DNA from: Thermoflexia bacterium
Lineage (GTDB): Bacteria > Chloroflexota > Anaerolineae > B4-G1 > DUEL01
Assembly (NCBI GenBank): GCA_011192125.1
Contig: DUEL01000055.1
Span: 5,770 to 69,769, forward strand
Length of the DNA: 64,000 nucleotides
Reading direction: 5' to 3'
Part shown: positions 1 through 64,000 of the stretch, piece after piece
Layout: every line of letters begins with the position of its first letter
Numbering within the stretch: position 1 is the first letter of the stretch
Notes under the pieces: generated by a model
Seen by the model: only the letters and a program-made list of their open reading frames with translations
What the model was told of the DNA's origin: nothing
Database searches by the model: none
Position numbers and translations under genes: made by a program

Positions 1-34
1 CAGCGGGATGCTGGCTAGATGGAGGGGTTAGGGA

Positions 35-1441
35 GTGGAGTCATCCTCGTTGTTATCTTTTGGGGCGGAGTTCATCCTCGCAGCAGCCCTGGTATCTTTC
101 TGGTGTATCCGGTTGACGCGCCAGCGAGGGATCTTTCTGATTGTGTTGATCATCGTTGCCTACAATCTGGCATGGGATGCGATAGGGTTAAGGTTTGGTA
201 TAGAGTTGGTTCATCAACGAGAACTCCGTGTTTTTGGGGTGTTGGTAGGTTTTGTAGTGGTGGTGGCGGCTGTTCTTTCTTTGCCGATTTTCTTCGCGCG
301 CCTGCAACGGGGGCGGCTATCTCTCACAAGGTATGATGTATGGAACATTATGCTCCCTGCAGTAGTTGGAGTCTTGGGTTTCGTTGTTGGTTGGGTTCGC
401 GGAAACGATCTGGGTTATTTGCTTTCAGATACTTATAAATTACTAGTCGTATCTGCTGCTTACTTTATTAGCTTGGTTAATGTGCGGGGGGAAGAAGAAG
501 CGAGGTTGGTTTTCGGTGTTCTTATTGCTTTGGTGGCTTTTCAGCAGCTCTTGGATGTAGTCTTATTTGGTCTGCGGTGGCGGCTTGCGGGTAAGATGGT
601 GCGAGTGGCCGATCAATTCTGGGTCAACAAGCTTTTGTTGCTCCCATTTCTTGGTGTGGCCCTGGGAGCGCGGCTGTCAAAATCGCAATTAATGCGATAC
701 GGTTCTGCGTTGGTCGTCACGATGCTCTCGGTATTTGTATCTATGTACAGGACGGCTCTAATCGTGGGAGGGGTTCTGTTGTTGCTGGCAGTACCGCTTC
801 GCAAATGTCCCCGATTGGTGAGAAATCTGGTAGCCATTGCGATACTAGTTCTCTTCATCTCGGCATTCCTTATTAGTCTGTTGCGGGCAGGGGGCCTGGG
901 AGGGCAAATGGTCTGGAAGCTAGGCAAGGTCTTTGATGCTTTTCGCACCAGGCTTGAGTCCATGGGGGTGACCGACACCTCTATGGAGGTGAAATTGGTG
1001 GAGATCCAAAGCGTTCTCAGAGAGTTTCGGACAAATGGTACATTGCTTGAGTGGCTTGGGGGGTTTGGGGCGGGTGCTCAATATGGTGCCAGTGAGGTGA
1101 GTCGAGTCTCAGCTGGTTTTCTCCGCTGGGAGCAGATGTTTGGCCCAAGTGGACAGGTACATCATATCCATAATTTCTTTTTCGCAGCCTTGTTCCGATA
1201 TGGTTTAACAGGTATACTTCTCTTGTTGGTTCTCTTCTTGCAGATCTCTATTGCATTGAGTATGTGGCAGAAAAGGGTTAGGGGGACGCCCTCCTGGTCC
1301 ATAATGCGGTCCATCCTCCTTTACTGGGTTGGCACGCTTCTGGTGCTTAATTTGTTCCCCTTTTTCTGGGGCGATGTAAACTGGGGGGTTCTTCTGGCCC
1401 TCGCTTCAGTTATAGGCAAGGATTATCGTCGGAGGAGATAG
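35..1441 (+). CDS. Polytopic membrane protein, O-antigen ligase/polymerase-like (Wzy/WaaL family); GTG start at 35, may begin upstream of window
   Basis: 468-aa ORF with more than 10 hydrophobic segments; sits at head of a polysaccharide cluster; GGAGG 9 nt upstream of GTG. Confidence 0.5.
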   Translation: MESSSLLSFGAEFILAAALVSFWCIRLTRQRGIFLIVLIIVAYNLAWDAIGLRFGIELVHQRELRVFGVLVGFVVVVAAVLSLPIFFARLQRGRLSLTRYDVWNIMLPAVVGVLGFVVGWVRGNDLGYLLSDTYKLLVVSAAYFISLVNVRGEEEARLVFGVLIALVAFQQLLDVVLFGLRWRLAGKMVRVADQFWVNKLLLLPFLGVALGARLSKSQLMRYGSALVVTMLSVFVSMYRTALIVGGVLLLLAVPLRKCPRLVRNLVAIAILVLFISAFLISLLRAGGLGGQMVWKLGKVFDAFRTRLESMGVTDTSMEVKLVEIQSVLREFRTNGTLLEWLGGFGAGAQYGASEVSRVSAGFLRWEQMFGPSGQVHHIHNFFFAALFRYGLTGILLLLVLFLQISIALSMWQKRVRGTPSWSIMRSILLYWVGTLLVLNLFPFFWGDVNWGVLLALASVIGKDYRRRR

Positions 1442-1522
1442 TGCAGTGAGATCTTTCAAACCGGGCATATTTAAGTCCGGATTGGCTGTTGAGCTTGGTG
1501 AAATTTGTAGGATAGAGAATCT

Positions 1523-2845
1523 ATGATGAACGTCATTCTAATAACGTTGGATTCCCTACGCGCAGACATAGCCTCTTCACAGGAGTTTCCCAATCTAAAT
1601 CTAGCATCAGAGCAGTTTCCTTGGTTAAGTTCTTCCGTCCAGTTTCAGGCAGCGTTCACACATTCCCCCTATACATGGGGATCGTTCGCAGCTATCCTTA
1701 CGTCTGGTTATCCGAGATGGATAACAACATCCCAGGGAGTTTTGTTCTCCGGTGTGCCGACGCTGGCGACGGTGCTTCGGCAGCACGGGTTCAAGACGGC
1801 TGCTTTTAACTCCAATCCTTTCCTCTCCGCCGGCTTCGGCTATGCTAGGGGGTTCGACGTGTTCGAAGACGGGTTGTTGTCCAAGCGCGCGTCGAGGTTA
1901 CCCCGAACAGCATATACTTACTTGGCCAAAGCGGTTCGGCTGGTCCGCAGAACGCCATATATGCCTGCCCCTAAACTGGTCCGTCTAGCGGTACGCTGGA
2001 TGCGAGAGGAGTGTTCAGAGTCTACACCGTTCTTCATCTGGGTGCATTTTATGGATACCCATGGGCCTTATCAACCCAAGCGGGGCATCGCTTATCTCAA
2101 TAAGGTTCGAGCGGAGCGCCTGTGGCGTAAGGCGGTGACGACTCCCCAAGCGATTACATCTGAGGAAAGGGATGCCTTGAAAGAGGCCTATCTGGAGGAA
2201 GTGGCTTTTGCGGAGCGGTATATAGGCGTTTTGCTCAAAGAGATAGAGAGCCTTGGCCGGACGGAAGATACGATCATCGTTCTGTGTTCTGACCATGGTG
2301 ACGGCTTCAACGAGCATGGCTTTTACTCCCATCCTCGGTATCTCTATGAGGAGCTGGTGCGTGTCCCGTTGCTTATCTACCACCCTTCCCTGGGTGAGCG
2401 GCGGATTGTTCAGACACCGGTGGGATTAGTGGACATCATGCCGACAGTGCTGGATATGCTAGGAATTCCTCCCGATGGGCTGGATCCCGTGGGGCAGAGC
2501 TTGTGGCCTGCTATTCTTCGTGGGGATACTTCTTCCCTGCGGGGATGGGTCGTTATGGACGCGACTCCCGACCGTCTCCAGTATATTGCTGCTATCCGTA
2601 CGAATCGTTGGAAGCTTATCGTGGATCGTGAGAAGGGGACCAGAGATCTGTATGACCTAGTCGCTGACCCCGGGGAGCAGAACAATGTAGCTCATCTTTA
2701 CCCGGATGTGGTTGAGAGTCTCGAGGCGCAGCTTCGGGACGAGCTGGAACAGAGAGAGCCTTTACGGACCTTCGCAGAATCGCCCGAACCCGAAGTGGAT
2801 GCAGAAGTACTGGGGCGGTTACGCGATCTTGGGTACATCGAATAG
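1523..2845 (+). CDS. Sulfatase-like hydrolase/transferase (alkaline phosphatase superfamily)
   Basis: N-terminal ITLDSLRAD metal-binding motif and CSDHGDGFNEHG motif typical of the sulfatase/phosphoglycerol-transferase fold; no canonical C/S-x-P-x-R. Confidence 0.6.
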   Translation: MMNVILITLDSLRADIASSQEFPNLNLASEQFPWLSSSVQFQAAFTHSPYTWGSFAAILTSGYPRWITTSQGVLFSGVPTLATVLRQHGFKTAAFNSNPFLSAGFGYARGFDVFEDGLLSKRASRLPRTAYTYLAKAVRLVRRTPYMPAPKLVRLAVRWMREECSESTPFFIWVHFMDTHGPYQPKRGIAYLNKVRAERLWRKAVTTPQAITSEERDALKEAYLEEVAFAERYIGVLLKEIESLGRTEDTIIVLCSDHGDGFNEHGFYSHPRYLYEELVRVPLLIYHPSLGERRIVQTPVGLVDIMPTVLDMLGIPPDGLDPVGQSLWPAILRGDTSSLRGWVVMDATPDRLQYIAAIRTNRWKLIVDREKGTRDLYDLVADPGEQNNVAHLYPDVVESLEAQLRDELEQREPLRTFAESPEPEVDAEVLGRLRDLGYIE

Positions 2846-2869
2846 GGTAAATCTGGGAAAGGATGGCTG

Positions 2870-5065
2870 ATGAAACGACTGGTTCAGGATTACCGGAGTG
2901 GGCGGCTGGAGTTGTTGGAAGTTCCTCTACCCCGCAGTCAGCCTGGACGGATAATAGTGCGTACGGTCCGCTCCCTAGTCAGTGTGGGCACTGAGCGGGC
3001 GATGATGGAGGTGGCTCGGAAAAGCTTGCTGGGCAAAGCGCTGGCTCGTCCAGACTGGGTACGACAAGTTGTAAACAAAGTGAGAACCGAGGGGCTGCTG
3101 GAGGCTTACCGCCAGTCGATGGCCCGGCTGGAAGCTCCGGTGCCCTTAGGCTATAGTTCAGCGGGGGTGGTCGTTGAAGTCGGAAAAGGGGTCACAGAGT
3201 TCGCTGCGGGCGACCGCGTGGCCTGCGCCGGATCCGGCTATGCCAGCCATGCCGAGGTGGTGAGCGTGCCGCGCAATCTCTGCGTTGCTATTCCCAAAGA
3301 GGTTTCCTTCGAGCAAGCCTCCTTCGTTGCCCTGGGGGGTATCGCTTTAGAAGCCGTGCGAATGGCTCGCCCGGAGATTGGCCACTGCGTAGTCGTGATC
3401 GGTTTAGGATTGTTGGGGCAATTGACCGTTCAGATCCTCAAGGCCGGTGGGTGCCAGGTGTTGGGTGTGGACATCATTCCGGACAGAATTGCTCTGGCGC
3501 GGGATTTAGGGGCCGATGTGGTCGTCAACGGGGTGACGGATGACCTCAGGGCTGCTGTGCGGGAATTCAGCGCCGGGCACGGTGCCGACAGTGTCATCAT
3601 TATGGCCAGCACCGAGAGCAATCGACCCATTGAGCAGGCGGCGGAGGTGTGTCGAGAACGAGGACGGGTGGTGGCAACTGGCCTGGTGGGACTGAAGATA
3701 CCCCGTAAACTGTTCTATGAGAAGGAGATAGAGTTCGTCGTTTCTCGGGCCTGGGGGCCGGGAATGTATGATGTGGATTACGAACAAAGGGATGTTAAGT
3801 ATCCCCTCCCCTACGTCCGCTGGACGGCCCGGCGCAATATGGCTACCTTCCTCAGTCTCGTTGCCGAAGGGCGGGTTCGACTGGAGCCTTTGATTACCCA
3901 CCGTTTTCCCTTTGAACAGGCGCTCGATGCCTACGAGATGATCCTTTCGGGTAATGAGCCTTACATTGGCGTGGTGCTAGAATATGGAGAGATCGAGCCG
4001 GAGCCGGTGCGCCGGATTGTGCTGCGATCTGTAGGACGGTCTGCCGTGGCTGCAGGGGAAGAGATCGGGATCGGGCTCATCGGCGCAGGGCTCTATGCGC
4101 GCGGCACGTTGCTACCGGCTCTACGAAAAGTGGAGGGAGTTCGCCTCGTTGCGGTGGCAACTGCTTCTGGGATAAGCAGTCGGCACGTGGGCGAGAAGTT
4201 CGGGTTTGAGTACTGCACTGCCGATTATCGGGAGATACTTGAGGATGAGGATATTCAGGCTGTCTTCATCCTCACCCGCCATGGGTCTCACGCTCGCTTC
4301 GCCGTCGAAGCGCTGCGGGCAGGGAAAGCCGTGTTTGTGGAAAAACCCCTTGCCCTGAACGAGAGGGAGCTGGAGGAGGTGGTGAAGGCTTGGCAAGAGG
4401 GTTCTGGTTTCTTAATGGTCGGTTTCAACCGCCGCTTCGCGCCGACCACTCTCTACATTCAAGAGCGGCTGGGCGGTGGTACGGGGCCGCTGGTCGTCTA
4501 CTGCCGTTGCAACGCTGGCTATATTCCTCCCGATAGCTGGGTCCACCATCCTCAAGAGGGAGGCGGCCGTATCATTGGCGAGGTTTGTCACTTTGTGGAC
4601 CTTATTCAGACGCTCACTGGTGAGTTGCCTGTGGAAGTGTATGTTGCAGCTACAAGCGGTGCCGACGCCGGATTGCGTGACAGTCTATCAGTTAGCTTAA
4701 AATTGGATGGCGGATCAGTTGGCTCCATTGTCTATGTATCGCGCGGGGATAAGTCTTTCCCCCGGGAATATGTAGAGGTCTTTGGTAGAGGAGCGGTAGC
4801 GACGATTCAGAACTTCAAGGCGGCCAGCTTTGTTCGAGCGGGCAGGAGGGCCCGAAAGCAGGGATGGGGTGTTGATCGAGGCCATATGGGAGAGCTTGCG
4901 ACATTTTTCCGTCACCTCCGCGAGGGGAAGGCTCAGCCTGTCCCAATCCGGGAATACGTGGCGACGACGTTAGCTACTTTTGCTATGGAGACCTCCATTG
5001 TGACGAACGAGGCGGTCCGTATAGATGCGGACGGCTTCCTGCGGGAATGTTTGGAGGGTAAGTGA
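2870..5065 (+). CDS. Bi-domain oxidoreductase: N-terminal Zn-dependent MDR alcohol dehydrogenase-like domain fused to C-terminal Gfo/Idh/MocA NAD(P)-dependent oxidoreductase
   Basis: GLGLLGQLTVQIL Rossmann segment in N-terminal half; IGIGLIGAGLYARGTLLPAL plus MocA-like pattern in C-terminal half; RBS GGAAAGG upstream. Confidence 0.75.
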   Translation: MKRLVQDYRSGRLELLEVPLPRSQPGRIIVRTVRSLVSVGTERAMMEVARKSLLGKALARPDWVRQVVNKVRTEGLLEAYRQSMARLEAPVPLGYSSAGVVVEVGKGVTEFAAGDRVACAGSGYASHAEVVSVPRNLCVAIPKEVSFEQASFVALGGIALEAVRMARPEIGHCVVVIGLGLLGQLTVQILKAGGCQVLGVDIIPDRIALARDLGADVVVNGVTDDLRAAVREFSAGHGADSVIIMASTESNRPIEQAAEVCRERGRVVATGLVGLKIPRKLFYEKEIEFVVSRAWGPGMYDVDYEQRDVKYPLPYVRWTARRNMATFLSLVAEGRVRLEPLITHRFPFEQALDAYEMILSGNEPYIGVVLEYGEIEPEPVRRIVLRSVGRSAVAAGEEIGIGLIGAGLYARGTLLPALRKVEGVRLVAVATASGISSRHVGEKFGFEYCTADYREILEDEDIQAVFILTRHGSHARFAVEALRAGKAVFVEKPLALNERELEEVVKAWQEGSGFLMVGFNRRFAPTTLYIQERLGGGTGPLVVYCRCNAGYIPPDSWVHHPQEGGGRIIGEVCHFVDLIQTLTGELPVEVYVAATSGADAGLRDSLSVSLKLDGGSVGSIVYVSRGDKSFPREYVEVFGRGAVATIQNFKAASFVRAGRRARKQGWGVDRGHMGELATFFRHLREGKAQPVPIREYVATTLATFAMETSIVTNEAVRIDADGFLRECLEGK

Positions 5066-6297
5066 TGCGTGTGCTGCTCATAACGGCGTATTTCCCTCCG
5101 GATACGGGATCAGCGGCCCATTTGTTCTACGAACTTGGCAAGGCGTTGGTGGCGTGTGGTCTTGAGGTTTTGGTGATCACTGCACTTCCGGGATATCATG
5201 CCCAGGGTGACCTTTCACGCTACCGGGGACGCTTCTGGTTGGAGGAGACGCTTGACGGGGTGCGGGTGGCTCGCACAGATGTTTGGCGATTCTTCCGCAA
5301 TGCACCGATTGGCCGAGGTTTGTGGCAGTTCTCTTGTGCTCTGAACTTCGCAGTGCGCGGATTAGTGCTCCCTACTCCGGATGTGGCACTTGTCTACTCG
5401 CCGCCCTTGCCTTTGGGATTGACGGCCTGGATGTTTCAACGTCTTCGTAGAGTCCCTTTTATCTTGAATGTTCAAGATTTGTTCCCACAAAGCGCTATAG
5501 ATCTGGGAGTACTAAAGAATGCCTTGCTGATCCGGCTTTTCAGGTCACTGGAACGGTTTGTGTACCACCGCGCAGATCTTATCACTGTCCATTCGCCTGG
5601 TAATCAGGAATACATTGTCGGTTGTGGGATTGATAAAGCAAAGATCACAGTGGTTCACAACTGGATAGATACTGAGTTTATCCGGCCGGGGGAGCGGAGG
5701 AACGCCTTCTCGCGTCAGTACGGGTTGGATGGGAAATTTGTTGTCTCCTTCGCGGGGGTCATTGGCTATTCCCAGGATATCGATGTAGTGTTGGAGGCGG
5801 CTGATCTCTTGCGGGGGTGGCCGGAGATCCACTTCCTCATCGTCGGGGACGGGGTGGAGAAGGTCAGGCTGGAACAGAAGGCTAGAGAAATGGGATTGCC
5901 TAATGTCCAATTTCTACCTATGCAACCTCGCCATCGATACCCGGCAGTGCTACAGGCCTCTGATGTCTCTCTTGCGACTCTCCATGCCGAGGTCGCAACG
6001 CCGGTGGTCCCGTCAAAGATTCTCAGTATAATGGCTGCGGGGCGGCCGGTCATCGCTTGTATGAACTTGGATGGAGATGCGCCACGTCTCATAGAAGAGG
6101 CTCAGTGTGGCTATGCTTTGCCGCCGGAAGATCCTCAAGCCTTGGCGGAAGCCGTATTGACCCTGTATCGCGACGCGGCTTTGCGAGAGCAATTTGGTCT
6201 GAACGGGCGCCGCTATGCGGAGAAGTACCTTTCTGTGCAAGCCGGTGCTGATCGCTACATACGTCTTTTCGAGCGGCTCTTAGCGAAGCGTACATAA
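5062..6297 (+). CDS. Glycosyltransferase family 4 (WcaI-like)
   Basis: MRVLLITAYFPPDTGSAA N-terminus and GT4 C-terminal core; ATGA overlap with upstream gene. Confidence 0.8.
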   Translation: MMRVLLITAYFPPDTGSAAHLFYELGKALVACGLEVLVITALPGYHAQGDLSRYRGRFWLEETLDGVRVARTDVWRFFRNAPIGRGLWQFSCALNFAVRGLVLPTPDVALVYSPPLPLGLTAWMFQRLRRVPFILNVQDLFPQSAIDLGVLKNALLIRLFRSLERFVYHRADLITVHSPGNQEYIVGCGIDKAKITVVHNWIDTEFIRPGERRNAFSRQYGLDGKFVVSFAGVIGYSQDIDVVLEAADLLRGWPEIHFLIVGDGVEKVRLEQKAREMGLPNVQFLPMQPRHRYPAVLQASDVSLATLHAEVATPVVPSKILSIMAAGRPVIACMNLDGDAPRLIEEAQCGYALPPEDPQALAEAVLTLYRDAALREQFGLNGRRYAEKYLSVQAGADRYIRLFERLLAKRT

Positions 6298-6332
6298 CGC
6301 CGACATTGATATTGGTACAAGGAGGGGGAGAT

Positions 6333-7376
6333 ATGGAAGAATATCTAAGTTTCTATCAGGGCAAGAAAGTGCTGGTTACCGGAGGGGCGGGAGCCATCGG
6401 CTCCAATTTGAGCCGCGCTTTGGCAGAGCTGGGAGCGCAGGTTATCATTCTGGATGACCTCTCTTCTGGGGTGCGTTGGAATGTCCCTTCGCTACCCGGC
6501 GTATTGTTTGTCGAAGGGGATATTTTGGACGAGGTTAAGCTCAAGCGGGTTTTCTTCGAGCGGCCTCGGGTGGTGTTCCATCTGGCAGCCTTCTTTGCCA
6601 ATCAGAACTCGGTAGATCATCCGGAACGGGACCTGATGGTCAACGGCTTGGGGACACTCCGGTTGCTAGAGTATTCGGTGTTTACGGGAGTGGAGCGTTT
6701 TGTTTACGCTTCTTCGGGGTGCTCTATTTACGGTAGCGAATCTCCCCTGCCTCTAAGGGAGGAGTTTATGTCTATGCATCTCAGCACGCCCTATCAGATT
6801 ACCAAAATGCTGGGGGAGCTCTACTGTAATTTCTTTTACAACCATTACGGTCTTGCGGTCGTCAAACCACGGTTCTTTAACTCGTATGGCCCTGGGGAAG
6901 TGCCGGGGCAGTATCGGAATGTGATTCCTAACTTCATCTATTGGGCGATGAAAGGCTTGCCTCTTCCCATTACCGGAACCGGCGAGGAAACCCGCGATTT
7001 CACCTTCGTGGGGGATATCGTGGATGGACTGCTCCGTGCTGGCGTGATGGAGAGCGCTGTGGGCCAAGAGTTCAACCTGGCCTCCGGTCGGGAGACCCGC
7101 ATCATTGACCTTGCCCATATGATCAACGAGGCCACGGGCAATAAGGCCGGCATCCGCTTTGCAGCGCGTCGTAAGTGGGATACCAAGAGCCGCCTGCTGG
7201 CTTCCATTGACCGTGCCCGGCGGTTGATCGGGTATGAACCGAAGACCTCCTTTGAAAAAGGGCTCCGGAGGACGGTCCAATGGTTCCGAGATAACTGGGA
7301 TAAAATAGAGGCGTCAGCCCACTTTGGCCCTGGAGTCTCTTCGGCTGTGCGTGAGATGACAGTGCCAAGGGAGTAA
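6333..7376 (+). CDS. NAD-dependent sugar epimerase/dehydratase (SDR family)
   Basis: VLVTGGAGAIGSNL glycine-rich NAD motif and YxxxK region; start chosen at ATG 6333, 3-4 nt downstream of a GGAGGGGGAG RBS (ORF opens at 6306). Confidence 0.8.
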   Translation: MEEYLSFYQGKKVLVTGGAGAIGSNLSRALAELGAQVIILDDLSSGVRWNVPSLPGVLFVEGDILDEVKLKRVFFERPRVVFHLAAFFANQNSVDHPERDLMVNGLGTLRLLEYSVFTGVERFVYASSGCSIYGSESPLPLREEFMSMHLSTPYQITKMLGELYCNFFYNHYGLAVVKPRFFNSYGPGEVPGQYRNVIPNFIYWAMKGLPLPITGTGEETRDFTFVGDIVDGLLRAGVMESAVGQEFNLASGRETRIIDLAHMINEATGNKAGIRFAARRKWDTKSRLLASIDRARRLIGYEPKTSFEKGLRRTVQWFRDNWDKIEASAHFGPGVSSAVREMTVPRE

Positions 7377-7378
7377 GT

Positions 7379-8494
7379 ATGGGAATACGAATCCTATCGG
7401 TCTTTGGCACCCGTCCTGAGGCCATCAAGATGGCCCCGGTGATATGGGAATTGCAGAAATATCCCGACCGTATCGAGTCGCGGGTCTGTGTCACTGCACA
7501 GCATCGAGAGATGTTGGATCAGGTGTTGGGGGTATTTCGGATCACACCCGATATAGATTTGAATTTGATGCAGCCGGCACAGACGCTCCCGGAGCTAACA
7601 ACCCGAGTAGTCGCCGGGATAACGGAGGTCTTGGAGCGAGAAAGGCCAGACTGCGTACTTGTTCAGGGGGATACGACGACGGTTATGGCCACTGCTTTAG
7701 CAGCTTTTTATAGAAAGGTACCAGTTGGGCACATTGAGGCTGGCTTGCGCACATATGATCGTTATAGCCCTTTCCCTGAGGAAATTAATCGGCGCATCAC
7801 CGATGTGCTTGCTACCTTTTGCTTTGCACCGACTCGTGCGGCTGCCGAAGCCCTACGCCGGGAGGGCATATCGGATAGAGACATCTATGTGACTGGCAAC
7901 ACGGTTATCGACGCGCTCCTGTGGGCTGTACGCCAACCCGAGCCCCCCGATGTTGCCAAACTGGCAAGTAGACTTGATGGACAGAAGTTGGTTTTGGTGA
8001 CTGCCCACCGCCGAGAGAATTTCGGAGCGCCTCTGGAGGAGATATGCCTAGGGCTGCGTGAACTGGCCCGCCGCAATCCGCAAATCGCTATCGTCTATCC
8101 TGTTCACCTGAATCCCAATGTACAGGAACCTGTTCATCGGATTCTGCAGGGCGAGGAGCGCATTTATTTGATTTCCCCCTTGTCATATCTCTCCTTTGCT
8201 CACTTGATGAATCGGGCCGATGTGATTCTGACCGATTCTGGGGGGATTCAGGAAGAGGCACCTGCTCTTGGCAAGCCGGTCTTGGTAGTGCGCGAGGAGA
8301 CCGAGCGACCAGAGGCAATAGAGGCCGGGGTTGCCAAGCTGGTCGAGATCGATGCACATGTGATCGTTCAGGAAGTGGAACGTCTGCTCTACGATGAGCA
8401 AGCCTATCGGCAGATGGCCAATGCTGTGAGCCCGTTTGGAGACGGCCATGCCGCCGAGCGGATCGTGCGAATCCTCTTGGAACGCTTGAAATGA
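7379..8494 (+). CDS. wecB: UDP-N-acetylglucosamine 2-epimerase (non-hydrolysing)
   Basis: MGIRILSVFGTRPEAIKMAPV N-terminus and overall WecB/MnaA pattern (HRREN, DSGGIQEEA). Confidence 0.85.
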   Translation: MGIRILSVFGTRPEAIKMAPVIWELQKYPDRIESRVCVTAQHREMLDQVLGVFRITPDIDLNLMQPAQTLPELTTRVVAGITEVLERERPDCVLVQGDTTTVMATALAAFYRKVPVGHIEAGLRTYDRYSPFPEEINRRITDVLATFCFAPTRAAAEALRREGISDRDIYVTGNTVIDALLWAVRQPEPPDVAKLASRLDGQKLVLVTAHRRENFGAPLEEICLGLRELARRNPQIAIVYPVHLNPNVQEPVHRILQGEERIYLISPLSYLSFAHLMNRADVILTDSGGIQEEAPALGKPVLVVREETERPEAIEAGVAKLVEIDAHVIVQEVERLLYDEQAYRQMANAVSPFGDGHAAERIVRILLERLK

Positions 8495-8549
8495 GGTCTT
8501 TAGCTCTGTTGGAAATGTATGCGATTACCGGCTATTAAGGGGAGAGGTT

Positions 8550-10019
8550 ATGGAACTCAAGGTTCGGACCTTAGAGGCTGGTCGGGCTGTACGGGGTAGA
8601 ATACGACAAATTACCTCTGTCCTTCATTGGCCCCTTCCTCTCTCTGAGCGCCGGCTCCTTCTCCTCTTTGGTGATGTAGTGGCGGTCTGCGGCGCGGTGT
8701 TAATTGCACTTCGGCTGTGGGCCTGGGCCGGTGGCCATCCGTTTGGAGTTGCCTTTATCCGCCCTCGCTGGTTCTGGTTTCCCTCCCTCTTGGGAGCGTG
8801 GGGACTTCTTGCTTGGCTCACTGACCTATACGACGTGCCTACCGCCAACCGACGTTCTGAGGTGCCCCAGCGAGTGGCCCTGGCTCTCTTAGAGCTGACG
8901 GCAGGCTATCTGGCATTATATTTCTTCCTCCCACGCAATGCGCTACCGCGCCTTTTTTATCTCTTCTTTGCCGTGGTTGCTATGATCAGCGTTACGATGT
9001 GGCGATGGGCTTATGCCACCCTTTTTACTCTTCCTCCGTTGCGACGTCGGATCCTTATCGTGGGCGCAGGTTGGGCCGGGCGTGTTCTTGCCCAAGCCCT
9101 CGTCAACCAGGAACAGGCAGACTACCACGTGGTCGGCTTCGTGGATGATGACCCGGCCAAGCAAGGGACAAAGGTCGCGGGACTGCCTGTCCTGGGGGGA
9201 AGCGCGGAGATGCTGAGGCTGGTACGCCGGTATCGGGTAGACGATGTTGTACTTGCCATCACCCATGAGCTGCGCGGGGAGCTCTTTCAGGCGTTGTTGG
9301 ATTGTCAAGCGGTAGGAGTTCATATGATTCACATGCCGGATCTGTATGAGCAGCTCACCCGCCAGGTACCCGTGGAACACGTGGACGAGGGCTGGGTCCT
9401 TGGAGCATTGAATGGTTTTCCCTCCCCTGGTCACTTGGAACGGGCGGCACGGCGTCTGCTGGATTTGTTTTGTGGATCGCTCGGGCTAATTGGCCTGGGT
9501 TGTCTGCTCCCTTTTATCTGCCTGGCTATCTACCTAGACGATGGCGGCCCAGTCTTCTACACACAAGTACGCGCAGGGCTGGGAGGGCGGCCGTTCCGTG
9601 TGATCAAGTTTCGCACGATGCGGACCGATGCGGAGCCGGATGGTCGCCCCCGATGGGCGCGGGAGGGTGATGACCGGGCCACCCGAGTGGGTCGCATTCT
9701 GCGCAAAACCCGCCTGGATGAGCTCCCCCAGGTGATCAACATCTTGCGGGGAGAGATGAGCGTCGTCGGCCCCCGGCCGGAGCGGCCTGAATTCATCGCT
9801 GAACTGGAGAAACAGATACCTTTCTATCGAGCCCGCCTGGTGGTCAAGCCTGGGCTCACCGGGTGGGCGCAGATCCATTATGGCTATGGTAACAGTGTGA
9901 AGGATGCTCTGATCAAGTTGCAATACGACCTGTATTACATCCGCCATCGGTCCCTCTGGCTTGATCTATATGTGATCTTCAAGACCGTCGGGGTGGTATT
10001 ACGGGGAAGTGGCATCTGA
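8550..10019 (+). CDS. Polyprenyl-phosphate glycosyl-1-phosphate transferase (WbaP/PssY-like initiating sugar transferase with CoA-binding domain)
   Basis: N-terminal TM segments, central Rossmann (ILIVGAGWAGR), C-terminal bacterial sugar transferase motifs (KFRTM, DELPQ, MSVVGPRPE). Confidence 0.8.
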   Translation: MELKVRTLEAGRAVRGRIRQITSVLHWPLPLSERRLLLLFGDVVAVCGAVLIALRLWAWAGGHPFGVAFIRPRWFWFPSLLGAWGLLAWLTDLYDVPTANRRSEVPQRVALALLELTAGYLALYFFLPRNALPRLFYLFFAVVAMISVTMWRWAYATLFTLPPLRRRILIVGAGWAGRVLAQALVNQEQADYHVVGFVDDDPAKQGTKVAGLPVLGGSAEMLRLVRRYRVDDVVLAITHELRGELFQALLDCQAVGVHMIHMPDLYEQLTRQVPVEHVDEGWVLGALNGFPSPGHLERAARRLLDLFCGSLGLIGLGCLLPFICLAIYLDDGGPVFYTQVRAGLGGRPFRVIKFRTMRTDAEPDGRPRWAREGDDRATRVGRILRKTRLDELPQVINILRGEMSVVGPRPERPEFIAELEKQIPFYRARLVVKPGLTGWAQIHYGYGNSVKDALIKLQYDLYYIRHRSLWLDLYVIFKTVGVVLRGSGI

Positions 10020-10101
10020 TTTGGGCTATCCCTTCACTGGGATGATTAGACTAGGGAAGAGGCGAGAAGGTGAAAGGGAAAGAAGAGGTGTGAAAGAGCG
10101 C

Positions 10102-11475
10102 GTGAGCGATGAACAATCTCAGGCGCGAAGGGGTCGGCATTGGACCCTCGCGTTGCTCCTGACGCTTGCGCTGGTTCGGGGCTGTCTGTATATGACGGTG
10201 GTCCCTCCTTGGCAGGCACCAGACGAGACTGGTCACTTTGAGTATGCCTGGCTTATTGCCCGCTTGGGATGTCTGCCTACCTCCGATGACCTCTCTTCGG
10301 GTTTCGAGCAGGAACTCCTGGCCTCTCTCTATGAATGGCGCTATGGTGATTTCATTGATCGGCCTCTGCCCGAGCGTATGCCCGCCCAAATGCACGATCT
10401 GCCGGCTCAGATATTTGCCGCTCGCTCGCGGACGGTCATACCCCAGCGCTTTTCTCTTGCCTATCTCTGGCAGGCCTTGTTCATATGGCCGTTTCGGCAT
10501 CAAGATTTGGTCTTTCAATTATATGCTGCTCGTTTCTCGTCGGTCGTTCTGAACCTTGCCGTTGTCTGGCTAGCCTGGTGTATCTTTCATCGCTTGGTCC
10601 CCCGGGCGTGGGCAGTGGCGATGACGGCCTTTGTGGTCTTCTTGCCCCAGCACACGTTCATTAATACCGCAGTAAATGAAGGGCCACTCACGGAACTTGC
10701 TGCTTGTGTAGTACTCTACGCCTGGCTGTGTGTAGTGCAAGATGGAGCCTCTGTGAGGAGCATTGCAGCCGTGCTTGGAGGCACAGTTATCGGGATATGG
10801 ACCAAGAAGACAGCGCTGTTCTTGATCCCTCTGGACTTATTGATGCTCGCGTTCCTGGGGATCGCTCGGTTCAGGGGAGCGGCTCGAAGCCGGGGATTGA
10901 GAGTGCTGGGGTTGCTGGTTGTGTTGGCTGGTAGCCTCGCGGCGATCGTCTCGCAGACGGCTATGGGGCGGGAGGTGTTCACGATCCTTGCACGCTGGTG
11001 GTCAACCCCCCAGTTCTATCTGGAGAACGAGCGTGTGTCGATCGGGCGGGTGCTGTGGCGCACCTTAGATAGTTTCTGGGCTCAATTCGGTTGGATGAGT
11101 GTGCGCGCTGGATACGGCTGGTATGTAGCGATTTATCTCCTCACCGTGCTGGCTTTCGAGGGTTGGCTCCTTCCTCGCTCCAATGAGTGCTCAGCATCAG
11201 TGGAGACGAAGGTAGTAATGGGAGGAGCATTGCTATTAGCCCCGGTGGTGTGGTTGACTTTCGTGGTTACCATACCAAACGGCCTGGCATATTACCAAGG
11301 GCGCTATCTGTTCCCTGTGGTTGTTCCGATCGCTTTCTATTTGGTGGGCGGATGGGCTCGCTGGACACCGCCCCGCTTTCGACGATATGCTCCGTTGGGC
11401 GTCGTGGTATTGTTGGTTGTCCTAGACGCCACAGTGTGGTTCCTGAGTATGTGGCCTTATTTCTATGTCCGATAG
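10102..11475 (+). CDS. Polytopic membrane protein, possible GT-C/DUF2142-like glycosyltransferase; start uncertain (ORF opens at 10009; GTG 10102 chosen)
   Basis: About 11 hydrophobic helices; conserved-looking PPWQAPDETGHFEYA loop; purine-rich RBS region upstream of 10102. Confidence 0.45.
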   Translation: MSDEQSQARRGRHWTLALLLTLALVRGCLYMTVVPPWQAPDETGHFEYAWLIARLGCLPTSDDLSSGFEQELLASLYEWRYGDFIDRPLPERMPAQMHDLPAQIFAARSRTVIPQRFSLAYLWQALFIWPFRHQDLVFQLYAARFSSVVLNLAVVWLAWCIFHRLVPRAWAVAMTAFVVFLPQHTFINTAVNEGPLTELAACVVLYAWLCVVQDGASVRSIAAVLGGTVIGIWTKKTALFLIPLDLLMLAFLGIARFRGAARSRGLRVLGLLVVLAGSLAAIVSQTAMGREVFTILARWWSTPQFYLENERVSIGRVLWRTLDSFWAQFGWMSVRAGYGWYVAIYLLTVLAFEGWLLPRSNECSASVETKVVMGGALLLAPVVWLTFVVTIPNGLAYYQGRYLFPVVVPIAFYLVGGWARWTPPRFRRYAPLGVVVLLVVLDATVWFLSMWPYFYVR

Positions 11476-11524
11476 GTCCGTCTTAGGAAACGAGCAGTTC
11501 CCGCACTGTCAGGGAGGGTCGGCT

Positions 11525-12964
11525 ATGAAAAGGATATTGGCTGCCATAGGTTTTGCGGTGTTAGGTATCACCCTATTGCTTGTCGCGGGTAGGGAGGTAT
11601 GGGCGGTGGTTCCCGCTGGTGATCAGAGGCCGTCCTGGCACGTACAGGAGCAGACATCCACAGTTTATCTCCCCCTCGTTGTGCGTCGCTATGATCCCAC
11701 TTATGTCTCTCCCTTTGGCATCGTGATGTATGGCAGGGTGGACGACGCCTCTGGCCTTCAGGTAATGAAGGACGCGGGAAGCAAGTGGGTAACCACAATA
11801 TTGCGCTGGTCCGACATCGAATCCACAGAAGGTTCCTATGACTGGTCGAGTTTTGATACCAAGGCCCAAAATGCCCAGGCGGCGGGAATGGAAGTCTTTG
11901 TCCTCTTCACAGGTAATCCGCCCTGGGCAGCCGCCCTTCCTGGTGGTCCGGTGACCGATACTCAGGACCTAGTGAGCTTTGTCACCATGATGGTTGAGCG
12001 ATACGACTGCGACGGGGTGAACGATGCCCCAGGCTCGCCCTGTGTGCACTACTGGTCCTTCTACGCTGAGCCGGATAACGGGGATATTAACCGGGCTCGA
12101 GCAGGGAAAGGATACTGGGGACACGATGGCGCGGGGTATGCTGCGATGCTGTCTCAGGTCTCGCCTGCCATTCATGCTGCCAGTCCGCGCGCGAAGGTGC
12201 TTATTGGTGGCATAGCCTACGACTACTTCGAGCCGGATGGTCCTTTCGTTCGATCCTTCCTTACAGATACACTCTCAGCGCTTAACACCTATCCGGGCGG
12301 GGCTGGAGCGTACATTGATGCTGTAGCCTTTCATTACTATCCTATCAATCCAGCGTGGTCCTCCATCCGTGAAAAAGCTATGGAGATTCGGAGCATTATG
12401 GAACGGCATGGGGTGGGCGATCTCCCGATGATCTGCCCGGAGATGGGGTACTGGAGCGCGGAGGAGGCGGGTAGCAGTGAGGCGATCCAGGCGCGACGCC
12501 TAGTGCAGATGTTTGTCCGCGGCATATCCGTAGGACTTGAGCATATGTCCTGGTTCACCGTCTTTGATGCCTCGCCGGAACAGGTAGCCCAATACCCCAC
12601 TGAGGAGCACGGGCTGTTCCCGTACAACGATCTGACGCACCCCAAGCAGTCTTACTATGCGTACCAGACGCTGACTCAGGAGCTGTATGGAGCTCGTTAT
12701 CTACAGCCACTGGGAACATCCAATGCCGAGGGATATGTCTTCCAGACGCTCGACGGCTACGAGAAAACGGTCCTCTGGGCCACAGTCTCTTCCACTTCGG
12801 TCTCCTTCCCCTACTCGTGTCTGCGTTTAGTAGACACAACCGGCAACGTCTACAGTCCGGTCTACGATGGGGATCCCACCTGGGACTGGGATGGGACGGT
12901 GAACGGTGAGATCGCATTGGGGGTGTATCGGGACACGCCGTTTTATGTTGAGCCTTGTCACTAG
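11525..12964 (+). CDS. Secreted glycoside hydrolase-like protein (TIM-barrel glycanase, GH5/GH39-like)
   Basis: Signal peptide MKRILAAIGFAVLGITLLLVA; RBS GGGAGGG 6 nt upstream; embedded in EPS cluster; NPPW-type segments. Confidence 0.5.
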   Translation: MKRILAAIGFAVLGITLLLVAGREVWAVVPAGDQRPSWHVQEQTSTVYLPLVVRRYDPTYVSPFGIVMYGRVDDASGLQVMKDAGSKWVTTILRWSDIESTEGSYDWSSFDTKAQNAQAAGMEVFVLFTGNPPWAAALPGGPVTDTQDLVSFVTMMVERYDCDGVNDAPGSPCVHYWSFYAEPDNGDINRARAGKGYWGHDGAGYAAMLSQVSPAIHAASPRAKVLIGGIAYDYFEPDGPFVRSFLTDTLSALNTYPGGAGAYIDAVAFHYYPINPAWSSIREKAMEIRSIMERHGVGDLPMICPEMGYWSAEEAGSSEAIQARRLVQMFVRGISVGLEHMSWFTVFDASPEQVAQYPTEEHGLFPYNDLTHPKQSYYAYQTLTQELYGARYLQPLGTSNAEGYVFQTLDGYEKTVLWATVSSTSVSFPYSCLRLVDTTGNVYSPVYDGDPTWDWDGTVNGEIALGVYRDTPFYVEPCH

Positions 12965-12965
12965 C

Positions 12966-13679
12966 ATGGCAAGTAAGTGGCGCGCGCGTCTGTGGGCCTT
13001 GGTCGGCACCACTTTGGTCGCGGTCCTTGGCCTGGTAGGGGTGTCAAAGACGATCTCAGCGGTGGAGACGGCACAACCGCAGGCTTCCACTGTGGTGGGA
13101 GAGCTGGTGAAGGGAACCGAGGTCTGCCAGACGTTCGTCGCCGAATATTCCAATCTCCAGACCGTCTGGGTCAGGATGGGTACCTATGGACGGGAGAACA
13201 CCGGCCCTGTGATCTTCCGTCTGAACGATTCTTCCGAGGCCTCTGAAGAATGGGTCTCCCTTACGATCGATGCTTCGGAGGTGGAGGACAACGTCTATCA
13301 TCCTTTCGCGTTCCCGCCAATTCAGGATGCTTCCGGGCGCTCGTTTTCCTTCTGCCTAGAAGCGCCGGAGGCGGAGCCAGGGAACGCCATCACCGTGTGG
13401 GGGGTGGAGTACGATCTATATCCCGAGGGGAGGGCTTCGCTGAGGGGGCTGGGTGAGCAGGTCGTGCAGGATCTGACGTTCCGTTTGGAATACGAGCCGA
13501 CGCTAAGGGTAAGGTTCGAGGCCTTTTGGGAACGGCTGGCGGAGGGGAAGCCTTCGGGGTGGGGTGACCGTAGGTTCTACCTTGTCCTGCTTGCCCTGTA
13601 TTTGTTCCTCTTGTATGAACTGTTCGTGCAGATGGCGGGTGTTGTGAGAGAAGGGGAGAAAGATGGGCCGAAGAGATAA
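12966..13679 (+). CDS. Hypothetical membrane-anchored protein (N- and C-terminal TM segments)
   Basis: ORF with TM helices at both ends; no recognisable catalytic motif; no clear RBS. Confidence 0.35.
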   Translation: MASKWRARLWALVGTTLVAVLGLVGVSKTISAVETAQPQASTVVGELVKGTEVCQTFVAEYSNLQTVWVRMGTYGRENTGPVIFRLNDSSEASEEWVSLTIDASEVEDNVYHPFAFPPIQDASGRSFSFCLEAPEAEPGNAITVWGVEYDLYPEGRASLRGLGEQVVQDLTFRLEYEPTLRVRFEAFWERLAEGKPSGWGDRRFYLVLLALYLFLLYELFVQMAGVVREGEKDGPKR

Positions 13680-14017
13680 AGATTGGCGTTTCGGTCAGGA
13701 TGTGTTATCATGCAACGCGGGCCACCTGCGGGCCCGTGTTATGGGTTATGGAGAGAGGAACGCCCGACCCGGAGAGCGGTTGCGAGATCGGCGTGCTGGT
13801 CTGTTCCTCACTTACTGATGTTGCAGACTCGCTTGAGTCATTGATACCGGTGCTGTATGTGGGAATCTTCAGCGGGTAGGTGATCTCCGCTAGTTCGGGG
13901 ATCCTGTCCGCAGAAGGCTGAGGGTACGACTTGAGCACAGCGATCCGGAGCAGGAGGTGACCCTTCGCCTCTTCCGCTACAGCGTTGTGGGCACTCCCAG
14001 CGGTATAACGGACTCCA

Positions 14018-15649
14018 TCACCCCCGCCACGCCCGGGTCAACGCTACCTGGGCTGCGTAAGCCTCGACCTGGCGTGTTACCTCCGCCTCGTCCCACCCCA
14101 GGCGTGGGGCCATCACCTGGGCGACGGCCCGCGCCCGCTCCAGCCCGCCGTCCCGCGCCTCGTAGATGACGTGGGTGCGGCGGATCAGGACGTCGTTCAG
14201 CGTGACCGCCATCTCATGTTGCACGGCGTAGAGGGCCTCTGCCATCAGGTAGGGCAGCTCCGGCGCGATCCGCTCCCCCAGCGCCGGATTCTCCTCCACA
14301 TAGGCCATCACCCAGGCTGCGCTGGCTCCGTAGGTGTTGACCAGGTAGGTGTGGACCGCCTCGTCGCCGAGGACCGCCTCCGGCCGCGCCCGCTCCGCCC
14401 CCGGGATCGGCTCCCGCGTGCAGCAGGGGCGTCGCGCCTCCACGCCGAACTCCTCTGCCAGCCGTCGTTCCACCCGGTCCACGATCTGCTCCGCCATCAG
14501 TCGGGCGGTGGTCAGTTTCCCACCCGCCACGGTGATCAGGCCGGAGGGGCTCTCCAGGATCTGGTGCTCGCGGGAGAGGGCGTAGGTCCCACCTTCCGCG
14601 TACAAGAGCGGCCGCAGCCCGGCGTAGGTGCTGACCACGTCCTCCGGCCCGACCTGCGCGCCGGGGAACACGTAGGCCAGCGCCTCCAGCAGGTACTCCA
14701 CGTCCTCCCACGAGGCCGCCGGACTGTCCAGATCGCCCTCGTAATCGGTGTCGGTCGTGCCGACGATGGCGAGCTCCCGCCAGGGGAAGAGGAAGACGTG
14801 GCGGCCGTCGCGAGGGGAGTCGAAAGCGATGGCGTGCTGGGTGGGAAGCCGGTGGCGGGGAATGAGCAGGTGGATCCCCTTTGTGGGGCGGACGGTACGT
14901 CCCCTGAAGTGCTCGTCCGCCTGTCGGACCGTGTCCACCCAGACGCCTGTGGCGTTGACCACCACCCGCGCTCGCACCTCGATCTCCGCCCCCCCGATCC
15001 GGTCCCGCACCACTGCCCCGCACACCCGCCCTTTGGCCTGGAGGAGGTCTATGACCTGGGCGTAGTTGGTCACCACGGCCCCCTCGCGGTGAGCGGCACG
15101 GGCCACTTCCATTGTCAGACGGGCGTCGTCCACCTGGGCATCGTAGAACCGGGCCGCGCCCAACAACCCCCGCCCGCCTAGCAACGGCTCTCGTCGGGCT
15201 ACCTCTTCGGGCTCCAGCCAGCGGTGGCGCTGTACGTTGCGGAAGAGGCTCAACGCGTCGTACAGGGTGAGGCCCAGGCGGAGTTTCCACGGGGCCGGCG
15301 TCTGACCGCGGTAGAGCGGGTAGAGGAAGGGGAGAGGGCGCACCAGACGGGGGGCTATCCTCCGCATCACCCGGCGTTCGTTGCAGCACCGGAAGACCAG
15401 GCTGACCTGGTAGTTCTCCAGATACCGGAGCCCTCCGTGGATCATCCGGGACGACCGGCTGCTGGTCCCCTGGGCGAAATCCCCCTTCTCGACCAGCGCG
15501 GTGCGGAAGCCCCGCATCGCCGCGTCCCGCGCCACCGAGACGCCGGTGATGCCCCCGCCGATGACCAACACGTCGAAGATCTCCGCCGCCAACTGTTCCA
15601 GGTTCTCCTTCCGGGTCGCGGCGGAGAAGGGACGCGGGGACGACTCCAT
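14018..15649 (-). CDS. glpA: FAD-dependent glycerol-3-phosphate dehydrogenase (GlpA/GlpD family)
   Basis: DVLVIGGGITGVSVARDAAMRGF...GTSSRSSRMIHGGLRYLE; start set at internal ATG 15649; the upstream 158 codons of the ORF are GC-rich read-through with no homology pattern. Confidence 0.8.
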   Translation of the reverse strand: MESSPRPFSAATRKENLEQLAAEIFDVLVIGGGITGVSVARDAAMRGFRTALVEKGDFAQGTSSRSSRMIHGGLRYLENYQVSLVFRCCNERRVMRRIAPRLVRPLPFLYPLYRGQTPAPWKLRLGLTLYDALSLFRNVQRHRWLEPEEVARREPLLGGRGLLGAARFYDAQVDDARLTMEVARAAHREGAVVTNYAQVIDLLQAKGRVCGAVVRDRIGGAEIEVRARVVVNATGVWVDTVRQADEHFRGRTVRPTKGIHLLIPRHRLPTQHAIAFDSPRDGRHVFLFPWRELAIVGTTDTDYEGDLDSPAASWEDVEYLLEALAYVFPGAQVGPEDVVSTYAGLRPLLYAEGGTYALSREHQILESPSGLITVAGGKLTTARLMAEQIVDRVERRLAEEFGVEARRPCCTREPIPGAERARPEAVLGDEAVHTYLVNTYGASAAWVMAYVEENPALGERIAPELPYLMAEALYAVQHEMAVTLNDVLIRRTHVIYEARDGGLERARAVAQVMAPRLGWDEAEVTRQVEAYAAQVALTRAWRG

Positions 15650-15657
15650 CTCCCCTC

Positions 15658-17325
15658 CTAGAGCCCGAGTACGCCGGGGTTCATCACCCCTGCGGGGTCC
15701 AAGGCCTTCTTCAGGACCTGCAGGATCCGGACCCCGATCGGGCCGGCCTCCTGGGCCAGCCAGGGCGCGTGGTCCCGACCGATGCCGTGGTGGTGGCTGA
15801 GGACCCCACCGGCAGAGAGGACCGCTTCCGTCGCCGCCCGCTTCACCTCCCACCACTGCTCTACCTCCCGCCCCGAAGCCTGCCGTCCCAGGAAGGTGGT
15901 ATAAAGAGAGGCTCCCTCTTCGTAGATGTGGGAGATATGGGTCATCACGTACCCCGGTCCTCCCTCGCTGGCCCGGATCGCAGCCCGAATAGCGGTGGTC
16001 ATTTCCTCGTAGAGGTGAAGCAGGTTCGACCAGGAGGTCGCTGTCTCGACCGTGTCCACCATCACGCCGAACCCGAGGAGGGTGTCGCGCAGATACGGGT
16101 GGGCGAACCGGTCCCGCTTCCACGACTCTCCGGCGGACCGACCGAGGGGGAACCCGCCGTGGTCCCTACAGATCTCCTCGGCACGTCGCCACCGCCGCGC
16201 GACGCGGGCTACCGCGCCGTCGTATCCCAGCAGGAGGAAACAACTCCCCTCTGGACCCAGCCGGTATCCCCGGCGGGCGAGGTATCCCTCTAGGCCCCGC
16301 TCGATCAGACCACGGAGACCGCGGTGTTCGTGGGCGAGCGCGATGGAGGCCGCTGTCTCAGGACCGTCGGAGAGGCGGGCGATGGTGGGGCGAGGGCCGC
16401 GGTGCATCAGATCTCGCAACGCAGCGATCCCATCCTCCAGGGTGCGGAAGAGGAACCCCCGATAGTCCTGTACCTGGGGCCGGGGGCGGATCCGCATCGT
16501 CGCCTCGGTGATGACGCCGTACGCCCCTTCCGAGCCCACGATGACGTCCAGCAGGCTGGGGCCAGTGGCGACGGCGGGGACTTCCTGCGCCTCCAGGATC
16601 CCCACCGGCGTGACCAGCCGGGCTGCCAGGGTCATCTGTTCGATCTTGCCGTAGCCCGTGGAGGTCTGTCCGGCTCCGCGGGTGGCGATCCATCCGCCGA
16701 GGGTGGAGAACTCGAACGACTGGGGGAAGTGGCCCAGCGTGAAGCCATGCTCCCCCAATTGCGCCTCTACCTCCGGTCCCGTGGCCCCGGCCTGGATGCG
16801 GGCGGTCCACGACTCTCGATCCACCGCCACCAGCCGGTCCAGCCGGGCCATATCCAGCGTGATCACGGGCCGATCCCCCGGCGGCGGCTCCACGGCTCCC
16901 AGCACCGTGCTCCCTCCGCCGAAGGGGACGACCACCACGTCTCGATCGGCGGCCCAGGCCAGCACTGCCGCCACCTGTCCCTCGTCGGCGGGATAGACTA
17001 TCGCGTCGGGCGGGTTGGGGACCTGACCAGCGCGCACTCGCACCAGGTCCCGGTACGCCTTACCACAGGCGTGCTCTACCCTAGCCCGTCGATCCGTCCG
17101 CACTCCCTCCTCGCCGACGATCCGCCGGAGGGAGGCCAACATCGGATCATCCAGACGGGGCGGGCGGAGATCGATCTCCTCGAGGGGGACCGGGGGACGC
17201 TCCCTCAGTTCCTCCGGCAGTTCCAGCCAGGCCCGCAAGGTCGGCCAGAAACGGGGCCTGCCCTCCAGAGGAAACGTGCGGTCCAGCGTTCCCCATCCCC
17301 ACCACCGGAGGTTTGGAATGTCCAT
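15658..17325 (-). CDS. FAD-linked oxidase of the alkyldihydroxyacetone-phosphate synthase (AGPS) type
   Basis: N-terminal NLRWWGWG motif; PCMH FAD domain (VVPFGGGSTVLGA); C-terminal LSHHHGIGRDHA (HHH loop); start set at ATG 17325 (MDIPNLRWWGWG); stop 9 nt before glpA start. Confidence 0.6.
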   Translation of the reverse strand: MDIPNLRWWGWGTLDRTFPLEGRPRFWPTLRAWLELPEELRERPPVPLEEIDLRPPRLDDPMLASLRRIVGEEGVRTDRRARVEHACGKAYRDLVRVRAGQVPNPPDAIVYPADEGQVAAVLAWAADRDVVVVPFGGGSTVLGAVEPPPGDRPVITLDMARLDRLVAVDRESWTARIQAGATGPEVEAQLGEHGFTLGHFPQSFEFSTLGGWIATRGAGQTSTGYGKIEQMTLAARLVTPVGILEAQEVPAVATGPSLLDVIVGSEGAYGVITEATMRIRPRPQVQDYRGFLFRTLEDGIAALRDLMHRGPRPTIARLSDGPETAASIALAHEHRGLRGLIERGLEGYLARRGYRLGPEGSCFLLLGYDGAVARVARRWRRAEEICRDHGGFPLGRSAGESWKRDRFAHPYLRDTLLGFGVMVDTVETATSWSNLLHLYEEMTTAIRAAIRASEGGPGYVMTHISHIYEEGASLYTTFLGRQASGREVEQWWEVKRAATEAVLSAGGVLSHHHGIGRDHAPWLAQEAGPIGVRILQVLKKALDPAGVMNPGVLGL

Positions 17326-17541
17326 GCAGGCTTTCACCCCTGGCGAGACTGGACAAGAAGCGATCAAAAGGGAACCCGCCGGTTCGGGTCCCCGCTGGAT
17401 AGTGTACCCCAGAACTCCGTCCGGCGCAACTGTTGGGTTGCTGACCTTTGGACATCTGAACCTTAAGTTGGAGTGCTTGCGCCCCATTTCAGTTCCGGTA
17501 TACTCAGGAGCGATGGCGTAGGCTCAGGAACGGAGGAGGAG

Positions 17542-18510
17542 ATGAACAATCTTTTGCCAGCAGGTATCACGGCCGTTCCAGGTATTCGCGTCGGTCACGC
17601 TACCGATTTGGAAGGGCTGACTGGCTGCACCGTCGTGCTCTGTGAGAAGGGGGCCGTCGGCGGGGTGGATCAGCGCGGGGGCGCGCCGGGCACCCGTGAG
17701 ACCGACCTCCTGCGCCCGATGCACCTGGTGGAGAAGGTCCACGCCGTGCTGCTGGCCGGGGGCTCTGCCTTCGGCCTGGCCGCCGCCGACGGCGTGGTCC
17801 GTTATCTGGAGGAGCGCGGGGTCGGCTTCGACGCCCGGGTGGCGAAGGTGCCGATCGTGCCCGCAGCCATCCTGTTCGACCTAGATTTGGGGGACCCCGG
17901 CACCCGGCCCGACGCGGCGATGGGGTATGCCGCCTGCGAGGCCGCCGACGACGGGCCGGTGATGGAGGGGAACGTCGGTGTCGGGACCGGCGCGACGGCA
18001 GGGAAGATCCTGGGGATCGGCCGGGCGATGAAGTCGGGCCTGGGCACGGCTGCTTTCAACCTGGGCGGCGGGCTGGTGGTCGGTGCGCTGGTCGCCGCCA
18101 ATCCCCTCGGCGACATCGTCGATCCGGAGACCGGGGAGGTACTGGCCGGGGTTCGGAGACCCCGTGCCGATCGTCCAGGTGGGACGCTAGAGGTTATGCG
18201 TTCCCTCCTGGGCAAGGCTATTCTCCGTTTTGCCTCCAGCACGGTCATCGGCGTCGTGGCGACCAACGCGCGGTTGACCAAGGAAGAGGCCAACAAGGTC
18301 GCGCAGATGGCCCAGGATGGGATCGCCCGCGCGGTCCGTCCGGCCCATACCCTGTTTGATGGGGATACCCTTTTCGCACTTTCTACCGGCAACAAACGGG
18401 CCGACGTCAACCTGGTCGGGGCCTACGCCGCCGAGGCGGTCGCTATGGCGATCGCTCGGGCAGCGCGGGCTGCGGAAGGGGTCGGTGGCCTCCCCGCCTG
18501 GCGGGATTAG
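17542..18510 (+). CDS. DmpA/OAT-type peptidase (S58 family L-aminopeptidase/D-Ala-esterase)
   Basis: ITAVPGIRVGHATD...TGCTVVLCEKGAVGGVDQRGGAPGTRETDLL; RBS GGAGGAGGAG before ATG 17542. Confidence 0.75.
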   Translation: MNNLLPAGITAVPGIRVGHATDLEGLTGCTVVLCEKGAVGGVDQRGGAPGTRETDLLRPMHLVEKVHAVLLAGGSAFGLAAADGVVRYLEERGVGFDARVAKVPIVPAAILFDLDLGDPGTRPDAAMGYAACEAADDGPVMEGNVGVGTGATAGKILGIGRAMKSGLGTAAFNLGGGLVVGALVAANPLGDIVDPETGEVLAGVRRPRADRPGGTLEVMRSLLGKAILRFASSTVIGVVATNARLTKEEANKVAQMAQDGIARAVRPAHTLFDGDTLFALSTGNKRADVNLVGAYAAEAVAMAIARAARAAEGVGGLPAWRD

Positions 18511-18585
18511 AACACCACAGAGAGGCACAGAAGATCTTTGTTCTTTATTTGAAACTCTGTGCTCTCTGCGCCTCTGTGGTGTCCC
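18511..18585 (+). repeat. Dispersed imperfect-palindromic intergenic element, copy A (3' core CTCTGCGCCTCTGTGGTG)
   Basis: caccacagagaggcacagaag...ctctgtgctctctgcgcctctgtggtg; followed by promoter-like TTGACA-17-TATCAT at 18591..18619. Confidence 0.55.
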
Positions 18586-18590
18586 CCGCG

Positions 18591-18619
18591 TTGACAACCG
18601 CTGGAGTCGGTGCTATCAT
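18591..18619 (+). promoter_or_regulatory. Sigma70-like promoter (TTGACA-17-TATCAT) for the TP-rich protein gene
   Basis: ttgaca accgctggagtcggtgc tatcat, 18 nt upstream of ATG 18637. Confidence 0.35.
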
Positions 18620-18636
18620 AGCCCCGGAGTTCGACG

Positions 18637-19137
18637 ATGAGAGAAACCCGTCCGATCCATCTTGCCCTGATCGCCATCATCCTGCTGACGCTGCCTTGCT
18701 ACTGCACGGGGTTTGCCCTTCTCTATGCTCTCTCCACCACTGCTCAACCCACCCCGACGCCGACGCCGACGGTCGCCACCGACACGCCTACTCCGCCCCC
18801 GGCCTCGCCAACCCATACCCTTGAGCCGACGCCGACCCAGTGGTTCCCGCCGACCGAGACCCCGACGCCCACGGATACGCCGACGCCGTCGGCCACGCCG
18901 ACGCTCACCCCCACCTCCACCGCCACGCCGACCCTCACGCCGACGATGACCTCCACGCCGACTCCGACCAACACGCCTACGCCCACCCTCACCGCTTCCC
19001 CGACCCCCACCGACACGTCCACTCCTACTCCTACCTCCACTTCGACCCCCACGCCGAGTCCCACGCTCACCGTCACTCCGACCCCCACCTTCACGCCCAC
19101 ACCGACCATCACCGCGACGGTCCCGATCACCCCTTGA
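18637..19137 (+). CDS. Membrane-anchored or secreted Thr/Pro-rich low-complexity protein (PT-linker/mucin-like)
   Basis: Hydrophobic N-terminus [17 protein letters not shown] then about 120 aa of (T/S)PT(P/D)T repeats; promoter-like and RBS signals upstream; antisense RG/GV-rich ORFs judged artefacts. Confidence 0.5.
18740..19130 (+). repeat. Tandem codon-level repeat (ACN-CCN-ACN-CCG units) encoding the TP-rich tract
   Basis: Visible periodicity ccgacgccgacgccgac / acgccgaccctcacgccgacg throughout the interval. Confidence 0.7.
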
Positions 19138-19163
19138 GCGCAATCGTAAGGAGAGACTTCGGT

Positions 19164-20213
19164 ATGGAGACGATCCCCCTGTTGAGGGAACTTTCGGAAA
19201 CCCCCGGTTTGGCTGGTCACGAAGGGCCGATCCGGGACCTCGTCCGGCGGTTGTGGTCCCCTCTGGTGGACGAACTTCGCGAGGACGGGCTAGGGAGCCT
19301 CATTGGCACGAAGCAGGGGACGGGCCCCGAGCCGCGTCCTCGGCTGATGCTGGCTGTCCATATGGACGAGATCGGCCTGCGGGTGACGGGGATCGAGAAA
19401 GGTTTCCTGCGTGTCACCCGCCTTGGCGGGACCGACCGGCGGGTACTTCCGGGAGCGGCTGTTGTGGTTCACGGCAAGAAGGACCTCCCTGGCGTCGTTG
19501 GGATGCGACCACCCCATGTGGTTCCCAAAGAGCAGCGGAAGAAGCCAGTCCCGTGGGAGGAACTGTTCGTGGATGTGGGGTTGTCGGAAGAGGAGATACG
19601 GAGGTGGGTCCGTGTGGGCGACCCCATTTCCTTTGACCGGGAATTGGTCGAACTGAAGAACGGCCTGGTAGCCGGAAAAGCGCTGGACAACCGGGCATCG
19701 GTAGCGGCGCTGACGCTGGCGCTGGAGGAGTTGAGCCGTACCCAGCACGCCTGGGACGTGGTGGCCGTGGCGACGGTGCAGGAGGAGGTAGGGCTGTACG
19801 GGGCGGCGACCAGCGCGTACGGTGTGAAGCCGGACCTGGCGGTGGCGGTGGATGTGACATTTGGACGGCAGCCCGGGGTGTCTGCGGATGACTCCTTCCC
19901 GCTGGGTGAGGGGCCGACCATCAGCGTGGGACCCAATTTCCACCCGCAAGTGGTGGGACGGCTCAAAGCCGCCGCCGAGGCCCACGAGATTCCTTACCAC
20001 ATCGAGCCCACCCCCGGCCGCAGCGGTACCGACGCCTGGGCGATCCAGGTGGCCCGGGAGGGGGTCCCAACCGGCCTGATCTCCATCCCGCTCCGGTACA
20101 TGCACCAGCCGGTGGAGACGGTGGCGGTGAAGGATGTGGAGCGGGCTGCGCGGTTGCTGGCGGCCTTTGCGGCGGGGCTGGAGGCGAGTTTCCGGCCCCA
20201 GTGGGAGGAGTGA
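19164..20213 (+). CDS. M42 family metallo-aminopeptidase (FrvX/YsdC/CelM-like), copy 1
   Basis: METIPLLRELSETPGLAGHEGPIRDLV N-terminus; HMDEIGL, GKALDNRASVAA, VQEEVGLYGA motifs; start at internal ATG 19164 (upstream ORF part is His/Asp-rich frame artefact overlapping the PT gene). Confidence 0.8.
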   Translation: METIPLLRELSETPGLAGHEGPIRDLVRRLWSPLVDELREDGLGSLIGTKQGTGPEPRPRLMLAVHMDEIGLRVTGIEKGFLRVTRLGGTDRRVLPGAAVVVHGKKDLPGVVGMRPPHVVPKEQRKKPVPWEELFVDVGLSEEEIRRWVRVGDPISFDRELVELKNGLVAGKALDNRASVAALTLALEELSRTQHAWDVVAVATVQEEVGLYGAATSAYGVKPDLAVAVDVTFGRQPGVSADDSFPLGEGPTISVGPNFHPQVVGRLKAAAEAHEIPYHIEPTPGRSGTDAWAIQVAREGVPTGLISIPLRYMHQPVETVAVKDVERAARLLAAFAAGLEASFRPQWEE

Positions 20214-20267
20214 CGTGTTGTGCGGTATGTGATGCGTCATACGTCACACGTCATACGTCATGCGTCA
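20211..20267. repeat. NRCGTCA heptamer tandem array (5 copies; reverse complement of TGACGYN) between M42 copies 1 and 2
   Basis: gATGCGTCATACGTCACACGTCATACGTCATGCGTCAag; one more TGACGTG overlaps the stop codon at 20211. Confidence 0.6.
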
Positions 20268-20290
20268 AGGGTGTCGCCCTGGAGCGGAAT

Positions 20291-21325
20291 ATGATCCTGA
20301 AAGAACTCTCAGAGGCTTTCGGCCCTTCTGGCAATGAGAGGCCGGTCCGGCAGATACTGCGGCAGGCTTTGGAGGGCCACGTTGATCGGATGTGGGTCGA
20401 TGCGCTGGGTAACCTGCATACGGAGAAGCAGGGGACCGGGGAGGACCGACTGCGGGTGCTGGTGACCGCCCATATGGACGAGATCGGCCTGATGGTCGTG
20501 GGCCACGACGACGACGGCACACTGAAGGTCCGAGCCATTGGCGGGATCGATCCCCGAGTCCTGCCCGGCGCGCAGGTCCTGGTGGGACCGGACCGGCTCC
20601 CCGGTGTGATCGGCCTCAAGCCGGTCCATCTGCTGAAAGAAGGGGAGGCGGACAAAGTTGCCACCATCGACCAGTTGCGGGTGGACATCGGGGCCAAGGG
20701 GAAGGAGGAGGCGAAGAATCTGGCCCCGGTGGGGGCGGTGGTGGTGTTCGCCACGCGGTTCCGTGAGTTAGGGCCGACGGTGATGGGTAAATCGTTCGAC
20801 GATCGGGTGGGGTGCGCGGTGCTGGTGGAGCTGCTTCGTGGGGAGCGGTTCCCTCACGATCTGCATGCCGTCTTCACCGTACAGGAGGAGGTAGGGCTGC
20901 GCGGCGCGCGGGTGGCGGCCTACGCCGCCTGTCCGGATTGCGGTTTCGCGCTGGAGGGGACCATCGCCGACGACCTGCCCAAGGAGAAGGACGTCAGCCC
21001 CACTACGGAGTTGGGGAAGGGTCCGGCGATCACGGTGATGGACCGGACCTTCATCGCCCATCGGGGATTGAACCGGCTGCTGGTGGAGACGGCAGAGGAG
21101 TTGGGCATTCCCTGCCAGTTCAAACAGCCCGGCATCGGCGGCACCGATTCGGGGGCGGTCCATCTGGCCCGGGAGGGGGTCCCCTGTGCCACTGTGGCTG
21201 TCCCCTGTCGCTACATCCACAGCCCGGCCAGCCTCCTCAGCCTTGCCGACTTTGAGAACACCGTGCGGTTGATGCGGGAGGCGCTGAACCGATTGAGGCG
21301 GGAACACGTTGGATCATCTTTTTGA
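20291..21325 (+). CDS. M42 family metallo-aminopeptidase, copy 2
   Basis: MILKELSEAFGPSGNERPVRQILRQ; HMDEIGLMVV, FDDRVGCAVL, VQEEVGLRGA. Confidence 0.8.
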   Translation: MILKELSEAFGPSGNERPVRQILRQALEGHVDRMWVDALGNLHTEKQGTGEDRLRVLVTAHMDEIGLMVVGHDDDGTLKVRAIGGIDPRVLPGAQVLVGPDRLPGVIGLKPVHLLKEGEADKVATIDQLRVDIGAKGKEEAKNLAPVGAVVVFATRFRELGPTVMGKSFDDRVGCAVLVELLRGERFPHDLHAVFTVQEEVGLRGARVAAYAACPDCGFALEGTIADDLPKEKDVSPTTELGKGPAITVMDRTFIAHRGLNRLLVETAEELGIPCQFKQPGIGGTDSGAVHLAREGVPCATVAVPCRYIHSPASLLSLADFENTVRLMREALNRLRREHVGSSF

Positions 21326-21384
21326 TCGCGGAGCGCGGAGGTTCTTAGCGAAATCTTCTCCGCGTCCTCTGCGTCTCTGCAGTG
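21326..21384 (+). repeat. Dispersed element, copy B (GCGGAG...TCCTCTGCGTCTCTGCAGTG)
   Basis: gcggagcgcggaggttcttagcgaaatcttctccgcgtcctctgcgtctctgcagtg, 5' of M42 copy 3. Confidence 0.5.
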
Positions 21385-21417
21385 AAATCGGAGCGCGAAC
21401 ACAGAGGGAGAGGAGAC

Positions 21418-22398
21418 GTGAGAGACCTGATTCGCAAACTGACTGAGACCTATGGCCCTTCGGGCTTTGAGGATCGTATCCGTGCGGTGATCCGGGAGGA
21501 GGTCGAGCCGCTGGCCGACGAGGTGCGGGTAACGCCGCTGGGCAGTCTGGTGGCGGTGAAGAAAGGCACCGGCGGGGGCCGGCGGATCATGCTGGCGGCC
21601 CATATGGACGAGATCGGTGTGATGGCCAGCCACGTGGACGACAAAGGGTTCCTCCGCTTCACTGCCATCGGTGGCGTCAACCCTCTTACCTGCGTCGGAG
21701 CGCGGGTGCAGTTCGAGGACGGGACGTTGGGGGTGATCGGCGTTGAGGGGAAGCGGGAGGATCGGACGAAGGCCCCCCGCCTTGATCAGTTGTACATCGA
21801 CGTGGGGGCGACGGGTAAGGATGACTGCCCTGTGCGGGTTGGGGACGCGGCCGTCTTCGTGCGGCCCTTCGCGGTCCGGGGCACGCGGCTCATCGCTAAG
21901 GCAATGGACGACCGGATCGGCTGTGCAGTGCTGATCGAGACCCTGCGGCGGTTGGAGGGGACGTCCAACGAGGTGTATTTCGTGTTCAGTGTACAGGAGG
22001 AGACCACCCTTTCCGGGGCGCGGACGGCAGCTTATGGGATCGAGCCCGATCTGGCGATTGCGGTGGACGTGACCGGGACGGGGGACACGCCGGAGGCACG
22101 GCCGATGGCGGTGGAGTTGGGCAAGGGTCCGGCGGTGAAGGTGCAGGACCGGGGGATGATCGCCCATCCGCTGGTGCGCGACCTGCTGGTGCGGGCGGCG
22201 GAAGCGGCGGGGGTGGCCTGCCAGATGGAGGTCCTGGAGCGCGGCACCACCGACGCGGCGGCGATGCAGTTGGTGCGGGCGGGTGTTCCCTCTGGCTGTC
22301 TTTCCATCCCTTGTCGCTACGTCCACACCCCCAGCGAGATGGTGGATGAGGGGGATGTGGAAGGGGCGGTGAAGGTATTGGTCGAAGCGGTCCGATGA
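21418..22398 (+). CDS. M42 family metallo-aminopeptidase, copy 3 (GTG start at 21418 preferred; ORF opens at GTG 21382)
   Basis: RDLIRKLTETYGPSGFEDRIRAVIREE aligns with N-termini of copies 1 and 2; HMDEIGVMAS, MDDRIGCAVL, VQEETTLSGA; GGGAG 7 nt upstream of 21418. Confidence 0.75.
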   Translation: MRDLIRKLTETYGPSGFEDRIRAVIREEVEPLADEVRVTPLGSLVAVKKGTGGGRRIMLAAHMDEIGVMASHVDDKGFLRFTAIGGVNPLTCVGARVQFEDGTLGVIGVEGKREDRTKAPRLDQLYIDVGATGKDDCPVRVGDAAVFVRPFAVRGTRLIAKAMDDRIGCAVLIETLRRLEGTSNEVYFVFSVQEETTLSGARTAAYGIEPDLAIAVDVTGTGDTPEARPMAVELGKGPAVKVQDRGMIAHPLVRDLLVRAAEAAGVACQMEVLERGTTDAAAMQLVRAGVPSGCLSIPCRYVHTPSEMVDEGDVEGAVKVLVEAVR

Positions 22399-23210
22399 GA
22401 TCGGTGGAGCGGTTGAGCGAACTCTGGCGGTATCGGGAACTGATCTACAACCTGGTCATCCGCGACCTCAAGGCGCGGTACAAGAACTCCATACTGGGCA
22501 TCGCGTGGTCGTGGCTCAACCCGCTGATGATGATGGTGGTCTACACCGTCGTCTTCAACGTCCTTGCGGGCCGCTCCGGGATTCCGGACTACCCGGTCTT
22601 TCTTCTCTCGGCGCTTCTGCCGTGGAACCTGTTTGCCAACTCGGTCGCTGAAGCGACCAACAGCGTCGTCCAATCCGCCCCGCTGATCAAGAAAGTGTAC
22701 TTTCCTCGGGAGGTTCTTCCCATTTCCGTCGTGCTGGGTAACGCAGTGCACTTCGTGATTAGCCTCCCGGTCTTCTTTGGGTTAGCCCTGGCGATGGGAC
22801 GGCCGATCAGTGGGTGGGTACTTTTGTTGCCTGTGACTCTCCTCGTTCAAATCGCGTTCACGCTGGGGGTCGGGCTCATCACGGCCACGTTGAACGTCTT
22901 TTATCGGGACACCTACCTGATAATGAACGTCCTGCTCACGGCGTGGTTTTTCCTGACCCCCATTTTCTATCCCATCACCACCGTCCCGGAGCAATACGTC
23001 CTCTGGGGGATTGTGTTCAACCCTCGGGTCTGGCTGCGCCGGCTGAACCCGATGGCTTCTATCATTGCCTCTTATCAGGACCTCCTCTACTGGGGCGCGC
23101 CCACCGGTTGGGACTTCTTCTTGCGGACAGCTGTGACGTCGGTGGTGGTCCTGATCGTGGGTTACCTGGTCTTCCTACGGTATAGTCCGAGGTTTGGGGA
23201 GGAGGTGTGA
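22395..23210 (+). CDS. wzm: ABC-2 type polysaccharide export permease (Wzm/KpsM/TagG family)
   Basis: ELIYNLVIRDLKARYKNSILGIAWSWLNPLMMM signature and 6 TM helices; 4-bp overlap with M42 copy 3. Confidence 0.8.
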   Translation: MRSVERLSELWRYRELIYNLVIRDLKARYKNSILGIAWSWLNPLMMMVVYTVVFNVLAGRSGIPDYPVFLLSALLPWNLFANSVAEATNSVVQSAPLIKKVYFPREVLPISVVLGNAVHFVISLPVFFGLALAMGRPISGWVLLLPVTLLVQIAFTLGVGLITATLNVFYRDTYLIMNVLLTAWFFLTPIFYPITTVPEQYVLWGIVFNPRVWLRRLNPMASIIASYQDLLYWGAPTGWDFFLRTAVTSVVVLIVGYLVFLRYSPRFGEEV

Positions 23211-23261
23211 AGAGCAAGGCCTCGCTCTAGATCTGCAAGAGTAGCTTTGGGTTGGGACGAG

Positions 23262-23759
23262 TCAGTCTGGTAGATCTATAGCAACCTCCCCCAAATCAGT
23301 GATTGCCCCCGCTTCAACGGTTACTAGAATATCCAGACCTGTTTCCGGATCAGTGACCACCCACGAATTCCCCGGAGTCCAAATCACCAGTGCATATGTA
23401 TCTGGCTCGACGTCTAGAAAGGCAAAATAACCGTTCTTGTCAGTTGTGGTGCTTGGGGATGAGCTTGGCAGCATTGTGATAATGTGGGACCCGGGGGCCC
23501 CCTCCAGGGGAGATAGTTCGCCTAGATAGATGACCATTTCCACCGCAGGCTCTCCGGAGATATAATCAACAAATCGGCCAGTGATTATCCCTTTGTCGAC
23601 TGGTGGATTAGGGAGTGGGGTCGGGCGGGTCCCCGTGGGAGTGGCAAGGGGGCTGACGTATAGGGGCGATTCGAAGGTCAACTCGGGAGTTGGTCTGACG
23701 TTGCAACCGGATAGACCTATGATTAGGATCGGTAAGATTGCGATGGTCAGACGTTTCAT
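23262..23759 (-). CDS. Lipoprotein with carboxypeptidase-regulatory-like beta-sandwich domain
   Basis: Lipobox ILIIGLSGC; DKNGYFAFLDVEPDTYALVIW pattern; start set at ATG 23759 with GGAGG RBS (upstream ORF part is read-through of the hairpin). Confidence 0.5.
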   Translation of the reverse strand: MKRLTIAILPILIIGLSGCNVRPTPELTFESPLYVSPLATPTGTRPTPLPNPPVDKGIITGRFVDYISGEPAVEMVIYLGELSPLEGAPGSHIITMLPSSSPSTTTDKNGYFAFLDVEPDTYALVIWTPGNSWVVTDPETGLDILVTVEAGAITDLGEVAIDLPD

Positions 23760-23778
23760 GCGTGTACCTCCATCTATT

Positions 23779-23820
23779 ACGCACTCGAAGGCCACCAACC
23801 CTGGTGGCCTTCGAGTGCGT
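23779..23820 (-). terminator. Perfect 19-bp inverted repeat with 4-nt loop between convergently ordered minus-strand genes; terminator or processing/regulatory hairpin
   Basis: acgcactcgaaggccacca-accc-tggtggccttcgagtgcgt; 18 nt after the stop of 23839..25167 and ending just before the RBS of 23262..23759; no U-tract follows. Confidence 0.4.
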
Positions 23821-23838
23821 TGTCAGTGAGATTGAACT

Positions 23839-25167
23839 TTACTGCCCGATACCGTTGTAGGCATAGAGCTGATCCATTATCTGATCACGCTCGGGTGCCT
23901 CGTTCATATCCTCGTTGACTACGCAGACGATGGGTTGTGTCGAGGTTATTGTGGCCGAGCCAATGAAACCATCGCTCAGCAGGGAGTCGGCGGGCTGGTA
24001 GAATAGGTGAATTCCGTTTACAGGGATTGATGGAGAGGTCGTTGTCCCGCTAATGCCGCCATAGGATATGGACATTGTGGCAGAGGCGGTGCCGATGTTC
24101 TGACAGGTGATGCTGGTGTTGTACTTGTAGTAACGCCGCATCACGATTGGAGCACGCACAGTGGTGCTGCCACTTGTGAAGCCGGAGTAGCTGGCCGCAC
24201 GGTTCTTGTCGGTTGACTCGTTTACCAGCACCGCAAGAGGTTGTCCGTTGGTGCTCTCGATCTTGGCACCGGTCAGCAAGCCGGTGGCTAGCCCTTCAAG
24301 CGGTGTGTAACGGCTGTCCGCTGCACCGGGGGGGATCGTCGTATACTTCACTGTGCCGTCGGAGTAGGTGATCTTTACATTCGCATCGGCTGTGCCCATG
24401 TTCTGGATCACAAGTGCGGTGTTGTAACCGTAGTAGTTGTTCATGATCACTGGCGCGTAGGCAACGGTGGAGCCGCTGGAGAAGGGGTTGTATGAGTAGA
24501 GCTGGTCATCATAGGGCCCCCTACCGTAAATGTTTACAACGGCTGCAATGTTCCCCGTGCCGATGATTTTGGCCGAGTAGAATTTGTTGTCGGCGAGCTG
24601 GGCTAGTCCTTCTTGTTCAAAAACGACAAAGCCGTTGGCCGGCACGTTGGTTCGAGTGTCCGTATAGACCGGGGTGGAATTACCGGGTTCATAGATCTCC
24701 AACGTGATATCGATCGTACTACCACTGGCGTTCTGTACAATCACGTTGGAGTAGTAATTGTAGTAATTGTCGTAGATACCGGGTGCGTACAAGGTAGTGG
24801 CGACCTCGCTGCCGCTTATACCACTGTAGCTTGCCCCGCTGTCCGGATCGCTGAAGTTTACGACGGCTGCTACTTCTTGGTCACAGCTGACCACACCAGC
24901 GTATTGTCCATCTGCTACTGTGGTGTCGCTCGGTACGTAGATGTAAGCACTTTCACCTGCGGGGATCGGCGAGAGGGCGCCACTGGAGTACACCTCGTTG
25001 CCGTTGGCGTCATAGAAGCTGAAGACGCAGTTTGCATCCTGAGTCCCCAGGTTCTGAATACGGAACGCTGTATTGAAGGGCCCTTCAGGTGCTGGCGCAT
25101 CGGCGTTGACAGCAACTGGAAGTGTCAGCAGGAGTATGATCATCACGAGGGGTATGTACTTTTTCAT
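23839..25167 (-). CDS. Secreted protein with four internal repeats of about 105 aa (beta-rich, Tyr/Asn/Ser/Thr-rich), possible cell-surface or S-layer-associated
   Basis: Signal peptide MKKYIPLVMIILLLTLPVAVNA; repeat cores NYYNYYSNVIVQNASGSTIDITLEIY / NNYYGYNTALVIQNMGTADANVKITY / RRYYKYNTSITCQNIGTASATMSISY; AGGAGG RBS. Confidence 0.55.
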   Translation of the reverse strand: MKKYIPLVMIILLLTLPVAVNADAPAPEGPFNTAFRIQNLGTQDANCVFSFYDANGNEVYSSGALSPIPAGESAYIYVPSDTTVADGQYAGVVSCDQEVAAVVNFSDPDSGASYSGISGSEVATTLYAPGIYDNYYNYYSNVIVQNASGSTIDITLEIYEPGNSTPVYTDTRTNVPANGFVVFEQEGLAQLADNKFYSAKIIGTGNIAAVVNIYGRGPYDDQLYSYNPFSSGSTVAYAPVIMNNYYGYNTALVIQNMGTADANVKITYSDGTVKYTTIPPGAADSRYTPLEGLATGLLTGAKIESTNGQPLAVLVNESTDKNRAASYSGFTSGSTTVRAPIVMRRYYKYNTSITCQNIGTASATMSISYGGISGTTTSPSIPVNGIHLFYQPADSLLSDGFIGSATITSTQPIVCVVNEDMNEAPERDQIMDQLYAYNGIGQ

Positions 25168-25255
25168 CTTTTAAACCTCCTTTGCCTGATAGGTCGCCCG
25201 CTTAGACGATTTGAAGATATCATAACGGAGGAATTAGCCCTCGGTCAATACTCCT

Positions 25256-26263
25256 TTAGGGGTAATGCTGTGTGTCTCGTTGATCACGTCCAAGTATTCG
25301 TGCTGTGATCCACATTAGCCCACCCCACACCAAGTCGCTAGCGATAAAGAGTACGCGTAGCAGCAGGGCCACCAGCAAAGCCCCGGCAATGGGCAGATTT
25401 GGACTCAGCAGGGCCGTTAATGTTAGTTCTCGGATCCCCATTCCTGCTGGTATGATTATTGAGGTTAAGAAACTGATTCCTCCTGTTAACGCCCATATGC
25501 GTACGGCATCACCCAGGGTTATTCCAGACGTCGGTGCCACGCTATGCGCCAGCAGGAACAGGATTAGCCCCCCGATGACATAAGCAACTGCATACAATCC
25601 CATCCATAGTGCTAGCTCCCTCCATTGTGGTGGATCAAGACTAGAGAGGTTCACAAGCACCTGTCGTAAGGGTCTGGGTAGCCGGGTTTCATCCTGCGTC
25701 GACCAGCGGAGTCTCAGACGTTGAAAGCCGGCCGCGATGAGCACGACAGCAAGGAAAGAGAAAGCGAGGCTTGCTAGCCATGAACTGTGGAGAGGAAGGC
25801 TCAGAGCACTATATATCACCATAGCTATCACTAGTAGCAGCAGCCATTCCAACCCGCTAGCGGCTAGGGTCACATGTGTTTCAATACCCTGCTCGTAGTA
25901 TCGCATCGCTCTTCCGGCCAAGTACCAAGGTGCACCAGGTAGGCGGCGCATAAGGTGGGTGTAGGCATAGATCTCGATGTCACGCCATCTACTCTCCTTT
26001 GGTCCCAGTCTTGCTATCATCATACTCCAGGTCAGGGCCTGGAGGCTTAACGATAGAGGATAGATGAAGAAGCCTCGTGCACAGGCAGCTAGATATGCTT
26101 GCCAATTATCGAATTGCTGCAACTCCTTGTATCCGTAAATGAGTAGGGCGAGGAGGAACCCGACAGAGAGAAAAAGCACTCCCGCGCTTATCCATCGTTG
26201 GAGGCGGGGGTTTTCCCGAAGTATGGACCACTTCTCCAGCAGATTGTGCAATTTTTCCCTCAT
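25256..26263 (-). CDS. Flippase-like polytopic membrane protein (UPF0104 / lysyl-PG-synthase TM-region family)
   Basis: 8 TM segments; family commonly paired with GT2 enzymes; ATGA overlap with methyltransferase upstream. Confidence 0.5.
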   Translation of the reverse strand: MREKLHNLLEKWSILRENPRLQRWISAGVLFLSVGFLLALLIYGYKELQQFDNWQAYLAACARGFFIYPLSLSLQALTWSMMIARLGPKESRWRDIEIYAYTHLMRRLPGAPWYLAGRAMRYYEQGIETHVTLAASGLEWLLLLVIAMVIYSALSLPLHSSWLASLAFSFLAVVLIAAGFQRLRLRWSTQDETRLPRPLRQVLVNLSSLDPPQWRELALWMGLYAVAYVIGGLILFLLAHSVAPTSGITLGDAVRIWALTGGISFLTSIIIPAGMGIRELTLTALLSPNLPIAGALLVALLLRVLFIASDLVWGGLMWITARILGRDQRDTQHYP

Positions 26264-27231
26264 AGTGTTCTGTCGCTATGCCGTTTCCGGGCAAACAGGG
26301 TGATGAGAGAGGAGAGGCGGGCACGGCTGATCATCCAGAACAGGGGTGCGAACGCTAGTCGGAGCGGCATAGTATGTCCTAACCGCAGTATGTGTCGGGG
26401 CCAGCGTGCTGGTGGGGGATACCGGTCCTCCAGGTAGAACCGTAGGCTCATCAAGAAGGCTGAGTAGCTCGTGGCAATGCACTGGAGTCCTTCCACTGTG
26501 AAGCCTAGTTCGGAGAGCGCAGCCGCCAGTGCCCGCCGGGGAAAGAGATAGAGGTGGCGGGGTAGATCCCAACCTAGCCAGAGAGGACCAAACCAGCGAG
26601 CTTCCGGGCTCTCCAGGTTGGGAATCCGGATGACTAGCAACCCCCCGTCTACTAAAAGGCGATGTATCTCTCTGAGGTCAGCCCACGGGGTATGTAGATG
26701 CTCGAGCACGTCCCATAGCGTGATGACGTCAAAAGACGCACTGGGCAAGCCAACCTGACCTAGCCGTCCGACGCGGACATCTAGTCCAAAGCGCTGTTGG
26801 GCATAGCCAGCGGCGGCAGGATCAGGTTCTATGCCGACCACCTCCCATCCAGCTAATTGCATTTCGTGAAGGAAGATGCCAGTGGCACAGCCGACGTCCA
26901 AGAGCCGTCCTTTGGGCTGCAAACGCTCAATTGACCGGCGTCGTTTGAGAATACCGTAGCGGCGGTCCCATCGACGCCACCATACGGGTTCGTCTTCTAT
27001 AGCCTGGATAAAGTTAATATAATCGGGGGGGTAGTAGAAACCGATGGTTTCGACGGTAGGGCGAGGGTTCTGGCGAATCCAACCACATTGCAGACACTCA
27101 ACTACCCGAAAGATGCCCGGCAGGCGATGTAACCGATCGGGTCCTTCGAATAGTTCTCGTTCCTCAGTCGATCCGCAGTGGTCGCATGGGACGAGCTCAG
27201 ACTCTACACCAGGCGGAAACCATGGGCTCAT
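26260..27231 (-). CDS. Class I SAM-dependent methyltransferase with N-terminal Cys4 zinc ribbon
   Basis: CDHCGS...CLQCG zinc ribbon; LLDVGCATGIFLHEM motif I; Methyltransf_11/23-like. Confidence 0.7.
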   Translation of the reverse strand: MSPWFPPGVESELVPCDHCGSTEERELFEGPDRLHRLPGIFRVVECLQCGWIRQNPRPTVETIGFYYPPDYINFIQAIEDEPVWWRRWDRRYGILKRRRSIERLQPKGRLLDVGCATGIFLHEMQLAGWEVVGIEPDPAAAGYAQQRFGLDVRVGRLGQVGLPSASFDVITLWDVLEHLHTPWADLREIHRLLVDGGLLVIRIPNLESPEARWFGPLWLGWDLPRHLYLFPRRALAAALSELGFTVEGLQCIATSYSAFLMSLRFYLEDRYPPPARWPRHILRLGHTMPLRLAFAPLFWMISRARLSSLITLFARKRHSDRTL

Positions 27232-29444
27232 TTTTCGTCCGTCGGAGGAGAAGGCATCACGATCTCATCCGCTGCGGGGATCGGACCAAGCGGCTTGGTC
27301 AATCCTTCGCGCACACCTGCCCAGAAATACTTGAGCATGCGCCCGTTCCCCTTGACCAGCTCTCGGAGCATAAGGAACCCTAGATGAACAAAGAGGGAGA
27401 GGAGGGCGGGTCGGCCATGTCGGCGGTAGAACCGCGTACTACTTTCTCCCCAGACTTTCCAGAACAAGGCCTCTTTCCCGGTCTGTCTGGTGCTTTTGGA
27501 TACTTTATGCCACATCCGTGCGTCGGGCACGAAGAGGATTCGCAGACCGTGGGCGCGTACGCGGTGTGAGAAGTCCCAATCGTCGAAGAAGAAGAAATAG
27601 CCCGGGTCAAACAGACCCGCCTTTTCAAAAGCACGGCGGTGAATCAGTAACCCACAACTCAGAGCGTATTCCAGATAGAAGGGTTTATCAAAGGCTGCGC
27701 TAGGTCGGTTTTGTCCTACGATGATGTGAGCAGGCGGGAAAGCGCGGTACCGACCACCCGCCGCCCAGATCACCTCAGGATCATCATAGTATAGGACTTT
27801 AGGCATTAGGATACCTACATTCGGGTCGGCCTCTGCTGCCTCTACCAGGCGGCGTACCATTTGGGGGTCTACGACAGTATCGTTGTTCAGCATCAGGATG
27901 TATTCTGCCCCTGCCTGCAGGGCGTAGCTGAAGCCGACGTCGTAACCCCACGGGACACCTAAATTGCGCCCTGTTTCAATGAGGTGCACGTTTGGAAACT
28001 CAACCCGGATTCTCTCCGGTGTGCCATCAGATGATCCGTTATCTACGACTACGATGGATAAGTTCTCGTAGTCGCTCTTATGAAGCGACTCCAAGCATTC
28101 TCGCGTGTCGTCATAGTTGTTGAAGGCAAGGATCACCGCGTAGACGGCGGGTACTCCGGATGATTCTTTCATAGGCGTTCTCTCCACAAAAACATGTGAT
28201 AGACCTGGGGCCAACCTAGTGGTTAGAGCCAGCGCGTTGGCATAGATGTCGTCCAATTCCAGGTGCTGGAACTCAGCTGATCTGCCCAGTAGATGCAGGT
28301 TGCTGTAACGCCCTAGGATCTCTCTGGCATAGGCAAGATGATCAGTATAGGTAAGATCGTAAAGTGCATAGCCGTACTCCTCATGGAGCACCTTTGTATC
28401 GAGGACCTCTCCGGGGCGCACCAGACCACAGCGAATCACATCGTCGACGACGCGTTGTACTATCTCTGGGTGTTTGCTAGTGACTTCTGCGCACAGAACA
28501 GTACGATCACGTGGTTGGTCAGCCGCGCTAAGATTCTTGAATTCGACCAGCCGATTGATAGCGAAGTCCTTGTCGATGAAGTAAATCCAGTGGTTGTCCG
28601 AGACCAACGGCCGATCAACGAGCAAGTAAACGAAGTCTACGCTTTGATAGGCCAATGGAAAGGTGTGACCAAGCATCTCTCCCAAGACAGTTAACGGGAG
28701 TGTGGAGATAATTTGATCGAAGGTCTCTTCTCTGCGTTTCCCTTCATGCTCATAGATGACTGTCTCGATATGGTCCCCATAGGTCTCAAGAGCACGAACT
28801 GGGGAGTTCAGCCGCACGTGATCACGAATGTCTCGATAGACTCGTTCTAAGATGGCGCCGAAGCCACCATGTATGGGGTAGTAGAAGTAGCCAAAATGTT
28901 TTTTGGAACTTTCACGTACGAGGTCCAGGGGGCCGGAGATGCGTACCTTGCGACGTGCCCAATCCACAGAGATCTGATCGCCGGTTAGGCCGAACATTTT
29001 TTCGGTATAAGGGCGGAAGAAGAACTGATTAAGTGCGGCACCGTATCTACGATTCACGAAGTCATCAAAAGAGTTCTCGGGAGTATGACGCGGGCGGAAA
29101 AGATAACTTAACGCGATGTTCGCTGTAGTGACAGGAAAGTATCGGTATAAGATTTCGACGATGTTGACTGGATCACGTATCCATTTGCCTGCCAGGTACA
29201 ATCGACTGCGGCGAATGTGACGACCCATCGGCACAAGTGAGAGTAAGTGACGGAGCACCGTCTCATCTTGAGTAAAGAGCCGATGGGCACCAAGGTCGCA
29301 AGTGAAATTATGCCATCGGAAGCTGCGAGAGATACCACCGACATATGGGCGCGCCTCAAAGACGGTGACATCCACGTCACGCTGGTGTAGCAACCACGCG
29401 GCAAACAGTCCAGCAGGTCCGGCTCCCAATATACCCACTTTCAT
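27228..29444 (-). CDS. Fusion protein: N-terminal FAD/NAD(P)-binding oxidoreductase (UDP-galactopyranose mutase/amine-oxidase-like) + C-terminal GT2 glycosyltransferase
   Basis: MKVGILGAGPAGLFAAWLL dinucleotide motif; C-terminal VYAVILAFNNYDDTRECLESL...VVDNGSSDGT, NNDT, DDWDFSHR GT2 motifs. Confidence 0.7.
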   Translation of the reverse strand: MKVGILGAGPAGLFAAWLLHQRDVDVTVFEARPYVGGISRSFRWHNFTCDLGAHRLFTQDETVLRHLLSLVPMGRHIRRSRLYLAGKWIRDPVNIVEILYRYFPVTTANIALSYLFRPRHTPENSFDDFVNRRYGAALNQFFFRPYTEKMFGLTGDQISVDWARRKVRISGPLDLVRESSKKHFGYFYYPIHGGFGAILERVYRDIRDHVRLNSPVRALETYGDHIETVIYEHEGKRREETFDQIISTLPLTVLGEMLGHTFPLAYQSVDFVYLLVDRPLVSDNHWIYFIDKDFAINRLVEFKNLSAADQPRDRTVLCAEVTSKHPEIVQRVVDDVIRCGLVRPGEVLDTKVLHEEYGYALYDLTYTDHLAYAREILGRYSNLHLLGRSAEFQHLELDDIYANALALTTRLAPGLSHVFVERTPMKESSGVPAVYAVILAFNNYDDTRECLESLHKSDYENLSIVVVDNGSSDGTPERIRVEFPNVHLIETGRNLGVPWGYDVGFSYALQAGAEYILMLNNDTVVDPQMVRRLVEAAEADPNVGILMPKVLYYDDPEVIWAAGGRYRAFPPAHIIVGQNRPSAAFDKPFYLEYALSCGLLIHRRAFEKAGLFDPGYFFFFDDWDFSHRVRAHGLRILFVPDARMWHKVSKSTRQTGKEALFWKVWGESSTRFYRRHGRPALLSLFVHLGFLMLRELVKGNGRMLKYFWAGVREGLTKPLGPIPAADEIVMPSPPTDEK

Positions 29445-29630
29445 CTCGATTCGCTCGTCTTGCTTTCCCGAGTGACTTTAGGACGAAAACGGTATCAAAT
29501 CCGTTCCCATTTTAAGGTGCCTGCTCTGTCGATGTAATTGAAGAAGCCATCTCCATACCCGACATCAAGTATTGGGCTAGTCTGGGTGTGGGTGAGAACA
29601 AGCCGGCGATAATAGGCAGCAAAGTGAGGA

Positions 29631-30830
29631 TTATGCTCTCTCATACCCATAGATACGAGTGAAATCGTGCACTAGTCTATCCCAATAGAACCGCTCTCGG
29701 ATCGCCAGTGCTTCGGCGGAGAGGCGATCTCTGAGTGGTTCATCCCTCAAGAGAGCTATCATAGCCTCGGAGAGCGCAACTGGGTCCCCAGGCGGAATTA
29801 GCAAACCGCCTCCGTGTGCTAATATCGTGGCTCGGTCTCCCACGTCTCCAGTGATTACCGGGGTGCCTGCTGCCAGGCTCTCCACCACCTTGAGGGGATA
29901 GCGACCATGTTCTGCTAATGTTCCTCGCACGGGATCAACCGAGACTTCGGCCAAGCGGTAATAGAGAGGCACTTCATCGGGGGGAACTCGGCCTAAGAAG
30001 AGCACTCTCCTTAGCCCTAATGCTTGGGCTTGGCGTTGTAGCTTTTCGTAGTCTTCTCCGCCCCCCACCAATATTAATATCGCTCGGCCCTCAGCGCGCT
30101 GGACGAGTGCAAACGCTTCCAGTAGCAAGTCTACAGCATGATTGGCCAAACTGAGGCTTCCTACATAGACTATGACCTTCCGATCCTCCAATCCCAGGCG
30201 GCGGCGGGCTCTCTCGATGTCCACGTCCTTTATAGCGGAAAACCGCGTACGATCTACGCCGTTGGGAACATAGACGATGCGGTCCCTTTGGCATCCTAGC
30301 TGCACCAAGCGTTCAGCCATAAAACGGGTATTAACGGTGACACCAGCCGTAATCCGAGGGAGGGAATTCTCAAAAAAGGCCACTATTCTGCGTTGCCAAC
30401 TCCCGCTGAAGCGGTTGGAGGCAGCTTCGTAATCGTCGCAGTCGAGATAAACTGGCTTTCCTAGCAAGAGGGGTGGCAAGAGAGCCAGTCCGTTCATCGG
30501 ATGAGGTTTGCAGATGTGATATACATCGGTTGGTGTTAACAAAGCGGCCTTCGTCAGCCGTAAGGTGGCTAAGGTAGAGACCAGTATTAGCTGGATTGGC
30601 CCAAAGTAGAGTTTTTGATTGCCTACTTTCCGTACGTGCATCTGCCCGACGTAGTGAACCCTGACACCTCCCTCCACATATTCTTGCTGTTGCAGCGTTT
30701 GAAAGTTGTGGTGCAGTGCCAAGAGGGTCACCTCGTGCCCGAGCCGCACTAACTCCTTGGACAGGGGCCAGTAGCGTCCCAATCCGGACGGACTTTCGAG
30801 GCTCTGCGTGAGCAAGAAAGTGATTCTCAA
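29631..30830 (-). CDS. Glycosyltransferase family 4
   Basis: MRITFLLTQSLESPSGLGRY GT4 N-domain; C-terminal GGGE...E GT4 motif region. Confidence 0.75.
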   Translation of the reverse strand: MRITFLLTQSLESPSGLGRYWPLSKELVRLGHEVTLLALHHNFQTLQQQEYVEGGVRVHYVGQMHVRKVGNQKLYFGPIQLILVSTLATLRLTKAALLTPTDVYHICKPHPMNGLALLPPLLLGKPVYLDCDDYEAASNRFSGSWQRRIVAFFENSLPRITAGVTVNTRFMAERLVQLGCQRDRIVYVPNGVDRTRFSAIKDVDIERARRRLGLEDRKVIVYVGSLSLANHAVDLLLEAFALVQRAEGRAILILVGGGEDYEKLQRQAQALGLRRVLFLGRVPPDEVPLYYRLAEVSVDPVRGTLAEHGRYPLKVVESLAAGTPVITGDVGDRATILAHGGGLLIPPGDPVALSEAMIALLRDEPLRDRLSAEALAIRERFYWDRLVHDFTRIYGYERA

Positions 30831-31927
30831 GCCTGCCTCCTCGTCATTAGGGCCACTAGATCATCCCACGAGGATGGAGGTCGACCGTTGTCCCCCCTTT
30901 CTGGTGGTGAGTCCTGGGTGAAGAAGCGCACGATTGCCTTTGCAAGCGTCTGGCTATCGGCGGGTAACGGGACGTCTTTGGAGTCCAGTACCTTCTGGGT
31001 GGTTATCACCGGTTTCCCCAGGCCTCTGGCCAACTCGACTACGCCGCTTCCAGTCGCTTGCCGGTAAGGTGCCACCAGTACGTCTGCTGCGGAGAAGAAT
31101 AAAGGTATTTCCTCGTTAGGGATGTAGCGATCGTAAAGGAATACCGAGTCGGCGATATTCAGATCTTCTATCAGCCTCAGGTAATCCTCCTTATCTTCCC
31201 AGAACTCCCCTGCTACCACGAGAATCACGTTTCCTAGTTGCTCCCGGACACTGGGCAGTGCGCGCAGGAGGTCTCGTAGCCCCTTGTATTTTCTCACAAT
31301 TCCAAAGAAGAGCAAGACAGGGGTCTCTATGGGTAATCCAAGCCGTTTACGTGCTTCATCTTTGGGAATTCGCTCTCCCGCGAACATATCGTACATGGGA
31401 TGAGGAACCACCGCGATGGGCACATTTGGTAACAGTCTCTGCAGCCGTTCTCTTTCTTCCTTTGATTGCACTACGAACCGTGTTCCTAGTCGCAACACAC
31501 ATCTGGCAGCCAATGCATCCCACCAGCGGGCCTCGTGGGGGAGTACGTTGTGGCAGATATAGACCAATGGTCTTCGCAACAGAGCGCGCTGCAGGGTTCC
31601 TAAGACAATCCACGCAGGTGCCCAGAAACTCGTCCACCATTGGAGGACCAACACGTCAGGCTGGTAACGACAAATGCGCCAGAAGGTCACCAGCCAGCTC
31701 AGCGGATTCAAAGAGTCAATCCAATACCGGGCATCCTCGACCAGAAGCGGCTTTTTACTCGGATCCTTGTCACTATGGCCAGGGAACAGCCAGCGAGGGT
31801 ATTGCCTTTTGAAGGAAATCATCAACACCTCGTGGCCTCGCTTGCGGAGCGCTCGGTAGAGCATCGTCGTGTAATGAGCGATCCCACCACGGTAAGGATA
31901 GACCGGTCCGACGAGCACTACTTTCAT
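30827..31927 (-). CDS. Glycosyltransferase family 4-like (GT1 superfamily)
   Basis: MKVVLVGPVYPYRGGIAHYT N-terminus; GT-B C-terminal half; 4-bp overlap with downstream GT4. Confidence 0.7.
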   Translation of the reverse strand: MKVVLVGPVYPYRGGIAHYTTMLYRALRKRGHEVLMISFKRQYPRWLFPGHSDKDPSKKPLLVEDARYWIDSLNPLSWLVTFWRICRYQPDVLVLQWWTSFWAPAWIVLGTLQRALLRRPLVYICHNVLPHEARWWDALAARCVLRLGTRFVVQSKEERERLQRLLPNVPIAVVPHPMYDMFAGERIPKDEARKRLGLPIETPVLLFFGIVRKYKGLRDLLRALPSVREQLGNVILVVAGEFWEDKEDYLRLIEDLNIADSVFLYDRYIPNEEIPLFFSAADVLVAPYRQATGSGVVELARGLGKPVITTQKVLDSKDVPLPADSQTLAKAIVRFFTQDSPPERGDNGRPPSSWDDLVALMTRRQA

Positions 31928-32021
31928 CTCTTATACCCCGGGTTCCGAGACAGGATCCATCGCTTCGCTTACGGCCCAAGGAGGTAGACTTGGAATGGCC
32001 CAATGGCCTCTCGCTTAAGCA

Positions 32022-32045
32022 CCGAACGTTCCGCAAGTGAACGTT
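32022..32045. promoter_or_regulatory. Two copies of palindromic GAACGTTCC 15 bp apart, candidate operator upstream of GT4 gene 30827..31927
   Basis: accGAACGTTCCgcaagtGAACGTTCCgtc; GAACGTTC is self-complementary; about 95-120 bp upstream of the gene start. Confidence 0.3.
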
Positions 32046-32145
32046 CCGTCAGCGCAGCAGGACCCTGCCCTGGCAGGTAGATGAGCCAGACGCGAGATCA
32101 TCTTTTTACAAGTTCGTCCATCAACTTCCCCTGCCATCCCGCTGG

Positions 32146-34590
32146 CTATTGCCCCGATATCTCTCTGAGCTCGAATATCCACACCAAATCCTGATGATAT
32201 ATCGGCCGAAAGTGCGCGCTTTGTAGAAGCAGTTTCGGATCTAGGACGGAGGGGCCGTTGTAGTTGACCCGCCCCCGTTGCTGACCAATGTAGACGTGGG
32301 TAATGCCTCGCTCCTGCAACACAGCCAGGGTCTCAGGGTGATTAATCCCTGCTTCCTCGATCTGGGCCTTCAGTTCGTTGATCCACTGCCGGTAGTCGTC
32401 CTGGAGCCCCTGCTCCGTTCCATAGTTCAACGGCGGTGCCGTGTTGGCACGTTTGCCCAAAAGTGGAATCCACCAACCAGCATCAGAACCTGCAATCACG
32501 CTTCCCCCATAAGCAAAGAAAGAATTAACCAGAAACCGAGCATCCTCCGGCGTATTCTCCCGGATCCATGCCATCGCTCGAAGGTCGGGGCGGGTGACCA
32601 TCGCATGGCGGTCCACCTGTAGGTCTCCCATACGTCGCCAAGCACCCGTCAGGCCTATTCCCACCAGTAACACCACCGCCAGTAACCTGAGCCATTTCCG
32701 CGCCGTCCACTGAACCATCACTTCTCCTAGCAGCCACCCTATCGATACACCTGCCGGGATATACACCGCGATGAACAGCGCAAAGTTGCTGATAGCCCCG
32801 CTGCCTGGGAGGCGGAGCCAATCTGGGTTGGTTGCAATCAGAAGGAGGAACCACCACAGGGAGATCAGCAGGACGCCTCGTCGTCGTCTCCACAGTCCCG
32901 CGGCGATCGCCACCATCAGGAGCAGCCATCCCACGGGGGCCATAAAGCGAGTGATGTCGCCGATCGCGTTGTACTGACGGGTAAACGACGTAAGATGATC
33001 GGGAGGGGTGGTCATCTGCCGTGCGAAGTTTTTGAGGATCCTTCCTTGAAAGATATGGGAAAACCAGGGCAAGAATAGCACGGCCGCCCCGCTTCCTGCT
33101 CCGCTTATCCGCAGCAGTATGTGATACCAGTTCTGTCGTCTGAGGGAAATCACAATCCAGGCAACGACAAATATGATGTAAAAGATCAAGACTCGATAGT
33201 GAGTCAGCGCCAGTCCCCCTGCGACAACCCAGACCAACGCAGTCAATTTCCAGTTCCATCGAGGGGCCTCAAACAGTGCCCAACTCAACACCACTGCCGC
33301 GGGCAGGATCGTCTGCCCGGTCAGTTGAGTGTACCGCCCCCAGTTCACGTAGAACATCGGCATCGGCAGGAGCAGGCCCGCCACCACGACTGCTCCTACT
33401 CCCGCCCAACGGTTTTGGCTCATCCGGACCGCCAGAGGGTAAAGCGCGAACACCGCCAATCCGTTGAGAATCTGCCCGACCCAAATGACGGCCTGCACCA
33501 CGTCTATCCCAGTTACCCAATGAAAGGTCGCCACAGCCGCGTGGAAACCGAAATGGTAGGTGAAACTCCGAAGTTCGGCATAGGGCTCCCACGAGTCGAA
33601 CAGCCCTTTGTTATCCACCAATAACTGGGCGATCATTGTGTGCTGGTAAGAATCCCCCCACATCGGCGCGTCCAGCGTGCGCACCACCAGCAACCGCACG
33701 CCGAAGACCAGCGCCAGAAGGATCACCAAGGCCAGGTCGGGCCAGAGGGCCTCGGAACGGGCCCACCGTCGCAGGGCTTCCCATCCCTCCCGGGGTCGCC
33801 AGTCCCGATAACGCCAGGCCAGCGTTGCCACCCCGCCCGCCACAGGCAGCCAAGCATAGAGTGGCCCCAGGTGCAGCCCCACCAGGTCGGTCCAGAGCAG
33901 CAGCAGCGGGTACAAAGCCAGGCTGGTCCCCGCGGCAAGCCCCAGCCGCTCAGCCCAGGAGAGTCGTGCGTCCGGCCAGAGCCAGACCAGCAGCGCCCAG
34001 CCTGGCACGATGTAGAGCAGCCCTGCCACCGCCAGCAGCCCTAATCCCTGTACCGTAGCCCGTGCCAGGTCTACGATCATCCATCGGGGATCGTAAACTA
34101 GTCGAAAAGCCATCTGGACATCCAGGGGCTGGTGATCCCGGTAGAGCGCTCCGTCCAGATATGCGTCGCCCGCCGCTCCACCAATGGCTACACTCCCTTC
34201 ACCTTCCATCTCTATGAAGGCGTAGTAATATCGACCGTGGGCATCGGGCAGGGGAGGGAAAGAGAACCGGTAGAAACCGGCCTCCGTCAACTGATCTAGC
34301 GGGAGAGTGCTCGCGGCCAGGTCGTCCGTCGCCTCCGGGTCGGCGCGGAGGTGAATCCGGAGTTCACCTCGCGCCCCCGGCTCCGGTGCCAGCCACACCT
34401 CCACCCCGTTCAGCCCTCCGTGGCGGGCGACGAAGGTCTGCCCTACCGTGTGGCCCGGTTCCAAGAGGGTCGTTACCTCGGGAACGACGTTGACCTGGTC
34501 GCGGTCCACAAAGTTGGAGCACCCGGTAAGTAGAAGCAACATCCCCAGGACAAGCAGCAGGACACTCAACGGACTCCGGCGTCTCTTCAT
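32146..34590 (-). CDS. Large polytopic membrane protein with lipoprotein-type signal and extracytoplasmic domains (GT-C-like glycosyltransferase or polymerase candidate)
   Basis: 814 aa; N-terminal LLLTGCSNF lipobox; more than 12 TM helices in the middle; stop overlaps start of downstream DPM1-like GT2. Confidence 0.45.
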
Positions 34591-35561
34591 TCTCCCACTG
34601 CCTCCTGTTTGCTGCTTTCTACTTCTTCGAATTCCATCCGCCGCACTCGGTAGAGGATCTCCTCCAGCATCTTCCGGTTCAGCCGGACCAACTCGGCCAT
34701 CAGGCCGATCAGGCAGACCTGGAAGCCCACGATGGTGAGGATGGCCGCCAGGATGAGGGATTGGACGTGCCCCATGCCGCGGCCGACTAGGTAGAAATAC
34801 AGGAAGCGGAGCCCTAACGCTACTCCCCCCGCGATGAGTATCCCTCCGATCGTCGTGAAAACCCGCAGCGGACGGTACATCGTGTAAAAACGAAGGATGG
34901 TGACGGCGGAGAGGGCGAGGAAGGAAGGGATGCTCCGGATGAGACGGGAGGGTCGGGTCTGGGGATTGGTTCGCACGGGGACGTACACCACTTTCATTCG
35001 ACGAGCCCCGGCCTGGATCAGAGTCTCCAGGGTGTAGGTGTACTCGCTGAGGACGGTGAGGCGGAGCGCGGCCTCACGGGTGAAGGCCCGGAAGCCGCTC
35101 GTGGCATCGGGGATGGGGATGCCGGCTGCCCGCCCCACTACCCAACTTCCCCACTGTTGGAGCAACCGCTTGATAGGGGAGAAGTGCTCCAGGGCGGCTA
35201 CTCCCCGGTCACCAACGACGATGTCGGCCCGGCCTTCCAGGAGCGGTTGGACCAGGCGGACGATGTCCTCTCCGCGGTATTGGTTGTCGGCGTCGGTGTT
35301 GACGATGATATCGGCCCCGAGCCGCAGCGCCGTCTCTAAGCCCACGGTGAAGGCGGCCGCCAGTCCCTGGTTCTGTTTCAGGCGGACGATGTGATCTACC
35401 CCCAGTTCCTCCGCTACCTGAGCGGTGCGATCGGTGGACCCATCGTCCACCACCAGGACCTCGATCTCGTCTACCCCAGGGATGGAGCGGGGCAGATCGC
35501 GGAGGGTCTGGGGAAGGGTGGCCTCCTCATTATAAGCAGGGATCTGGATGATGAGTTTCAC
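34587..35561 (-). CDS. GT2 polyprenol-phosphate glycosyltransferase (DPM1/GtrB/ArnC-like) with C-terminal TM anchor
   Basis: [16 protein letters not shown]...[17 protein letters not shown] motif, two C-terminal TM helices. Confidence 0.75.
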
Positions 35562-35599
35562 AGCCGGTCATCCCCTCCTGTATCCATCAGAGCGGGATT

Positions 35600-36856
35600 C
35601 TAACATGCCCGGTGGTGGCTGTCAACGGCTTGAGTGTAGAGGGTCTCCAGTTGATCAACATGCTCTTTCAGCGTCATTGGTGGACGAATGGATGCCCGCA
35701 GCCGTTCCAACAAGTCAGGCTCATCCACCAACCGCTGGAGTGCTGCCCGCCAGGCTTTCACATCGCCCGGGGGCACCAGGAGGCCGTCCACCCCGTCCTG
35801 CACCCGGTCGGCCAAGGCCCCTAGCCTGGAGGCTACCACAGGCACGCGGGCCGCGAAAGCCTCATGCACGACTAGTGAGAAAGTCTCATACCACAGGGAG
35901 GGCACAACTACCACATCCGCTTGCGCTAAAGTGCGCCACACCTCTTGCCTGCTCAGTCTGCCTACGAATTGCACATTGGGTGACGCTCGCTCGCGAAGAT
36001 AGGCGACGTAGGCGGGATCGAAGGATTCATCCCCAGCGATCCATAGTTCAGCCGCTCCGTGAACTTCATTTAATGCTTCTACTAGGACATGTACTCCTTT
36101 CTGCCAAGAAAGCCCCCCAATATATGCAAAACGCACCGGCTTGTTCGGGTTAGAACGTGTGCCTGGTACAGGGTCTGGGAAGTCAATCCCGTGTGGAATG
36201 ACCACCACCCTTTCTGCTAGGGCACCCTGCGCTATGTACCAGCGGCGGACGAATTCGGTGGGGGCGACGAGCCAGTGTGCTCCCATCAGCACCCGCCGGA
36301 GTACACGGTTGCGCCAGGCTAGCAGCCCCGCCAGGATCGGAAAGGCGGGCCAGAGCCACGGGCGACCGATGCGTGCCAGGGCACAGCGGGTACAATTCAG
36401 GTATGCCCGCGGGCCGTTGCACACACGCTGGGCATAGTTGGTCAATAGCTGTGCGTTAGCGCAAATCCACCAATAATCATGCAAGGTGAGGATAAAGGGA
36501 ATTCCTCTTTGTTTGAGGAGACGGAACAACGTCGCTGGCAGTCCCATCAGGTGTTGAAGGTGGACGAGGTGTGGCTGCACCTGGTCAAGGACTTGCCTGA
36601 AGGTGTCTGTTATGAAGGCATTCCCAAACGTGCTCAGGAAACGGGTGGCGGGACCAAGCGGCCCCGACCAGGCTACGTGGACCCGGACATCTCCCTCCAG
36701 CCAGGTCTCCTGCCCTGAGCCTGTAGCGCTCCGGCGATAGAAGACTGTGACCTGGTGTCCACGCCGGGCCAGCTCGCGGGCCAGTGATTGGGTGTACCGC
36801 TCGGTGCCGCCCACATGCTCCGGCGGATACTGATGGACAAGGTGCAAGATGCGCAT
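35600..36856 (-). CDS. Glycosyltransferase family 4
   Basis: MRILHLVHQYPPEHVGGTERY; start set at ATG 36856 (ORF opens 36928). Confidence 0.75.
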   Translation of the reverse strand: MRILHLVHQYPPEHVGGTERYTQSLARELARRGHQVTVFYRRSATGSGQETWLEGDVRVHVAWSGPLGPATRFLSTFGNAFITDTFRQVLDQVQPHLVHLQHLMGLPATLFRLLKQRGIPFILTLHDYWWICANAQLLTNYAQRVCNGPRAYLNCTRCALARIGRPWLWPAFPILAGLLAWRNRVLRRVLMGAHWLVAPTEFVRRWYIAQGALAERVVVIPHGIDFPDPVPGTRSNPNKPVRFAYIGGLSWQKGVHVLVEALNEVHGAAELWIAGDESFDPAYVAYLRERASPNVQFVGRLSRQEVWRTLAQADVVVVPSLWYETFSLVVHEAFAARVPVVASRLGALADRVQDGVDGLLVPPGDVKAWRAALQRLVDEPDLLERLRASIRPPMTLKEHVDQLETLYTQAVDSHHRAC

Positions 36857-36870
36857 ACTTCTGCTTATGC

Positions 36871-37629
36871 CTACGTACCCTGGAAAGTACCGGAGATGCA
36901 GACCGAGCTGCTGAGGAGGGTAGGCCACCAGTTGCGCAGGCGGCTGAGGCGGCTAGCGATGCCGAGACGCCGCTCTGGGCGGAAACCAGCCAGCCGATAA
37001 AGCATTTCTACTTGGCGGAAGGTAAAGTAGTGAAGATGACCGGCGTCGAATAAAATGGTGTGGCTGGGGTTATCGGTGAACCCCTCGTTGGGGTACGCTG
37101 CAGCGGTGGTGGGGGCCCGCCCCAACAGCAGGCGTATCCGATGGGGCAGGAAAGCCACGTTAGGCGTCACGGTCACCAGTTGCGTGCCGACCCTGGACAG
37201 GCGGGCCAAAATACGCATAGCACCGATTACATCCACTATATGCTCGATCACATCTGCCCAGATGATACAGTCGAACGGCGAGGTGGCCTTCGCAGCCAGT
37301 CCCTCCAGCGACTCGTTGAGGACAACGCAGTTGGGCAGGTGGCTCAATCCCTGGCGGGCCCGCTCCGCCCGTATAGAGGACAATTCGATGCCAACCACCT
37401 CATCAAAATAGGGTGCCAATGCCGCTAGCACCTCTCCGTGCCCGCAGCCTATCTCCAGCAGGCGACCGCCAGGCCGGGCCAAATACACCACAGCCTGCCT
37501 GCAATCGGTAGGCCATCCACGAACCTCGATAGGCTTCACTCGAACGTCTACCGCCTCTTGGCCCGCGCAATCGCGGTAGACCTCATCGTACTTGGCTGCC
37601 AGCGTCCCGCTGTCTGTCACCCCGGGCAT
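36871..37629 (-). CDS. Class I SAM-dependent methyltransferase (start at 37629 preferred so that a divergent promoter space exists)
   Basis: LLEIGCGHGEVLAALAPYFDEVVGIELS motif I; post-I acidic residue. Confidence 0.55.
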   Translation of the reverse strand: MPGVTDSGTLAAKYDEVYRDCAGQEAVDVRVKPIEVRGWPTDCRQAVVYLARPGGRLLEIGCGHGEVLAALAPYFDEVVGIELSSIRAERARQGLSHLPNCVVLNESLEGLAAKATSPFDCIIWADVIEHIVDVIGAMRILARLSRVGTQLVTVTPNVAFLPHRIRLLLGRAPTTAAAYPNEGFTDNPSHTILFDAGHLHYFTFRQVEMLYRLAGFRPERRLGIASRLSRLRNWWPTLLSSSVCISGTFQGT

Positions 37630-37659
37630 CGTGACTGCCTCGTGAGTCGCCTGTTGTCT

Positions 37660-37688
37660 TTGACCACAAGGGTATACTATGTTAAAAT
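37660..37688 (+). promoter_or_regulatory. Sigma70-like promoter for GT2 gene 37704 (TTGACC-17-TAAAAT)
   Basis: ttgacc acaagggtatactatgt taaaat; about 15 nt before ATG 37704, which lacks an SD. Confidence 0.3.
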
Positions 37689-37703
37689 TTCCAGAAGTCA
37701 AAC

Positions 37704-38627
37704 ATGGGCGGAATGGGCTCGACTGCAGGGTTGGCGGTTATCATCTTGAACTGGAACGCGGCGGATGATACGATTCGTTGCGTCCGCGAGATCGAGGCGT
37801 GGGAGCATCTGCGCCCCACGATCTGGGTTGTGGACAATGGTTCGGCCGAGGAAAGCATCGCCGCGATCGCCCAATCCTGTCCGAATGTGCGCTTGATCCG
37901 TAATGGAGCCAACTTAGGTTTCGCAGGAGGGACCAACCGGGGAATCGTCGCGGCGCTGGCGGTGGATGAGGTGCCGATTCTATTGCTCAATAACGATGCT
38001 TCGGTAGCCGAGCCAGACATCGCCAGATTGCTGGACACGCTCCATAGAGATAAGCGGATCGGCTTCGTCGGCCCGTTGCTGTTCGATATGCACGATACGG
38101 AGCATTTGCTCTCGGCTGGAGGCCGAAACCCGGTTCTGCATCACCACTCACACATCCTCACTCTATCGCCTGGTCCTCCCGTGCGAACGGTCGCGTATGT
38201 GCCAGGGACGGTGGTGGTGGTGCGTCCGGAAGTCTTCCGCCAGGTTGGTCTCTTGGATGAGAACTACTTTTTCTCTATGGAGGTGGCGGACCTGTGCAGG
38301 CGGGCCGCGCAAATTGGCTACCGCAGCGTGGTGGACACACGGGCGCGTGCGTTCCATTCTCTTGAACGCTCATCTGATCTCCGCGGGACATTGCACGTTT
38401 ATTACATTATTCGTAACCGGTTCCTTTTCATCCGCAAGTTCTATCCCCGGTCCATGTGGCTGTTGTCTGCCGTATGGTCACTCTATAGCCTGGCCCTCTG
38501 GCTGAAGGTCCGTGCGGCAGGGAGGCCTACCACCGCCCGAGCGATCTGGCTGGGGTTGTGGGATGGACTGCACGGTCGGTTCGGAGGGCAGAACGAGCGA
38601 GTCTTCTCCTACGTTGGGGGAAAGTAA
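37704..38627 (+). CDS. Glycosyltransferase family 2
   Basis: LAVIILNWNAADDT...WVVDNGSAE...NNDASV GT2 motifs. Confidence 0.7.
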   Translation: MGGMGSTAGLAVIILNWNAADDTIRCVREIEAWEHLRPTIWVVDNGSAEESIAAIAQSCPNVRLIRNGANLGFAGGTNRGIVAALAVDEVPILLLNNDASVAEPDIARLLDTLHRDKRIGFVGPLLFDMHDTEHLLSAGGRNPVLHHHSHILTLSPGPPVRTVAYVPGTVVVVRPEVFRQVGLLDENYFFSMEVADLCRRAAQIGYRSVVDTRARAFHSLERSSDLRGTLHVYYIIRNRFLFIRKFYPRSMWLLSAVWSLYSLALWLKVRAAGRPTTARAIWLGLWDGLHGRFGGQNERVFSYVGGK

Positions 38628-38629
38628 TT

Positions 38630-39649
38630 GTGAGATTGCGCGTCCTCTACCATCTCCCTATCCTCCCTCCCCGCATACCGGCATGCGAGGCCATTTCCCA
38701 GGAGATCAGTGCCCTGTGCCGCCACGTCGATGGTGAGATAGTCTACGTCAACCCTAACCGCCGTTCCCCCTTTCATATGCCCAGATTGTTGTTCGGATTT
38801 CACCGGCTGAGATGGTTGCGTGGCCAGGAGACGACTTTGCACCTCCACCATTTCTACAATCCGGATCCTTTTCCTTTCCCCTACCTTCGCTTGCTCCGGC
38901 AGCCGGTGGTCTATTCACTGACCGGCGGTGTCGTGCGACGGCCGAACGTCCCTTTCTTCACACAGATGGACGCCGTCACTGTGATGGATGAAGAGAGCCT
39001 TGCCCGACTGCAGGAGTGGGGGCTGAGGAATGTGTTCCTAGTGCGGCCAGGGATCGATACCAGTCGATTCACCCACACTCCTCTGCCGCTGAGGTCAGAG
39101 ATCCGGCTGATGGTAGGATCGGCACCGTGGACGAAGGGCCAGTTTCGCACCAAGGGGGTGATGGCTCTGCTAGAGGCCGCGCGGCAGGAGCCACGCCTCC
39201 ACCTGATCTTCCTCTGGCGCGGGGTGCTGGCAGAGGAGATGACCCGTCGAATACGGAAAATGGGGGTGGAGGACCGGGTGACAGTGTTGAACCGGCAGGT
39301 GGACGTGAATCGGCTGCTCGCTAGGGTGCATGCTGCCATCGCCCTGGCATCCACGCCGACAATTGTCAAGGCGTATCCCCATTCGCTGCTCGAGTCGCTG
39401 GCGGCAGGGAAGCCGGTGTTGGTCAGCCGGGCCATCCCAATGGCGAGGTACGTGGAGAACACCGGCTGCGGGGTGGTGGTGGAGGAGGTCTCAGCAACGG
39501 GCGTGCTGACAGCAGTGGCGTCCTTGGCGGAGACATACGAGGCCCGTAGACGGGCGGCGTTGGGCGTAGGACGAGAAACGTTTTCGGTGGATAGGATGAT
39601 TTCATCGTTCCGTCGGGTGTACGAAGGCGTGCTAGGCCGTGGAATGTAG
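38630..39649 (+). CDS. GT-B glycosyltransferase (GT4-like); GTG start at 38630 right after upstream stop
   Basis: C-terminal GT-B features (PWTKGQF, ESLAAGKPVLVSR); GGGGGAAAG RBS; ORF opens 38558 overlapping upstream gene. Confidence 0.5.
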   Translation: MRLRVLYHLPILPPRIPACEAISQEISALCRHVDGEIVYVNPNRRSPFHMPRLLFGFHRLRWLRGQETTLHLHHFYNPDPFPFPYLRLLRQPVVYSLTGGVVRRPNVPFFTQMDAVTVMDEESLARLQEWGLRNVFLVRPGIDTSRFTHTPLPLRSEIRLMVGSAPWTKGQFRTKGVMALLEAARQEPRLHLIFLWRGVLAEEMTRRIRKMGVEDRVTVLNRQVDVNRLLARVHAAIALASTPTIVKAYPHSLLESLAAGKPVLVSRAIPMARYVENTGCGVVVEEVSATGVLTAVASLAETYEARRRAALGVGRETFSVDRMISSFRRVYEGVLGRGM

Positions 39650-39707
39650 AGTGGGGCATATCTGTGTTCGTGTGTGTCTGAGGTATGCTGTGTAAGGAGA
39701 TAAGGGT

Positions 39708-41678
39708 ATGGAACGCAAGTCGAAGGCATTGGTGGGATTGGTCCTCACGGGGTTGATATTTGTCCTGTCATTAACTGGAGGGAGACCTTCCTCGGCCACC
39801 ACGCGGGCCAGCTATACAGTTATCCCCTTGAACGGGGCCAAGATCGTGGGTTCTTCGCCGACGGCCGCTGATTTCAATGGGGATGGGTACAAGGAGATCG
39901 TCGTGGGGGGTAGTGACGGTATCCTGCACGTTGTCTCCTTCGATGGCTTCACGTGGTCCGAGGTGTGGTCCCACCAGACTAATATCGATATCAACGCTGC
40001 CAATCCTCCCAATCCCAACTCCGATAACAACATCCGCACCTCCCCGGCTATTGCTGACCTGGACAACGACGGTCACCTGGATATCGTGGTGACTGTGGGA
40101 GGATTTGTCCATACTGATTTTGAGGACCGGCGCAACGGAGGGGTGCTGGTCTACCGCTATGAGGGGGACTCACCTTGGGACTTTGCGCTGATCGAGCCTC
40201 TCTCCGCGGACGGCTCACGGGGGTGGCCCCAGCCCCGCATAGATCAGATTGGAGCCGGACCGGGCGAAGGAGAGCCGGACGGTCTGTGGGACGGCATCCC
40301 CACTTCGCCAGCGGTAGGCGATATTGACGGTGACGGTGACCTAGAGGTCATCGTCGCGGGGATGGATCGGCGCATCCACGCCTGGCACCACGACGGCACG
40401 GTGGTGGATGGCTGGCCGATCTCCCAATGGAACGGGGACCCCCTCTGGCGGGGCGGGCGTTCCTCTCCAGCGCTGGGGGATATCGACGGGGATGGATTGC
40501 CGGAGATTGTGGTCGGCACGATGAGCCCCTACGAGAATGGGCAACAGGATCAGAACGCAACCCTTTGGGCCCTCAACGGCGATAGCAGCATCGTGCCGGG
40601 CTTCCCAATCCGGACGGAACAACACATCCACTCCTCTCCCGCCCTGGGAGATATTGATGGCGACAGGTATCTGGAGATCGTCGTCGGGGTCGGGGAGGGC
40701 ATCTCCAGCGGCAGGGAGAACATCGTCTACGCCTGGAACCACGACGGTACTCCCCTTCACGTGCCGGGCGGTCAGCCGTGGCCCCGTGAGACCTCCAACA
40801 CTGTTCTGGCTCCACCTGCTCTGGGCGACATCGACGGCGACGGTGAGCCAGAGGTGGTGATCGGCGAAGGAGGGTACGACCTCACCGATGACAACAAGTT
40901 GTACGCCTGGAACGCGGACGGCAGCCTGGTGCCTGGGTTCCCCGTCCTGGTCCCCTCCCCCAGCCCGTGGGCTACTGGCTCGCTCCCCCTGCAATATACG
41001 CCCATTTTGGCCGATTTCGACGGCGACGGGACGGTTGAGATCCTGGCCACGCACCTCAACGATTGGGGCTTTGTGGTAGTGGAGCCGGATGGCACCGTCA
41101 GCGACGTCACAGGGCACCCTATGCGGCAGGGGCTGTGGGCCCCGCCTATGGTGGACGATGTGGACGGCGATGGCCTGCTGGAGATCGTGGCGGCCAGCGG
41201 CGACGCGGACGAGAACGGGGAGATACGTATCTGGGACGAGAACGGTACTACGGCGTCGGCTCTGCCCTGGCCAATGTTCCACCACGACATTGAGCGTACC
41301 GGCCTTTACACCGCCCCTCCCTCCCTGGGATTCCCCGACCAGGTCTGTGTGTTTCACCAACAGGGGAGTGGCCCGTCCGAAAGTGTGAGAGTCTCCATCT
41401 GGAACGAAGGGGATGGGGCGTTCGATTGGGTGCTGGCCTCCTCCACCGGTCTAATTCAGCTTTCACCCACCTCCGGTACGTTGACGGAGAGCACCAGCGT
41501 GCAGTTAACTGTGGATGTTAGCAGCCTTCCCAATGGATGGACGACAGTCGGTCAGATCACCGCGACGGCTACCTATGCAGGGGAGGAGGTTGCGGGTAGC
41601 CCTAGAACCGCCCCGGTCTCGGTGTACGTCGGCGATGTGTACTATGGCTACCTGCCGGTCGTTCTACGGAGGTACTAG
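39708..41678 (+). CDS. Secreted FG-GAP/VCBS-repeat beta-propeller protein
   Basis: Signal peptide; at least 7 repeats of the form ADFNGDGYKEIVVG / ADLDNDGHLDIVVT / GDIDGDGDLEVIVAG / GDIDGDGLPEIVVG. Confidence 0.65.
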   Translation: MERKSKALVGLVLTGLIFVLSLTGGRPSSATTRASYTVIPLNGAKIVGSSPTAADFNGDGYKEIVVGGSDGILHVVSFDGFTWSEVWSHQTNIDINAANPPNPNSDNNIRTSPAIADLDNDGHLDIVVTVGGFVHTDFEDRRNGGVLVYRYEGDSPWDFALIEPLSADGSRGWPQPRIDQIGAGPGEGEPDGLWDGIPTSPAVGDIDGDGDLEVIVAGMDRRIHAWHHDGTVVDGWPISQWNGDPLWRGGRSSPALGDIDGDGLPEIVVGTMSPYENGQQDQNATLWALNGDSSIVPGFPIRTEQHIHSSPALGDIDGDRYLEIVVGVGEGISSGRENIVYAWNHDGTPLHVPGGQPWPRETSNTVLAPPALGDIDGDGEPEVVIGEGGYDLTDDNKLYAWNADGSLVPGFPVLVPSPSPWATGSLPLQYTPILADFDGDGTVEILATHLNDWGFVVVEPDGTVSDVTGHPMRQGLWAPPMVDDVDGDGLLEIVAASGDADENGEIRIWDENGTTASALPWPMFHHDIERTGLYTAPPSLGFPDQVCVFHQQGSGPSESVRVSIWNEGDGAFDWVLASSTGLIQLSPTSGTLTESTSVQLTVDVSSLPNGWTTVGQITATATYAGEEVAGSPRTAPVSVYVGDVYYGYLPVVLRRY

Positions 41679-41683
41679 TTTAA

Positions 41684-42493
41684 GTGGAAGCACTACCACC
41701 CTCCTTCCGGCCTAGCCTACTGACTGTTGTAAAGGATTACATCAACCGAGCAGTTCGGGGAGAGCTCCACCTGCCTCCCTGGTGGTTGCGCGACGTAGGC
41801 GGCAGCGACTTCAGGGCTACGGGGGAGGAGTTTCTTCGCCTGTTCGTCCAGATCGGCGGCCTGCAGCCCGACGAGCGGGTCCTAGAGATCGGCTGCGGCA
41901 GTGGGCGTATGGCTATTCCCCTGACCAGCTATCTGAGTCGCGCAGGGCTTTACGTTGGGATGGACATTACGCGCCCGACCGTCCTGTGGTGCCAGCGACA
42001 CATCTCCCGCCGCTATCCCAATTTCCACTTCCTGCACGTCGATCTCTACAACAAACGCTACAATCCTACCGGGCGGTACCTGGCTAGAGAGTATCCCTTC
42101 CCTTTTAGAGATCAAAGCTTCAGCTTCATTTTTCTCACATCGGTCTTCACCCACCTGCTACCGGAAGATACTGCCCACTACCTGCGCGAGATCGCGCGTA
42201 TGCTGCGTCGGGATGGGCGGGCATTCTTCACTTTTTTCCTGCTTAATGATGAACAACGACGGCTGGCGAAGCGAGGATGCAATGATATCCGTTTTGAGTA
42301 CGGGCCGGGATTCTACCGGGTGCGCGACCCTGCCGTACCGGAAAGTGCCGTTGCCTACGACGAGGTTTATCTTCTCGACCTGCTCTCGGAGTGCGGGTTA
42401 GTTCTGCGCCAACCGGTCTACTATGGCTCGTGGAGTGGTCGGGACGATGGCGTTTCATATCAGGACATCATAATCGTTCAGCACCGGGAATGA
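41684..42493 (+). CDS. Class I SAM-dependent methyltransferase
   Basis: VLEIGCGSGRMAIPL motif I, DITRP motif II. Confidence 0.65.
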   Translation: MEALPPSFRPSLLTVVKDYINRAVRGELHLPPWWLRDVGGSDFRATGEEFLRLFVQIGGLQPDERVLEIGCGSGRMAIPLTSYLSRAGLYVGMDITRPTVLWCQRHISRRYPNFHFLHVDLYNKRYNPTGRYLAREYPFPFRDQSFSFIFLTSVFTHLLPEDTAHYLREIARMLRRDGRAFFTFFLLNDEQRRLAKRGCNDIRFEYGPGFYRVRDPAVPESAVAYDEVYLLDLLSECGLVLRQPVYYGSWSGRDDGVSYQDIIIVQHRE

Positions 42494-42504
42494 CGTTGTA
42501 GGGC

Positions 42505-43488
42505 ATGGAGACGGAAACTACGGTTATCATTCCGAACTGGAATACCAGGCACTGGCTGCCAGGTTGTCTAGGCGGCCTGCGTGAGCAGATCTATCGAGAC
42601 TTTCGGATTATCCTAGTGGATAACGGCTCAACTGATGGTTCGGTCACCTTCGTGCGGGAGTACTATCCTGAGGTCCAGGTTCTGGCTTTTGATCGAAATA
42701 GGGGGTTCGCCTCGGCGGTCAACGCTGGCATCCGAGAGTCCCATTCCCCCTATGTAGCTCTGCTTAATGTTGATACGATACCTCTGCCGGGCTGGCTACT
42801 CCATCTGGTCGAAACGATCAAGAGCGGTCCCGATGTTGGCAGCGTGGCCTCTAAGATGCTACAGTTGGAGAACCCGACCCTCGTGGATGATGCGGGCGAC
42901 ATGTTCAGTTGGTACGGATCGGCCCGCAAGCGGGGACAAGGAGAGCCAGCCCAATGGTATGATCGTCCGGAGGAAGTATTATCTGCCTGCGCTGGTGCGG
43001 CTCTTTACCGCCGCGCGCTGCTTGAGGAGCTGGGAGGTTTTGATGAGTCGTTCGTTAGCTATCTGGAGGACATTGATCTGGGGCTGCGAGCACGGCTTCT
43101 AGGTTATCGCTGTCTATACGCACCCGAGGCGAGGGTGCTCCACCAAGGGCACGGGGCTGGCATTGCCCGTTCACGGTATGTCTATCTAATGACCCGCAAC
43201 CGGTTGGCTGTGCTGACCAAGAACATCCCCTCATCCCTGCTGCGCAAGCACTGGCGGACCTTGCTCTATGGTCAGTTCTATTTCTTCCTGGTCTATAAGC
43301 GGCCGCTCCACTCCATTGCCGGCACCGTCGCCTGGCTGGTGGCCTTACCGCGCCTCTTGAGGCAACGGCGCGAGATCCAGGCGCGGAAGGTCATTTCGGA
43401 TCAGACGCTGGAGGCTCTGCTCTCCACCGAGCTAGGAGAAATTCCGCTCAGGGAGATCATTGTCAACAAACTGCGGCGAGTTTCATAA
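42505..43488 (+). CDS. Glycosyltransferase family 2 (WbbL-like rhamnosyltransferase type)
   Basis: TTVIIPNWNTRHWL...ILVDNGSTDGS...LNVDTIP...DEDIDLGLR. Confidence 0.75.
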   Translation: METETTVIIPNWNTRHWLPGCLGGLREQIYRDFRIILVDNGSTDGSVTFVREYYPEVQVLAFDRNRGFASAVNAGIRESHSPYVALLNVDTIPLPGWLLHLVETIKSGPDVGSVASKMLQLENPTLVDDAGDMFSWYGSARKRGQGEPAQWYDRPEEVLSACAGAALYRRALLEELGGFDESFVSYLEDIDLGLRARLLGYRCLYAPEARVLHQGHGAGIARSRYVYLMTRNRLAVLTKNIPSSLLRKHWRTLLYGQFYFFLVYKRPLHSIAGTVAWLVALPRLLRQRREIQARKVISDQTLEALLSTELGEIPLREIIVNKLRRVS

Positions 43489-44844
43489 GTGCCGCACCTT
43501 CCAACGCGCATACTCGTGTAGCTGGGTGACAATGCCTCTCGCACCTCCCAGTCGCAAGGCTCGCCAGCCTTTTTGTAGCAGCCGTCGCCAACCTCCCCAT
43601 TTCCCTGAAGGGATTACCCCCCCTATGGGATACCCCTTGTCAGGTGCGGTGTAAGGGGCGGCGCAGAAATCCGCTAGCGGCTTCACAACGATATCCCATC
43701 GGTAATTTTTCGCTACTTCCTGTATGCGGTCCCGACGCTCCTGACAGTCGATCGGGTCTCTCAATACATCCAAGATGGCTCGAGCTACCCCTTCGACGTC
43801 ACCAGGTGCGACCAGTGTAGCCAGCCCCTGGGCAGCCAGTGTCTCCCCCATCACGTCGCCGACCGTCGCGACAATGGGCAGTCCTGCCCACAAGTAGTCC
43901 AGCAGGCGTGTTCGGAAGGCAAAGCGTGTTTCTACATGATCCAGATGCAGGCTGACGCCCACGTCTGCCTCAAGCAGGTAGTTCTGGCGCTCGTCGTAGG
44001 GGACCCAGTCGTTGAAGAAAATATGGGTTCCGTACAGCCCCATTTCCTTACTGAGCGCAATAGCCTGCTCTACCGCTGTTGTCCGCGCACGCTCCTGGTT
44101 GGAGCGCTTGATGCCCATGAAGAAAAGCTTAACGTCGTCACGATGGGCTAGTATACGTGGCATAGCCTTGATCATTGTTGGTGCGTCGAACCATTCCCAA
44201 ATGCCCCCGCCCCACAAGATAACCTTGTCGTGAGGCTGGATGAAGGGAGAAACTCCCTTCAGGACGGGGTGGGTGTGCTGTGGCGGTTCTGCAGGCAAGC
44301 CGAAAGGCACAACAGCGATCAGTCGGCGCAACGAGGGGTCGTCTTGATAGGTATACGGGTTGACGCGCCCCGCAGCCGAGAGCATACCTAGCCAGTAATC
44401 CCGCTGTTTCTCACCTGCGCAGATAAAGAAATCGCCCGCGCGCAGCTGGAGCCAGAGCGCTTCAAGATAATTCTCATACGAAATGAGACGGTCCAGCCAG
44501 TCCATATGGGCCTTACGTTGCAGATCCTCTAACAAGAAAGGATCGTAAAGGTCCACCACCAGGGGCTTTCCAGATTCGGCCACGAATGGGTAAAGAAACA
44601 GCACAACCCCCAATGTCACAACCACATCGCAGTCCTCGACCAGTGCGCGCAACTCCCGCACTGTAGGGCAGATCCGAAGCCAATCTTCGCCAGAGGGTGG
44701 GGTTTGGGGGGCAATGAAGGGCGGTACTGCCAGGGTGACATCAAAGTGCTGGCCCAGCGCGCGCGTTAGCTCCCAGTAGCGGATGCCGGGGCCGGCCATG
44801 TTCTTGCCCACGATGTCGTTGCATATAAGAAGAACCCGAGTCAT
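43483..44844 (-). CDS. GT-B glycosyltransferase (GT4-like)
   Basis: MTRVLLICNDIVGKNMAGPGIRYWELTRAL N-domain; C-terminal GLPIVAT...E motif; ATG 44844 chosen (ORF opens GTG 44853). Confidence 0.55.
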   Translation of the reverse strand: MTRVLLICNDIVGKNMAGPGIRYWELTRALGQHFDVTLAVPPFIAPQTPPSGEDWLRICPTVRELRALVEDCDVVVTLGVVLFLYPFVAESGKPLVVDLYDPFLLEDLQRKAHMDWLDRLISYENYLEALWLQLRAGDFFICAGEKQRDYWLGMLSAAGRVNPYTYQDDPSLRRLIAVVPFGLPAEPPQHTHPVLKGVSPFIQPHDKVILWGGGIWEWFDAPTMIKAMPRILAHRDDVKLFFMGIKRSNQERARTTAVEQAIALSKEMGLYGTHIFFNDWVPYDERQNYLLEADVGVSLHLDHVETRFAFRTRLLDYLWAGLPIVATVGDVMGETLAAQGLATLVAPGDVEGVARAILDVLRDPIDCQERRDRIQEVAKNYRWDIVVKPLADFCAAPYTAPDKGYPIGGVIPSGKWGGWRRLLQKGWRALRLGGARGIVTQLHEYARWKVRHL

Positions 44845-45100
44845 ATTCCTCACTCTATTTCCTATTTCTACTGCGGAGCTAATTATACCACTAGGCTACT
44901 CGCCATCAACATGATATGGGGAGGTGCTCAAGGTATTCGAATCAGAAGCGTAGGACAGCATCTCTCCACGACATATCGGTTTATCGGCTCACTGCTATCA
45001 CGGGGGAACAATTATGTGCCGGAGGCGCATCGCACCTGCGACAGGGGCTATAATGGGAGGGACAGGACGGCTTATTGCTTGACACAAGCACTAGGCGGCT

Positions 45101-45128
45101 TTGCCAGGGCCATGGGGCGTGGTATAAT
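45101..45128 (+). promoter_or_regulatory. Sigma70-like promoter with extended -10 (TTGCCA-16-TGgTATAAT) for 984-aa GT gene
   Basis: ttgcca gggccatggggcgtgg tataat, about 60 nt upstream of ATG 45190; located in a lower-GC 336-bp divergent intergenic region. Confidence 0.35.
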
Positions 45129-45189
45129 CTGGACCATTCAATCGGGGTGAAGATCGGTAGCGCATCTTAGCGTCGAGGGTGGAGAGGCG

Positions 45190-48144
45190 ATGCCTTTCTC
45201 TGTTTATTTTATCAGCGGTTGCAAGGCTGGCACCACTTTTGAATACCGCGTCTTGCAAAAACAGGAGCAATTGGCCGCGTATGGTATCCCCAGCCTGGCA
45301 CGGCAGGAGCTGGTCGACCGCGAGCAACTCCTCCAAGAGGCAGCGTCCCATGATGTGCTCTATCTCTATCGCATTGCCTATGGTCCCCTCATCGAAGATC
45401 TGATTGAGCAAGCGCGCGGGCAGGGTATTCCTGTTGTCTTCGACATAGATGATTTGGTGTTCGAGCCCGAATTGGTTCACTGTGTGGATCCTGTTAGAGC
45501 GATGGATCACGAGGAGGCGGCCCTCTACTATAAAGGCGTTTGGCGCTACCGCCGCACGCTCCTGGCCAGTGATGCGGTTGTTACCTCCACCGGGTATCTG
45601 GCAGAGAGAGCGCGCGCTCTGGGCAAACGGGCCTTTGTGCATCGTAACGGCCTCAGCAGGTGGATGATCGAAGAAGCATCTCGTCTGGTTGAGCAGCGTC
45701 GAACGCAATCGAACTCCGAAAGGGTGATCATCGGGTATGGCAGTGGTACAGCTACCCATCGTAAGGATCTGGCCGAAGCAGCCGAAGCGCTAGGGGAGAT
45801 TATGGCCCGCTATCCCTATGTCGAACTGCACATTGTGGGTGCGCTCCACCTCAGCGATCCATTGCCTTTGCCAGATGAACTCAAACCATTCGCCGACCGC
45901 ATTCGGCATCGCCCCGCCGTGGCCTGGCGGGACTGGCTCGCTGTGCAGAGTAGCTTCGATATCAATCTTGCCCCTCTGGAATCCGGCAACCCCTATTGTG
46001 AAGCCAAGAGCGAGATCAAATACACTGAGGCAGCCATCGTAGGTGTGCCGACCGTCGCCAGCCGCACTGGCGCCTTCGAGTTCGCCATCCGCGACGGCGA
46101 GACCGGGTTCCTGGCTGGTGACACCGATGAGTGGGTGGCTAAGCTGGAAGCATTGGTGACCGACGCACCGCTGCGCCAGCGGATGGGGGAAGCAGCTCGT
46201 CTCGATGTGCTCGCCCGATACACGCCGGAGGTGCTGGGGAAGCAGTTGGTGGAAACGTTGACTACCATTCAGACCTTCCACCATCAAACCCGTGCGGCGG
46301 TTTCGATCCCTGGCACAGCCGAGGCCCCTCTGATTCTGAACTGGATCTTTCCGGAGCCAATCCCCGGCTCCGGTGGGCACAGGAACATTGTTCGGATGAT
46401 CAACCTGCTGGCCAGTTTCGGTCATCAGGTCAACGCCTACATTGTACCGCGCTACCACCTGTGGGACAAAAGTGATCTGGAGGTGCGCGCGTTCGTGCGT
46501 CGTCACTTCACCGACCTTGACGCCGGGGTTTTCAAATGGGCTGGCGGGCCAATGGTTGAATCGGACGCGGTTGTCCTGACCCACTGGTCCACGGCCTATC
46601 TAATCGACAATGTTAGGAACACCTCGAAGATCTTCTACTTTGTGCAGGATTGGGAGCCCTTCTTCTTCCCGATGGGAACCGACTACCTGCGTGCGGAACA
46701 GACCTACAAAATGGGCTTTTCTTGCATCACTCTCGGGCGCTGGTTAACCAAGCGGCTGCGGGAGTGGTACAACGCCGACGCGGACTATTTCGACCTGGCG
46801 GTGGACCACCATATCTACTACCCTCGTCCGGTTGAGAAAGCTGACCATCCTCGTATCTGCTTCTACGCCCGCCCCTCTACCCCTCGTCGTCTCTTCCCAA
46901 TCGGGATTGAGGCGCTTGAGCGGATCCACCAGCGCCGTCCAGATGTAGAAATCGTTCTCTATGGCACTGAGGATGCGGAACTGTGCCAATATGAGATCTC
47001 GTTTCCTTACACGAATCGAGGTATCCTCACAGAGGAGGAACTGGCTGAGCTGTTCTCAGCCTGCGAGGTGGGCATAGTCCTCTCCCCCACCAATTGTTCC
47101 CTGATCCCTCCGGAGATGATGGCCTGTCGTTGTGCCGTGGTGGACCTGAACCGGGAAACGGTGATGGGAGTGCTGGAGCATGAGGTCAACGCGCTGCTGG
47201 CGGAGCCGACGCCGGAGGCTATCGCTGAGGCGGTGCTGCGCCTGCTGGAAGACGAGCCACTGCGCCAACGGCTGGTGGAGACGGCCTATCGACAGATGCA
47301 GGAGCGCTCTTGGCTCAAGTCGGCGCGGAAGGTGGAGGAGATCTTGTACCGGAAGTTGCCCGCGATGCGCCGAGGGCTTGCCCCGCATCGTTTCAAAATG
47401 CTCCCAAATCTGCCCGCGCTGGGCGGTTTACCCGAGGATCAGCAATACCGCCTGAACATCATCCACGCCGCCCGGCGGCGGGTGTTCGCGCAGGGAAAAG
47501 CCGTCCTCTGGGCGTGGTGGGAACGGATTCTGAGGACGGTCCGACGTGTGACGCTGAACGGAGCGACAGTGCGGCCACTGGGTGAGCTAACGGGTCGACG
47601 GCAGATTGGGCAGCACTTCGTTGCCCGACGGGATGGACTCTATCGGGTGGATGTGCTAGTCGACACCTACGGCCGCTGCAACACACGCGATATCATATTT
47701 CGCCTCAGGGAGTCTCCCACTGCCGAGGATGATCTGGCAACCGTGCGCGTCAACGCCAGCCTGCTACTCGACCGGGGGTATGTCAGCTTTGCCTTCACTC
47801 CCCTGACTGACTCAGGTGGCAAATCCTACTATTTTGTCATCGAGTCGCCGGAATCAGTGCCGGGGGACGCGATCACTCTATGGGCATACCGTGATGCCGA
47901 TGTGCCGGGTGCAGAGCTGGAGTGGAACGGGCGCACCATCAGCGGGCATCTGGTCTTCGGGTTGTTCTATTGGGATGAGCGGGTGGGTGTCGTGGGAGAG
48001 CGTCCCCTCTTACACGAATGGAGCGGAGGGATCACTTTCTTGGATCGGCTGAAAAAGGGCTTGCACGTACTTGCGGTTCAGGGGCTGAAAGGGCTGCAGC
48101 GTGAGGTGGTGAACTACTGGAAGTGGAAGACCGGGCGAGTATGA
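45190..48144 (+). CDS. Large multidomain glycosyltransferase (at least two GT-B modules plus C-terminal domain); N-terminal module paralogous to 49235..50611
   Basis: 984 aa; N-terminal 100 aa align with gene 49235..50611 (YxxxxxxGxxxxxxYRxxxxQEQLAxxGIP...DxDDLVFxPEL); central WsaF-like Rossmann module; RBS GGAGAGG. Confidence 0.55.
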   Translation: MPFSVYFISGCKAGTTFEYRVLQKQEQLAAYGIPSLARQELVDREQLLQEAASHDVLYLYRIAYGPLIEDLIEQARGQGIPVVFDIDDLVFEPELVHCVDPVRAMDHEEAALYYKGVWRYRRTLLASDAVVTSTGYLAERARALGKRAFVHRNGLSRWMIEEASRLVEQRRTQSNSERVIIGYGSGTATHRKDLAEAAEALGEIMARYPYVELHIVGALHLSDPLPLPDELKPFADRIRHRPAVAWRDWLAVQSSFDINLAPLESGNPYCEAKSEIKYTEAAIVGVPTVASRTGAFEFAIRDGETGFLAGDTDEWVAKLEALVTDAPLRQRMGEAARLDVLARYTPEVLGKQLVETLTTIQTFHHQTRAAVSIPGTAEAPLILNWIFPEPIPGSGGHRNIVRMINLLASFGHQVNAYIVPRYHLWDKSDLEVRAFVRRHFTDLDAGVFKWAGGPMVESDAVVLTHWSTAYLIDNVRNTSKIFYFVQDWEPFFFPMGTDYLRAEQTYKMGFSCITLGRWLTKRLREWYNADADYFDLAVDHHIYYPRPVEKADHPRICFYARPSTPRRLFPIGIEALERIHQRRPDVEIVLYGTEDAELCQYEISFPYTNRGILTEEELAELFSACEVGIVLSPTNCSLIPPEMMACRCAVVDLNRETVMGVLEHEVNALLAEPTPEAIAEAVLRLLEDEPLRQRLVETAYRQMQERSWLKSARKVEEILYRKLPAMRRGLAPHRFKMLPNLPALGGLPEDQQYRLNIIHAARRRVFAQGKAVLWAWWERILRTVRRVTLNGATVRPLGELTGRRQIGQHFVARRDGLYRVDVLVDTYGRCNTRDIIFRLRESPTAEDDLATVRVNASLLLDRGYVSFAFTPLTDSGGKSYYFVIESPESVPGDAITLWAYRDADVPGAELEWNGRTISGHLVFGLFYWDERVGVVGERPLLHEWSGGITFLDRLKKGLHVLAVQGLKGLQREVVNYWKWKTGRV

Positions 48145-48171
48145 GGAGGCGCCTGTGACGGGTCCTCCCAA

Positions 48172-49224
48172 TCAGAGAGCCTGCCGCCTAACGTCGAACC
48201 GTTTCGCTACCCTGTTTAACCAGTTCAGCAGGCGCATCACGCGGCCCCGACTGATTTGATCGAGTAACTCCCTATACCGCTGAAGCATGAGACGCAGCTC
48301 GTGCGTTTCATACTCCCGCACCCAACGATAGTAGGTGCTCATATCCATAGGAGTTATATCTCCAGAGGCGGCCTCTGGTGGTTGGGGGCCACCAGGATAC
48401 TGGAAATTAAGGGGATATCCCCAAACCGCCATCTCCGGGCCGCAAATCCTGGCAAGCACTTGTTTCTGTTCGCGTGTCCAATCCACAGGATAGAAGAAGT
48501 CTCCGACATCTTTTTCGGGAAAAGCCGTGTTCTCCCGCCGTGATTTGAACACATCGGCGACGGCCTGACTCCACTCGGGCACCCCCAGGAAATCAGTCAC
48601 TCGACGCGCGACTTGGCCAGGTTCGGTCACAATGTGCTCCTGCGCGACCTCAATGTAACGTCCGGTTAAAAGGGGTCGGACCTGGCGCCACATTTTCATC
48701 ACTGCGACCCAATGCTTGCAGGTAGAGAGGAACACTGCATCCACATTGGCTTTGCTATCGTGGTTTCTCTGCATGTAGGCGATCGTTGAGTTGACGGTGG
48801 TGATCGCGTTACGTTTCATGAAAATGAACTGGGCCTGTGGGAATATCTCTGCCAGCATTGGGGCAACCAATACCGCATCCACACCGGGGGACTTGCTTAC
48901 CCAGCGCACGCACTCGGGTGGCAACTGATCACGGTGGAATTGATCAATCAGCAGCGCTATCTGACGCTCCAGCAGCAGGTTACGCCCCGCTCCCAGTGCA
49001 AAGATCTCCTCACGGAGGTGCGCCTTATACTCGGGATCGCGCCACCACGCGAGCGGCTTAATCAGATCATACCACAGATGATCCTCTGGAAACCCGAAGA
49101 ACCCGGCTACACGCAGGGCTCGCCACATAATCGAGGTGCCTGTGCGCTGTCGACCGAGGATAAAAATCGGGTCGAGTTGCCGCCACTGTGCTTCTATTTC
49201 ATCCATCCCTGGTATTTGCCCCAT
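48172..49224 (-). CDS. Sulfotransferase family protein with C-terminal amphipathic helix/coiled coil
   Basis: 5'-PSB-like P-loop ILGRQRTGTSIMWRAL; 3'-PB-like region; C-terminal ...DQISRGRVMRLLNWLNRVAKRF. Confidence 0.5.
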   Translation of the reverse strand: MGQIPGMDEIEAQWRQLDPIFILGRQRTGTSIMWRALRVAGFFGFPEDHLWYDLIKPLAWWRDPEYKAHLREEIFALGAGRNLLLERQIALLIDQFHRDQLPPECVRWVSKSPGVDAVLVAPMLAEIFPQAQFIFMKRNAITTVNSTIAYMQRNHDSKANVDAVFLSTCKHWVAVMKMWRQVRPLLTGRYIEVAQEHIVTEPGQVARRVTDFLGVPEWSQAVADVFKSRRENTAFPEKDVGDFFYPVDWTREQKQVLARICGPEMAVWGYPLNFQYPGGPQPPEAASGDITPMDMSTYYRWVREYETHELRLMLQRYRELLDQISRGRVMRLLNWLNRVAKRFDVRRQAL

Positions 49225-49234
49225 CTCTCACTCG

Positions 49235-50611
49235 CTAGCCCTGGATATTCCGTCCTGCGGCTCGTCGCCATAGGCGTTGGAGGCTCGTTAACAACCGCAT
49301 CACGCGGCCTTGCATTATAGCCTCGATAGTCTGCTCGAGGTCGGCTATCCGCTGCTCCGCCCTCATCAATCCAGCCTCGTAACTCCGCATAGCCTGCCGC
49401 AGTCCCTTGATCTGTTCCTCTTGCTCTCGGATCTGTTGTTGTATCTCACTCGCGTATCGCTCGACGCCTGCAATGAAGATATGCCACAGCTCGTTCTTGT
49501 TAGCCGGAGGGCCGCCGTACTGCTGGCGGATGTCGCTCAACGTGGCCCACAGCTCCTCAGCCCGCCGTTCGGGCGTGTAGCGGGCGTACACGGTGCGGCG
49601 GGCAGCCTCGCCCATCTCCCGGCGTCGTTGAGGGTGGTCCAGCAACATCTGTAGAGCTTCACGCCACTCGTCGGGCGAGTTGACAAGCAGGCCGTTGCGC
49701 CCGTGGGCAATAGCATACTCATAGGCTTCCGCACGGCTAGCCACAGTGGGTACTCCCACCAACGCTGCCTCGACGAACTTGATCTCGCTCTTGGCCTGGC
49801 AGAAGGGATTATCTGTCTCCAATGGCACTAGGTTGATGTCGGCCTGAGCGATAACATGCGGTAACTCGCGCCAGGTCATATAGGGCGTACGGCGGATGCG
49901 GGACCGAAGCGGTTCGAACGCCGGGCTCAACTCTAGGTAGCCGCCGATGTGCAGCCAGACCCAGGGGTAGGTGGACATCACCCATACGAGCGGTTCAGTG
50001 ATGGTTTGAAAATCACGGTTGTGGGAAGCGGTACCGCTGAAATAGCCAATGACAACGGGCCGTGCCGCGTTGCTCTCCTCAAGACGGCGCTGCCGTTCAG
50101 CCCACGCTTGCTCAGAGATGCGGAACATCTCGGCGTTAGGGGCGTTGCGGTTGACATAGGCTGGCTTGCCCCGTCGCCGCGCCTCCTCTGCCAGGAACTC
50201 TGTCGTAGTGAGCACACAGTCGCAATGTTGAAAGGTCTCTTCCAGCCGTGCCAGGTCCGCTCGAAAGCGGCGCGCTACCTCCGGAGGGAGTGTGTCTACC
50301 AAGCCAATATGCGCATATAGCTCGGGGTCGAAAACGAGGTCGTCCGTGTCAAAGATGACAGGCTTACCCTGAGCGTGAGCGAGCTCGATGATCAGACCGA
50401 CCAGCGGGCTGAACGGCACGCGGTGTAGTATGAAGACATCGTAGTCGAAAACATCTGTTAGTAACTGCGGGTCGTCGTCCTCGCGCAGTGATGTGGGTAC
50501 GCCTTTGAGAGCTAGCTGTTCTTGTTGATGGATGCACCGATAGCGGCGCGTATCACCGCCTATTCCACTGATGAAAAGTACCTTGAAGGCCTCCGCCTTC
50601 GTTGTTGTCAT
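49235..50611 (-). CDS. GT-B glycosyltransferase with about 70-aa C-terminal coiled coil
   Basis: GT4-like core (KSEIKFVEAALVGVPTVASR); C-terminal heptad-rich EIQQQIREQEEQIKGLRQAMRSYEAGLMRAEQRIADLEQTIEAIMQGRVMRLLTSLQRLWRR; ATG 50611 with GGAGGGG RBS. Confidence 0.55.
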   Translation of the reverse strand: MTTTKAEAFKVLFISGIGGDTRRYRCIHQQEQLALKGVPTSLREDDDPQLLTDVFDYDVFILHRVPFSPLVGLIIELAHAQGKPVIFDTDDLVFDPELYAHIGLVDTLPPEVARRFRADLARLEETFQHCDCVLTTTEFLAEEARRRGKPAYVNRNAPNAEMFRISEQAWAERQRRLEESNAARPVVIGYFSGTASHNRDFQTITEPLVWVMSTYPWVWLHIGGYLELSPAFEPLRSRIRRTPYMTWRELPHVIAQADINLVPLETDNPFCQAKSEIKFVEAALVGVPTVASRAEAYEYAIAHGRNGLLVNSPDEWREALQMLLDHPQRRREMGEAARRTVYARYTPERRAEELWATLSDIRQQYGGPPANKNELWHIFIAGVERYASEIQQQIREQEEQIKGLRQAMRSYEAGLMRAEQRIADLEQTIEAIMQGRVMRLLTSLQRLWRRAAGRNIQG

Positions 50612-50653
50612 AATGTTCAACCCCTCCACTGCACCGCTGTTGTCGCACGCCCG

Positions 50654-51886
50654 TCAAGTGGTCCTTTTGCTTTTTCCTTCCCCTTCCCACACCCATTCTC
50701 CCCGCAATGTCAGAATGCCAAACCGTTCCCCATCCGAAGGTAGCACCCGAAGGGGGTACAACCGGTTATGATAGTCGTATATTTCTGTATCCTCCCAATC
50801 GTGAGCGGAGACGGAGAGGTAGTAGAGACCCTTTAGGAGGGGCAAAGCCGGGACGATGTATCGCACCGTTCCTTCCCCTTCTACCCAGGGGATCTCTAGG
50901 CCTGCGAACCGGGTGTTCGGCCCGGTAACGTGGACTCCGTCGCTGCGGTGGATGGCCAGGCCAAAGATCGGCCGCTCTACTCGCTCCTGGGCTTGATACC
51001 GCATCTCCACCACCAGGGGCTCTCCTACTCGGAACTGTTGCCTCTCCTGGCCCTCGCCATCTAACAAGCGGACAGCGATGATCTTTATCTTGCCACTTCC
51101 CCAACGGCGGCTATCTCCCCTAGCGGCGTGAAGCCGCCCCTTCTCTGCTGCCCAGGTGCGGTCCAGATACCGCAGTACCACTCCCTCGGCGGGGCCATCG
51201 TCCACCAGTTGGCCCTGGTCCAGCCATATGGCTCGAGAACAGATGGACCGGACGGCCTCTGGGGCGTGGGACACGAAGAGGATGGTCACCCCTTGCCGCC
51301 GCAGGTCATCTATCCGCTCCAGGCACTTGCGCTGGAAGGCTGCGTCTCCCACTGCCAGTACCTCGTCCACTAGCAGAATATCTGGCTCAGTGTGGACGGC
51401 GACGGAGAAGCCCAGCCGCACGTACATCCCGGAGGAGTAGTGCCTCACCGGCACATCGATGAACCGCTCCAGTTCGGCGAAACCGATGATGTCATCCAGT
51501 TTGCGGCGGATCTCCGCTCGGCTCAGGCCCAGGATAGAACCATTGAGGTAGATATTCTCCCTGCCGGTCAGGTCCGGGTGAAAGCCTGCACCCAATTCCA
51601 GAAGAGCCCCAACCCGTCCATCTACGACGATCCGGCCGGAGGTAGGCTCGATGATGCGGGAGATCAGTTTAAGGACAGTGCTCTTGCCTGCTCCGTTGGG
51701 GCCGATCAGCCCCACCGTCTCCCCCTGCTCGACGGTGAAACTCACATCCCGCAACGCCCAGAACTCCTCCCGGGAGTGCTCGTTACGGCGAAGGAGATGG
51801 AGGGCCAGCTCCTGGAAGGAACGGGCCCTCTCGTGGTGAAGTGTGAATCTTTTGGAGACACTCTCAAAACGGATTGCCACACTCAA
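50654..51886 (-). CDS. wzt: ABC transporter ATP-binding protein for polysaccharide export with C-terminal carbohydrate-binding domain (Wzt/TagH-like); TTG start
   Basis: Walker [10 protein letters not shown], signature LSGGM-type region, Walker B ILLVDE; about 150-aa C-terminal extension typical of Wzt O-antigen-binding domain; GAGGA RBS before TTG 51886. Confidence 0.8.
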
Positions 51887-52226
51887 AGTATGTCCTCAGC
51901 CACTCGCGAACATTTTTTGGGACTTACGTCCCAAATAAACGCTACCAAGAGGGTCGGGTTGCATGATAACACACCTCTGGTGAAACGCCAAATACTGTCC
52001 GAGTGTTTGGCATTGTGCAGGGAGAGAGGGAACCACACCTGCTGGGTTGACACAGGTGTACTCCGCTTAAGCGGTTTGACGGAGGGCGGCGGATTTGTTA
52101 AGATGTCTCCGGTGACCAGCCAGGGCACCCCTTACGGCGCGCTCGGGTGCGCCATAGGGAACCTGCGGAGGGCTCCCTTGCAAAAGTGTCAGGTGGCTGG
52201 GAAACTGACCAAGAGGAGGTTCCATC

Positions 52227-53099
52227 GTGTGCGTGGGGAGAGTCGATGTGAGATTCCGGGTTTTTCTACTACTAGTGCTGTTCACAACCGCCTGCCAGGG
52301 AACCTCGCGTGAGCCGTTGGTCTTCAGCGGAGAAGCCGCCTATGCCCACGTGGAGGCCCAATGCGACCTCGGCCCCCGGCCCACCGGTTCCTCTGCCAAC
52401 CGAGCTGTCGGCGACTACATTATCTCCGTTCTGGAGGACGAAGGGTGGGCGGTGGAGACGCAGGAGTTCGCCTACCGCGATACGCCTGTACGGAACATCG
52501 TCGGCAAAGCGGGGGAGGGGCCGGTGGTGATCCTGGGGGCCCACTACGACACCCGTCGCCAGGCCGACCAGGAGGATCCCACCCAGCCGGTCCTGGGAGC
52601 CAACGACGGGGCCTCCGGCGTCGCGGTGCTTCTGGAACTGGCCCGGGTGCTCGATCTGGACCGAGTGGATCGTCAGGTCTGGCTGGCCTTCTTCGACGCC
52701 GAGGACAACGGCCGGCTCGACGGATGGGAGTGGTGTGTTGGCTCTTCCTATATGGCCAACCACCTGGAGGTCGTGCCGGAGGCGGTGGTCGTCGTGGACA
52801 TGGTCGGTGATGCGGACCAGCAGTTCTACTTCGAGGGTAATTCCGACCCCACCCTCCAGCAGGAGTTGTGGGAGATCGCGGCGACGCTGGGGTACACGGA
52901 GACGTTCCGCAGCGAGTACCGCTGGACGATCTACGACGACCACGTCCCCTTCGCCCAACGGTCCATCCCAGCGGTGGACATCATCGATTTCGATTATCCC
53001 TATTGGCACACCACGCAGGACACGCCCGACAAGGTGAGCCCCGCGAGCCTGGAGCGGGTGGGACGGGTGCTGGAGGTGTGGCTGGAGGGGGCTCCGTGA
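52227..53099 (+). CDS. M28 family peptidase (aminopeptidase/glutaminyl-cyclase-like), lipoprotein; GTG start
   Basis: VLFTTACQG lipobox; ILGAHYDTRRQ...GANDGASGVAVLLELARVL...FFDAEDNG motifs; GAGGAGG RBS. Confidence 0.7.
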   Translation: MCVGRVDVRFRVFLLLVLFTTACQGTSREPLVFSGEAAYAHVEAQCDLGPRPTGSSANRAVGDYIISVLEDEGWAVETQEFAYRDTPVRNIVGKAGEGPVVILGAHYDTRRQADQEDPTQPVLGANDGASGVAVLLELARVLDLDRVDRQVWLAFFDAEDNGRLDGWEWCVGSSYMANHLEVVPEAVVVVDMVGDADQQFYFEGNSDPTLQQELWEIAATLGYTETFRSEYRWTIYDDHVPFAQRSIPAVDIIDFDYPYWHTTQDTPDKVSPASLERVGRVLEVWLEGAP

Positions 53100-53130
53100 C
53101 GTGTGGCGTATGACGCTTGACGTATGACGT
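53097..53130. repeat. TGACG pentamer/heptamer tandem array (4 copies) in convergent intergenic region
   Basis: TGACGtgtggcgtaTGACGctTGACGtaTGACGtg. Confidence 0.6.
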
Positions 53131-53145
53131 GTTGCGCCTCACCCG

Positions 53146-54819
<1,674 letters not shown>

Positions 54820-54829
54820 CCTTTCCCCC

Positions 54830-55543
54830 TCACGTTTCCGCTTCCTGGTCTGGCGTTCTTTCCCCAAGAAACCGCTTCAGCGCGTCCCAGGCCGCGGCCT
54901 GCTCGGCGGCTTGTTTAGATCGACCTTCGCCACGGCCAGCTACTTTGCGGCCCAGCAGCACCTCGGCCACGAAGGTCTTGGCGTGGTCGGGCCCCATCTC
55001 GGCCACGATCCGGTAGCGGGGGGTCACCCCGCGCTCCGCCTGCGCCCACTCCTGGAACCGGCTCTTGGCGTCTCGGTCGGCCTCGTTGGCCAGGATGGCC
55101 TCGGCGGCGGGGGGGACAAGGCGTCCCAGGAGCCGCTGGACCGGTTCGATCCCCCCGTCGAGGTAGAGGGCACCGACCAGGGCTTCGAAGCCGTCTCCCA
55201 GGTTGGCGATGCGCTCTCGACCGCCCCCTGTCTCCTCCCCGTGTCCCAGGCGGAGAGCCTCCCCCAATCCCAGCTGGGTGGCGAAGTCGGCCAGGGTCTC
55301 CTCTCGCACCAGCGCGGCCCGCAACCGGGTCATCTCCCCCTCGTGGAAGTCGGGGAAGCGCTGGTAGACCCAGGCCGCCACGGCGAAGTTGAGCACCGCG
55401 TCCCCTAAGAACTCCAGCCGCTGGTTGTCCGGCCCCTCTTCGGGGTGCTCGTTGACATAAGAAGGATGGGTAAGGGCGCGGATCAGAAGGTCCTCGTCCC
55501 GAAAACGATAGCCAATGCGGTCTTGAAAAGCGTCAAGGTTCAT
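54830..55543 (-). CDS. rnc: Ribonuclease III
   Basis: HPSY...[11 protein letters not shown] RNase III signature and C-terminal dsRBD. Confidence 0.85.
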
Positions 55544-55557
55544 CTCAGATCGCGGAT

Positions 55558-55610
55558 TGACGTTTGAGTCTGACGTTTGACGTCTGACGTTTGGCGTTTG
55601 ACGTAACGTT
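55558..55610. repeat. TGACGTT heptamer tandem array (6 copies) between mazG-like stop and rnc start
   Basis: TGACGTTtgagtcTGACGTTTGACGTCTGACGTTTGGCGTTTGACGTAACGTT. Confidence 0.6.
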
Positions 55611-55926
55611 AGGCTCCTGCCGTTTGCGACCCCGCCCTTCCACTCTGTGCCAGTCGACGTTCATACTTCGCCAGGGCTTCCTCCAGTGCCTCGCCCGCGT
55701 CCACCCCGCACGATTCGGCCAGGGTGAGGAGGGAGTAGAGGGCGTCGCCGATCTCGGCACGGAGGTCGTCGGTGGTCTGAAAGGGCTCGTTGCCGTACTC
55801 CGTGCTCTCCAGCACCGCTTTGGCGATCTCCCCGACCTCCGCCGCCAGGTCGAGGGCGTGGGCGACGGGGGTGTGGAGCAGCCCGTGTCGGCGGGCGAAC
55901 GTAGCGACGCGGTGTTGCCAGTTCAT
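55609..55926 (-). CDS. MazG-like nucleotide pyrophosphohydrolase (small single-domain)
   Basis: LAAEVGEIAKAVLE...AEIGDALYSLLTLAE EExxE/D motifs. Confidence 0.7.
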   Translation of the reverse strand: MNWQHRVATFARRHGLLHTPVAHALDLAAEVGEIAKAVLESTEYGNEPFQTTDDLRAEIGDALYSLLTLAESCGVDAGEALEEALAKYERRLAQSGRAGSQTAGA

Positions 55927-56116
55927 TGCGTGGAACCGAAAGGGATGACCGATTGTGCCCCTGCCTTGCGCGGACGGCTGACGAAGCGCTTCAGTCCCTG
56001 GTCAAGAAATACCCGACGTTCCTGTAGCCGGTTATCGTTCTCTCTGCGTTCCTGCATCGCTGATTATGGTAGCACAGAATGGGGAAGAGGGCAATCCGGT
56101 CTGACCGGGGTGGGGG

Positions 56117-57208
56117 TCATCCGCTGTGCTTGAGCCCGCTGCCGGTGAGGATCGCCACAACGGTCCCCGTTAGCCGCTCTTGCAGGTGATCCAGCGCGGC
56201 GACCGCCACCGCCGACGTCGGTTCAACGTAGAAGCCCCGGTGGGCCAGCCGCTTCCACGCTGCCCGAATCTCCGGCTCCGACACGGCGAGCATTCCACCT
56301 CCGCTGGCGCGAACCGTCGTCAGGATCTCCCGCCCGCGCACCGGCGCGGCGATACGCACCCCCTCGGCGACGGTATCCCCCTCGGCGACTGGCTCCGGCT
56401 CCTCCGCCCCCCGCTCCCATGCGGCGACCAGCGGCGCGCAGGCGGCGGCCTGGATCCCGTAGAGGCGCGGGACCTTCCGGGTGCACCCGGCGGCCCGCAG
56501 TTCGTCGAACCCCATCGCCAGCCCCAGCAGGAGCGAGCCGTGGCCCACGGGGAGGACCACCGCGTCGGGGGCTCGCCGACCCAGTTGCTCCCACAGTTCG
56601 AAAGCGATGGTCTTCATCCCATGGTGGATCAGCGGGTGGTAGACGTGGCTGGCGTAGACAGCCCCTCTGTCCGCGGCCTTCAGCACCGCCTCGGCCGCTG
56701 CTGCGCGAGGGCCGGGGACCGCCACCAGCCGAGCGCCGTAGGCGGCGATCTGGGCCTTCTTGGCGGGGGAGGCGTGGGCGGGGACGTAGATGGTGGCCCG
56801 CAGGCCAGCCCGCGCGGCGTAGGCGGCCAGGCTCGACCCAGCATTGCCGGAGGAGTCCTCCACGACAGCCTCCACCTCGGTGGCCGCCAGCGCGGTGATC
56901 AGGATCGCTGTCCCTCGGTCCTTGAAGGACCCCGTAGGGTTAAGGGATTCGCACTTGAAATGGACTGATAGACCATCCCACTCTGCTTCCACCAGGGGGG
57001 TCATGCCCTCTCCCAGCGTGACGGGCCGGGCTCCCCTCGGCAACGGCAGCGTGTGTCGATACCGCCACAGGGTGAAGTCGTCCACACCCACCCGCGCCGG
57101 ATTGAAGGCCGGTGCGTCGGCGATCTTCAACGGCCCTCCGCAGTCGCACCGGAACCGCGTCGCCTCCCACCGGTACGTCGCTCCACAACGGGCACAGGCC
57201 AACCGCAT
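56117..57208 (-). CDS. thrC: Threonine synthase (PLP-dependent, with N-terminal zinc ribbon)
   Basis: CARCG...CDCGG ribbon; FKCESLNPTGSFKDRG PLP lysine motif; AGGAGG RBS. Confidence 0.75.
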   Translation of the reverse strand: MRLACARCGATYRWEATRFRCDCGGPLKIADAPAFNPARVGVDDFTLWRYRHTLPLPRGARPVTLGEGMTPLVEAEWDGLSVHFKCESLNPTGSFKDRGTAILITALAATEVEAVVEDSSGNAGSSLAAYAARAGLRATIYVPAHASPAKKAQIAAYGARLVAVPGPRAAAAEAVLKAADRGAVYASHVYHPLIHHGMKTIAFELWEQLGRRAPDAVVLPVGHGSLLLGLAMGFDELRAAGCTRKVPRLYGIQAAACAPLVAAWERGAEEPEPVAEGDTVAEGVRIAAPVRGREILTTVRASGGGMLAVSEPEIRAAWKRLAHRGFYVEPTSAVAVAALDHLQERLTGTVVAILTGSGLKHSG

Positions 57209-57347
57209 AACTACCTCCTGGAACGTGCCTCGCTATTATACCTTCCCCGGCCGGAGGAGCGCAAGGGGGTTTTTGACACCGTGTCTGTAGCAAGTCGGTA
57301 GGTAGGGAGGATGCGAGCGGGTGAGGCAACGGGTCGCAAACGAATGT

Positions 57348-57377
57348 AACGAATCGGAGATGAGCCTCCGATTCGTT
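57348..57377. promoter_or_regulatory. 12-bp perfect inverted repeat (taacgaatcggag-atgagc-ctccgattcgtt) in divergent thrC/57473 intergenic region
   Basis: Read directly; flanked by cgaat/tcgttca direct repeats. Confidence 0.3.
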
Positions 57378-57429
57378 CACTCGTTCAGGGTTCGCTGTCC
57401 CATCTCTCCTACCAAACTGTTACCACACT

Positions 57430-57457
57430 TTGACACCGTGTGGGGACGTGTTATACT
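57430..57457 (+). promoter_or_regulatory. Sigma70-like promoter with extended -10 (TTGACA-16-TGtTATACT) for gene 57473
   Basis: ttgaca ccgtgtggggacgtgt tatact; predicted TSS within about 10 nt of the ATG. Confidence 0.3.
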
Positions 57458-57472
57458 GCTAAAGGGGGCGCG

Positions 57473-57901
57473 ATGGCGAGCGAGGGTGTGCATTTTCTCA
57501 GCCCGGATCGAGCCCGGTATCTGGTGGAAGTAGCAGAGCGGGCGCGGGAGGAGTTGGGCCGCTGGGCCGGTCAGCGGGTCAACTACGACGCCACCGCGCT
57601 CCAGTTGCTCGACGAGTGGATCGAGCACGTGGTGCGCTCGACACCGAGCCCACCGCCGTCGATGCAGGTGTTGTGGACCGCGTTTCTGGGAGAGGTTTTC
57701 CGCCGCCGCTATCAGGGGGAATGGGTTGTCCGAGAGGATGACGGGAAGGCCCTGGGTGTGCTATGCCCGATGGAGGCCGGGGGACTCCACGTCGTGGAGG
57801 TCGCTCGGCAGGTGCGGCGGCGTATCCAGAACGGCTTCGCCGACTCGCTGGCCCTCTTCTACGTCCGCGAGGGAGCCCTGCTGCGGGGACAGGTCGATTA
57901 A
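57473..57901 (+). CDS. Hypothetical protein (143 aa)
   Basis: ORF with AAGGGGG RBS; no recognisable motif. Confidence 0.4.
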   Translation: MASEGVHFLSPDRARYLVEVAERAREELGRWAGQRVNYDATALQLLDEWIEHVVRSTPSPPPSMQVLWTAFLGEVFRRRYQGEWVVREDDGKALGVLCPMEAGGLHVVEVARQVRRRIQNGFADSLALFYVREGALLRGQVD

Positions 57902-58612
57902 GAGTGCTGCCCTTCCCTCACTTTCCGTGTGGCTCGCCAGATGTTGGCCCGAGCGCGGTCCTGATGTGGGCCGAGGCTTTGCAGGAAGGCTTCGATCTGT
58001 CGGCGCCAGGTATCGGCCGCACCAGGGCATGGCGGGGGTGGGGGAAAGCCGGACTGCCGGGCGTAGTAGGCCAGGTCCTTCGCCGCGACGTAGATCAACG
58101 GGCGGATCACCGTGATCCGCCCACCGAAGAACGCCACTTTGGGCTCCAGCGTCTCCAGCCGACCGGTGAACAGCAGGTTGAGCAGCGCGGTCGCGGCCGC
58201 GTCGTCGGCGTGATGGCCCAGGGCCAGTTTGTTGCATCCCAACCGGTCGGCGGCCAGGAAAAGGGCCTTGCGCCGGTTCCAGGAGCAGCGGAAGCAATTC
58301 AGGGGCAACGGCTCCCCCGGTGGCAGTTCCAGCGGGATAAAGTGGTATTCGACACCCAGTTCCTCAAACCACGGCCTGAGAACGCTGGAGAGGTCGGAGA
58401 AACCGGCTGCCGTACCGACCACGTGGAGGGCGACCAGGTCGTAACTGAAAGGGACCCGCTCCCGATAGCGCAGGAGCAGGTCCAGAAGCGTGCGGCTGTC
58501 TTTCCCCCCGGAGACGGCCACCGCCACCCGGTCGCCGTCGGCTAGCAGGTCGAACTCCTTACACGCTCGCGCCACCTCCTTCAGCAGCGCTCGTGCTGTC
58601 TGCTCCTTTCCC
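57898..58612 (-). CDS. ttcA: PP-loop ATPase of the TtcA family (tRNA 2-thiocytidine synthesis-like)
   Basis: VAVSGGKDS PP-loop; CFRC...C cysteine cluster; ATG 58612. Confidence 0.65.
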
Positions 58613-58615
58613 ATC

Positions 58616-59660
58616 CTACCCCTGGTCGCTCCCCGAGCCCAGTCGCTCCGCGTACTGCCGCTGATAGTACTCCTGGTAGTGCTTCCCACTCTTGATCGGC
58701 CGCCACCACCATTCGTTCTCCACGTACCAGCGGACCGTCTTTTCGAGGGCCTCTTCGAACGTGTGGCGGGACTCCCATCCCAGGGCGCGGATCTTGCTGA
58801 TGTCTAACGCGTAGCGGCGGTCGTGGCCGGGTCGGTCCTTCACGTGGCGAATCAGCGAGTGAGGTTTGCCCAGGATGTCGAGGATCGCGCGGGCCATATC
58901 GATGTTTCGTGTCTCTACACCGGTGCCCAGGTTGTAGACCTCCCCTGGCTGTCCCCTGTGAAGCACCACGTCGATCCCCTCGCAGTGGTCGACCACGTAC
59001 TGGTAATCCCGCATCTGGCTGCCGTCACCGTAGAGGGGCAGGGGCTGATCGTCGATGGCGTTCGTGATGAAGAGCGGCACTACCTTCTCCGGGTACTGGT
59101 AGGGGCCGATGTTGTTGGACCCTCGGGTGATGGTGACCGGGACGCCGAAACTGGTGAAGTAGGCGATACACAGCAGATCGCCGCTGGCCTTGGAGGCGGA
59201 GTAAGGGCTGCGGGTGTGAAGGGGGTCGGTCTCCTTCGCGCGCCCCTCCAGGACCTCCCCGTAGACCTCGTCCGTGCTCACCTGGTGGTACCGCTCCAAC
59301 CCGAACTCCTTCGCCGCCTCCAGCAGGACGTAGGTGCCGAAAACGTCGGTGCGGATGAACTCGTCCGGCTCCATCAGGGAGCGATCCACGTGGGTGGCCG
59401 CGGCGAAGTTGACGATGGTGTCGATGTCGTGCTGGCGGATCACCTCCCGCACCAAGTCGGCGTCGCAGATGTCCCCTTTGACGAAGGTGTACCGATCGCC
59501 GAAATCCTGGGCCACGTCCTTCAGGTTCTCCAGGTTCCCCGCGTAGGTCAGTTTGTCGTAGACGACGATCCGGTAGTCGGGATACTTCCGGAGCATATAC
59601 CGGACGAAGTTGGAGCCGATGAACCCGGCTCCGCCGGTCACCAACAGGTTGCGCACGATC
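58616..59660 (-). CDS. rfbB: dTDP-glucose 4,6-dehydratase
   Basis: LLVTGGAGFIGSNFVRYML..YDKLTYAGNLENL..TDEVYG..YSASKA signature; GTG 59660 preceded by GGAGGAGGAGG (ORF extends to 59776 through a repeat element). Confidence 0.85.
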
Positions 59661-59710
59661 CTCCTCCTCAGGTGTTGGGATGGCGATATTGTACCACATC
59701 CGAGGCGAGA

Positions 59711-59847
59711 GGCAATCGCATTTTCCGTAACCGCGGAGGCGCAGAGAGCGCAGAGTTCAACGTTTTTCCCCTCCATTCTCCGTGTCCTCTGCGCCTCTGC
59801 GGTGAGATCCGGCTGCCACCACCTACTTCCTGGAAAATGCGATAGCC
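59711..59847 (+). repeat. Dispersed element, copy C, nested inside outer 17-bp inverted repeats (ggcaatcgcattttccg / ggaaaatgcgatagcc)
   Basis: ccgcggaggcgcagagagcgcagag...attctccgtgtcctctgcgcctctgcggtg in rfbB/nfeD divergent region. Confidence 0.55.
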
Positions 59848-59940
59848 CTGCCCCCCGACACGGTTTCGGTGGCCTCGTCGGGGGGAGTAGGGTATAATGG
59901 AGGCAGATTCGGCGGTCTGGGAGGGATGAGGAGGGATGTG

Positions 59941-61266
59941 ATGAGAACCCGAGCGGTCGTCCTGTTGGTCGGCGTCTGGTTACTCGGGCTCCTGTCTCCG
60001 AGCGGAGTGGGAGCCCAGGGGGAGCGGACCGTTTTCGTCCTCACTGTGGACGATGCGATTACCACCACGATAGCGGACTATTTCGAGAGAGGGATCGATC
60101 TGGCCGAGGAGGCCGGGGCTGAGGCGGTGGTCATTCGGTTGAACACCCCCGGTGGGGATTTGGCCTCCACGGTTCGTATTATGGAGACGCTAGAGAACGC
60201 CCAGGTCCCGGTGATCGTCTACGTCTGGCCCCGGGGCGGGATGGCGGCCTCGGCAGGTACCCTGATCCTGTTGGCGGCTCACGGCGCGGCGATGGCCCCC
60301 CGTACCACCATCGGCGCCGCGCATCCGGTCACGTTGCCAGGAGGCGAAGAGGGGGTCCCGGAGGATCTAATCGAGAAGATGACCAACGTGATGGCGGAGC
60401 ACGCTGCGCTCTTCGCCGAGCGGCGAGGTGAGGAAGCGGCGACGTGGGCGGAGAAGGCGATCCGGGAGAGCGCGACCGCCAGCCCGGAGGAGGCGCTGGA
60501 ACTGGGGGTGATCGACCTGATCGCGGCGGATATGGACGACCTCCTTGAGGGGTTCGACGGTCGGCAGGTGAGGTTGGGGGACGGCCGAGAGGTCGTGCTG
60601 CGGACCGCGGGGGCGGCGACCAGGGAGGTGCCGATGTCCCTCATCGAGCAGCTGCTCTCCGTGTTGATTAACCCAAACATCGCGCTGCTTCTTCTGGCCA
60701 TCGGGGTGCAGGCCATCCTGATCGAACTCTCCTCGCCGGGCGGGTGGGTCGCTGGGTTCGTCGGCGTGCTGTGTCTCGCCTTGGCCGCCTACTCGATGGG
60801 CGTGCTTCCGGTTAACTGGCTGGGTCTGCTGCTGATCGTTGTGGCCTTCGTCCTGTTCGCGCTGGACATCAAAGCGCCGACCCACGGGGCGCTGACGGCG
60901 GCGGGGGTGGGCACGTTCATCGCTGGCGCGCTGATCCTCTTCAACGCGCCCGTGGGCTCCCCGTATGGCCGAGTCTCCGTCCCCCTCGTGGTGGCGGTGG
61001 CGGTGATGACGGCGCTCTTCTTCGCCTTCGTCGTCGCCAAGGCGATAGGGGCACAGAAGCCCCGTCCGGTCACTGGGAAGGAGGGGCTGATCGGCCGCCA
61101 GGGTGTGGTGAAGGCGCGGCTCGATCCCCGGGGCATCGTTCTGGTCGCTGGGGAGCGGTGGCAGGCCGAGTCCTTAGAGGGCCCGATCGAGGAGGGAGAG
61201 ACGGTCGAGGTGGTGGAGGTGGTCGGCTTCCGCCTCCGTGTGCGGAAGGTCGCGTCCGATGCATAA
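59941..61266 (+). CDS. nfeD: NfeD-like membrane-bound ClpP-class serine protease
   Basis: Signal peptide; ClpP-like domain (GGMAASAGTLILLAAHGAAMAP), TM block, C-terminal OB-fold (RGIVLVAGERWQAES). Confidence 0.75.
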   Translation: MRTRAVVLLVGVWLLGLLSPSGVGAQGERTVFVLTVDDAITTTIADYFERGIDLAEEAGAEAVVIRLNTPGGDLASTVRIMETLENAQVPVIVYVWPRGGMAASAGTLILLAAHGAAMAPRTTIGAAHPVTLPGGEEGVPEDLIEKMTNVMAEHAALFAERRGEEAATWAEKAIRESATASPEEALELGVIDLIAADMDDLLEGFDGRQVRLGDGREVVLRTAGAATREVPMSLIEQLLSVLINPNIALLLLAIGVQAILIELSSPGGWVAGFVGVLCLALAAYSMGVLPVNWLGLLLIVVAFVLFALDIKAPTHGALTAAGVGTFIAGALILFNAPVGSPYGRVSVPLVVAVAVMTALFFAFVVAKAIGAQKPRPVTGKEGLIGRQGVVKARLDPRGIVLVAGERWQAESLEGPIEEGETVEVVEVVGFRLRVRKVASDA

Positions 61267-61276
61267 CCGTTCGCTT

Positions 61277-61305
61277 TTGACAGAGGGTGACCCGTGTGCT
61301 ACAAT
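61277..61305 (+). promoter_or_regulatory. Near-consensus sigma70 promoter (TTGACA-17-TACAAT) upstream of hypA with about 145-nt leader
   Basis: ttgaca gagggtgacccgtgtgc tacaat. Confidence 0.45.
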
Positions 61306-61344
61306 TCCCACCTGACTCGCAGGACTTGCGCAGTTTCGTCGATT

Positions 61345-61432
61345 TTCGCCACAGAGATACAGGGGACGCGGAGTTTCAGAAAACCTCTCGATTCTCCATC
61401 CGTTTCTCCGAGTCCTCTGTGACTCTGTGGTA
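61345..61432 (+). repeat. Dispersed element, copy D, within hypA 5' leader
   Basis: gccacagagatacaggggacgcggag...attctccatccgtttctccgagtcctctgtgactctgtgg. Confidence 0.5.
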
Positions 61433-61451
61433 TTTTGTAGGAAGGAGATCC

Positions 61452-61793
61452 GTGCACGAGTTGCCCGTGACCCAGAGCCTGCTGGAGATCGCCCTGCGCC
61501 ACGCCGAGGCAGCGGGGGCGAAACGGATTGTTCAACTCAACCTGGTCATCGGGCAGTTCTCCTCGATCGTGGACGATTCGGTGCAGTTCTACTGGGACAT
61601 CATCAGCCGGGGGACCATCGCCGAGGGGGCCCGCCTCCATTTCGAGCGCACCCCGGGACAACTCCGTTGCGTCGCCTGCGGGGAGGTGTTCTCCATCGAC
61701 GGAAAGGATTATGTCTGCCCGATGTGCGAGAGCACCCAGGTGGTGGTCGTGAGCGGCGATGACTTCCGGCTGGAGAGTATCGAGGTGGAGTGA
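61452..61793 (+). CDS. hypA: Hydrogenase nickel-incorporation/maturation factor HypA (GTG start)
   Basis: VHELPVTQSLLEIAL N-terminus; CVACG...CPMCES zinc finger; GGAAGGAG RBS. Confidence 0.8.
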   Translation: MHELPVTQSLLEIALRHAEAAGAKRIVQLNLVIGQFSSIVDDSVQFYWDIISRGTIAEGARLHFERTPGQLRCVACGEVFSIDGKDYVCPMCESTQVVVVSGDDFRLESIEVE

Positions 61794-62461
61794 TGACGAG
61801 ACGTGTCTCCGTGGTGGAAAACATCCTCAGCGCCAACGACCGACTAGCGGCCGACAACCGCGCCCGGCTGGACGAAGCGAGGGTCTTCGCCATCAACCTG
61901 ATGGCTTCACCGGGAGCAGGGAAGACCAGCCTGATCACCCGGACCGTGGAGGCGTTGCGGGATCGGTTGCGGATCGGTGTGGTGGACGGCGACCTGGCCT
62001 CCACACTGGACGCCGATCGGGTGGCCGCCCTTGGGATCCCCGCCGTCCAGGTCAACACCGGTGGCAACTGTCATCTGGACGCGGTGATGCTCCAGTCCGC
62101 GCTTCCCCAACTGCCGTTGGAGGAACTGGACCTGTTGATCGTGGAGAACGTGGGGAACCTGGTCTGTCCCGCCTCCTTCAAACTGGGCGTTCACAAAGAC
62201 GTGCTGATCGCTTCGGTCCCGGAGGGGGATGACAAGCCCTACAAGTATCCCCCGATGTATCGGGGGGTGGATGCGCTGGTGCTGAACAAAATCGACGTGC
62301 TGGGTGCTTTCGACTTCGATGTAGATTACTTCCGTCGCGGTGTTGAGGTCCTGAACCCCGGGCTGGCCTTCTTTCCCCTTTCCTGCAAGACGGGTGAGGG
62401 ACTGTCGGCGTGGCTGGACTGGGTGGAGGGGCAGGTTCGATCGTTTAAGGAGCAAGGGTGA
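61790..62461 (+). CDS. hypB: Hydrogenase maturation GTPase HypB
   Basis: SPGAGKTSL P-loop; ENVGNLVCP; NKIDV G4 motif. Confidence 0.85.
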   Translation: MMTRRVSVVENILSANDRLAADNRARLDEARVFAINLMASPGAGKTSLITRTVEALRDRLRIGVVDGDLASTLDADRVAALGIPAVQVNTGGNCHLDAVMLQSALPQLPLEELDLLIVENVGNLVCPASFKLGVHKDVLIASVPEGDDKPYKYPPMYRGVDALVLNKIDVLGAFDFDVDYFRRGVEVLNPGLAFFPLSCKTGEGLSAWLDWVEGQVRSFKEQG

Positions 62462-62721
62462 TGTGTCTGGGAATCCCTGGCCGGATTGTGGAGATTGACG
62501 ACAATCCGTTGATGCGGATGGGGAAGGTGGACTTTGGGGGGGTGATCCGTGAAGTCTGTCTTGCCTACGTGCCGGAGGCCCAGGTGGGCGACTATGTCAT
62601 CGTCCACGTGGGTTTTGCCATTAGCCGGATCGACGAGGAGGAGGCCCAGGAGACGTTACGTTTGCTGGCAGAGATGGGTCTTTCTGTAAGCGATGAACTG
62701 GAAGGAGGGAAGGAACGATGA
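62458..62721 (+). CDS. hypC: Hydrogenase assembly chaperone HypC/HupF
   Basis: MCLGIPGRIVEI N-terminus typical of HypC. Confidence 0.8.
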   Translation: MMCLGIPGRIVEIDDNPLMRMGKVDFGGVIREVCLAYVPEAQVGDYVIVHVGFAISRIDEEEAQETLRLLAEMGLSVSDELEGGKER

Positions 62722-64000
62722 ACGCGAGAGGTGCAAAGGGAGTGTGGTGGGTCATCCCTCTGGTGATGCTTTTCACCCTCTCCTGCAGTGTGTGTGGAGT
62801 GAATCTGCCCTTTGGCAACGTGGAACCGACCTGGCCTGCGCCCCAGCCGACGACGCCGCCGTTGCCGACCCAACCGCCGTTGCCGACACAGCCGCCACCG
62901 CCCACCCAGCCGCCTCCCTCACCAACCCGGCCCTCTCCCCCGCCGGGAGGCGAGGGGATCCTCTTCCAGGACGATTTCGAGGACCCGAACTCTGGATGGG
63001 ATGTGGGTGACTACGAGGGGGGAGGTGTTGGGTACCGCGACGGCTATTACTACGTTCTGGCCACCAAGCCTGGGTTAACGATATGGGGTGCGGCCTTCCA
63101 GAGTTTCACCGATGTGGTGATCGACGTGGAGGCCACCCAGGCCGTTGCTCCGCCTAACAACAACAACGACTACGGGGTCGTTTGCCGTCTCCAGCCCGAC
63201 GGCAATGGCTACTACTTCGTCATCAGCGGGGATGGGTACTATGCCATCTACCGGGCGGTGGAAGGGGAGTTCGAAGCGCTGGTGGACTTCACTCCGTCCG
63301 ACGTCATCCGGCAGGGGAACGCGACCAACCACATTCGGGCTGTCTGCGAGGGGACCCACCTGGCGCTCATCGTCAACGGGGAGTTGCTGGCGGAGGCGGA
63401 GGACGCGACCTTCTCAGAAGGGGATATCGGTCTCACAGCGACCACGTATGAGGATGAGCCGACGGAGGTCCATTTCGATAACCTGGTTGTGAGGGCACCG
63501 CGGGGCAGGCCCCCGCAGCCTGGCGGCGGAGTCCTCCTGCAGGATGACTTCAGCGACCCCAATTCCGGCTGGGAGGTGGGAGAGTACGATGACGGCCGGG
63601 TGGGCTACGGCGATGGGTATTACTACGTCGTGGCGACGAACGAGGATTACTTGATGTGGGGGGTGGCGTATCAGAACTTTACGGATGTCGTCATCGAAGT
63701 GGACGCTACCCAGGTTACCGCCCCAGCCAACAACAACAACTCCTACGGGGTGATGTGCCGGGTGCAGTCGAATGGGGACGGCTACCTCCTGCGGATCAGC
63801 GGCGATGGGTACTATGCCATCCATCGCGTCCAGAACGACGAGTTCACACCCTTGGTCGACTGGACGATGTCGGACGTCATCCAGCAGGGGAACGCGACCA
63901 ACCACATTCGGGCTGTCTGCGATGGGACCCGCCTCGCGCTCATCGTCAATGGGAAGTTGCTGGCGGAGGCGGAGGATGCCACCTTCGCGGAAGGGGACAT
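62718..64000 (+). CDS. Secreted protein with Pro-rich linker and at least two tandem ~190-aa jelly-roll-like domains (possibly DUF1080/LamG-like); 3'-truncated by window
   Basis: ATGA overlap with hypC and GGAGGG RBS; signal peptide VWWVIPLVMLFTLSC; PTQPP linker; domain repeated at DNA level; ORF absent from the track because no stop occurs in the window. Confidence 0.55.
   Translation, partial: MNARGAKGVWWVIPLVMLFTLSCSVCGVNLPFGNVEPTWPAPQPTTPPLPTQPPLPTQPPPPTQPPPSPTRPSPPPGGEGILFQDDFEDPNSGWDVGDYEGGGVGYRDGYYYVLATKPGLTIWGAAFQSFTDVVIDVEATQAVAPPNNNNDYGVVCRLQPDGNGYYFVISGDGYYAIYRAVEGEFEALVDFTPSDVIRQGNATNHIRAVCEGTHLALIVNGELLAEAEDATFSEGDIGLTATTYEDEPTEVHFDNLVVRAPRGRPPQPGGGVLLQDDFSDPNSGWEVGEYDDGRVGYGDGYYYVVATNEDYLMWGVAYQNFTDVVIEVDATQVTAPANNNNSYGVMCRVQSNGDGYLLRISGDGYYAIHRVQNDEFTPLVDWTMSDVIQQGNATNHIRAVCDGTRLALIVNGKLLAEAEDATFAEGD
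62957..64000 (+). repeat. Direct tandem duplication (~572-bp unit, second copy truncated by window) inside gene 62718..
   Basis: e.g. ggggaacgcgaccaaccacattcgggctgtctgcga near 63315 and again near 63887 with long near-identical flanks. Confidence 0.7.

Follow-up and report, generated by a model that had tools for sequence, protein, structure and literature searches.

The two-gene operon described here encodes an AGPS/ADPS-like FAD enzyme and a GlpD-type glycerol-3-phosphate (G3P) dehydrogenase, and we interpret it as the smallest form of a module that is widespread among bacteria. Its most likely role, to which we assign a probability of about one half, is the remodelling or salvage of pre-formed glycerolipid-derived substrates and not a de novo route. 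What sequences and structural models show is family membership, conserved catalytic residues, the predicted fold, operon structure, conserved synteny, gene fusions, a separate clade and the lipid-related gene contexts of relatives. The substrates and their transfer from one enzyme to the other are inferred, and the reaction may run either way, making an ether bond or breaking it.

Organization of the locus

Both genes lie on the minus strand of the window (the whole 64-kb stretch of DNA that was analysed, in which all positions are given), with the following features:

14018..15649 (stop codon counted), minus strand: GlpD-type FAD-dependent glycerol-3-phosphate dehydrogenase CDS, 543 aa
15650..15657, minus strand: intergenic spacer of 8 nt with a GGAGG-type ribosome-binding site
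15658..17325 (stop codon counted), minus strand: AGPS/ADPS-like FAD enzyme CDS, 555 aa
15787..15795, minus strand: codons of the HHH loop, His511-513 (LSHHHGIG)
17290..17304, minus strand: codons of the WWGWG motif, residues 8-12
17370..17393, minus strand: GC-rich hairpin followed by a U-run in the 5' leader, ~45 nt 5' of the start codon, a terminator-like match
17401..17429, minus strand: candidate sigma-70-like promoter for the two genes (TTGCGC, 17 nt, TACACT), read from the sequence

The AGPS-like gene (ATG start, MDIPNLRWWGWG..., TAG stop at 15660-15658) comes first and the dehydrogenase gene follows downstream. Reading the junction directly as TAG-GAGGGGAG-ATG gives a spacer of 8 nt, so that the original prediction, which had described the two genes as operonic, located both of them correctly and miscounted only the distance between them (given as 9 nt). 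The promoter block is kept in the two closest relatives (loci L001 and L002); since its score falls under the threshold of the consensus scan, we regard it as putative only. No clear conservation of the leader hairpin was seen in relatives, and an Rfam scan of positions 13400-17800, hairpin included, for a leader riboswitch returned no match of any kind.

Family assignment of the AGPS-like protein

The product of the upstream gene combines a PCMH-type FAD_binding_4 domain (PF01565, 118 bits) with a FAD-oxidase_C domain (PF02913, 134 bits). Its similarity to the proven ADPS enzymes (365 bits to the Dictyostelium protein, 2uuu, and 252 bits to the guinea-pig one) far exceeds that to D-LDH (94 bits), and none of the GlcD, D-LDH and 2-HG dehydrogenases scores above 94 bits. 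The identity to the two proven ADPS is 31-36%; the value for Dictyostelium ADPS (35.8%) exceeds the 34.0% by which the Dictyostelium and guinea-pig enzymes resemble each other. An AF2 model (pLDDT 91.9) was aligned by Foldseek to ADPS over its full length (~572 columns) with a TM-score of 0.84-0.91, as against ~0.69 over ~505 columns for D-LDH.

Among the residues of Dictyostelium ADPS, R352, R447 and Y508 have been named as important for catalysis (PMC3509576). All three, the catalytic residues defined by mutagenesis, are kept in the window protein, where R317, R413 and Y475 correspond to Dictyostelium Arg352, Arg447 and Tyr508 (guinea-pig Arg419, Tyr578; the structures of the guinea-pig mutants Arg419His and Tyr578Phe have been solved as 4bc7 and 4bca). 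The HHH loop aligns with the SHHHG of the Dictyostelium and guinea-pig enzymes, its histidines are kept in 123-132 of 138 representatives, and the model confidence drops to a pLDDT of 64 at this point, as expected of a mobile loop. Alignment to both proven enzymes thus confirmed the conservation of the loop and of the Tyr/Arg residues. The window protein also has an N-terminal extension that is absent from GlcD-type enzymes. It carries the WWGWG motif, in which G12 is invariant and G10 and W11 are at least 90% conserved in a 30-sequence family alignment; the form KWWGWG is common to acyltransferase-linked and GlpD-linked members. A PDB sequence search with the first 71 residues, aimed at this motif in eukaryotic ADPS, gave no match.

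An assignment as a GlcD/D-lactate-dehydrogenase-type 2-hydroxyacid oxidoreductase, which might, for example, oxidise D-lactate derived from DHAP via methylglyoxal with MBL-fold neighbours serving as glyoxalase II, could appeal to the shared PCMH/VAO fold, to the top NCBIfam match (GlcD, albeit far sub-threshold at 125 bits with a cut-off of 568) and to the MBL-fold hydrolases that adjoin the pair in several lineages. We consider it exceedingly improbable, given the three- to four-fold higher similarity to ADPS, the better structural match, the retention of ADPS-specific catalytic residues together with the HHH loop, and the position of E. coli GlcD as an outgroup in the AGPS-family tree. Overall, on sequence and modelled structure the protein clearly appears to be a member of the AGPS/ADPS family and not of the GlcD/D-lactate dehydrogenases, where a placement would have counted against the original prediction; the motifs on which the latter had relied (the WGWG N-terminus, the PCMH FAD domain and the SHHHGIG loop) are all present.

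The partner is a GlpD-type dehydrogenase

The downstream protein, originally described as glpA-type, turned out to be of the GlpD/GlpO type. It consists of a DAO domain (PF01266, 206 bits) and a DAO_C domain (PF16901, 95.5 bits), the latter being the C-terminal domain specific for GlpD/GlpO, and among solved structures it comes closest to Bacillus GlpD (3da1, 343 bits), followed by GlpO (327 bits) and E. coli GlpD (190 bits). Scores for the corresponding NCBIfam equivalogs PRK12266 (325.5 bits, just below the cut-off of 360) and PRK13369 (304.6 bits; cut-off 352) stayed under the thresholds; the GlpA equivalog TIGR03377 gave 204 bits of the required 553. Pfam found no BFD [2Fe-2S] domain (PF04324) in the protein, and no glpB or glpC partner genes stand beside it.

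Its active site looks canonical. Residues R75, Y76, H260, T298, R346 and K378 match R54, Y55, H233, T270, R317 and K354 of E. coli GlpD, which we take to be the G3P-binding and catalytic residues, and all six are invariant across 52 AGPS-linked GlpDs and three solved enzymes. These solved enzymes (E. coli 2qcu, Bacillus 3da1 and Streptococcus GlpO 2rgh) share the DAO plus DAO_C architecture and the G3P residues with the window GlpD, which, unlike them, is found outside a glpFK context. His142, invariant in 52 of 52 AGPS-linked GlpDs where each of the solved enzymes has R, N or S, may be a mark of the AGPS-linked proteins, a weak lead given just three canonical comparators. The idea that AGPS-linked GlpDs form a specialised subfamily was rejected, pairwise identity being 38% to Bacillus GlpD and 38-41% to the GlpD halves of natural fusions. 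The window GlpD looks canonical and is no closer to the fused halves than to Bacillus GlpD, and its sequence therefore gives no pointer to a lipid-substituted substrate.

Conserved coupling to G3P dehydrogenases

Synteny was counted from tblastn matches in 60 informative loci, defined by an AGPS-like protein at least 50% identical to the one in the window. In 52 of them the AGPS-like gene is directly followed by a GlpD gene in the same orientation, an adjacency far beyond chance. Natural AGPS::GlpD fusions of ~1100 aa form four independent clusters (including Fidelibacterota and Calditrichota), three of which were found on at least two independent assemblies. In loci of the anaerobe type, a GlpA-like(BFD)/Pyr_redox/DUF1667 set takes the place of GlpD beside the AGPS-like gene.

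These observations bear on the view that the two enzymes are independent, with GlpD serving the cell as its normal respiratory G3P dehydrogenase, an unrelated or accessory role for the AGPS-like protein, and co-transcription reflecting only that both serve glycerol or phospholipid turnover. Such independence would fit the canonical active site of GlpD and the lack of a specialised subclade by pairwise identity, as well as the 8 of 60 close relatives that hold the AGPS-like gene with no adjoining GlpD. The AGPS-linked GlpD may, in addition, be the sole glpD in some bacteria (PMC8151288), which would be in keeping with plain G3P oxidation. On the other hand, the occurrence of fusions in four lineages and the replacement of GlpD by a non-orthologous type of G3P dehydrogenase argue for a direct functional link and make independence quite unlikely. 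Judging from these sequence comparisons, we conclude that the AGPS-like protein is functionally coupled to G3P dehydrogenase.

The closest described counterpart is the P. aeruginosa operon PA3026-PA3025-PA3024(-PA3023), which belongs to the GliR (PA3027) regulon, is co-induced with phospholipase C and the YegS lipid kinase, and has been interpreted in silico as leading from glycerol to alkylglycerone phosphate; deletion of PA3026-PA3024 caused no phenotype (PMC8151288). As far as the published description allows them to be likened, in both systems the gene of an AGPS-like oxidoreductase comes first and that of a GlpD homologue second, in the same orientation. In Pseudomonas there are, in addition, an FGGY kinase, a YegS lipid kinase and an AraC activator, whereas the window has the two core genes only. 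Since the AGPS-like/GlpD/kinase operon is already published as PA3026-PA3024, the window pair represents a further member of a known module. The AGPS-like gene family as such has thousands of homologues in bacteria, contrary to the rarity first assumed. Three metagenome loci (L101, L110 and L117) show precisely the layout glpD1/TetR/Rv2251/Rv2252, which is presumably that of M. tuberculosis.

Separation from the proven ADPS enzymes

In a phylogenetic tree (neighbour-joining only, with the deep branching order not resolved) eukaryotic ADPS and acyltransferase-linked homologues form a clade with bootstrap values of 95% (unrooted) and 89% (rooted). It comprises the Dictyostelium and guinea-pig enzymes, an acyltransferase fusion, 11 acyltransferase-linked proteins and four others, with zero GlpD- or FGGY-linked members. 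The window protein falls outside, in a clade of its own with 97% bootstrap; one GlpD-linked locus adjoins the acyltransferase clade with low support. The separation extends to a pocket residue. The position of guinea-pig Asp303 is occupied by Asp in 14 of 14 eukaryotic and acyltransferase-linked sequences and by Gln in 79 of 81 GlpD- or FGGY-linked ones, including the window protein (Gln202), which is set apart from the proven-ADPS clade by four further clade-specific substitutions. A docking study (PMC13019191) lists D303 among the pocket contacts alongside H616/H617; a part of this residue in catalysis would be putative.

Gene contexts differ in the same way. Acyltransferase-linked clusters place an HMG-CoA-reductase-like gene, an acyltransferase and an SDR beside the AGPS gene (e.g. 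HMG-CoA-reductase-like, PlsC acyltransferase, AGPS and SDR in loci L092, L093, L095, L100 and L084). GlpD-linked loci in relatives are instead accompanied by FGGY kinases (which the NCBIfam cut-offs class as neither GlpK nor XylB), lipid kinases of the YegS/DAG-kinase type, acyl-CoA synthetase, thioesterase, and SRPBCC or MBL hydrolases. In one Anaerolineae subgroup MBL, TPR and small-ORF genes, which are not found in the window, stay downstream even where GlpD is missing, and their persistence may be a matter of gene order passed on by descent and not of function. Within the window, tblastn and a Pfam scan of 29 other ORFs detected no homologue of a DHAP acyltransferase, a fatty-alcohol-forming reductase or an alkyl-DHAP reductase/SDR; there is likewise no FGGY homologue in the 64 kb, no kinase among the Pfam-scanned ORFs, and no kinase, lipase or lipid gene in the neighbourhood of the pair.

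Known de novo systems are built differently. Eukaryotic ADPS (EC 2.5.1.26; Dictyostelium 2uuu, guinea pig 4bby) has the three-part fold, the Arg/Arg/Tyr set and the HHH loop in common with the window protein, and is partnered with GNPAT/FAR where the latter is partnered with GlpD. The Myxococcus xanthus MXAN_1676 operon (AGPS, a FAR/GNPAT fusion and an NAD epimerase), likened here by description, resembles the window pair in that an AGPS-family gene shares an operon with its feeding enzyme; the genes in clusters of this type cover the steps of acyl activation, reduction and acyl transfer, in line with de novo logic, and the window pair has a dehydrogenase instead.

The original prediction, in agreement with Kotecka et al. 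2021 (PMC8151288), regarded the pair as a module of de novo ether-lipid synthesis. GlpD would then make free DHAP, an unlinked acyltransferase would convert it to acyl-DHAP, and the AGPS-like enzyme would form alkyl-DHAP by putting a fatty alcohol in place of the acyl group, with reduction leading on to 1-O-alkyl glycerolipids. The complete ADPS catalytic set and fold, the tight link to a DHAP-producing enzyme, a fusion locus (L080) in which genes for a PlsC-type acyltransferase, an SDR and a HAD hydrolase follow 2.3 kb further downstream in the same orientation, and the reading of AGPS homologues in Chloroflexota MAGs as ether-lipid potential (PMC11868695) all speak for such a route. Against it stand the absence of acyltransferase, alcohol-forming reductase and SDR genes from the 64 kb and from the surroundings of most GlpD-linked loci, when acyltransferase-linked homologues do hold them in-cluster, and the position of the window protein outside the proven-ADPS clade with Gln in place of Asp303. 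In addition, DHAP is a central metabolite, an intermediate of glycolysis, so a dedicated (let alone fused) supplier would hardly be needed. No ether lipids in Anaerolineae or Thermoflexus are reported in the literature that we searched. We therefore retain from the predicted acyl/alkyl-DHAP route the AGPS family and the coupling to G3P dehydrogenase; the route itself is not established, because the other pathway genes, alkyl-DHAP reductase and DHAP acyltransferase among them, have no homologue in the window, and we regard it as possible but doubtful.

A proposed remodelling or salvage role

The kinases beside GlpD-linked relatives look more like the processing of pre-formed glycerol compounds. 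Candidate substrates of the pair would be 1-acyl- or 1-alkyl-G3P, or G3P from lipid turnover. The GlpD-type enzyme would oxidise C2 of the glycerol-3-phosphate backbone to a ketone, with quinones of the pool as electron acceptors, and so yield the DHAP-type substrate that AGPS chemistry requires. In the AGPS-like enzyme, the Tyr base would take the C1 proton and the enolate would add to flavin N5, upon which the C1 oxygen substituent could leave and a new oxygen nucleophile add. The net result would be that the group at sn-1 changes between acyl or hydroxyl on the one side and alkyl on the other. It is the pre-formed, glycerolipid-derived nature of these substrates that would make this remodelling or salvage, as distinct from the de novo pathway of eukaryotes and myxobacteria.

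A bolder and, in our estimate, unlikely extension is that the AGPS-like enzymes linked to GlpD and kinases are not ether-lipid synthases and form the core of a route by which glycerol ether (and ester) lipids would be salvaged or cleaved without oxygen. A kinase would make 1-O-alkyl-G3P, a G3P-type dehydrogenase would oxidise it to alkyl-DHAP, and an exchange with water or a fatty acid on the AGPS-like flavoenzyme would free the fatty alcohol and DHAP. A mirror-image reading, in which DHAP would be alkylated directly with no acyl intermediate, is also conceivable.

Implications

Non-isoprenoid ether lipids serve as biomarkers in environmental and palaeoclimate work, and there is still debate over their bacterial producers and the pathways involved. 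AGPS homologues in MAGs are now tallied as 'ether-lipid potential'. A substantial fraction of the AGPS-like genes in bacteria, those of Anaerolineae included, belongs to GlpD- or kinase-linked clades; as these clades stand apart from the proven enzymes and differ in a pocket residue, such counts may mislead. We know of no enzyme for ether-lipid turnover without oxygen, and a remodelling or degradation route, if true, would be a candidate for it. Through the fusions, and through carriers that can be cultivated (Pseudomonas certainly, Thermoflexus possibly), the module is within reach of direct testing.

Gene organization and surroundings

The two genes stand alone on the minus strand, flanked by plus-strand genes: a polysaccharide cluster up to 13679 on one side and a run of peptidase genes from 17473 on the other. 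The coordinates and motifs of the original prediction proved right (residues 8-12 of the upstream product read WWGWG, and LSHHHGIG with His511-513 is present), except that the gap between the genes, given as 9 nt, measures 8 nt.

Features of the gene pair
17429-17401, minus strand: promoter-like block TTGCGC-17-TACACT, kept in the two closest relatives
17325..15658, minus strand: AGPS-like gene, ATG at 17325 (MDIPNLRWWGWG...), TAG at 15660-15658, 555 aa
8 nt, minus strand: intergenic spacer, GAGGGGAG, with a GGAGG-type ribosome-binding site
15649 (ATG)..14018, minus strand: GlpD-type gene, 543 aa

In the 5' leader upstream of the AGPS-like start codon (17370-17393, minus strand), a GC-rich hairpin of 9 bp precedes TTTTGATCGC and has the look of a terminator or attenuator; it gave no Rfam match, and its conservation in relatives is not clear.

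Most of the window is occupied by two large polysaccharide-synthesis regions (1-13679 and 22395-51886) encoding a sugar transferase, many GT1/GT2/GT4 glycosyltransferases, several methyltransferases, a sulfotransferase and an FG-GAP repeat protein, as well as a Wzm-like ABC-2 permease (22395-23210) and a Wzt-like ATPase with a Wzt_C domain (50654-51886). A 738-aa ORF (27228-29444, minus strand) fuses an amine-oxidase/UDP-galactopyranose-mutase-like flavin domain to a GT2 glycosyltransferase domain. In GC content these regions (0.51-0.63) fall below the 14-22 kb segment carrying the pair and the peptidases (0.65-0.69). Divergent from the pair (17473-22398) are genes for an S58 (DmpA-type) peptidase and three tandem M42 aminopeptidase paralogues, in agreement with the proteolytic lifestyle reported for Thermoflexus relatives (PMC8129789).

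The closest relatives of the AGPS-like protein all come from Anaerolineae/Thermoflexales MAGs (identity up to 88-89%). In the loci of the closest relatives (L001, L002, L005) members of five neighbour-gene clusters (c24, c15, c25, c26, c27) lie directly downstream of GlpD; their window counterparts are found at 52227-57208, ~38 kb from the pair, which thus appears to have been parted from its ancestral neighbours by rearrangement or glycan-cluster insertion.

The upstream gene encodes an AGPS-like protein

Judged by its sequence and predicted fold, the upstream protein is AGPS-like and not GlcD-like, as originally proposed. It carries the Pfam domains FAD_binding_4 and FAD-oxidase_C, and its best matches among PDB sequences are the alkyl-DHAP synthases (ADPS) of Dictyostelium (365 bits, E 7e-108) and guinea pig (252 bits), with D-lactate dehydrogenase reaching only 94 bits. 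Its identity to Dictyostelium ADPS in a 138-sequence alignment is 35.8%; that between the two proven ADPS enzymes is 34.0%. Residues R352, R447 and Y508, named as important for catalysis in the Dictyostelium enzyme (PMC3509576), align with window R317, R413 and Y475 and are all retained, as are the HHH loop and the Ser/Thr at guinea-pig position 568. The AlphaFold2 model (pLDDT 91.9, pTM 0.90) matches ADPS structures with TM scores of 0.84-0.91 over about 572 columns, versus a query-normalised TM of about 0.69 over about 505 columns for D-lactate dehydrogenases. With this similarity, these residues and this fold, the protein is therefore not placed inside the GlcD/D-lactate dehydrogenase group.

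The downstream gene encodes a GlpD-type dehydrogenase

The partner enzyme, originally labelled glpA-type, turned out to be of the GlpD type. It combines a DAO with a GlpD/GlpO C-terminal domain. Among solved structures it resembles Bacillus GlpD most (343 bits), then streptococcal GlpO (327) and E. coli GlpD (190). With the GlpA model it reaches 204, where the cut-off is 553; the domain search revealed no BFD [2Fe-2S] domain, and the window gene survey no glpB or glpC. Residues corresponding to E. coli R54, Y55, H233, T270, R317 and K354, which we take to be the substrate-binding and catalytic set, are invariant in this protein and in 51 other AGPS-linked GlpDs. With 38-41% identity, the GlpD halves of AGPS::GlpD fusions are no closer to it than Bacillus GlpD is (38%), and the window GlpD is ordinary in all the tests available. 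His142 (codon near 15224-15226) is invariant in 52/52 AGPS-linked or fused GlpDs examined, and three solved GlpD/GlpO enzymes have Arg, Asn or Ser at this position; the residue may mark the AGPS-linked subfamily, the canonical comparators being few (three).

Coupling of the two enzymes

Conserved synteny, gene fusion and a swap of the dehydrogenase together indicate that the pairing is real and functional. Of the 60 informative genome or metagenome loci with an AGPS-like protein sharing at least 50% identity with that of the window, 52 have GlpD as the next gene downstream on the same strand. Among 1.8 billion cluster representatives, four clusters of about 1100-aa fusions were found, with the AGPS-like part N-terminal, GlpD C-terminal and a linker of 20-30 residues; two of the four have source names (Fidelibacterota, Calditrichota), and three occur in two or more independent assemblies. 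On anaerobe-type contigs, human-gut ones included, a GlpA-like (DAO + BFD)/Pyr_redox_2/DUF1667 set precedes the AGPS-like gene in place of GlpD, the dehydrogenase partner having been replaced by a non-orthologous one.

Individual layouts vary. The full set precedes the AGPS-like gene in L164, with an FGGY kinase, and in the human-gut metagenome contig L143, with a YegS kinase; L155, L159 and L162 hold part of the set, and L161, also from human gut, only FGGY-AGPS. The module is therefore also present in anaerobes and gut communities. Three further loci (L101, L110, L117) have the layout GlpD(-) TetR(-) followed by AGPS-like(+) YegS/DAG-kinase(+), which presumably matches M. tuberculosis glpD1-Rv2250c-Rv2250A/Rv2251-Rv2252.

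Clades and gene contexts

In a neighbour-joining tree (100 bootstraps) of 162 AGPS-family sequences labelled by gene context, an 18-sequence clade (95% support, 89% when E. coli GlcD roots the tree) unites both eukaryotic ADPS, an acyltransferase::AGPS fusion (P0166), the full set of 11 homologues whose genes directly follow a PlsC-type acyltransferase gene, and four others; GlpD- and FGGY-linked sequences are absent from it. The window protein belongs to a separate 64-member clade (97% support, the deep branching order being without resolution). Five alignment positions cleanly part the GlpD/FGGY-linked from the acyltransferase-linked and eukaryotic sequences. The sharpest, window Gln202, is Asp in 14/14 of the latter and Gln in 79/81 of the former, and corresponds to guinea-pig Asp303, a residue of the FAD/HHH-loop pocket (PMC13019191).

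The acyltransferase-linked clusters (L084, L092, L093, L095, L100) combine an HMG-CoA-reductase-like or FAR-like reductase, an acyltransferase, AGPS and an SDR, and so encode the needs of a de novo route. The HMG-CoA-reductase-family gene (L092:1287-2495, L093:51-1028, L095:5029-6252, L100:8721-9986) could be a thioester-to-alcohol reductase giving fatty alcohol, instead of FAR. In their place, the GlpD-linked clusters contain FGGY kinases, which by NCBIfam cut-offs belong to neither GlpK nor XylB, lipid kinases of the YegS/DAG-kinase type, and acyl-CoA synthetase, 4HBT thioesterase, SRPBCC lipid-binding proteins or MBL hydrolases.

DHAP is a central metabolite, and a dedicated or even fused supplier of it would therefore be hard to justify for biosynthesis. 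Of the ether-lipid module originally proposed, the AGPS-like family and the pairing with a G3P dehydrogenase stand, but the synthesis route fares less well: the window protein lies outside the eukaryotic-ADPS/acyltransferase clade and has Gln202 for Asp303, and the 64-kb window holds no homologue of the acyltransferase, FAR or SDR proteins (nor of the FGGY or MBL proteins), a Pfam survey of 29 other ORFs returning only polysaccharide-synthesis genes, peptidases and transporters. The case for ether-lipid synthesis is weaker than it looks, and we consider de novo synthesis by the pair rather unlikely. AGPS homologues of Chloroflexota and many other phyla, derived from metagenomes, have been interpreted as ether-lipid potential (PMC11868695, PMC13159169); the only bacterial homologue with genetic evidence, M. 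xanthus MXAN_1676, lies beside a FAR/GNPAT fusion (bioRxiv 10.1101/2025.10.10.681575).

Functional interpretation

As read from sequence, the pair comprises two flavoenzymes whose active sites are intact and whose genes are co-transcribed, inherited together and in some lineages fused. GlpD would make a 2-keto (DHAP-type) compound, whose C1 oxygen substituent the AGPS-like enzyme would next swap via flavin-N5 covalent catalysis. We favour, at a probability of roughly 0.5, a role in remodelling or salvaging pre-formed substrates derived from glycerolipids, making or breaking ethers, over de novo synthesis, because gene fusions usually join consecutive steps, because the linked genes of relatives encode kinases and lipid-handling rather than acyl-activating proteins, and because the clade is distinct and its pocket altered. 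A main weakness of the remodelling or salvage role is the canonical-looking GlpD.

An AGPS-like/GlpD/FGGY arrangement has already been published for P. aeruginosa (PA3026-PA3025-PA3024), where it adjoins a YegS-type lipid kinase (PA3023) and is activated >100-fold by GliR, along with phospholipase C; its authors proposed conversion of glycerol to alkylglycerone phosphate, saw no phenotype upon deletion and left the function open (PMC8151288). The window pair, sharing AGPS-like and GlpD genes with it in a minimal two-gene form, is thus a further member of a known uncharacterised module. That this module constitutes an oxygen-independent pathway of ether-lipid salvage or cleavage seems quite improbable; if true, it would be of high interest.

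Follow-up and report, generated by a model that had tools for sequence, protein, structure and literature searches.

Hairpins with heptad arms in a Thermoflexia genome, probable gene-less relatives of a GxxExxY cassette

Four imperfect palindromes stand between protein-coding genes in a 64,000-nucleotide stretch of Thermoflexia bacterium DNA (GCA_011192125.1 DUEL01000055.1:5770-69769; hereafter the window), and the question they raise is whether they serve the genes beside them, as signals in RNA, or are copies of something that moves. An earlier note had recognised the four as a family and had allowed for both, a cis-regulatory RNA motif or a REP/MITE-like element. The copies are indeed present (E1–E4, Table 1) and each has the potential to form a long imperfect hairpin, as that note had it, but several of its other claims need revision and its regulatory reading is not borne out.

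Table 1. Hairpin elements and neighbouring features, numbered from the first nucleotide of the window
Feature	Coordinates	Strand	Details
E1, ORF-less hairpin element	18511..18583	.	left arm 18512-18531, right arm 18563-18582
Promoter-like TTGACA-17-TATCAT	18591..18619	+	downstream of E1
E2, shortened copy	21327..21384	.	neighbours: M42 copy 2 stop (21325), M42 copy 3 ORF (21382..22398)
Outer inverted repeat around E3	59711..59847		GGCAATCGCATTTTCC (59711-59726) / GGAAAATGCGATAGCC (59832-59847); 16 nt, 94%
E3, complete copy, 3+3 heptads	59727..59806	.	arms 59730-59755 / 59778-59803
Promoter-like TTGACA-17-TACAAT	61277..61305	+	11/12, extended TG; upstream of E4 and hypA
E4, complete copy, 3+3 heptads	61345..61434	.	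arms 61349-61373 / 61406-61430

The four elements and their sites

Each of E1–E4 has two inverted arms of about 27 nt, the inverted repeats measuring 20-26 nt with 81-85% complementarity, and the loops of 17-32 nt between them contain no ORF. The arm design is of three tandem heptads (CRCRGAG), represented in the window by the variants CACAGAG, CGCAGAG and CGCGGAG, with a tip CACC...GGTG that is kept in E1 and nearly kept in E3 (AACC...GGTG) and E4 (CGCC...GGTA). What had been taken for the family signature, GCGGAG and ATTCTCC, is a local third-heptad variant (CGCGGAG / CTCCGYG) plus loop. E1 has three heptads in its right arm and one fewer in its left (2+3), and in the left arm of E4 the second heptad is degenerate. 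E2 is a truncated copy: its right arm (21358-21384) is entire with three heptads, but the outer part of the left arm is gone and GCGGAGCGCGGAG alone is left. RNA folding of the four gives -27 to -45 kcal/mol (z -3.0 to -7.3), with E3 at -44.6 kcal/mol (z -7.3) and E4 at -40.9 kcal/mol (z -5.5). Being short, non-coding and bounded by terminal inverted repeats, they have the make-up of MITEs.

The four sites differ, and the description of all of them as 5′ intergenic holds for E4 only. E1 begins 2 nt past the TAG stop (18508-18510) of an S58/P1 peptidase gene, and its end is 8 nt short of the next -35 box, that of the promoter-like site at 18591..18619, which places E1 outside the transcript of the TP-rich gene. 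E2 has an intercistronic position, and E3 is flanked by divergent promoters in the region that separates an epimerase gene (minus strand, ATG at 59699) from nfeD (plus strand); the outer inverted repeats said to enclose it are real, and the left one shares nucleotides with the -35 of the promoter-like site on the minus strand. E4 stands between the strong promoter-like site at 61277..61305 and the RBS and start codon of hypA (GTG at 61452), and so is placed inside the hypA transcript, in its 5′ leader, as had been proposed. The window contains no rRNA, and the surroundings of E1–E4 are protein-coding genes and not a 23S rRNA helix.

A dispersed family

Matches to the 3′ arm motif CTCTGYGNCTCTGYRGTG at up to three mismatches number nine in the window against 1.31 expected, a count reached by 0 of 100 shuffles, and on the reverse strand they mark the 5′ arm in E1, E3 and E4. 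A covariance model trained on 34 copies of other organisms together with E3 finds exactly E1–E4 in the 64 kb, the next match being an unrelated palindrome. The scores are 43.6 bits for E4 (E 3e-8), 39.0 bits for E1 (E 4e-7), 23.4 bits for E2 (E 0.002; partial, model positions 14-64) and, for E3, which is itself in the training alignment, 65.4 bits. All copies score on both strands, E1 with 39.0 bits on the minus and 34.3 bits on the plus strand, and a motif ending in GGTG is found at both ends in reverse complement. In so nearly perfect a palindrome, orientation is therefore not a measurable property, and the shared orientation claimed for the four copies has to be given up.

The family as a whole has at each end an array of 2-4 tandem heptads (core C-R-Y-N-R-A-G) with spacers of 1-4 nt and tips of the form (TT)[C/A]ACC...GGT[G/T](AA), the two arrays being inverted around a variable centre; the TT and AA flanks of the tips are not kept in this GC-rich genome. 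The strict three-heptad arm pattern, whose chance expectation is below 1 in 596 Gb, occurs at no fewer than 120 loci in at least 15 phyla, among them Acidobacteriota, Planctomycetota, Chloroflexota, Bacteroidota and Cyanobacteria, with several proteobacterial classes, Verrucomicrobiota, Armatimonadota, Spirochaetia and others besides, and IMG/VR contigs hold at least 120 stretches and at least 91 two-armed copies. The wider search that the earlier note had proposed thus yields very many further copies, so that the similarity among E1–E4 is certainly not chance: they demonstrably belong to a dispersed family of heptad-arm hairpins.

Outside the window, ORF-less copies occupy divergent, convergent and co-directional intergenic regions alike (34 of 107 are in divergent ones). 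Some arms stand alone, singly or in tandem, an arrangement not foreseen by a simple model of a transposon with two ends. No target-site duplication is apparent, direct repeats of 2-8 nt at offsets 0-7 being no commoner around 163 unique copies than with shuffled partners.

Presence and absence among relatives

The sister MAG GCA_964580565.1 has about 90% protein identity (NfeD 90%, S58 92%). Its site orthologous to that of E1 is empty with the promoter-like site conserved (locus L333), and the hypA leader of locus L004 is without E4, its promoter-like site being conserved with about 30 nt from TACAAT to the GTG. The E3 ortholog in L004 (9761-9829) is present though decayed, with part of the left arm lost, and the outer inverted repeat is conserved. 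L004 also has a further insertion of ~190 bp, which shows an 8-bp direct repeat (CGTTTTCC) and contains one more canonical copy. Other relatives at ~90% have canonical copies at different sites, another two loci (L024 and L048) form a filled and empty pair whose site lies between a stop codon and the RBS of the next gene, and E4 is the terminus of two short contigs from the same organism. This pattern of presence and absence is that expected of a mobile intergenic repeat and not of a conserved leader.

It also bears directly on the idea that the elements are a cis-regulatory RNA for the TP-rich gene, M42 copy 3, nfeD and hypA, which is now highly improbable. The position of E4 is what that idea would predict, as are the stable folds and the placing of E2 just upstream of M42 copy 3 with a right arm 78% complementary to the RBS region. 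Yet the sister genome lacks E1 and E4 at the orthologous sites while keeping the promoters and genes there, the promoter-like sites of the genes that follow E1 and E3 begin only after these elements, and no two of the four copies have the same setting among promoters and genes. In function the downstream genes have nothing in common, the same element stands beside unrelated genes in many phyla, ORF-less copies turn up in every intergenic type, and an extended E2 fold does no better than its shuffles (z 0.24). Nor is there an Rfam match: at the gathering threshold the window gives zero, and E-value mode, applied to window regions and multi-copy loci, returns sub-threshold look-alikes of miRNA hairpins only. 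A scan for intrinsic terminators finds no terminator-like site at E1–E3, and at E4 it calls one, a sub-stem of 5 bp followed by a weak tail, the count of such calls being not above that in shuffles. Of the two readings first offered, the REP/MITE-like one is borne out as far as multiple copies, intergenic location, presence/absence polymorphism and occurrence in many phyla are concerned.

A gene between the arms

Long copies of 520-560 nt (at loci L173, L222 and L168) have a gene between their arms. Its product, GxxExxY (TIGR04256 / PF13366), is a protein of roughly 125 aa with a PD-(D/E)XK nuclease fold. When 80 metagenome loci were picked by similarity to the GxxExxY protein alone, 77 genes were testable and heptad arms flank 55 of them (about 70%), so the physical linkage of arms and gene is shown independently of the arms themselves. 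In Bacteroides finegoldii the cassette separates radA from the gene that follows and has arms of the CACAGAG type, as E1–E4 do; in Sphingomonas parapaucimobilis it lies between fabD and fabG and has CGCGAAG arms. Heptad type tracks GxxExxY protein similarity (rho -0.28; 0 of 500 permutations), a correlation that host taxonomy could confound. The nuclease-motif residues D67, E77 and K79 are invariant in an alignment of four sequences (A1). The predicted structure is poor (pLDDT 48), and sequence search found no solved homologue. One search gave more than 8000 close database clusters for the family.

The cassettes are in sense orientation, co-oriented with the neighbours on both sides in 23 of 30 cases, and in many loci 0-30 nt lie between the left arm and the GxxExxY start codon, often leaving no room for a promoter of the cassette's own. 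Gene-bearing copies are few among loci selected by their arms, 3 against 176 short two-armed ones, and neither the window nor the related loci L001-L007 contain a GxxExxY homologue. The loops of 98 ORF-less copies show no gene remnants, so that these copies need not have arisen from a full-length cassette by simple internal deletion.

Two of these observations, the excess of ORF-less copies and the freedom of their loops from gene remnants, are what would be expected were the hairpins an independent intergenic repeat and GxxExxY a homing-type nuclease gene that inserts in their loops, E1–E4 then being unoccupied target sites and not derivatives of the cassette; PD-(D/E)XK homing endonucleases are an established class. 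Such an arrangement is nonetheless improbable given that heptad type follows protein similarity, that about 70% of the GxxExxY sample drawn blind to the arms carries them in very different hosts, and that the arms lie close against the gene at tight operon junctions, that of fabD and fabG for one, which would not be expected to have contained a hairpin beforehand.

Arms as motif arrays or as an RNA stem

Arm-to-arm complementarity is 94% at core heptad positions and 60% in the spacers, and on the sense strand of the gene the mismatches are of G-T type in 83 cases and of A-C type in 80, which shows no G-U bias. Double changes exceed those in shuffles, 60 to 28, and to that extent the covarying pairs that the earlier note had said to look for are there, but the variable purines agree between non-partner heptads as often as between partners, so that the double-change signal reflects subfamily identity. 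The changes are concerted among the six heptads of each element and not partner-specific, which tells further against a cis-regulatory RNA. With concerted variation, poorly paired spacers and no G-U bias, the arms look, to judge from their sequences, like arrays of a recognition motif and not like a stem held by RNA pairing.

The same data weigh on a selfish cassette that acts at the level of RNA in the manner of the 23S rRNA intervening sequence. Its arms would pair as a ~27-bp stem once co-transcribed and be cut by RNase III, which would set the RNA of the cassette free and spare the host operon some of the damage, with the gene-less copies as left-over stems, now processing or stability hairpins in mRNAs. 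The arms have the size of an RNase III substrate and match the 28-bp stem of the Coxiella IVS (PMC4990558). The sense orientation of the cassettes between co-directional genes with so little space for a promoter, the stable folds of E1–E4 and the location of E2 and E4, which are certainly in transcribed DNA, all accord with it too. We nevertheless consider it unlikely. Besides the even mismatch types, the poor spacer pairing and heptad variation that is not pair-specific, the core (C....AG) and the tip are conserved more than pairing needs. Divergent promoter regions, in which a copy need not be transcribed, are as rich in gene-less copies as other regions are, and E3 is one such copy. The model also leaves the spread of the copies without explanation.

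Relation to known elements

Among known systems, the Correia or NEMIS elements of Neisseria are MITEs of 100-155 bp with ~26-bp terminal inverted repeats. The hairpins resemble MITEs in being short and non-coding with ~27-bp terminal inverted repeats around a variable centre, in their many intergenic copies, often co-transcribed as hairpins, and in presence/absence polymorphism, and they too have a longer relative that shares their ends and encloses a gene. They depart from MITEs in lacking target-site duplication, in having tandem heptad arrays for ends and loops that are not gene remnants, and in that the gene of the long form encodes a ~125-aa PD-(D/E)XK protein and not a known transposase; and while Correia elements belong to one genus, the near-identical ends of the hairpins span 15 phyla or more.

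REP and BIME sequences, and the REPINs mobilised by RAYT (an IS200/IS605-like tyrosine transposase), are likewise extragenic imperfect palindromes of high copy number without target duplication, and REPIN-RAYT systems share with the present family a single associated gene flanked by repeats. There is very little chance that E1–E4 are elements of that type. The arm is a tandem heptad array with no self-palindromic unit (a single arm such as CACCACAGAGGCACAGAGGACACAGAG is not self-complementary), the gene between the arms is PD-(D/E)XK (PF13366) and not an HUH-Y1 transposase, and near-identical arms across phyla are unlike REPs, which are lineage-specific.

Integron cassettes, with their attC sites, offer a further parallel in the promoter-less small gene in sense orientation, read-through expression and a palindromic recombination site as boundary; unlike attC, there are two inverted arms, on both sides of the gene, and no R/L boxes or extrahelical bases; there is neither an integrase nor a platform, and instead of forming arrays the elements are dispersed among operons. 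The IVS of Coxiella burnetii, of 428-444 nt, has an ORF for the four-helix-bundle protein S23p and a 28-bp stem and is excised by RNase III (PMC4990558). The likeness, which concerns the full-length form only, is in the small ORF within an inverted-repeat stem of ~28 bp and in sense within a host transcript; common to both is also a sporadic distribution that suggests horizontal transfer, the IVS being regarded as selfish (PMC4990558). The hairpin elements, unlike it, are between protein-coding genes and not in rRNA helices, their cargo is GxxExxY and not S23p, their arms have conserved heptads, and E1–E4 are ORF-less.

Probable gene-less copies of a selfish cassette

The ORF-less E1–E4 are probably non-autonomous, MITE-like derivatives of the GxxExxY cassette, with arms that would be recognised by a protein and copies that would be moved in trans, and a selfish GxxExxY cassette with heptad arms has apparently not been described before. 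The heptad arrays would be recognition sites of a sequence-specific protein, in the simplest case the GxxExxY nuclease of the cassette itself, and that protein would act on DNA, moving cassettes with a gene in cis and hairpins without one in trans, the movement in trans having its model in an IS that mobilises its own MITEs. Against this reading weigh the missing target-site duplications, the lack of a GxxExxY gene in the window and in L001-L007, the loops free of gene remnants and the solo arms, as well as arms of RNase III-substrate size in cassettes co-oriented with their neighbours. In the window E1–E4 would then be passengers. Where a copy is transcribed, as E2 is with the M42 gene cluster, E4 with the leader of hypA and probably also E1, at the 3′ end of the mRNA for the S58 peptidase, it would add a stable hairpin to the message, whose stability or processing may change, though presumably not as an effect selected for regulation of those genes.

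More tentatively, the heptad hairpins and GxxExxY genes together could be a new class of mobile element, one that most bacterial phyla share. A cassette of this class would consist of one gene for a ~125-aa PD-(D/E)XK protein bounded by inverted arrays of the sites of that protein. It would insert without target duplication in the intergenic spacers of operons, be expressed by read-through from the host, and mobilise in trans gene-less hairpins that far outnumber it. If this is true, the very large GxxExxY protein family would gain a function, and transposition or homing driven by a nuclease would be known in a new form.

Hairpin elements in the window

The best-supported reading of the four imperfect palindromes E1 to E4 (see table) is that they are gene-less, MITE-like members of a heptad-arm family and passengers at their present sites. 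All four are present where the earlier note had placed them. The word of the 3′ arm, CTCTGYGNCTCTGYRGTG, has nine matches in the window with up to three mismatches, against 1.31 expected, and no shuffle has as many as nine. Three of the nine are on the reverse strand, at the 5′ ends of E1, E3 and E4, and so each element is a pair of inverted arms. The arms are 20–26 nt long and 81–85% complementary to each other, and their layout is a CACC tip followed by three tandem CRCRGAG heptads with spacers of 1–2 nt; the left arm of E1 is one heptad short and the outer portion of the left arm of E2 is gone. The RNA folds of E1 to E4 have energies of −27 to −45 kcal/mol (z −3.0 to −7.3 relative to shuffles), and for E1, E3 and E4, not E2, the minus-strand fold is about equally stable. 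A covariance model made from 34 copies from elsewhere together with E3, and scanned over the window with filters off, recovers E3, E4, E1 and E2 with no further credible match. With this model each copy scores on both strands, E1 higher on the minus strand, and the common orientation previously ascribed to the copies is lost; the GGTG-ending word occurs at both ends because the element is a palindrome. The outer inverted repeat enclosing E3 is borne out, and E4 is indeed downstream of a strong promoter-like site and upstream of the hypA start. Pairing of the outer flanks past the tips is weak (positions 3–11), so the outer-repeat nesting of E3, and of an extra copy in a sister MAG, is not general.

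Hairpin elements, rejected candidates for a fifth copy and other repeats of the window
Feature	Positions	Setting or description
E1	18511-18583	starts 2 nt past the S58/P1 peptidase stop, with the next gene's −35 box 8 nt beyond its end
E2	21327-21384	occupies the spacer of two tandem M42 peptidase genes
E3	59727-59806	between two divergent promoters, one for an epimerase gene and one for nfeD
E4	61345-61434	within the hypA leader
Rejected candidate	22598-22624	chance match within an ORF
Rejected candidate	59026-59043	chance match
Rejected candidate	23780-23819	unrelated palindrome outside the family, 20 bits with the hairpin model; perfect 18-bp palindrome ACGCACTCGAAGGCCACC...GGTGGCCTTCGAGTGCGT with a minus-strand ORF on either side and no T-run
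TGACGNN array	20214-20270	starts at or just past the stop of M42 copy 1 (20213)
TGACGNN array	53094-53152	starts at or just past a stop (plus-strand gene end near 53099); orientation opposite to the other array
M42 paralogues	19200-22400	three tandem peptidase paralogues; DNA stretches 64–82% identical at about 1.1-kb spacing
Tandem duplication	62937-63379 / 63510-63952	573-nt spacing, 72–75% identical
Inverted match	13683-13728 / 51946-51991	46 nt, 74%, centred on GTTATCATGCAAC; looks like a −10 box plus leader start common to two opposite-strand genes

The two TGACGNN arrays, each of five to six tandem heptads, share the tandem-heptad arm architecture of the hairpin family but are one-armed, with another heptad and no partner. 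Composition is patchy, the G+C content being 0.51–0.58 over positions 1–14000, up to 0.65–0.69 at about 14 kb and down again after about 22 kb.

The earlier note had taken a consistent orientation relative to the downstream gene to favour a cis-regulatory RNA motif or a REP/MITE-like element. A scan for promoter-like sites, which are conserved in relatives, puts E1 to E4 in four different situations. None of the four is followed by a T-run, and Rfam has no match, at the gathering threshold or in E-value mode, to the window regions or to multi-copy loci. The purine-rich RBS region of M42 copy 3 (21399-21416) itself resembles a degenerate left arm (ACACAGAGGGAGAGGAGA), and the right arm of E2 (21357-21374) is complementary to it at 78%; an alternative pairing of the two is not supported, as the fold extended to include it does not outdo shuffles (z 0.24).

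Presence and absence in close relatives

NfeD of the window is 100% identical to a protein on record for a Thermoflexia bacterium MAG (Chloroflexota); an exact search with HypA, for two choices of start, found no entry. In the sister MAG GCA_964580565.1 NfeD is 90% and the S58 peptidase 92% identical to those of the window. Its hypA leader lacks the E4 element, GTG following TACAAT by about 30 nt, and at the E1 site no element separates the S58 stop from a conserved TTGACA-17-TATCAT promoter. E3 is kept, with part of its left arm lost, and about 120 nt upstream of it is an extra canonical copy. That copy is central in an insertion of about 190 bp (9570-9760 of the sister locus L004, compared with window 59700-59730), which is bounded by an 8-bp direct repeat (CGTTTTCC) and has an 18-bp inverted repeat (GGACGTGAGTTCGGACAT) of its own. 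The arrangement looks like that of a second small element enclosing or carrying the hairpin, and the outer repeat was not found anywhere else among the loci. Relatives of about 90% identity (loci L005, L330 and L332) have canonical copies at unrelated sites, and an 81% relative has no copy in 21 kb. The sites show presence/absence turnover, not leader conservation. Two short contigs from the same organism as the window terminate at E4, as expected of a repeat that breaks assemblies. With the E1 and E4 sites empty in the sister MAG, settings that differ and Rfam without a match, a regulatory RNA serving the adjoining genes is poorly supported.

The family in other organisms

The other half of the earlier proposal, a REP/MITE-like element, fares better, as the family is multi-copy outside the window with site turnover between relatives. 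Loci L024 and L048, compared with a gap-tolerant aligner, are a further filled/empty pair. Among the matches listed for the arm word in IMG/VR contigs there are at least 91 copies with two arms, whose centres span about 10 to 170 nt, and the strict three-heptad pattern is present at at least 120 loci in species-representative genomes, where about 0.5 would be expected by chance in 596 Gb. The most frequent carrier phylum among the matches listed is Acidobacteriota; also listed are Planctomycetota, Chloroflexota, Alpha-, Beta-, Gamma- and Zetaproteobacteria, Thermodesulfobacteriota, Myxococcales, Armatimonadota, Verrucomicrobiota, Lentisphaerae, Spirochaetia, Gemmatimonadales, Sumerlaeota and Desantisbacteria, and, as isolates, Geothrix limicola, Algoriphagus sp. 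A40, Lyngbya sp. CCY1209 and Undibacterium sp. A Methanotrichaceae MAG has a single arm, possibly through a binning error. Heptad arms of about 27 nt are nearly unchanged in Chloroflexota, Acidobacteriota, Planctomycetota, Bacteroides, Sphingomonas and many others.

Some phage-like IMG/VR contigs (loci L016, L033/L042 and L074) have a hairpin in almost every intergenic spacer, with 4–5 copies per 8–11 kb. A search of isolated phage genomes found the hairpin only in three metagenomic ‘Bacteriophage sp.’ records and found no GxxExxY genes, the genes discussed below. Gene-less copies are spread over co-directional (47), divergent (34) and convergent (26) intergenic regions. Solo arms without a partner also occur (L207 60-220, L142 1820-1890 and L147 5800-5900, all fetched loci from other genomes), at times two or three in tandem in one orientation, those of L142 being directly before a start codon. 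Arm-sequence strings gave no relevant match in the searchable literature.

Cassettes with a GxxExxY gene

Where arm pairs are 520–560 nt apart, three of the four hold a GxxExxY gene, frameshifted in one of these three, and the enclosed proteins match TIGR04256 at E values of 1e-41 to 1e-44 as well as PF13366 (PDDEXK_3). Among arm-selected loci all five GxxExxY genes have flanking heptad arms, two of them of other heptad types. Because that sample is biased, 80 metagenome loci were fetched by GxxExxY protein patterns alone, and at 55 of the 77 testable ones the flanks align as inverted arms of two to five tandem heptads. The heptads vary by locus, CGCAAAG and CACAGAG being commonest and CACAAAG, CACGGAG, CACGAAG, CAGTGAG and CATGAAG also present; common to all types are a C....AG core and the tips TT[C/A]AC...GT[G/T]AA. 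In Bacteroides finegoldii the gene is between radA and the next gene, with arms (TTCACCACAGAGGACGCAGAGGACACGGAGG / CTCTGTGACCTCTGTGTCCTCTGTGGTGAA) of the same family as the window copies, and on a Sphingomonas parapaucimobilis chromid it is between fabD and fabG with CGCGAAG arms. It is co-oriented with both neighbours in 23 of 30 loci. Heptad type correlates with protein similarity (rho −0.28; 0 of 500 permutations), and the D, E and K residues of the PD-(D/E)XK motif are invariant in the aligned proteins. From this linkage in sequence we infer that the hairpins may be moved by the GxxExxY nuclease; a rival explanation is that they are the targets of a homing-type gene. The window has no GxxExxY gene, and the loops of gene-less copies have no GxxExxY remnant.

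GxxExxY is the sole recurrent cargo found. Other cargo comprises a Phage_gp49_66 gene in a 416-nt element (L008 9467-9882, also at L064 and L105) that has a CTTCGTG-type arm also at its right end, and a DUF6335 gene in a 668-nt element (L135 1615-2282); further candidates were ordinary phage genes sitting between two neighbouring hairpins. The predicted structure of GxxExxY is poor, with a pLDDT of 48, and a PDB search by protein sequence was empty. In PMC3424549 the function of PDDEXK_3 is given as unknown, and multiple transfers between domains are noted for it. In the searchable full texts the family name is found in only three papers, none of which deals with mobility, and no paper was found on the linkage of arms and GxxExxY.

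Constraint on the arms

That the stem has an RNA-level role like that of an intervening sequence, as with the Coxiella element, is a further rival. In 35 short copies 88% of cells are paired, and double changes outnumber those in shuffles (60 against 28 ± 7), a pattern that resembles covariation but is not pair-specific. The variable purines agree between partner heptads (L1-R1 34/35, L3-R3 28/35) and as often between non-partners (L1-R3 33/35, L3-R2 27/29), so that the signal is one of subfamily identity common to all six heptads. At the spacer positions of short copies G-T, G-C, A-T and A-C are about equally many, and in gene-bearing cassettes arm complementarity is 94% at the heptad cores and 60% at the spacers. 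There is no excess of wobble-type pairs on the sense strand of the gene, with 83 against 80 A-C-type mismatches. No target-site duplication was found. The concerted purines, the spacers, the pattern of complementarity, the mismatches and the lack of duplication, taken with the intergenic spread, the loops and the solo arms, favour a reading in which the arms are arrays of a motif recognised sequence-specifically at the DNA level, and speak against RNA pairing as what maintains the stem. Cassettes transcribed in operons may have an additional RNA role.

Known systems and significance

In way of working, the closest system to the window elements is a MITE with a gene-bearing parent, though the hairpin family lacks target duplication; in architecture, the closest to the gene-bearing parent is the ORF-containing rRNA intervening sequence, though the family lacks the rRNA location of such sequences. 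REPs differ in having a self-palindromic unit, which the hairpin family does not, and a REP/RAYT system is poorly supported. The parent cassette has a substantial chance of being a new class of mobile element.

The tempting annotation of the hairpins before the TP-rich gene, M42 copy 3, nfeD and hypA as a shared regulatory motif is removed. On a broader view, arms of the family bracket GxxExxY genes wedged in conserved operons such as fabD-fabG. The linkage provides a directly testable hypothesis on what GxxExxY, a very large family, recognises, and suggests a possible new nuclease-based mobile cassette. The hairpins are a possible cause of breaks in metagenome assemblies and, as ready-made structures, could alter mRNA stability wherever they are inserted.

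Follow-up and report, generated by a model that had tools for sequence, protein, structure and literature searches.

Three TGACGT-type heptamer arrays at gene junctions of a Thermoflexia bacterium and their relation to heptanucleotide repeats in Chloroflexota

[quoted passage not shown] In cyanobacteria, 7-bp repeats of this type form hairpins between hupS and hupL, where roles in transcript stability or translational coupling have been suggested and none has been established (PMC2670836), and an STRR is also described as inserted in a structured gene, that for RNase P RNA (Vioque 1997, as cited in PMC4046671). Here we analyze three arrays of TGACGT-type heptamers in a 64,000-nucleotide stretch of DNA from the metagenome-assembled genome of a Thermoflexia bacterium (hereafter the window), along with related arrays in other Chloroflexota. 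They resemble STRR in being built from tandem 7-bp units, in occurring as many dispersed copies that lie mostly between genes or within operons, and, for arrays with an inverted partner in relatives, in a predicted capacity to form hairpins; the insertion into the RNase P RNA gene is paralleled by in-frame linker insertions in other Chloroflexota. The differences are that STRR are cyanobacterial, whereas the present arrays are found in Chloroflexota (Thermoflexia/Anaerolineae) with a unit, T-N-ACGT-N, that has a self-complementary core, and that the arrays here begin in the stop codon of a neighboring gene, an arrangement for which we found no description among STRR. The arrays are therefore not STRR in the strict sense, as the host is not a cyanobacterium and the unit is TGACGTN. 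The broader STRR-like pattern of tandem 7-bp units that are dispersed and mainly intergenic is present at three sites in 64 kb and in relatives.

Two further groups of heptamer repeats bear comparison. TAACTGA direct repeats occur in marine Beggiatoaceae, some Cyanobacteria, and some Bacteroidetes (MacGregor 2015, PMC4679880). As in our arrays, many intergenic sites have 2–6 copies of one heptamer that includes stop codons, with an occasional copy inside an open reading frame, and the distribution is patchy across phyla, without a known mechanism. Most TAACTGA sets, however, lie in one orientation directly upstream of start codons, over the ribosome-binding site, which suggests translational control, while the TGACGT-type arrays show no orientation bias and, in this window, abut stop codons. 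Among long simple sequence repeats (LSSR) with units of 5–11 nt in prokaryotes, heptanucleotides are given as the most abundant class (Mrazek 2007, as cited in PMC4679880), and Geobacter metallireducens carries 4–5x heptanucleotide elements (PMC2700814). Such elements share with our arrays a length greater than chance, a sporadic and lineage-specific occurrence, a mainly non-coding location, and slippage as the proposed origin. The three arrays are heptanucleotide LSSRs by definition; LSSR, however, is a descriptive class that carries no function. Literature searches on tandem TGACGTT repeats and on heptamer repeats of Chloroflexota returned nothing relevant.

REP/BIME elements and U-tract-less (“I-shaped”) terminator hairpins, both known from GC-rich bacteria, are imperfect palindromes located in intergenic DNA that is transcribed, either where the genes of an operon meet or between convergent genes. 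REP/BIME are dispersed and go with a RAYT transposase. The present arrays are similar in that some of them place palindromes at operon and convergent junctions, where these could plausibly end or protect transcripts, and in relatives the hairpins at the junction between an M28 peptidase gene and a mutase gene are strong. They differ in that most arrays have no inverted partner, the hairpins in the window are weak, and the arms consist of tandem heptamers, so that pairing is possible in several registers.

The three TGACGT-type arrays reported in a preliminary description of this DNA are all present where it placed them (Table 1). Tandem Repeats Finder (TRF) identifies period-7 arrays at these three sites only within the 64-kb window, with scores of 52, 40, and 68 for arrays 1, 2, and 3, copy numbers of 4.7–7, and unit matches of 74–88%. 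When the window is searched for TGACGTNTGACGT with at most one mismatch, 11 double-unit matches are obtained where 0.20 are expected, and none of 100 shuffles reaches 11. The single hexamer TGACGT is not enriched (31 vs 26), and it is therefore the tandem arrangement that is non-random. On its sense (+) strand, the main block of array 1 contains stop codons in none of the frames.

Table 1 Positions of the three arrays and their flanking genes in the window.
Feature	Position	Strand	Remarks
Two tandem M42 peptidase genes	19164..21325	+	Flank array 1
Array 1, forward unit TGACGTG	20211..20217	+	Solitary unit; contains the TGA that ends the first M42 peptidase gene
Array 1, two degenerate forward units (TTGTGCG GTATGTG A)	20218..20232	+	Loop and inner stem of a predicted hairpin
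Array 1, main block, five units	20233..20267	-	Minus strand, TGACG(C/T)N; sense (+) strand, NRCGTCA; TGCGTCA TACGTCA CACGTCA TACGTCA TGCGTCA
M28 peptidase gene	52227..53099	+	Left of array 2
Array 2, forward block, five units	53097..53131	+	TGACGTG TGGCGTA TGACGCT TGACGTA TGACGTG; first TGA is the M28 peptidase stop codon
Array 2, inverted arm, two units	53135..53148	-	TGACGGG TGAGGCG on the minus strand; the convergent mutase gene stops at the first TGA
Methylmalonyl-CoA mutase gene	53146..54819	-	Right of array 2, convergent with the M28 peptidase gene
RNase III gene (rnc)	54830..55543	-	Downstream of array 3
Array 3, seven units, one short by 1 base (6 nt)	55558..55605	+	TGACGTT TGAGTC TGACGTT TGACGTC TGACGTT TGGCGTT TGACGTA; sense (minus) strand, AACGTCA
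Array 3, opposite-sense unit TAACGT(T)	55606..55611	-	On the sense strand; supplies the TAA stop of the MazG-like gene
MazG-like gene	55609..55926	-	Upstream of array 3

Pfam matches agree with the gene identities proposed earlier, with M42 peptidases on both sides of array 1, an M28 peptidase facing methylmalonyl-CoA mutase across array 2, and MazG-like and RNase III proteins on either side of array 3, and the earlier reading of ACGTCA in arrays 1 and 3 is also correct, this being the sense of both flanking genes in each case. The neighboring genes are housekeeping genes (peptidases, rnc, and mutase) that have no functional theme in common. All three arrays are intergenic (3/3, p ~1e-4) in a window of which ~95% is coding according to a crude ORF caller. 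Each one occupies a short gene junction and starts in the stop codon of a neighboring gene, with arrays 1 and 3 in spacers of 65–77 nt within apparent operons and array 2 between convergent genes. The first M42 gene ends at 20213 and the second starts with an ATG at 20291 that is preceded by a GGAG motif, and array 3 stops 14 nt short of the rnc ATG (55541–55543).

The contact with stop codons is closer than first described. Overlap had been noted for two arrays, and it is real, but all four of the stop codons that touch an array sit within a T[GA]ACG unit: the TGA of the first M42 gene at 20211, the TGA of the M28 gene at 53097, and, on the minus strand, the TGA of the mutase gene (53146–53148) and the TAA of the MazG-like gene (55609–55611). 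The same is true of only 3 of the 50 other stops (Fisher p = 1e-4). A function of the arrays as providers of stops in three frames holds for the TGACGT strand only; since arrays 1 and 3 show the ribosome the stop-free strand, we reject this role. A frame that is open from a GTG at 20201 across array 1 into the second M42 gene is likewise a trivial effect of the stop-free strand, and not evidence of frameshifting.

A comparison of orthologous junctions reveals turnover of the arrays from species to species. Relatives L288, L290, and L291, whose M42 peptidases are 82–89% identical to those in the window, lack array 1 at the corresponding junction; this junction is 77 nt long here, and 26, 63, and 30 nt long without heptamers in these relatives. 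The array 2 junction has 5+2 units in the window and 7+3 units in the sister species (L123/L098, ~91% nucleotide identity), where the orthologous forward block has seven units, and at the same site a third species, L124, has an inverted pair of another heptamer, ACGGAAC. The junction between rnc and the mutase gene contains a single AACGTGA unit in the window and 4–11 units in L124–L131 and L164. Arrays come and go and change in length from species to species, and other heptamers can even take their place, as strand slippage predicts. Within the strain they are stable. All three arrays are base-for-base identical in 4–5 independent assemblies from different samples (array 1 in five assemblies, array 3 in L119–L122), although these are consensus assemblies of one strain, with 99.98–100% identity, which rare length variants may escape. 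The comparison of copy number that had been suggested earlier thus gives no difference among the 4–5 assemblies of this one strain.

As a wider comparison set we used loci from related Chloroflexota that were picked by rnc homology, and hence blind to repeats, amounting to 412 kb including the window. Tandem repeats of period 7 predominate in this set, with 36 TRF rows at a score of at least 40, compared to at most 3 for periods 6 or 8. An ACGT core is present in 26 of 49 arrays, while ~3% would be expected for random heptamers. With genes called by a crude ORF heuristic, and with several loci being orthologous and hence not independent, 41 of the 46 classifiable arrays (~90%) are intergenic (p ~1e-40). 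The preliminary description had held that an equal density of arrays inside coding regions would count as a refutation, and the strongly intergenic location of the arrays in these loci shows that this is not the case. When 185,579 species genomes are scanned for (TGACGTN)3, at least 118 stretches match; at least 41 of the stretches listed are from Chloroflexota, and several genomes are hit 3–5 times among the matches listed. When the orientation of ~100 intergenic arrays is taken relative to flanking genes, there is no bias (34 vs 26, p = 0.37). Equivalent junctions in related genomes contain many different heptamer units.

In other Chloroflexota genomes, arrays are also found within coding sequences, where they form in-frame linkers. 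These occur in the stop-free orientation only, at domain boundaries, and even conserved genes contain them, hypF and a gltD-like gene being examples. In IMG/VR viral contigs, (TGACGTN)3 occurs 9 times, compared to 44 and 56 times for controls of the same composition; as it is rarer than these controls, we reject the self-complementary ACGT core as a universal cause of slippage. We also reject a special link to rnc, since arrays adjoining this gene, which by our own tally are present at either rnc junction in ~7 of ~20 lineages, are not clearly above the background of ~1 array per 8 kb.

An inverted partner no more than 80 nt away is present for 14 of the 49 arrays (29%), compared to 0 of 49 in two controls. 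As the other 35 arrays have no such partner, a hairpin cannot be the general role. Where inverted arrays do occur in relatives, the orthologous and related hairpins have z scores from -2.7 to -8.3 relative to shuffled sequences. At the M28/mutase junction the hairpins of relatives are strong (z from -2.7 to -5.1), and a heptamer hairpin is kept there in three species even though the unit changes. RNA folds of the arrays in the window are barely better than those of shuffled sequences on either strand (z from -0.1 to -2.6), and for this reason we do not assign a structured RNA to the window copies. A terminator scan found no intrinsic terminator, in the form of a GC-rich hairpin followed by a U-tract, at any of the three arrays; hairpins without a U-tract are possible at these sites. 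Searches against Rfam gave no match anywhere in the window at the gathering score and none close to the arrays at E <= 1, and a search of the window for tRNA and tmRNA genes found none. The window copies are best explained as weak and partly eroded forms of the strong hairpins that relatives carry.

On balance, we lean toward the view that the three arrays are members of a family of heptanucleotide simple sequence repeats that extends across the lineage and has the unit T-N-ACGT-N, a Chloroflexota counterpart of STRR whose effect, if it has one, would resemble that of REP or STRR. Most likely the arrays have a weak role in transcripts, as spacers or stem-loops, or else are close to neutral. 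Judging from the layout of the genes, arrays 1 and 3 would be transcribed as part of operon mRNA, and array 2 would be transcribed in the 3′ ends of both convergent genes. Together with the short arm of opposite-sense units, each array could fold into an imperfect stem-loop, and it is this folding that would make any effect REP/STRR-like. Between the M28 and mutase genes, the product may be a 3′ hairpin lacking a U-tract that ends or protects both transcripts, while in the M42 and mazG–rnc operons the array between the cistrons may serve as a spacer or a weak structure.

It is possible, though we think it clearly the poorer account, that the arrays are selectively neutral by-products of replication slippage that are kept where they do no harm, in spacers and protein linkers, and have no function at all. 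Slippage of this kind fits the gain and loss of arrays at orthologous junctions of close relatives, the lack of orientation bias, the weak folding of the window copies, the unrelated functions of the neighboring genes, and the fact that arrays in coding sequences are tolerated only in the stop-free orientation at domain boundaries. It does not fit the strong lineage-specific unit bias (26/49 with the ACGT core vs ~3%), which is absent from viral contigs, and slippage alone does not account for this core in about half of the arrays of the clade. The inverted pairing is also non-random (14/49 vs 0 in controls), and the M28/mutase heptamer hairpin persists in three species despite the change of unit, both of which argue against complete neutrality.

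A more ambitious form of the family reading goes further than we think likely. In it, T-N-ACGT-N arrays would not be passive microsatellites but would constitute a cis-element system across Chloroflexota in which a lineage-specific protein or enzymatic process selects or makes the unit, inverted arrays act as register-slipping hairpins that set transcript ends where genes meet, and stop-free arrays act as linkers that fuse neighboring genes. Also improbable is that the arrays are iterated sites for a sequence-specific protein, whether a DNA-binding regulator, a nucleoid protein, or a ring-shaped RNA-binding protein with a 7-nt register. The recurrence of one unit family three times in 64 kb and across many Chloroflexota would be consistent with such a protein, the lineage-specific preference for the ACGT core is what a lineage-specific reader would predict, and triplets are read at a 7-nt period by HutP-type antiterminators. 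However, a scan for sigma-70-like promoters found none at any of the three arrays, and array 2 sits between convergent genes, where there is no promoter, with arrays 1 and 3 in short spacers within apparent operons. In addition, both orientations are equally common, the equivalent junctions of relatives contain many unrelated heptamers, arrays are not conserved at orthologous sites, the TGACGT-type repeat is translated as a linker in other genomes, and a 7-bp spacing does not match the helical phase of DNA. The arrays therefore have none of the features of an operator array, namely promoter-linked sites, fixed orientation, orthologous conservation, and helical phase, and the earlier proposal of a bZIP, CRP, or response-regulator protein, against which the varied units and the copies in coding sequences also speak, is unsupported.

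We consider it very unlikely that the arrays come from a dedicated mechanism of making or spreading repeats, for example by templated insertion or by a mobile element, rather than from local slippage. Such a mechanism could explain how arrays arise de novo in tight junctions and in conserved genes (hypF and the gltD-like gene), and why dispersed sites within a genome have one unit family in common, and one array in L124 is in fact flanked by a 9-bp direct duplication, GGGGGTGAG. There is, however, no consistent target-site duplication: flank repeats of at least 7 nt are present in 16 blocks, where ~6 are expected, and these repeats do not abut the arrays. Nor do the arrays have conserved ends or flanking sequence, and no associated gene was identified. 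With this slight excess of flank repeats and no consistent pattern, a mobile-element origin is rejected as a general explanation.

Least probable of all, to the point of being nearly negligible, is that the arrays are contingency loci at which changes in copy number switch the neighboring genes, for although short tandem repeats are a classic substrate of phase variation, as with the heptamer repeats upstream of the hmw genes of Haemophilus (PMC12721329, PMC8262952), the copy number here is identical in 4–5 assemblies from different samples, the heterogeneous units (74–88% matches) suppress slippage, the neighbors are housekeeping and not surface genes, and the arrays follow stop codons, outside promoters and 5′ coding regions. 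The earlier suggestion of a simple-sequence contingency locus thus holds in its first part, given the gain, loss, and resizing between species, and finds no support in its second, as the copies are identical in the assemblies of this one strain.

For the window alone the message is a modest one, in that neither regulator binding sites nor phase-variable loci should be annotated at the arrays. Beyond it, Chloroflexota are a second, unrelated phylum in which an element of the STRR kind is the dominant tandem-repeat class, with a different and strongly preferred unit. The Chloroflexota element has stop codons built into its units, is predicted to form hairpins at convergent junctions, and within coding regions is seen as in-frame linkers or apparent gene fusions. 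It offers an independent system in which general explanations for such repeats, including slippage bias, transcript-end structure, and a reader protein, can be tested.

The three arrays of tandem TGACGT-type heptamers reported in the preliminary description are all present at the positions given there, and Tandem Repeats Finder (TRF) detects no other period-7 arrays in the 64 kb. The double unit TGACGTNTGACGT, allowing at most one mismatch, has 11 matches versus 0.2 expected, every one within the arrays, while the single hexamer TGACGT shows no enrichment in the window (31 versus 26). The spacers that hold arrays 1, 2 and 3 (77 nt, 46 nt and 65 nt, respectively) are almost entirely array, and all four stop codons that touch an array lie within a T[GA]ACG unit, a location found for 3 of the window's 50 other stops (p = 1e-4). 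[quoted passage not shown] Single heptamer units are also seen at other gene ends, and these lone units may represent either starting points or leftovers of arrays.

Repeat arrays and neighbouring features in the window and in comparison loci (L-numbers)
Feature	Position	Content	Gene context
Array 1, solitary unit	window 20211-20217	TGACGTG; two degenerate units next	M42 and M42 (Pfam)
Array 1, main block	window 20233-20267	five units: TGCGTCA TACGTCA CACGTCA TACGTCA TGCGTCA	M42 and M42 (Pfam)
Array 2, forward block	window 53097-53131	TGACGTG TGGCGTA TGACGCT TGACGTA TGACGTG	M28 convergent with methylmalonyl-CoA mutase (Pfam)
Array 2, inverted arm	window 53135-53148	two opposite-sense units, after forward block	M28 convergent with methylmalonyl-CoA mutase (Pfam)
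Array 3	window 55558-55605	seven units, one cut to 6 nt; then ACGTTA	MazG-like gene, then RNase III (Pfam)
Single unit	window 42491-42497	TGACGTT	terminates gene 41684-42493
Single unit	window 54830-54840	AACGTGA	contains rnc stop, rnc-mutase junction
C/A-rich repeat	window 18848-19107	periods 6, 18, 24, 30, 36; ACGCCG/CCCACC type	just upstream of first M42 gene or its N-terminal extension
M42-family peptidases	window 19164-22398	three tandem paralogues	heptamer array at first junction only
Second M42 junction	window 21326-21417	unrelated 8-periodic TCTCTGCG stretch	
Flanked array	L124 1183-1243	heptamer array with 9-mer GGGGGTGAG on either side	rnc/mutase
Long array	L131 5441-5528	(CAGGTCG)12.6	
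14-mer array	L291 2421-2540	(TGCATCCTGCCTCC)8.6 plus one 8-mer array	
TGACGT-type arrays in coding sequence	L033 1185-1219; L037 1227-1256; L094 2920-2947; L017 5314-5333		
Coding array		between zinc fingers and YrdC domain	HypF
Coding array		between Fe-S and FAD domains	GltD-like protein
Coding array		at fusion point	apparent CoxM-like and CoxS-like fusion
Coding array		at fusion point	apparent fusion of asparagine synthase and F420-ligase-like domain

A scan for (TGACGTN)3 in one genome per species (185,579 species) returned at least 118 stretches. Among the matches listed, 41 of 118 are from Chloroflexota (Anaerolineae, Thermoflexia, Caldilineae, Chloroflexia and Dehalococcoidia), several MAGs carry three to five stretches each, the nearest species-level genome is an 'Anaerolineales' MAG (L098 and L077), and the remainder are scattered through Gemmatimonadota, Porticoccaceae, Ignavibacteria, Pyrinomonadaceae, Bacteroidota, Streptomyces and others. 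So that the repeat itself did not bias the choice of loci, we also analyzed 412 kb comprising the window and 50 metagenome loci chosen by rnc homology, several comparison loci being orthologous to one another and hence not independent. Period 7 clearly predominates among the tandem repeats of this set, with 36 TRF rows at a score of at least 40 versus at most 3 for period 6 or 8, and of the 46 arrays that could be classified, 41 lie between genes, though ~92% of the sequence is coding according to the crude ORF caller whose heuristic gene calls were used for the comparison loci. An ACGT-containing unit, mainly TTCACGT or TTGACGT, is found in 26 of the 49 arrays; the rest are built from unrelated units, for example CAGGTCG, ACGGAAC, ACTGGAT, ATAGGGA and GTAGGTA. 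Repeats are much more abundant in some relatives (such as L165, L131 and L291); the 12.7 kb of L165 contain roughly ten arrays, built from seven or more different heptamers.

Four to five further samples yielded contigs that are 99.98–100% identical to the window and represent one strain, and in these all three arrays are unchanged. Array 1 is a recent gain, because the M42-M42 junctions of relatives are without heptamers: in three (M42 82–89% identical) the spacers are 26, 63 and 30 nt, and in a fourth both genes overlap. At the convergent M28/mutase junction, the sister species (~91% nucleotide identity) has seven forward and three inverted units that fold at -48 to -54 kcal/mol (z versus shuffled sequence, -4.5 and -5.1), and L124 (~86–87% identity over the region) has an inverted pair of another heptamer, ACGGAAC (z = -2.7 and -3.4); the window's own array 2 has the weakest fold of the three versions (z = -0.1 and -1.05). 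Neither mazG nor array 3 is present in the sister species, and the array 3 position in L124 holds a degenerate NNCGCAA series. At the rnc-mutase junction, the window's single AACGTGA unit corresponds to 4–11 such units in L124–L131 and L164, AACGTGA being the unit expanded in L125–L131. Birth, growth, decay and loss at these sites follow a microsatellite pattern. The 9-mer around the L124 array, which includes a ribosome-binding motif, looks like a target-site duplication and is not a general pattern; comparison of array flanks found no consistent duplication.

Several other features of the window were observed. The C/A-rich repeat encodes a Thr/Pro-rich stretch shared by three relatives (L288, L290 and L291), and different gene callers place it on different strands and do not agree that it forms a gene of its own. 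In the sister species (L098 and L123, compared with window 52338-55196), the M28 gene directly adjoins the homologue of window 14022-17325, and ~35 kb of the window (roughly 17.3–52.3 kb) has therefore been rearranged or inserted compared with that genome. The 23–52 kb portion looks like a polysaccharide island, given its lower third-position GC and its glycosyltransferase, Wzt-type ABC transporter and sulfotransferase genes.

In the 412-kb set, 14 of 49 arrays have two or more inverted units no further than 80 nt away, versus 0 of 49 in two composition controls, and the inverted-pair arrays have strong predicted hairpins (z = -2.7 to -8.3). Where the flanking genes are co-directional, arrays in the full collection of loci have no orientation bias (34 versus 26, p = 0.37), with Chloroflexota loci alone likewise balanced, and the excess of convergent over divergent junctions (25 versus 13) is not significant (p = 0.07). 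Promoter and terminator scans place no sigma-70-type promoter and no hairpin-plus-U-tract terminator at arrays 1–3, and no match to Rfam was obtained, even at E ≤ 1. Closest in kind are the cyanobacterial STRR sequences, 7-bp repeats of unknown function that form hairpins between hupS and hupL (PMC2670836), the TAACTGA repeats of Beggiatoaceae (PMC4679880), heptanucleotide long simple sequence repeats as a general class (Mrazek 2007, cited through PMC4679880) and the heptanucleotide elements of Geobacter metallireducens (PMC2700814); our literature search found no paper on such repeats in Chloroflexota.

We propose that the arrays would be transcribed together with neighbouring genes, and that opposite-sense units would let them fold into imperfect stem-loops beginning at the stop codon. 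Array 2 would then resemble a bidirectional 3' hairpin without a U-tract, and within both operons (M42 and mazG-rnc) the arrays may serve as spacer or weak structure. The main rival to this proposal is that the arrays are nearly neutral, because the window copies are weak. Within-strain stability, unit heterogeneity and gene context speak against the earlier suggestion of a contingency locus, and the suggestion of iterated transcription-factor sites fits neither the position, orientation and conservation of the arrays nor their unit diversity and helical phase.

Arrays in this clade strongly favour an ACGT core. This preference is not general to heptamer repeats, as (TGACGTN)3 is rarer in IMG/VR than two same-composition controls (9 stretches versus 44 and 56), and it could stem either from a mutational bias of the lineage or from a lineage-specific reader. 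The controls, (TGAGCTN)3 and (TGACTGN)3, each occur in 44–56 viral contigs (L182–L281), some of which have long arrays or more than one array; viral and proviral DNA thus commonly carries heptamer arrays of other units too. Where arrays lie inside coding sequences, the stop-free strand is the sense strand in 11 of 13, and they encode (TSNVKRQ)n-like peptides at domain boundaries. Since stop-free arrays occur as linkers at such boundaries, intergenic arrays may occasionally fuse neighbouring genes.
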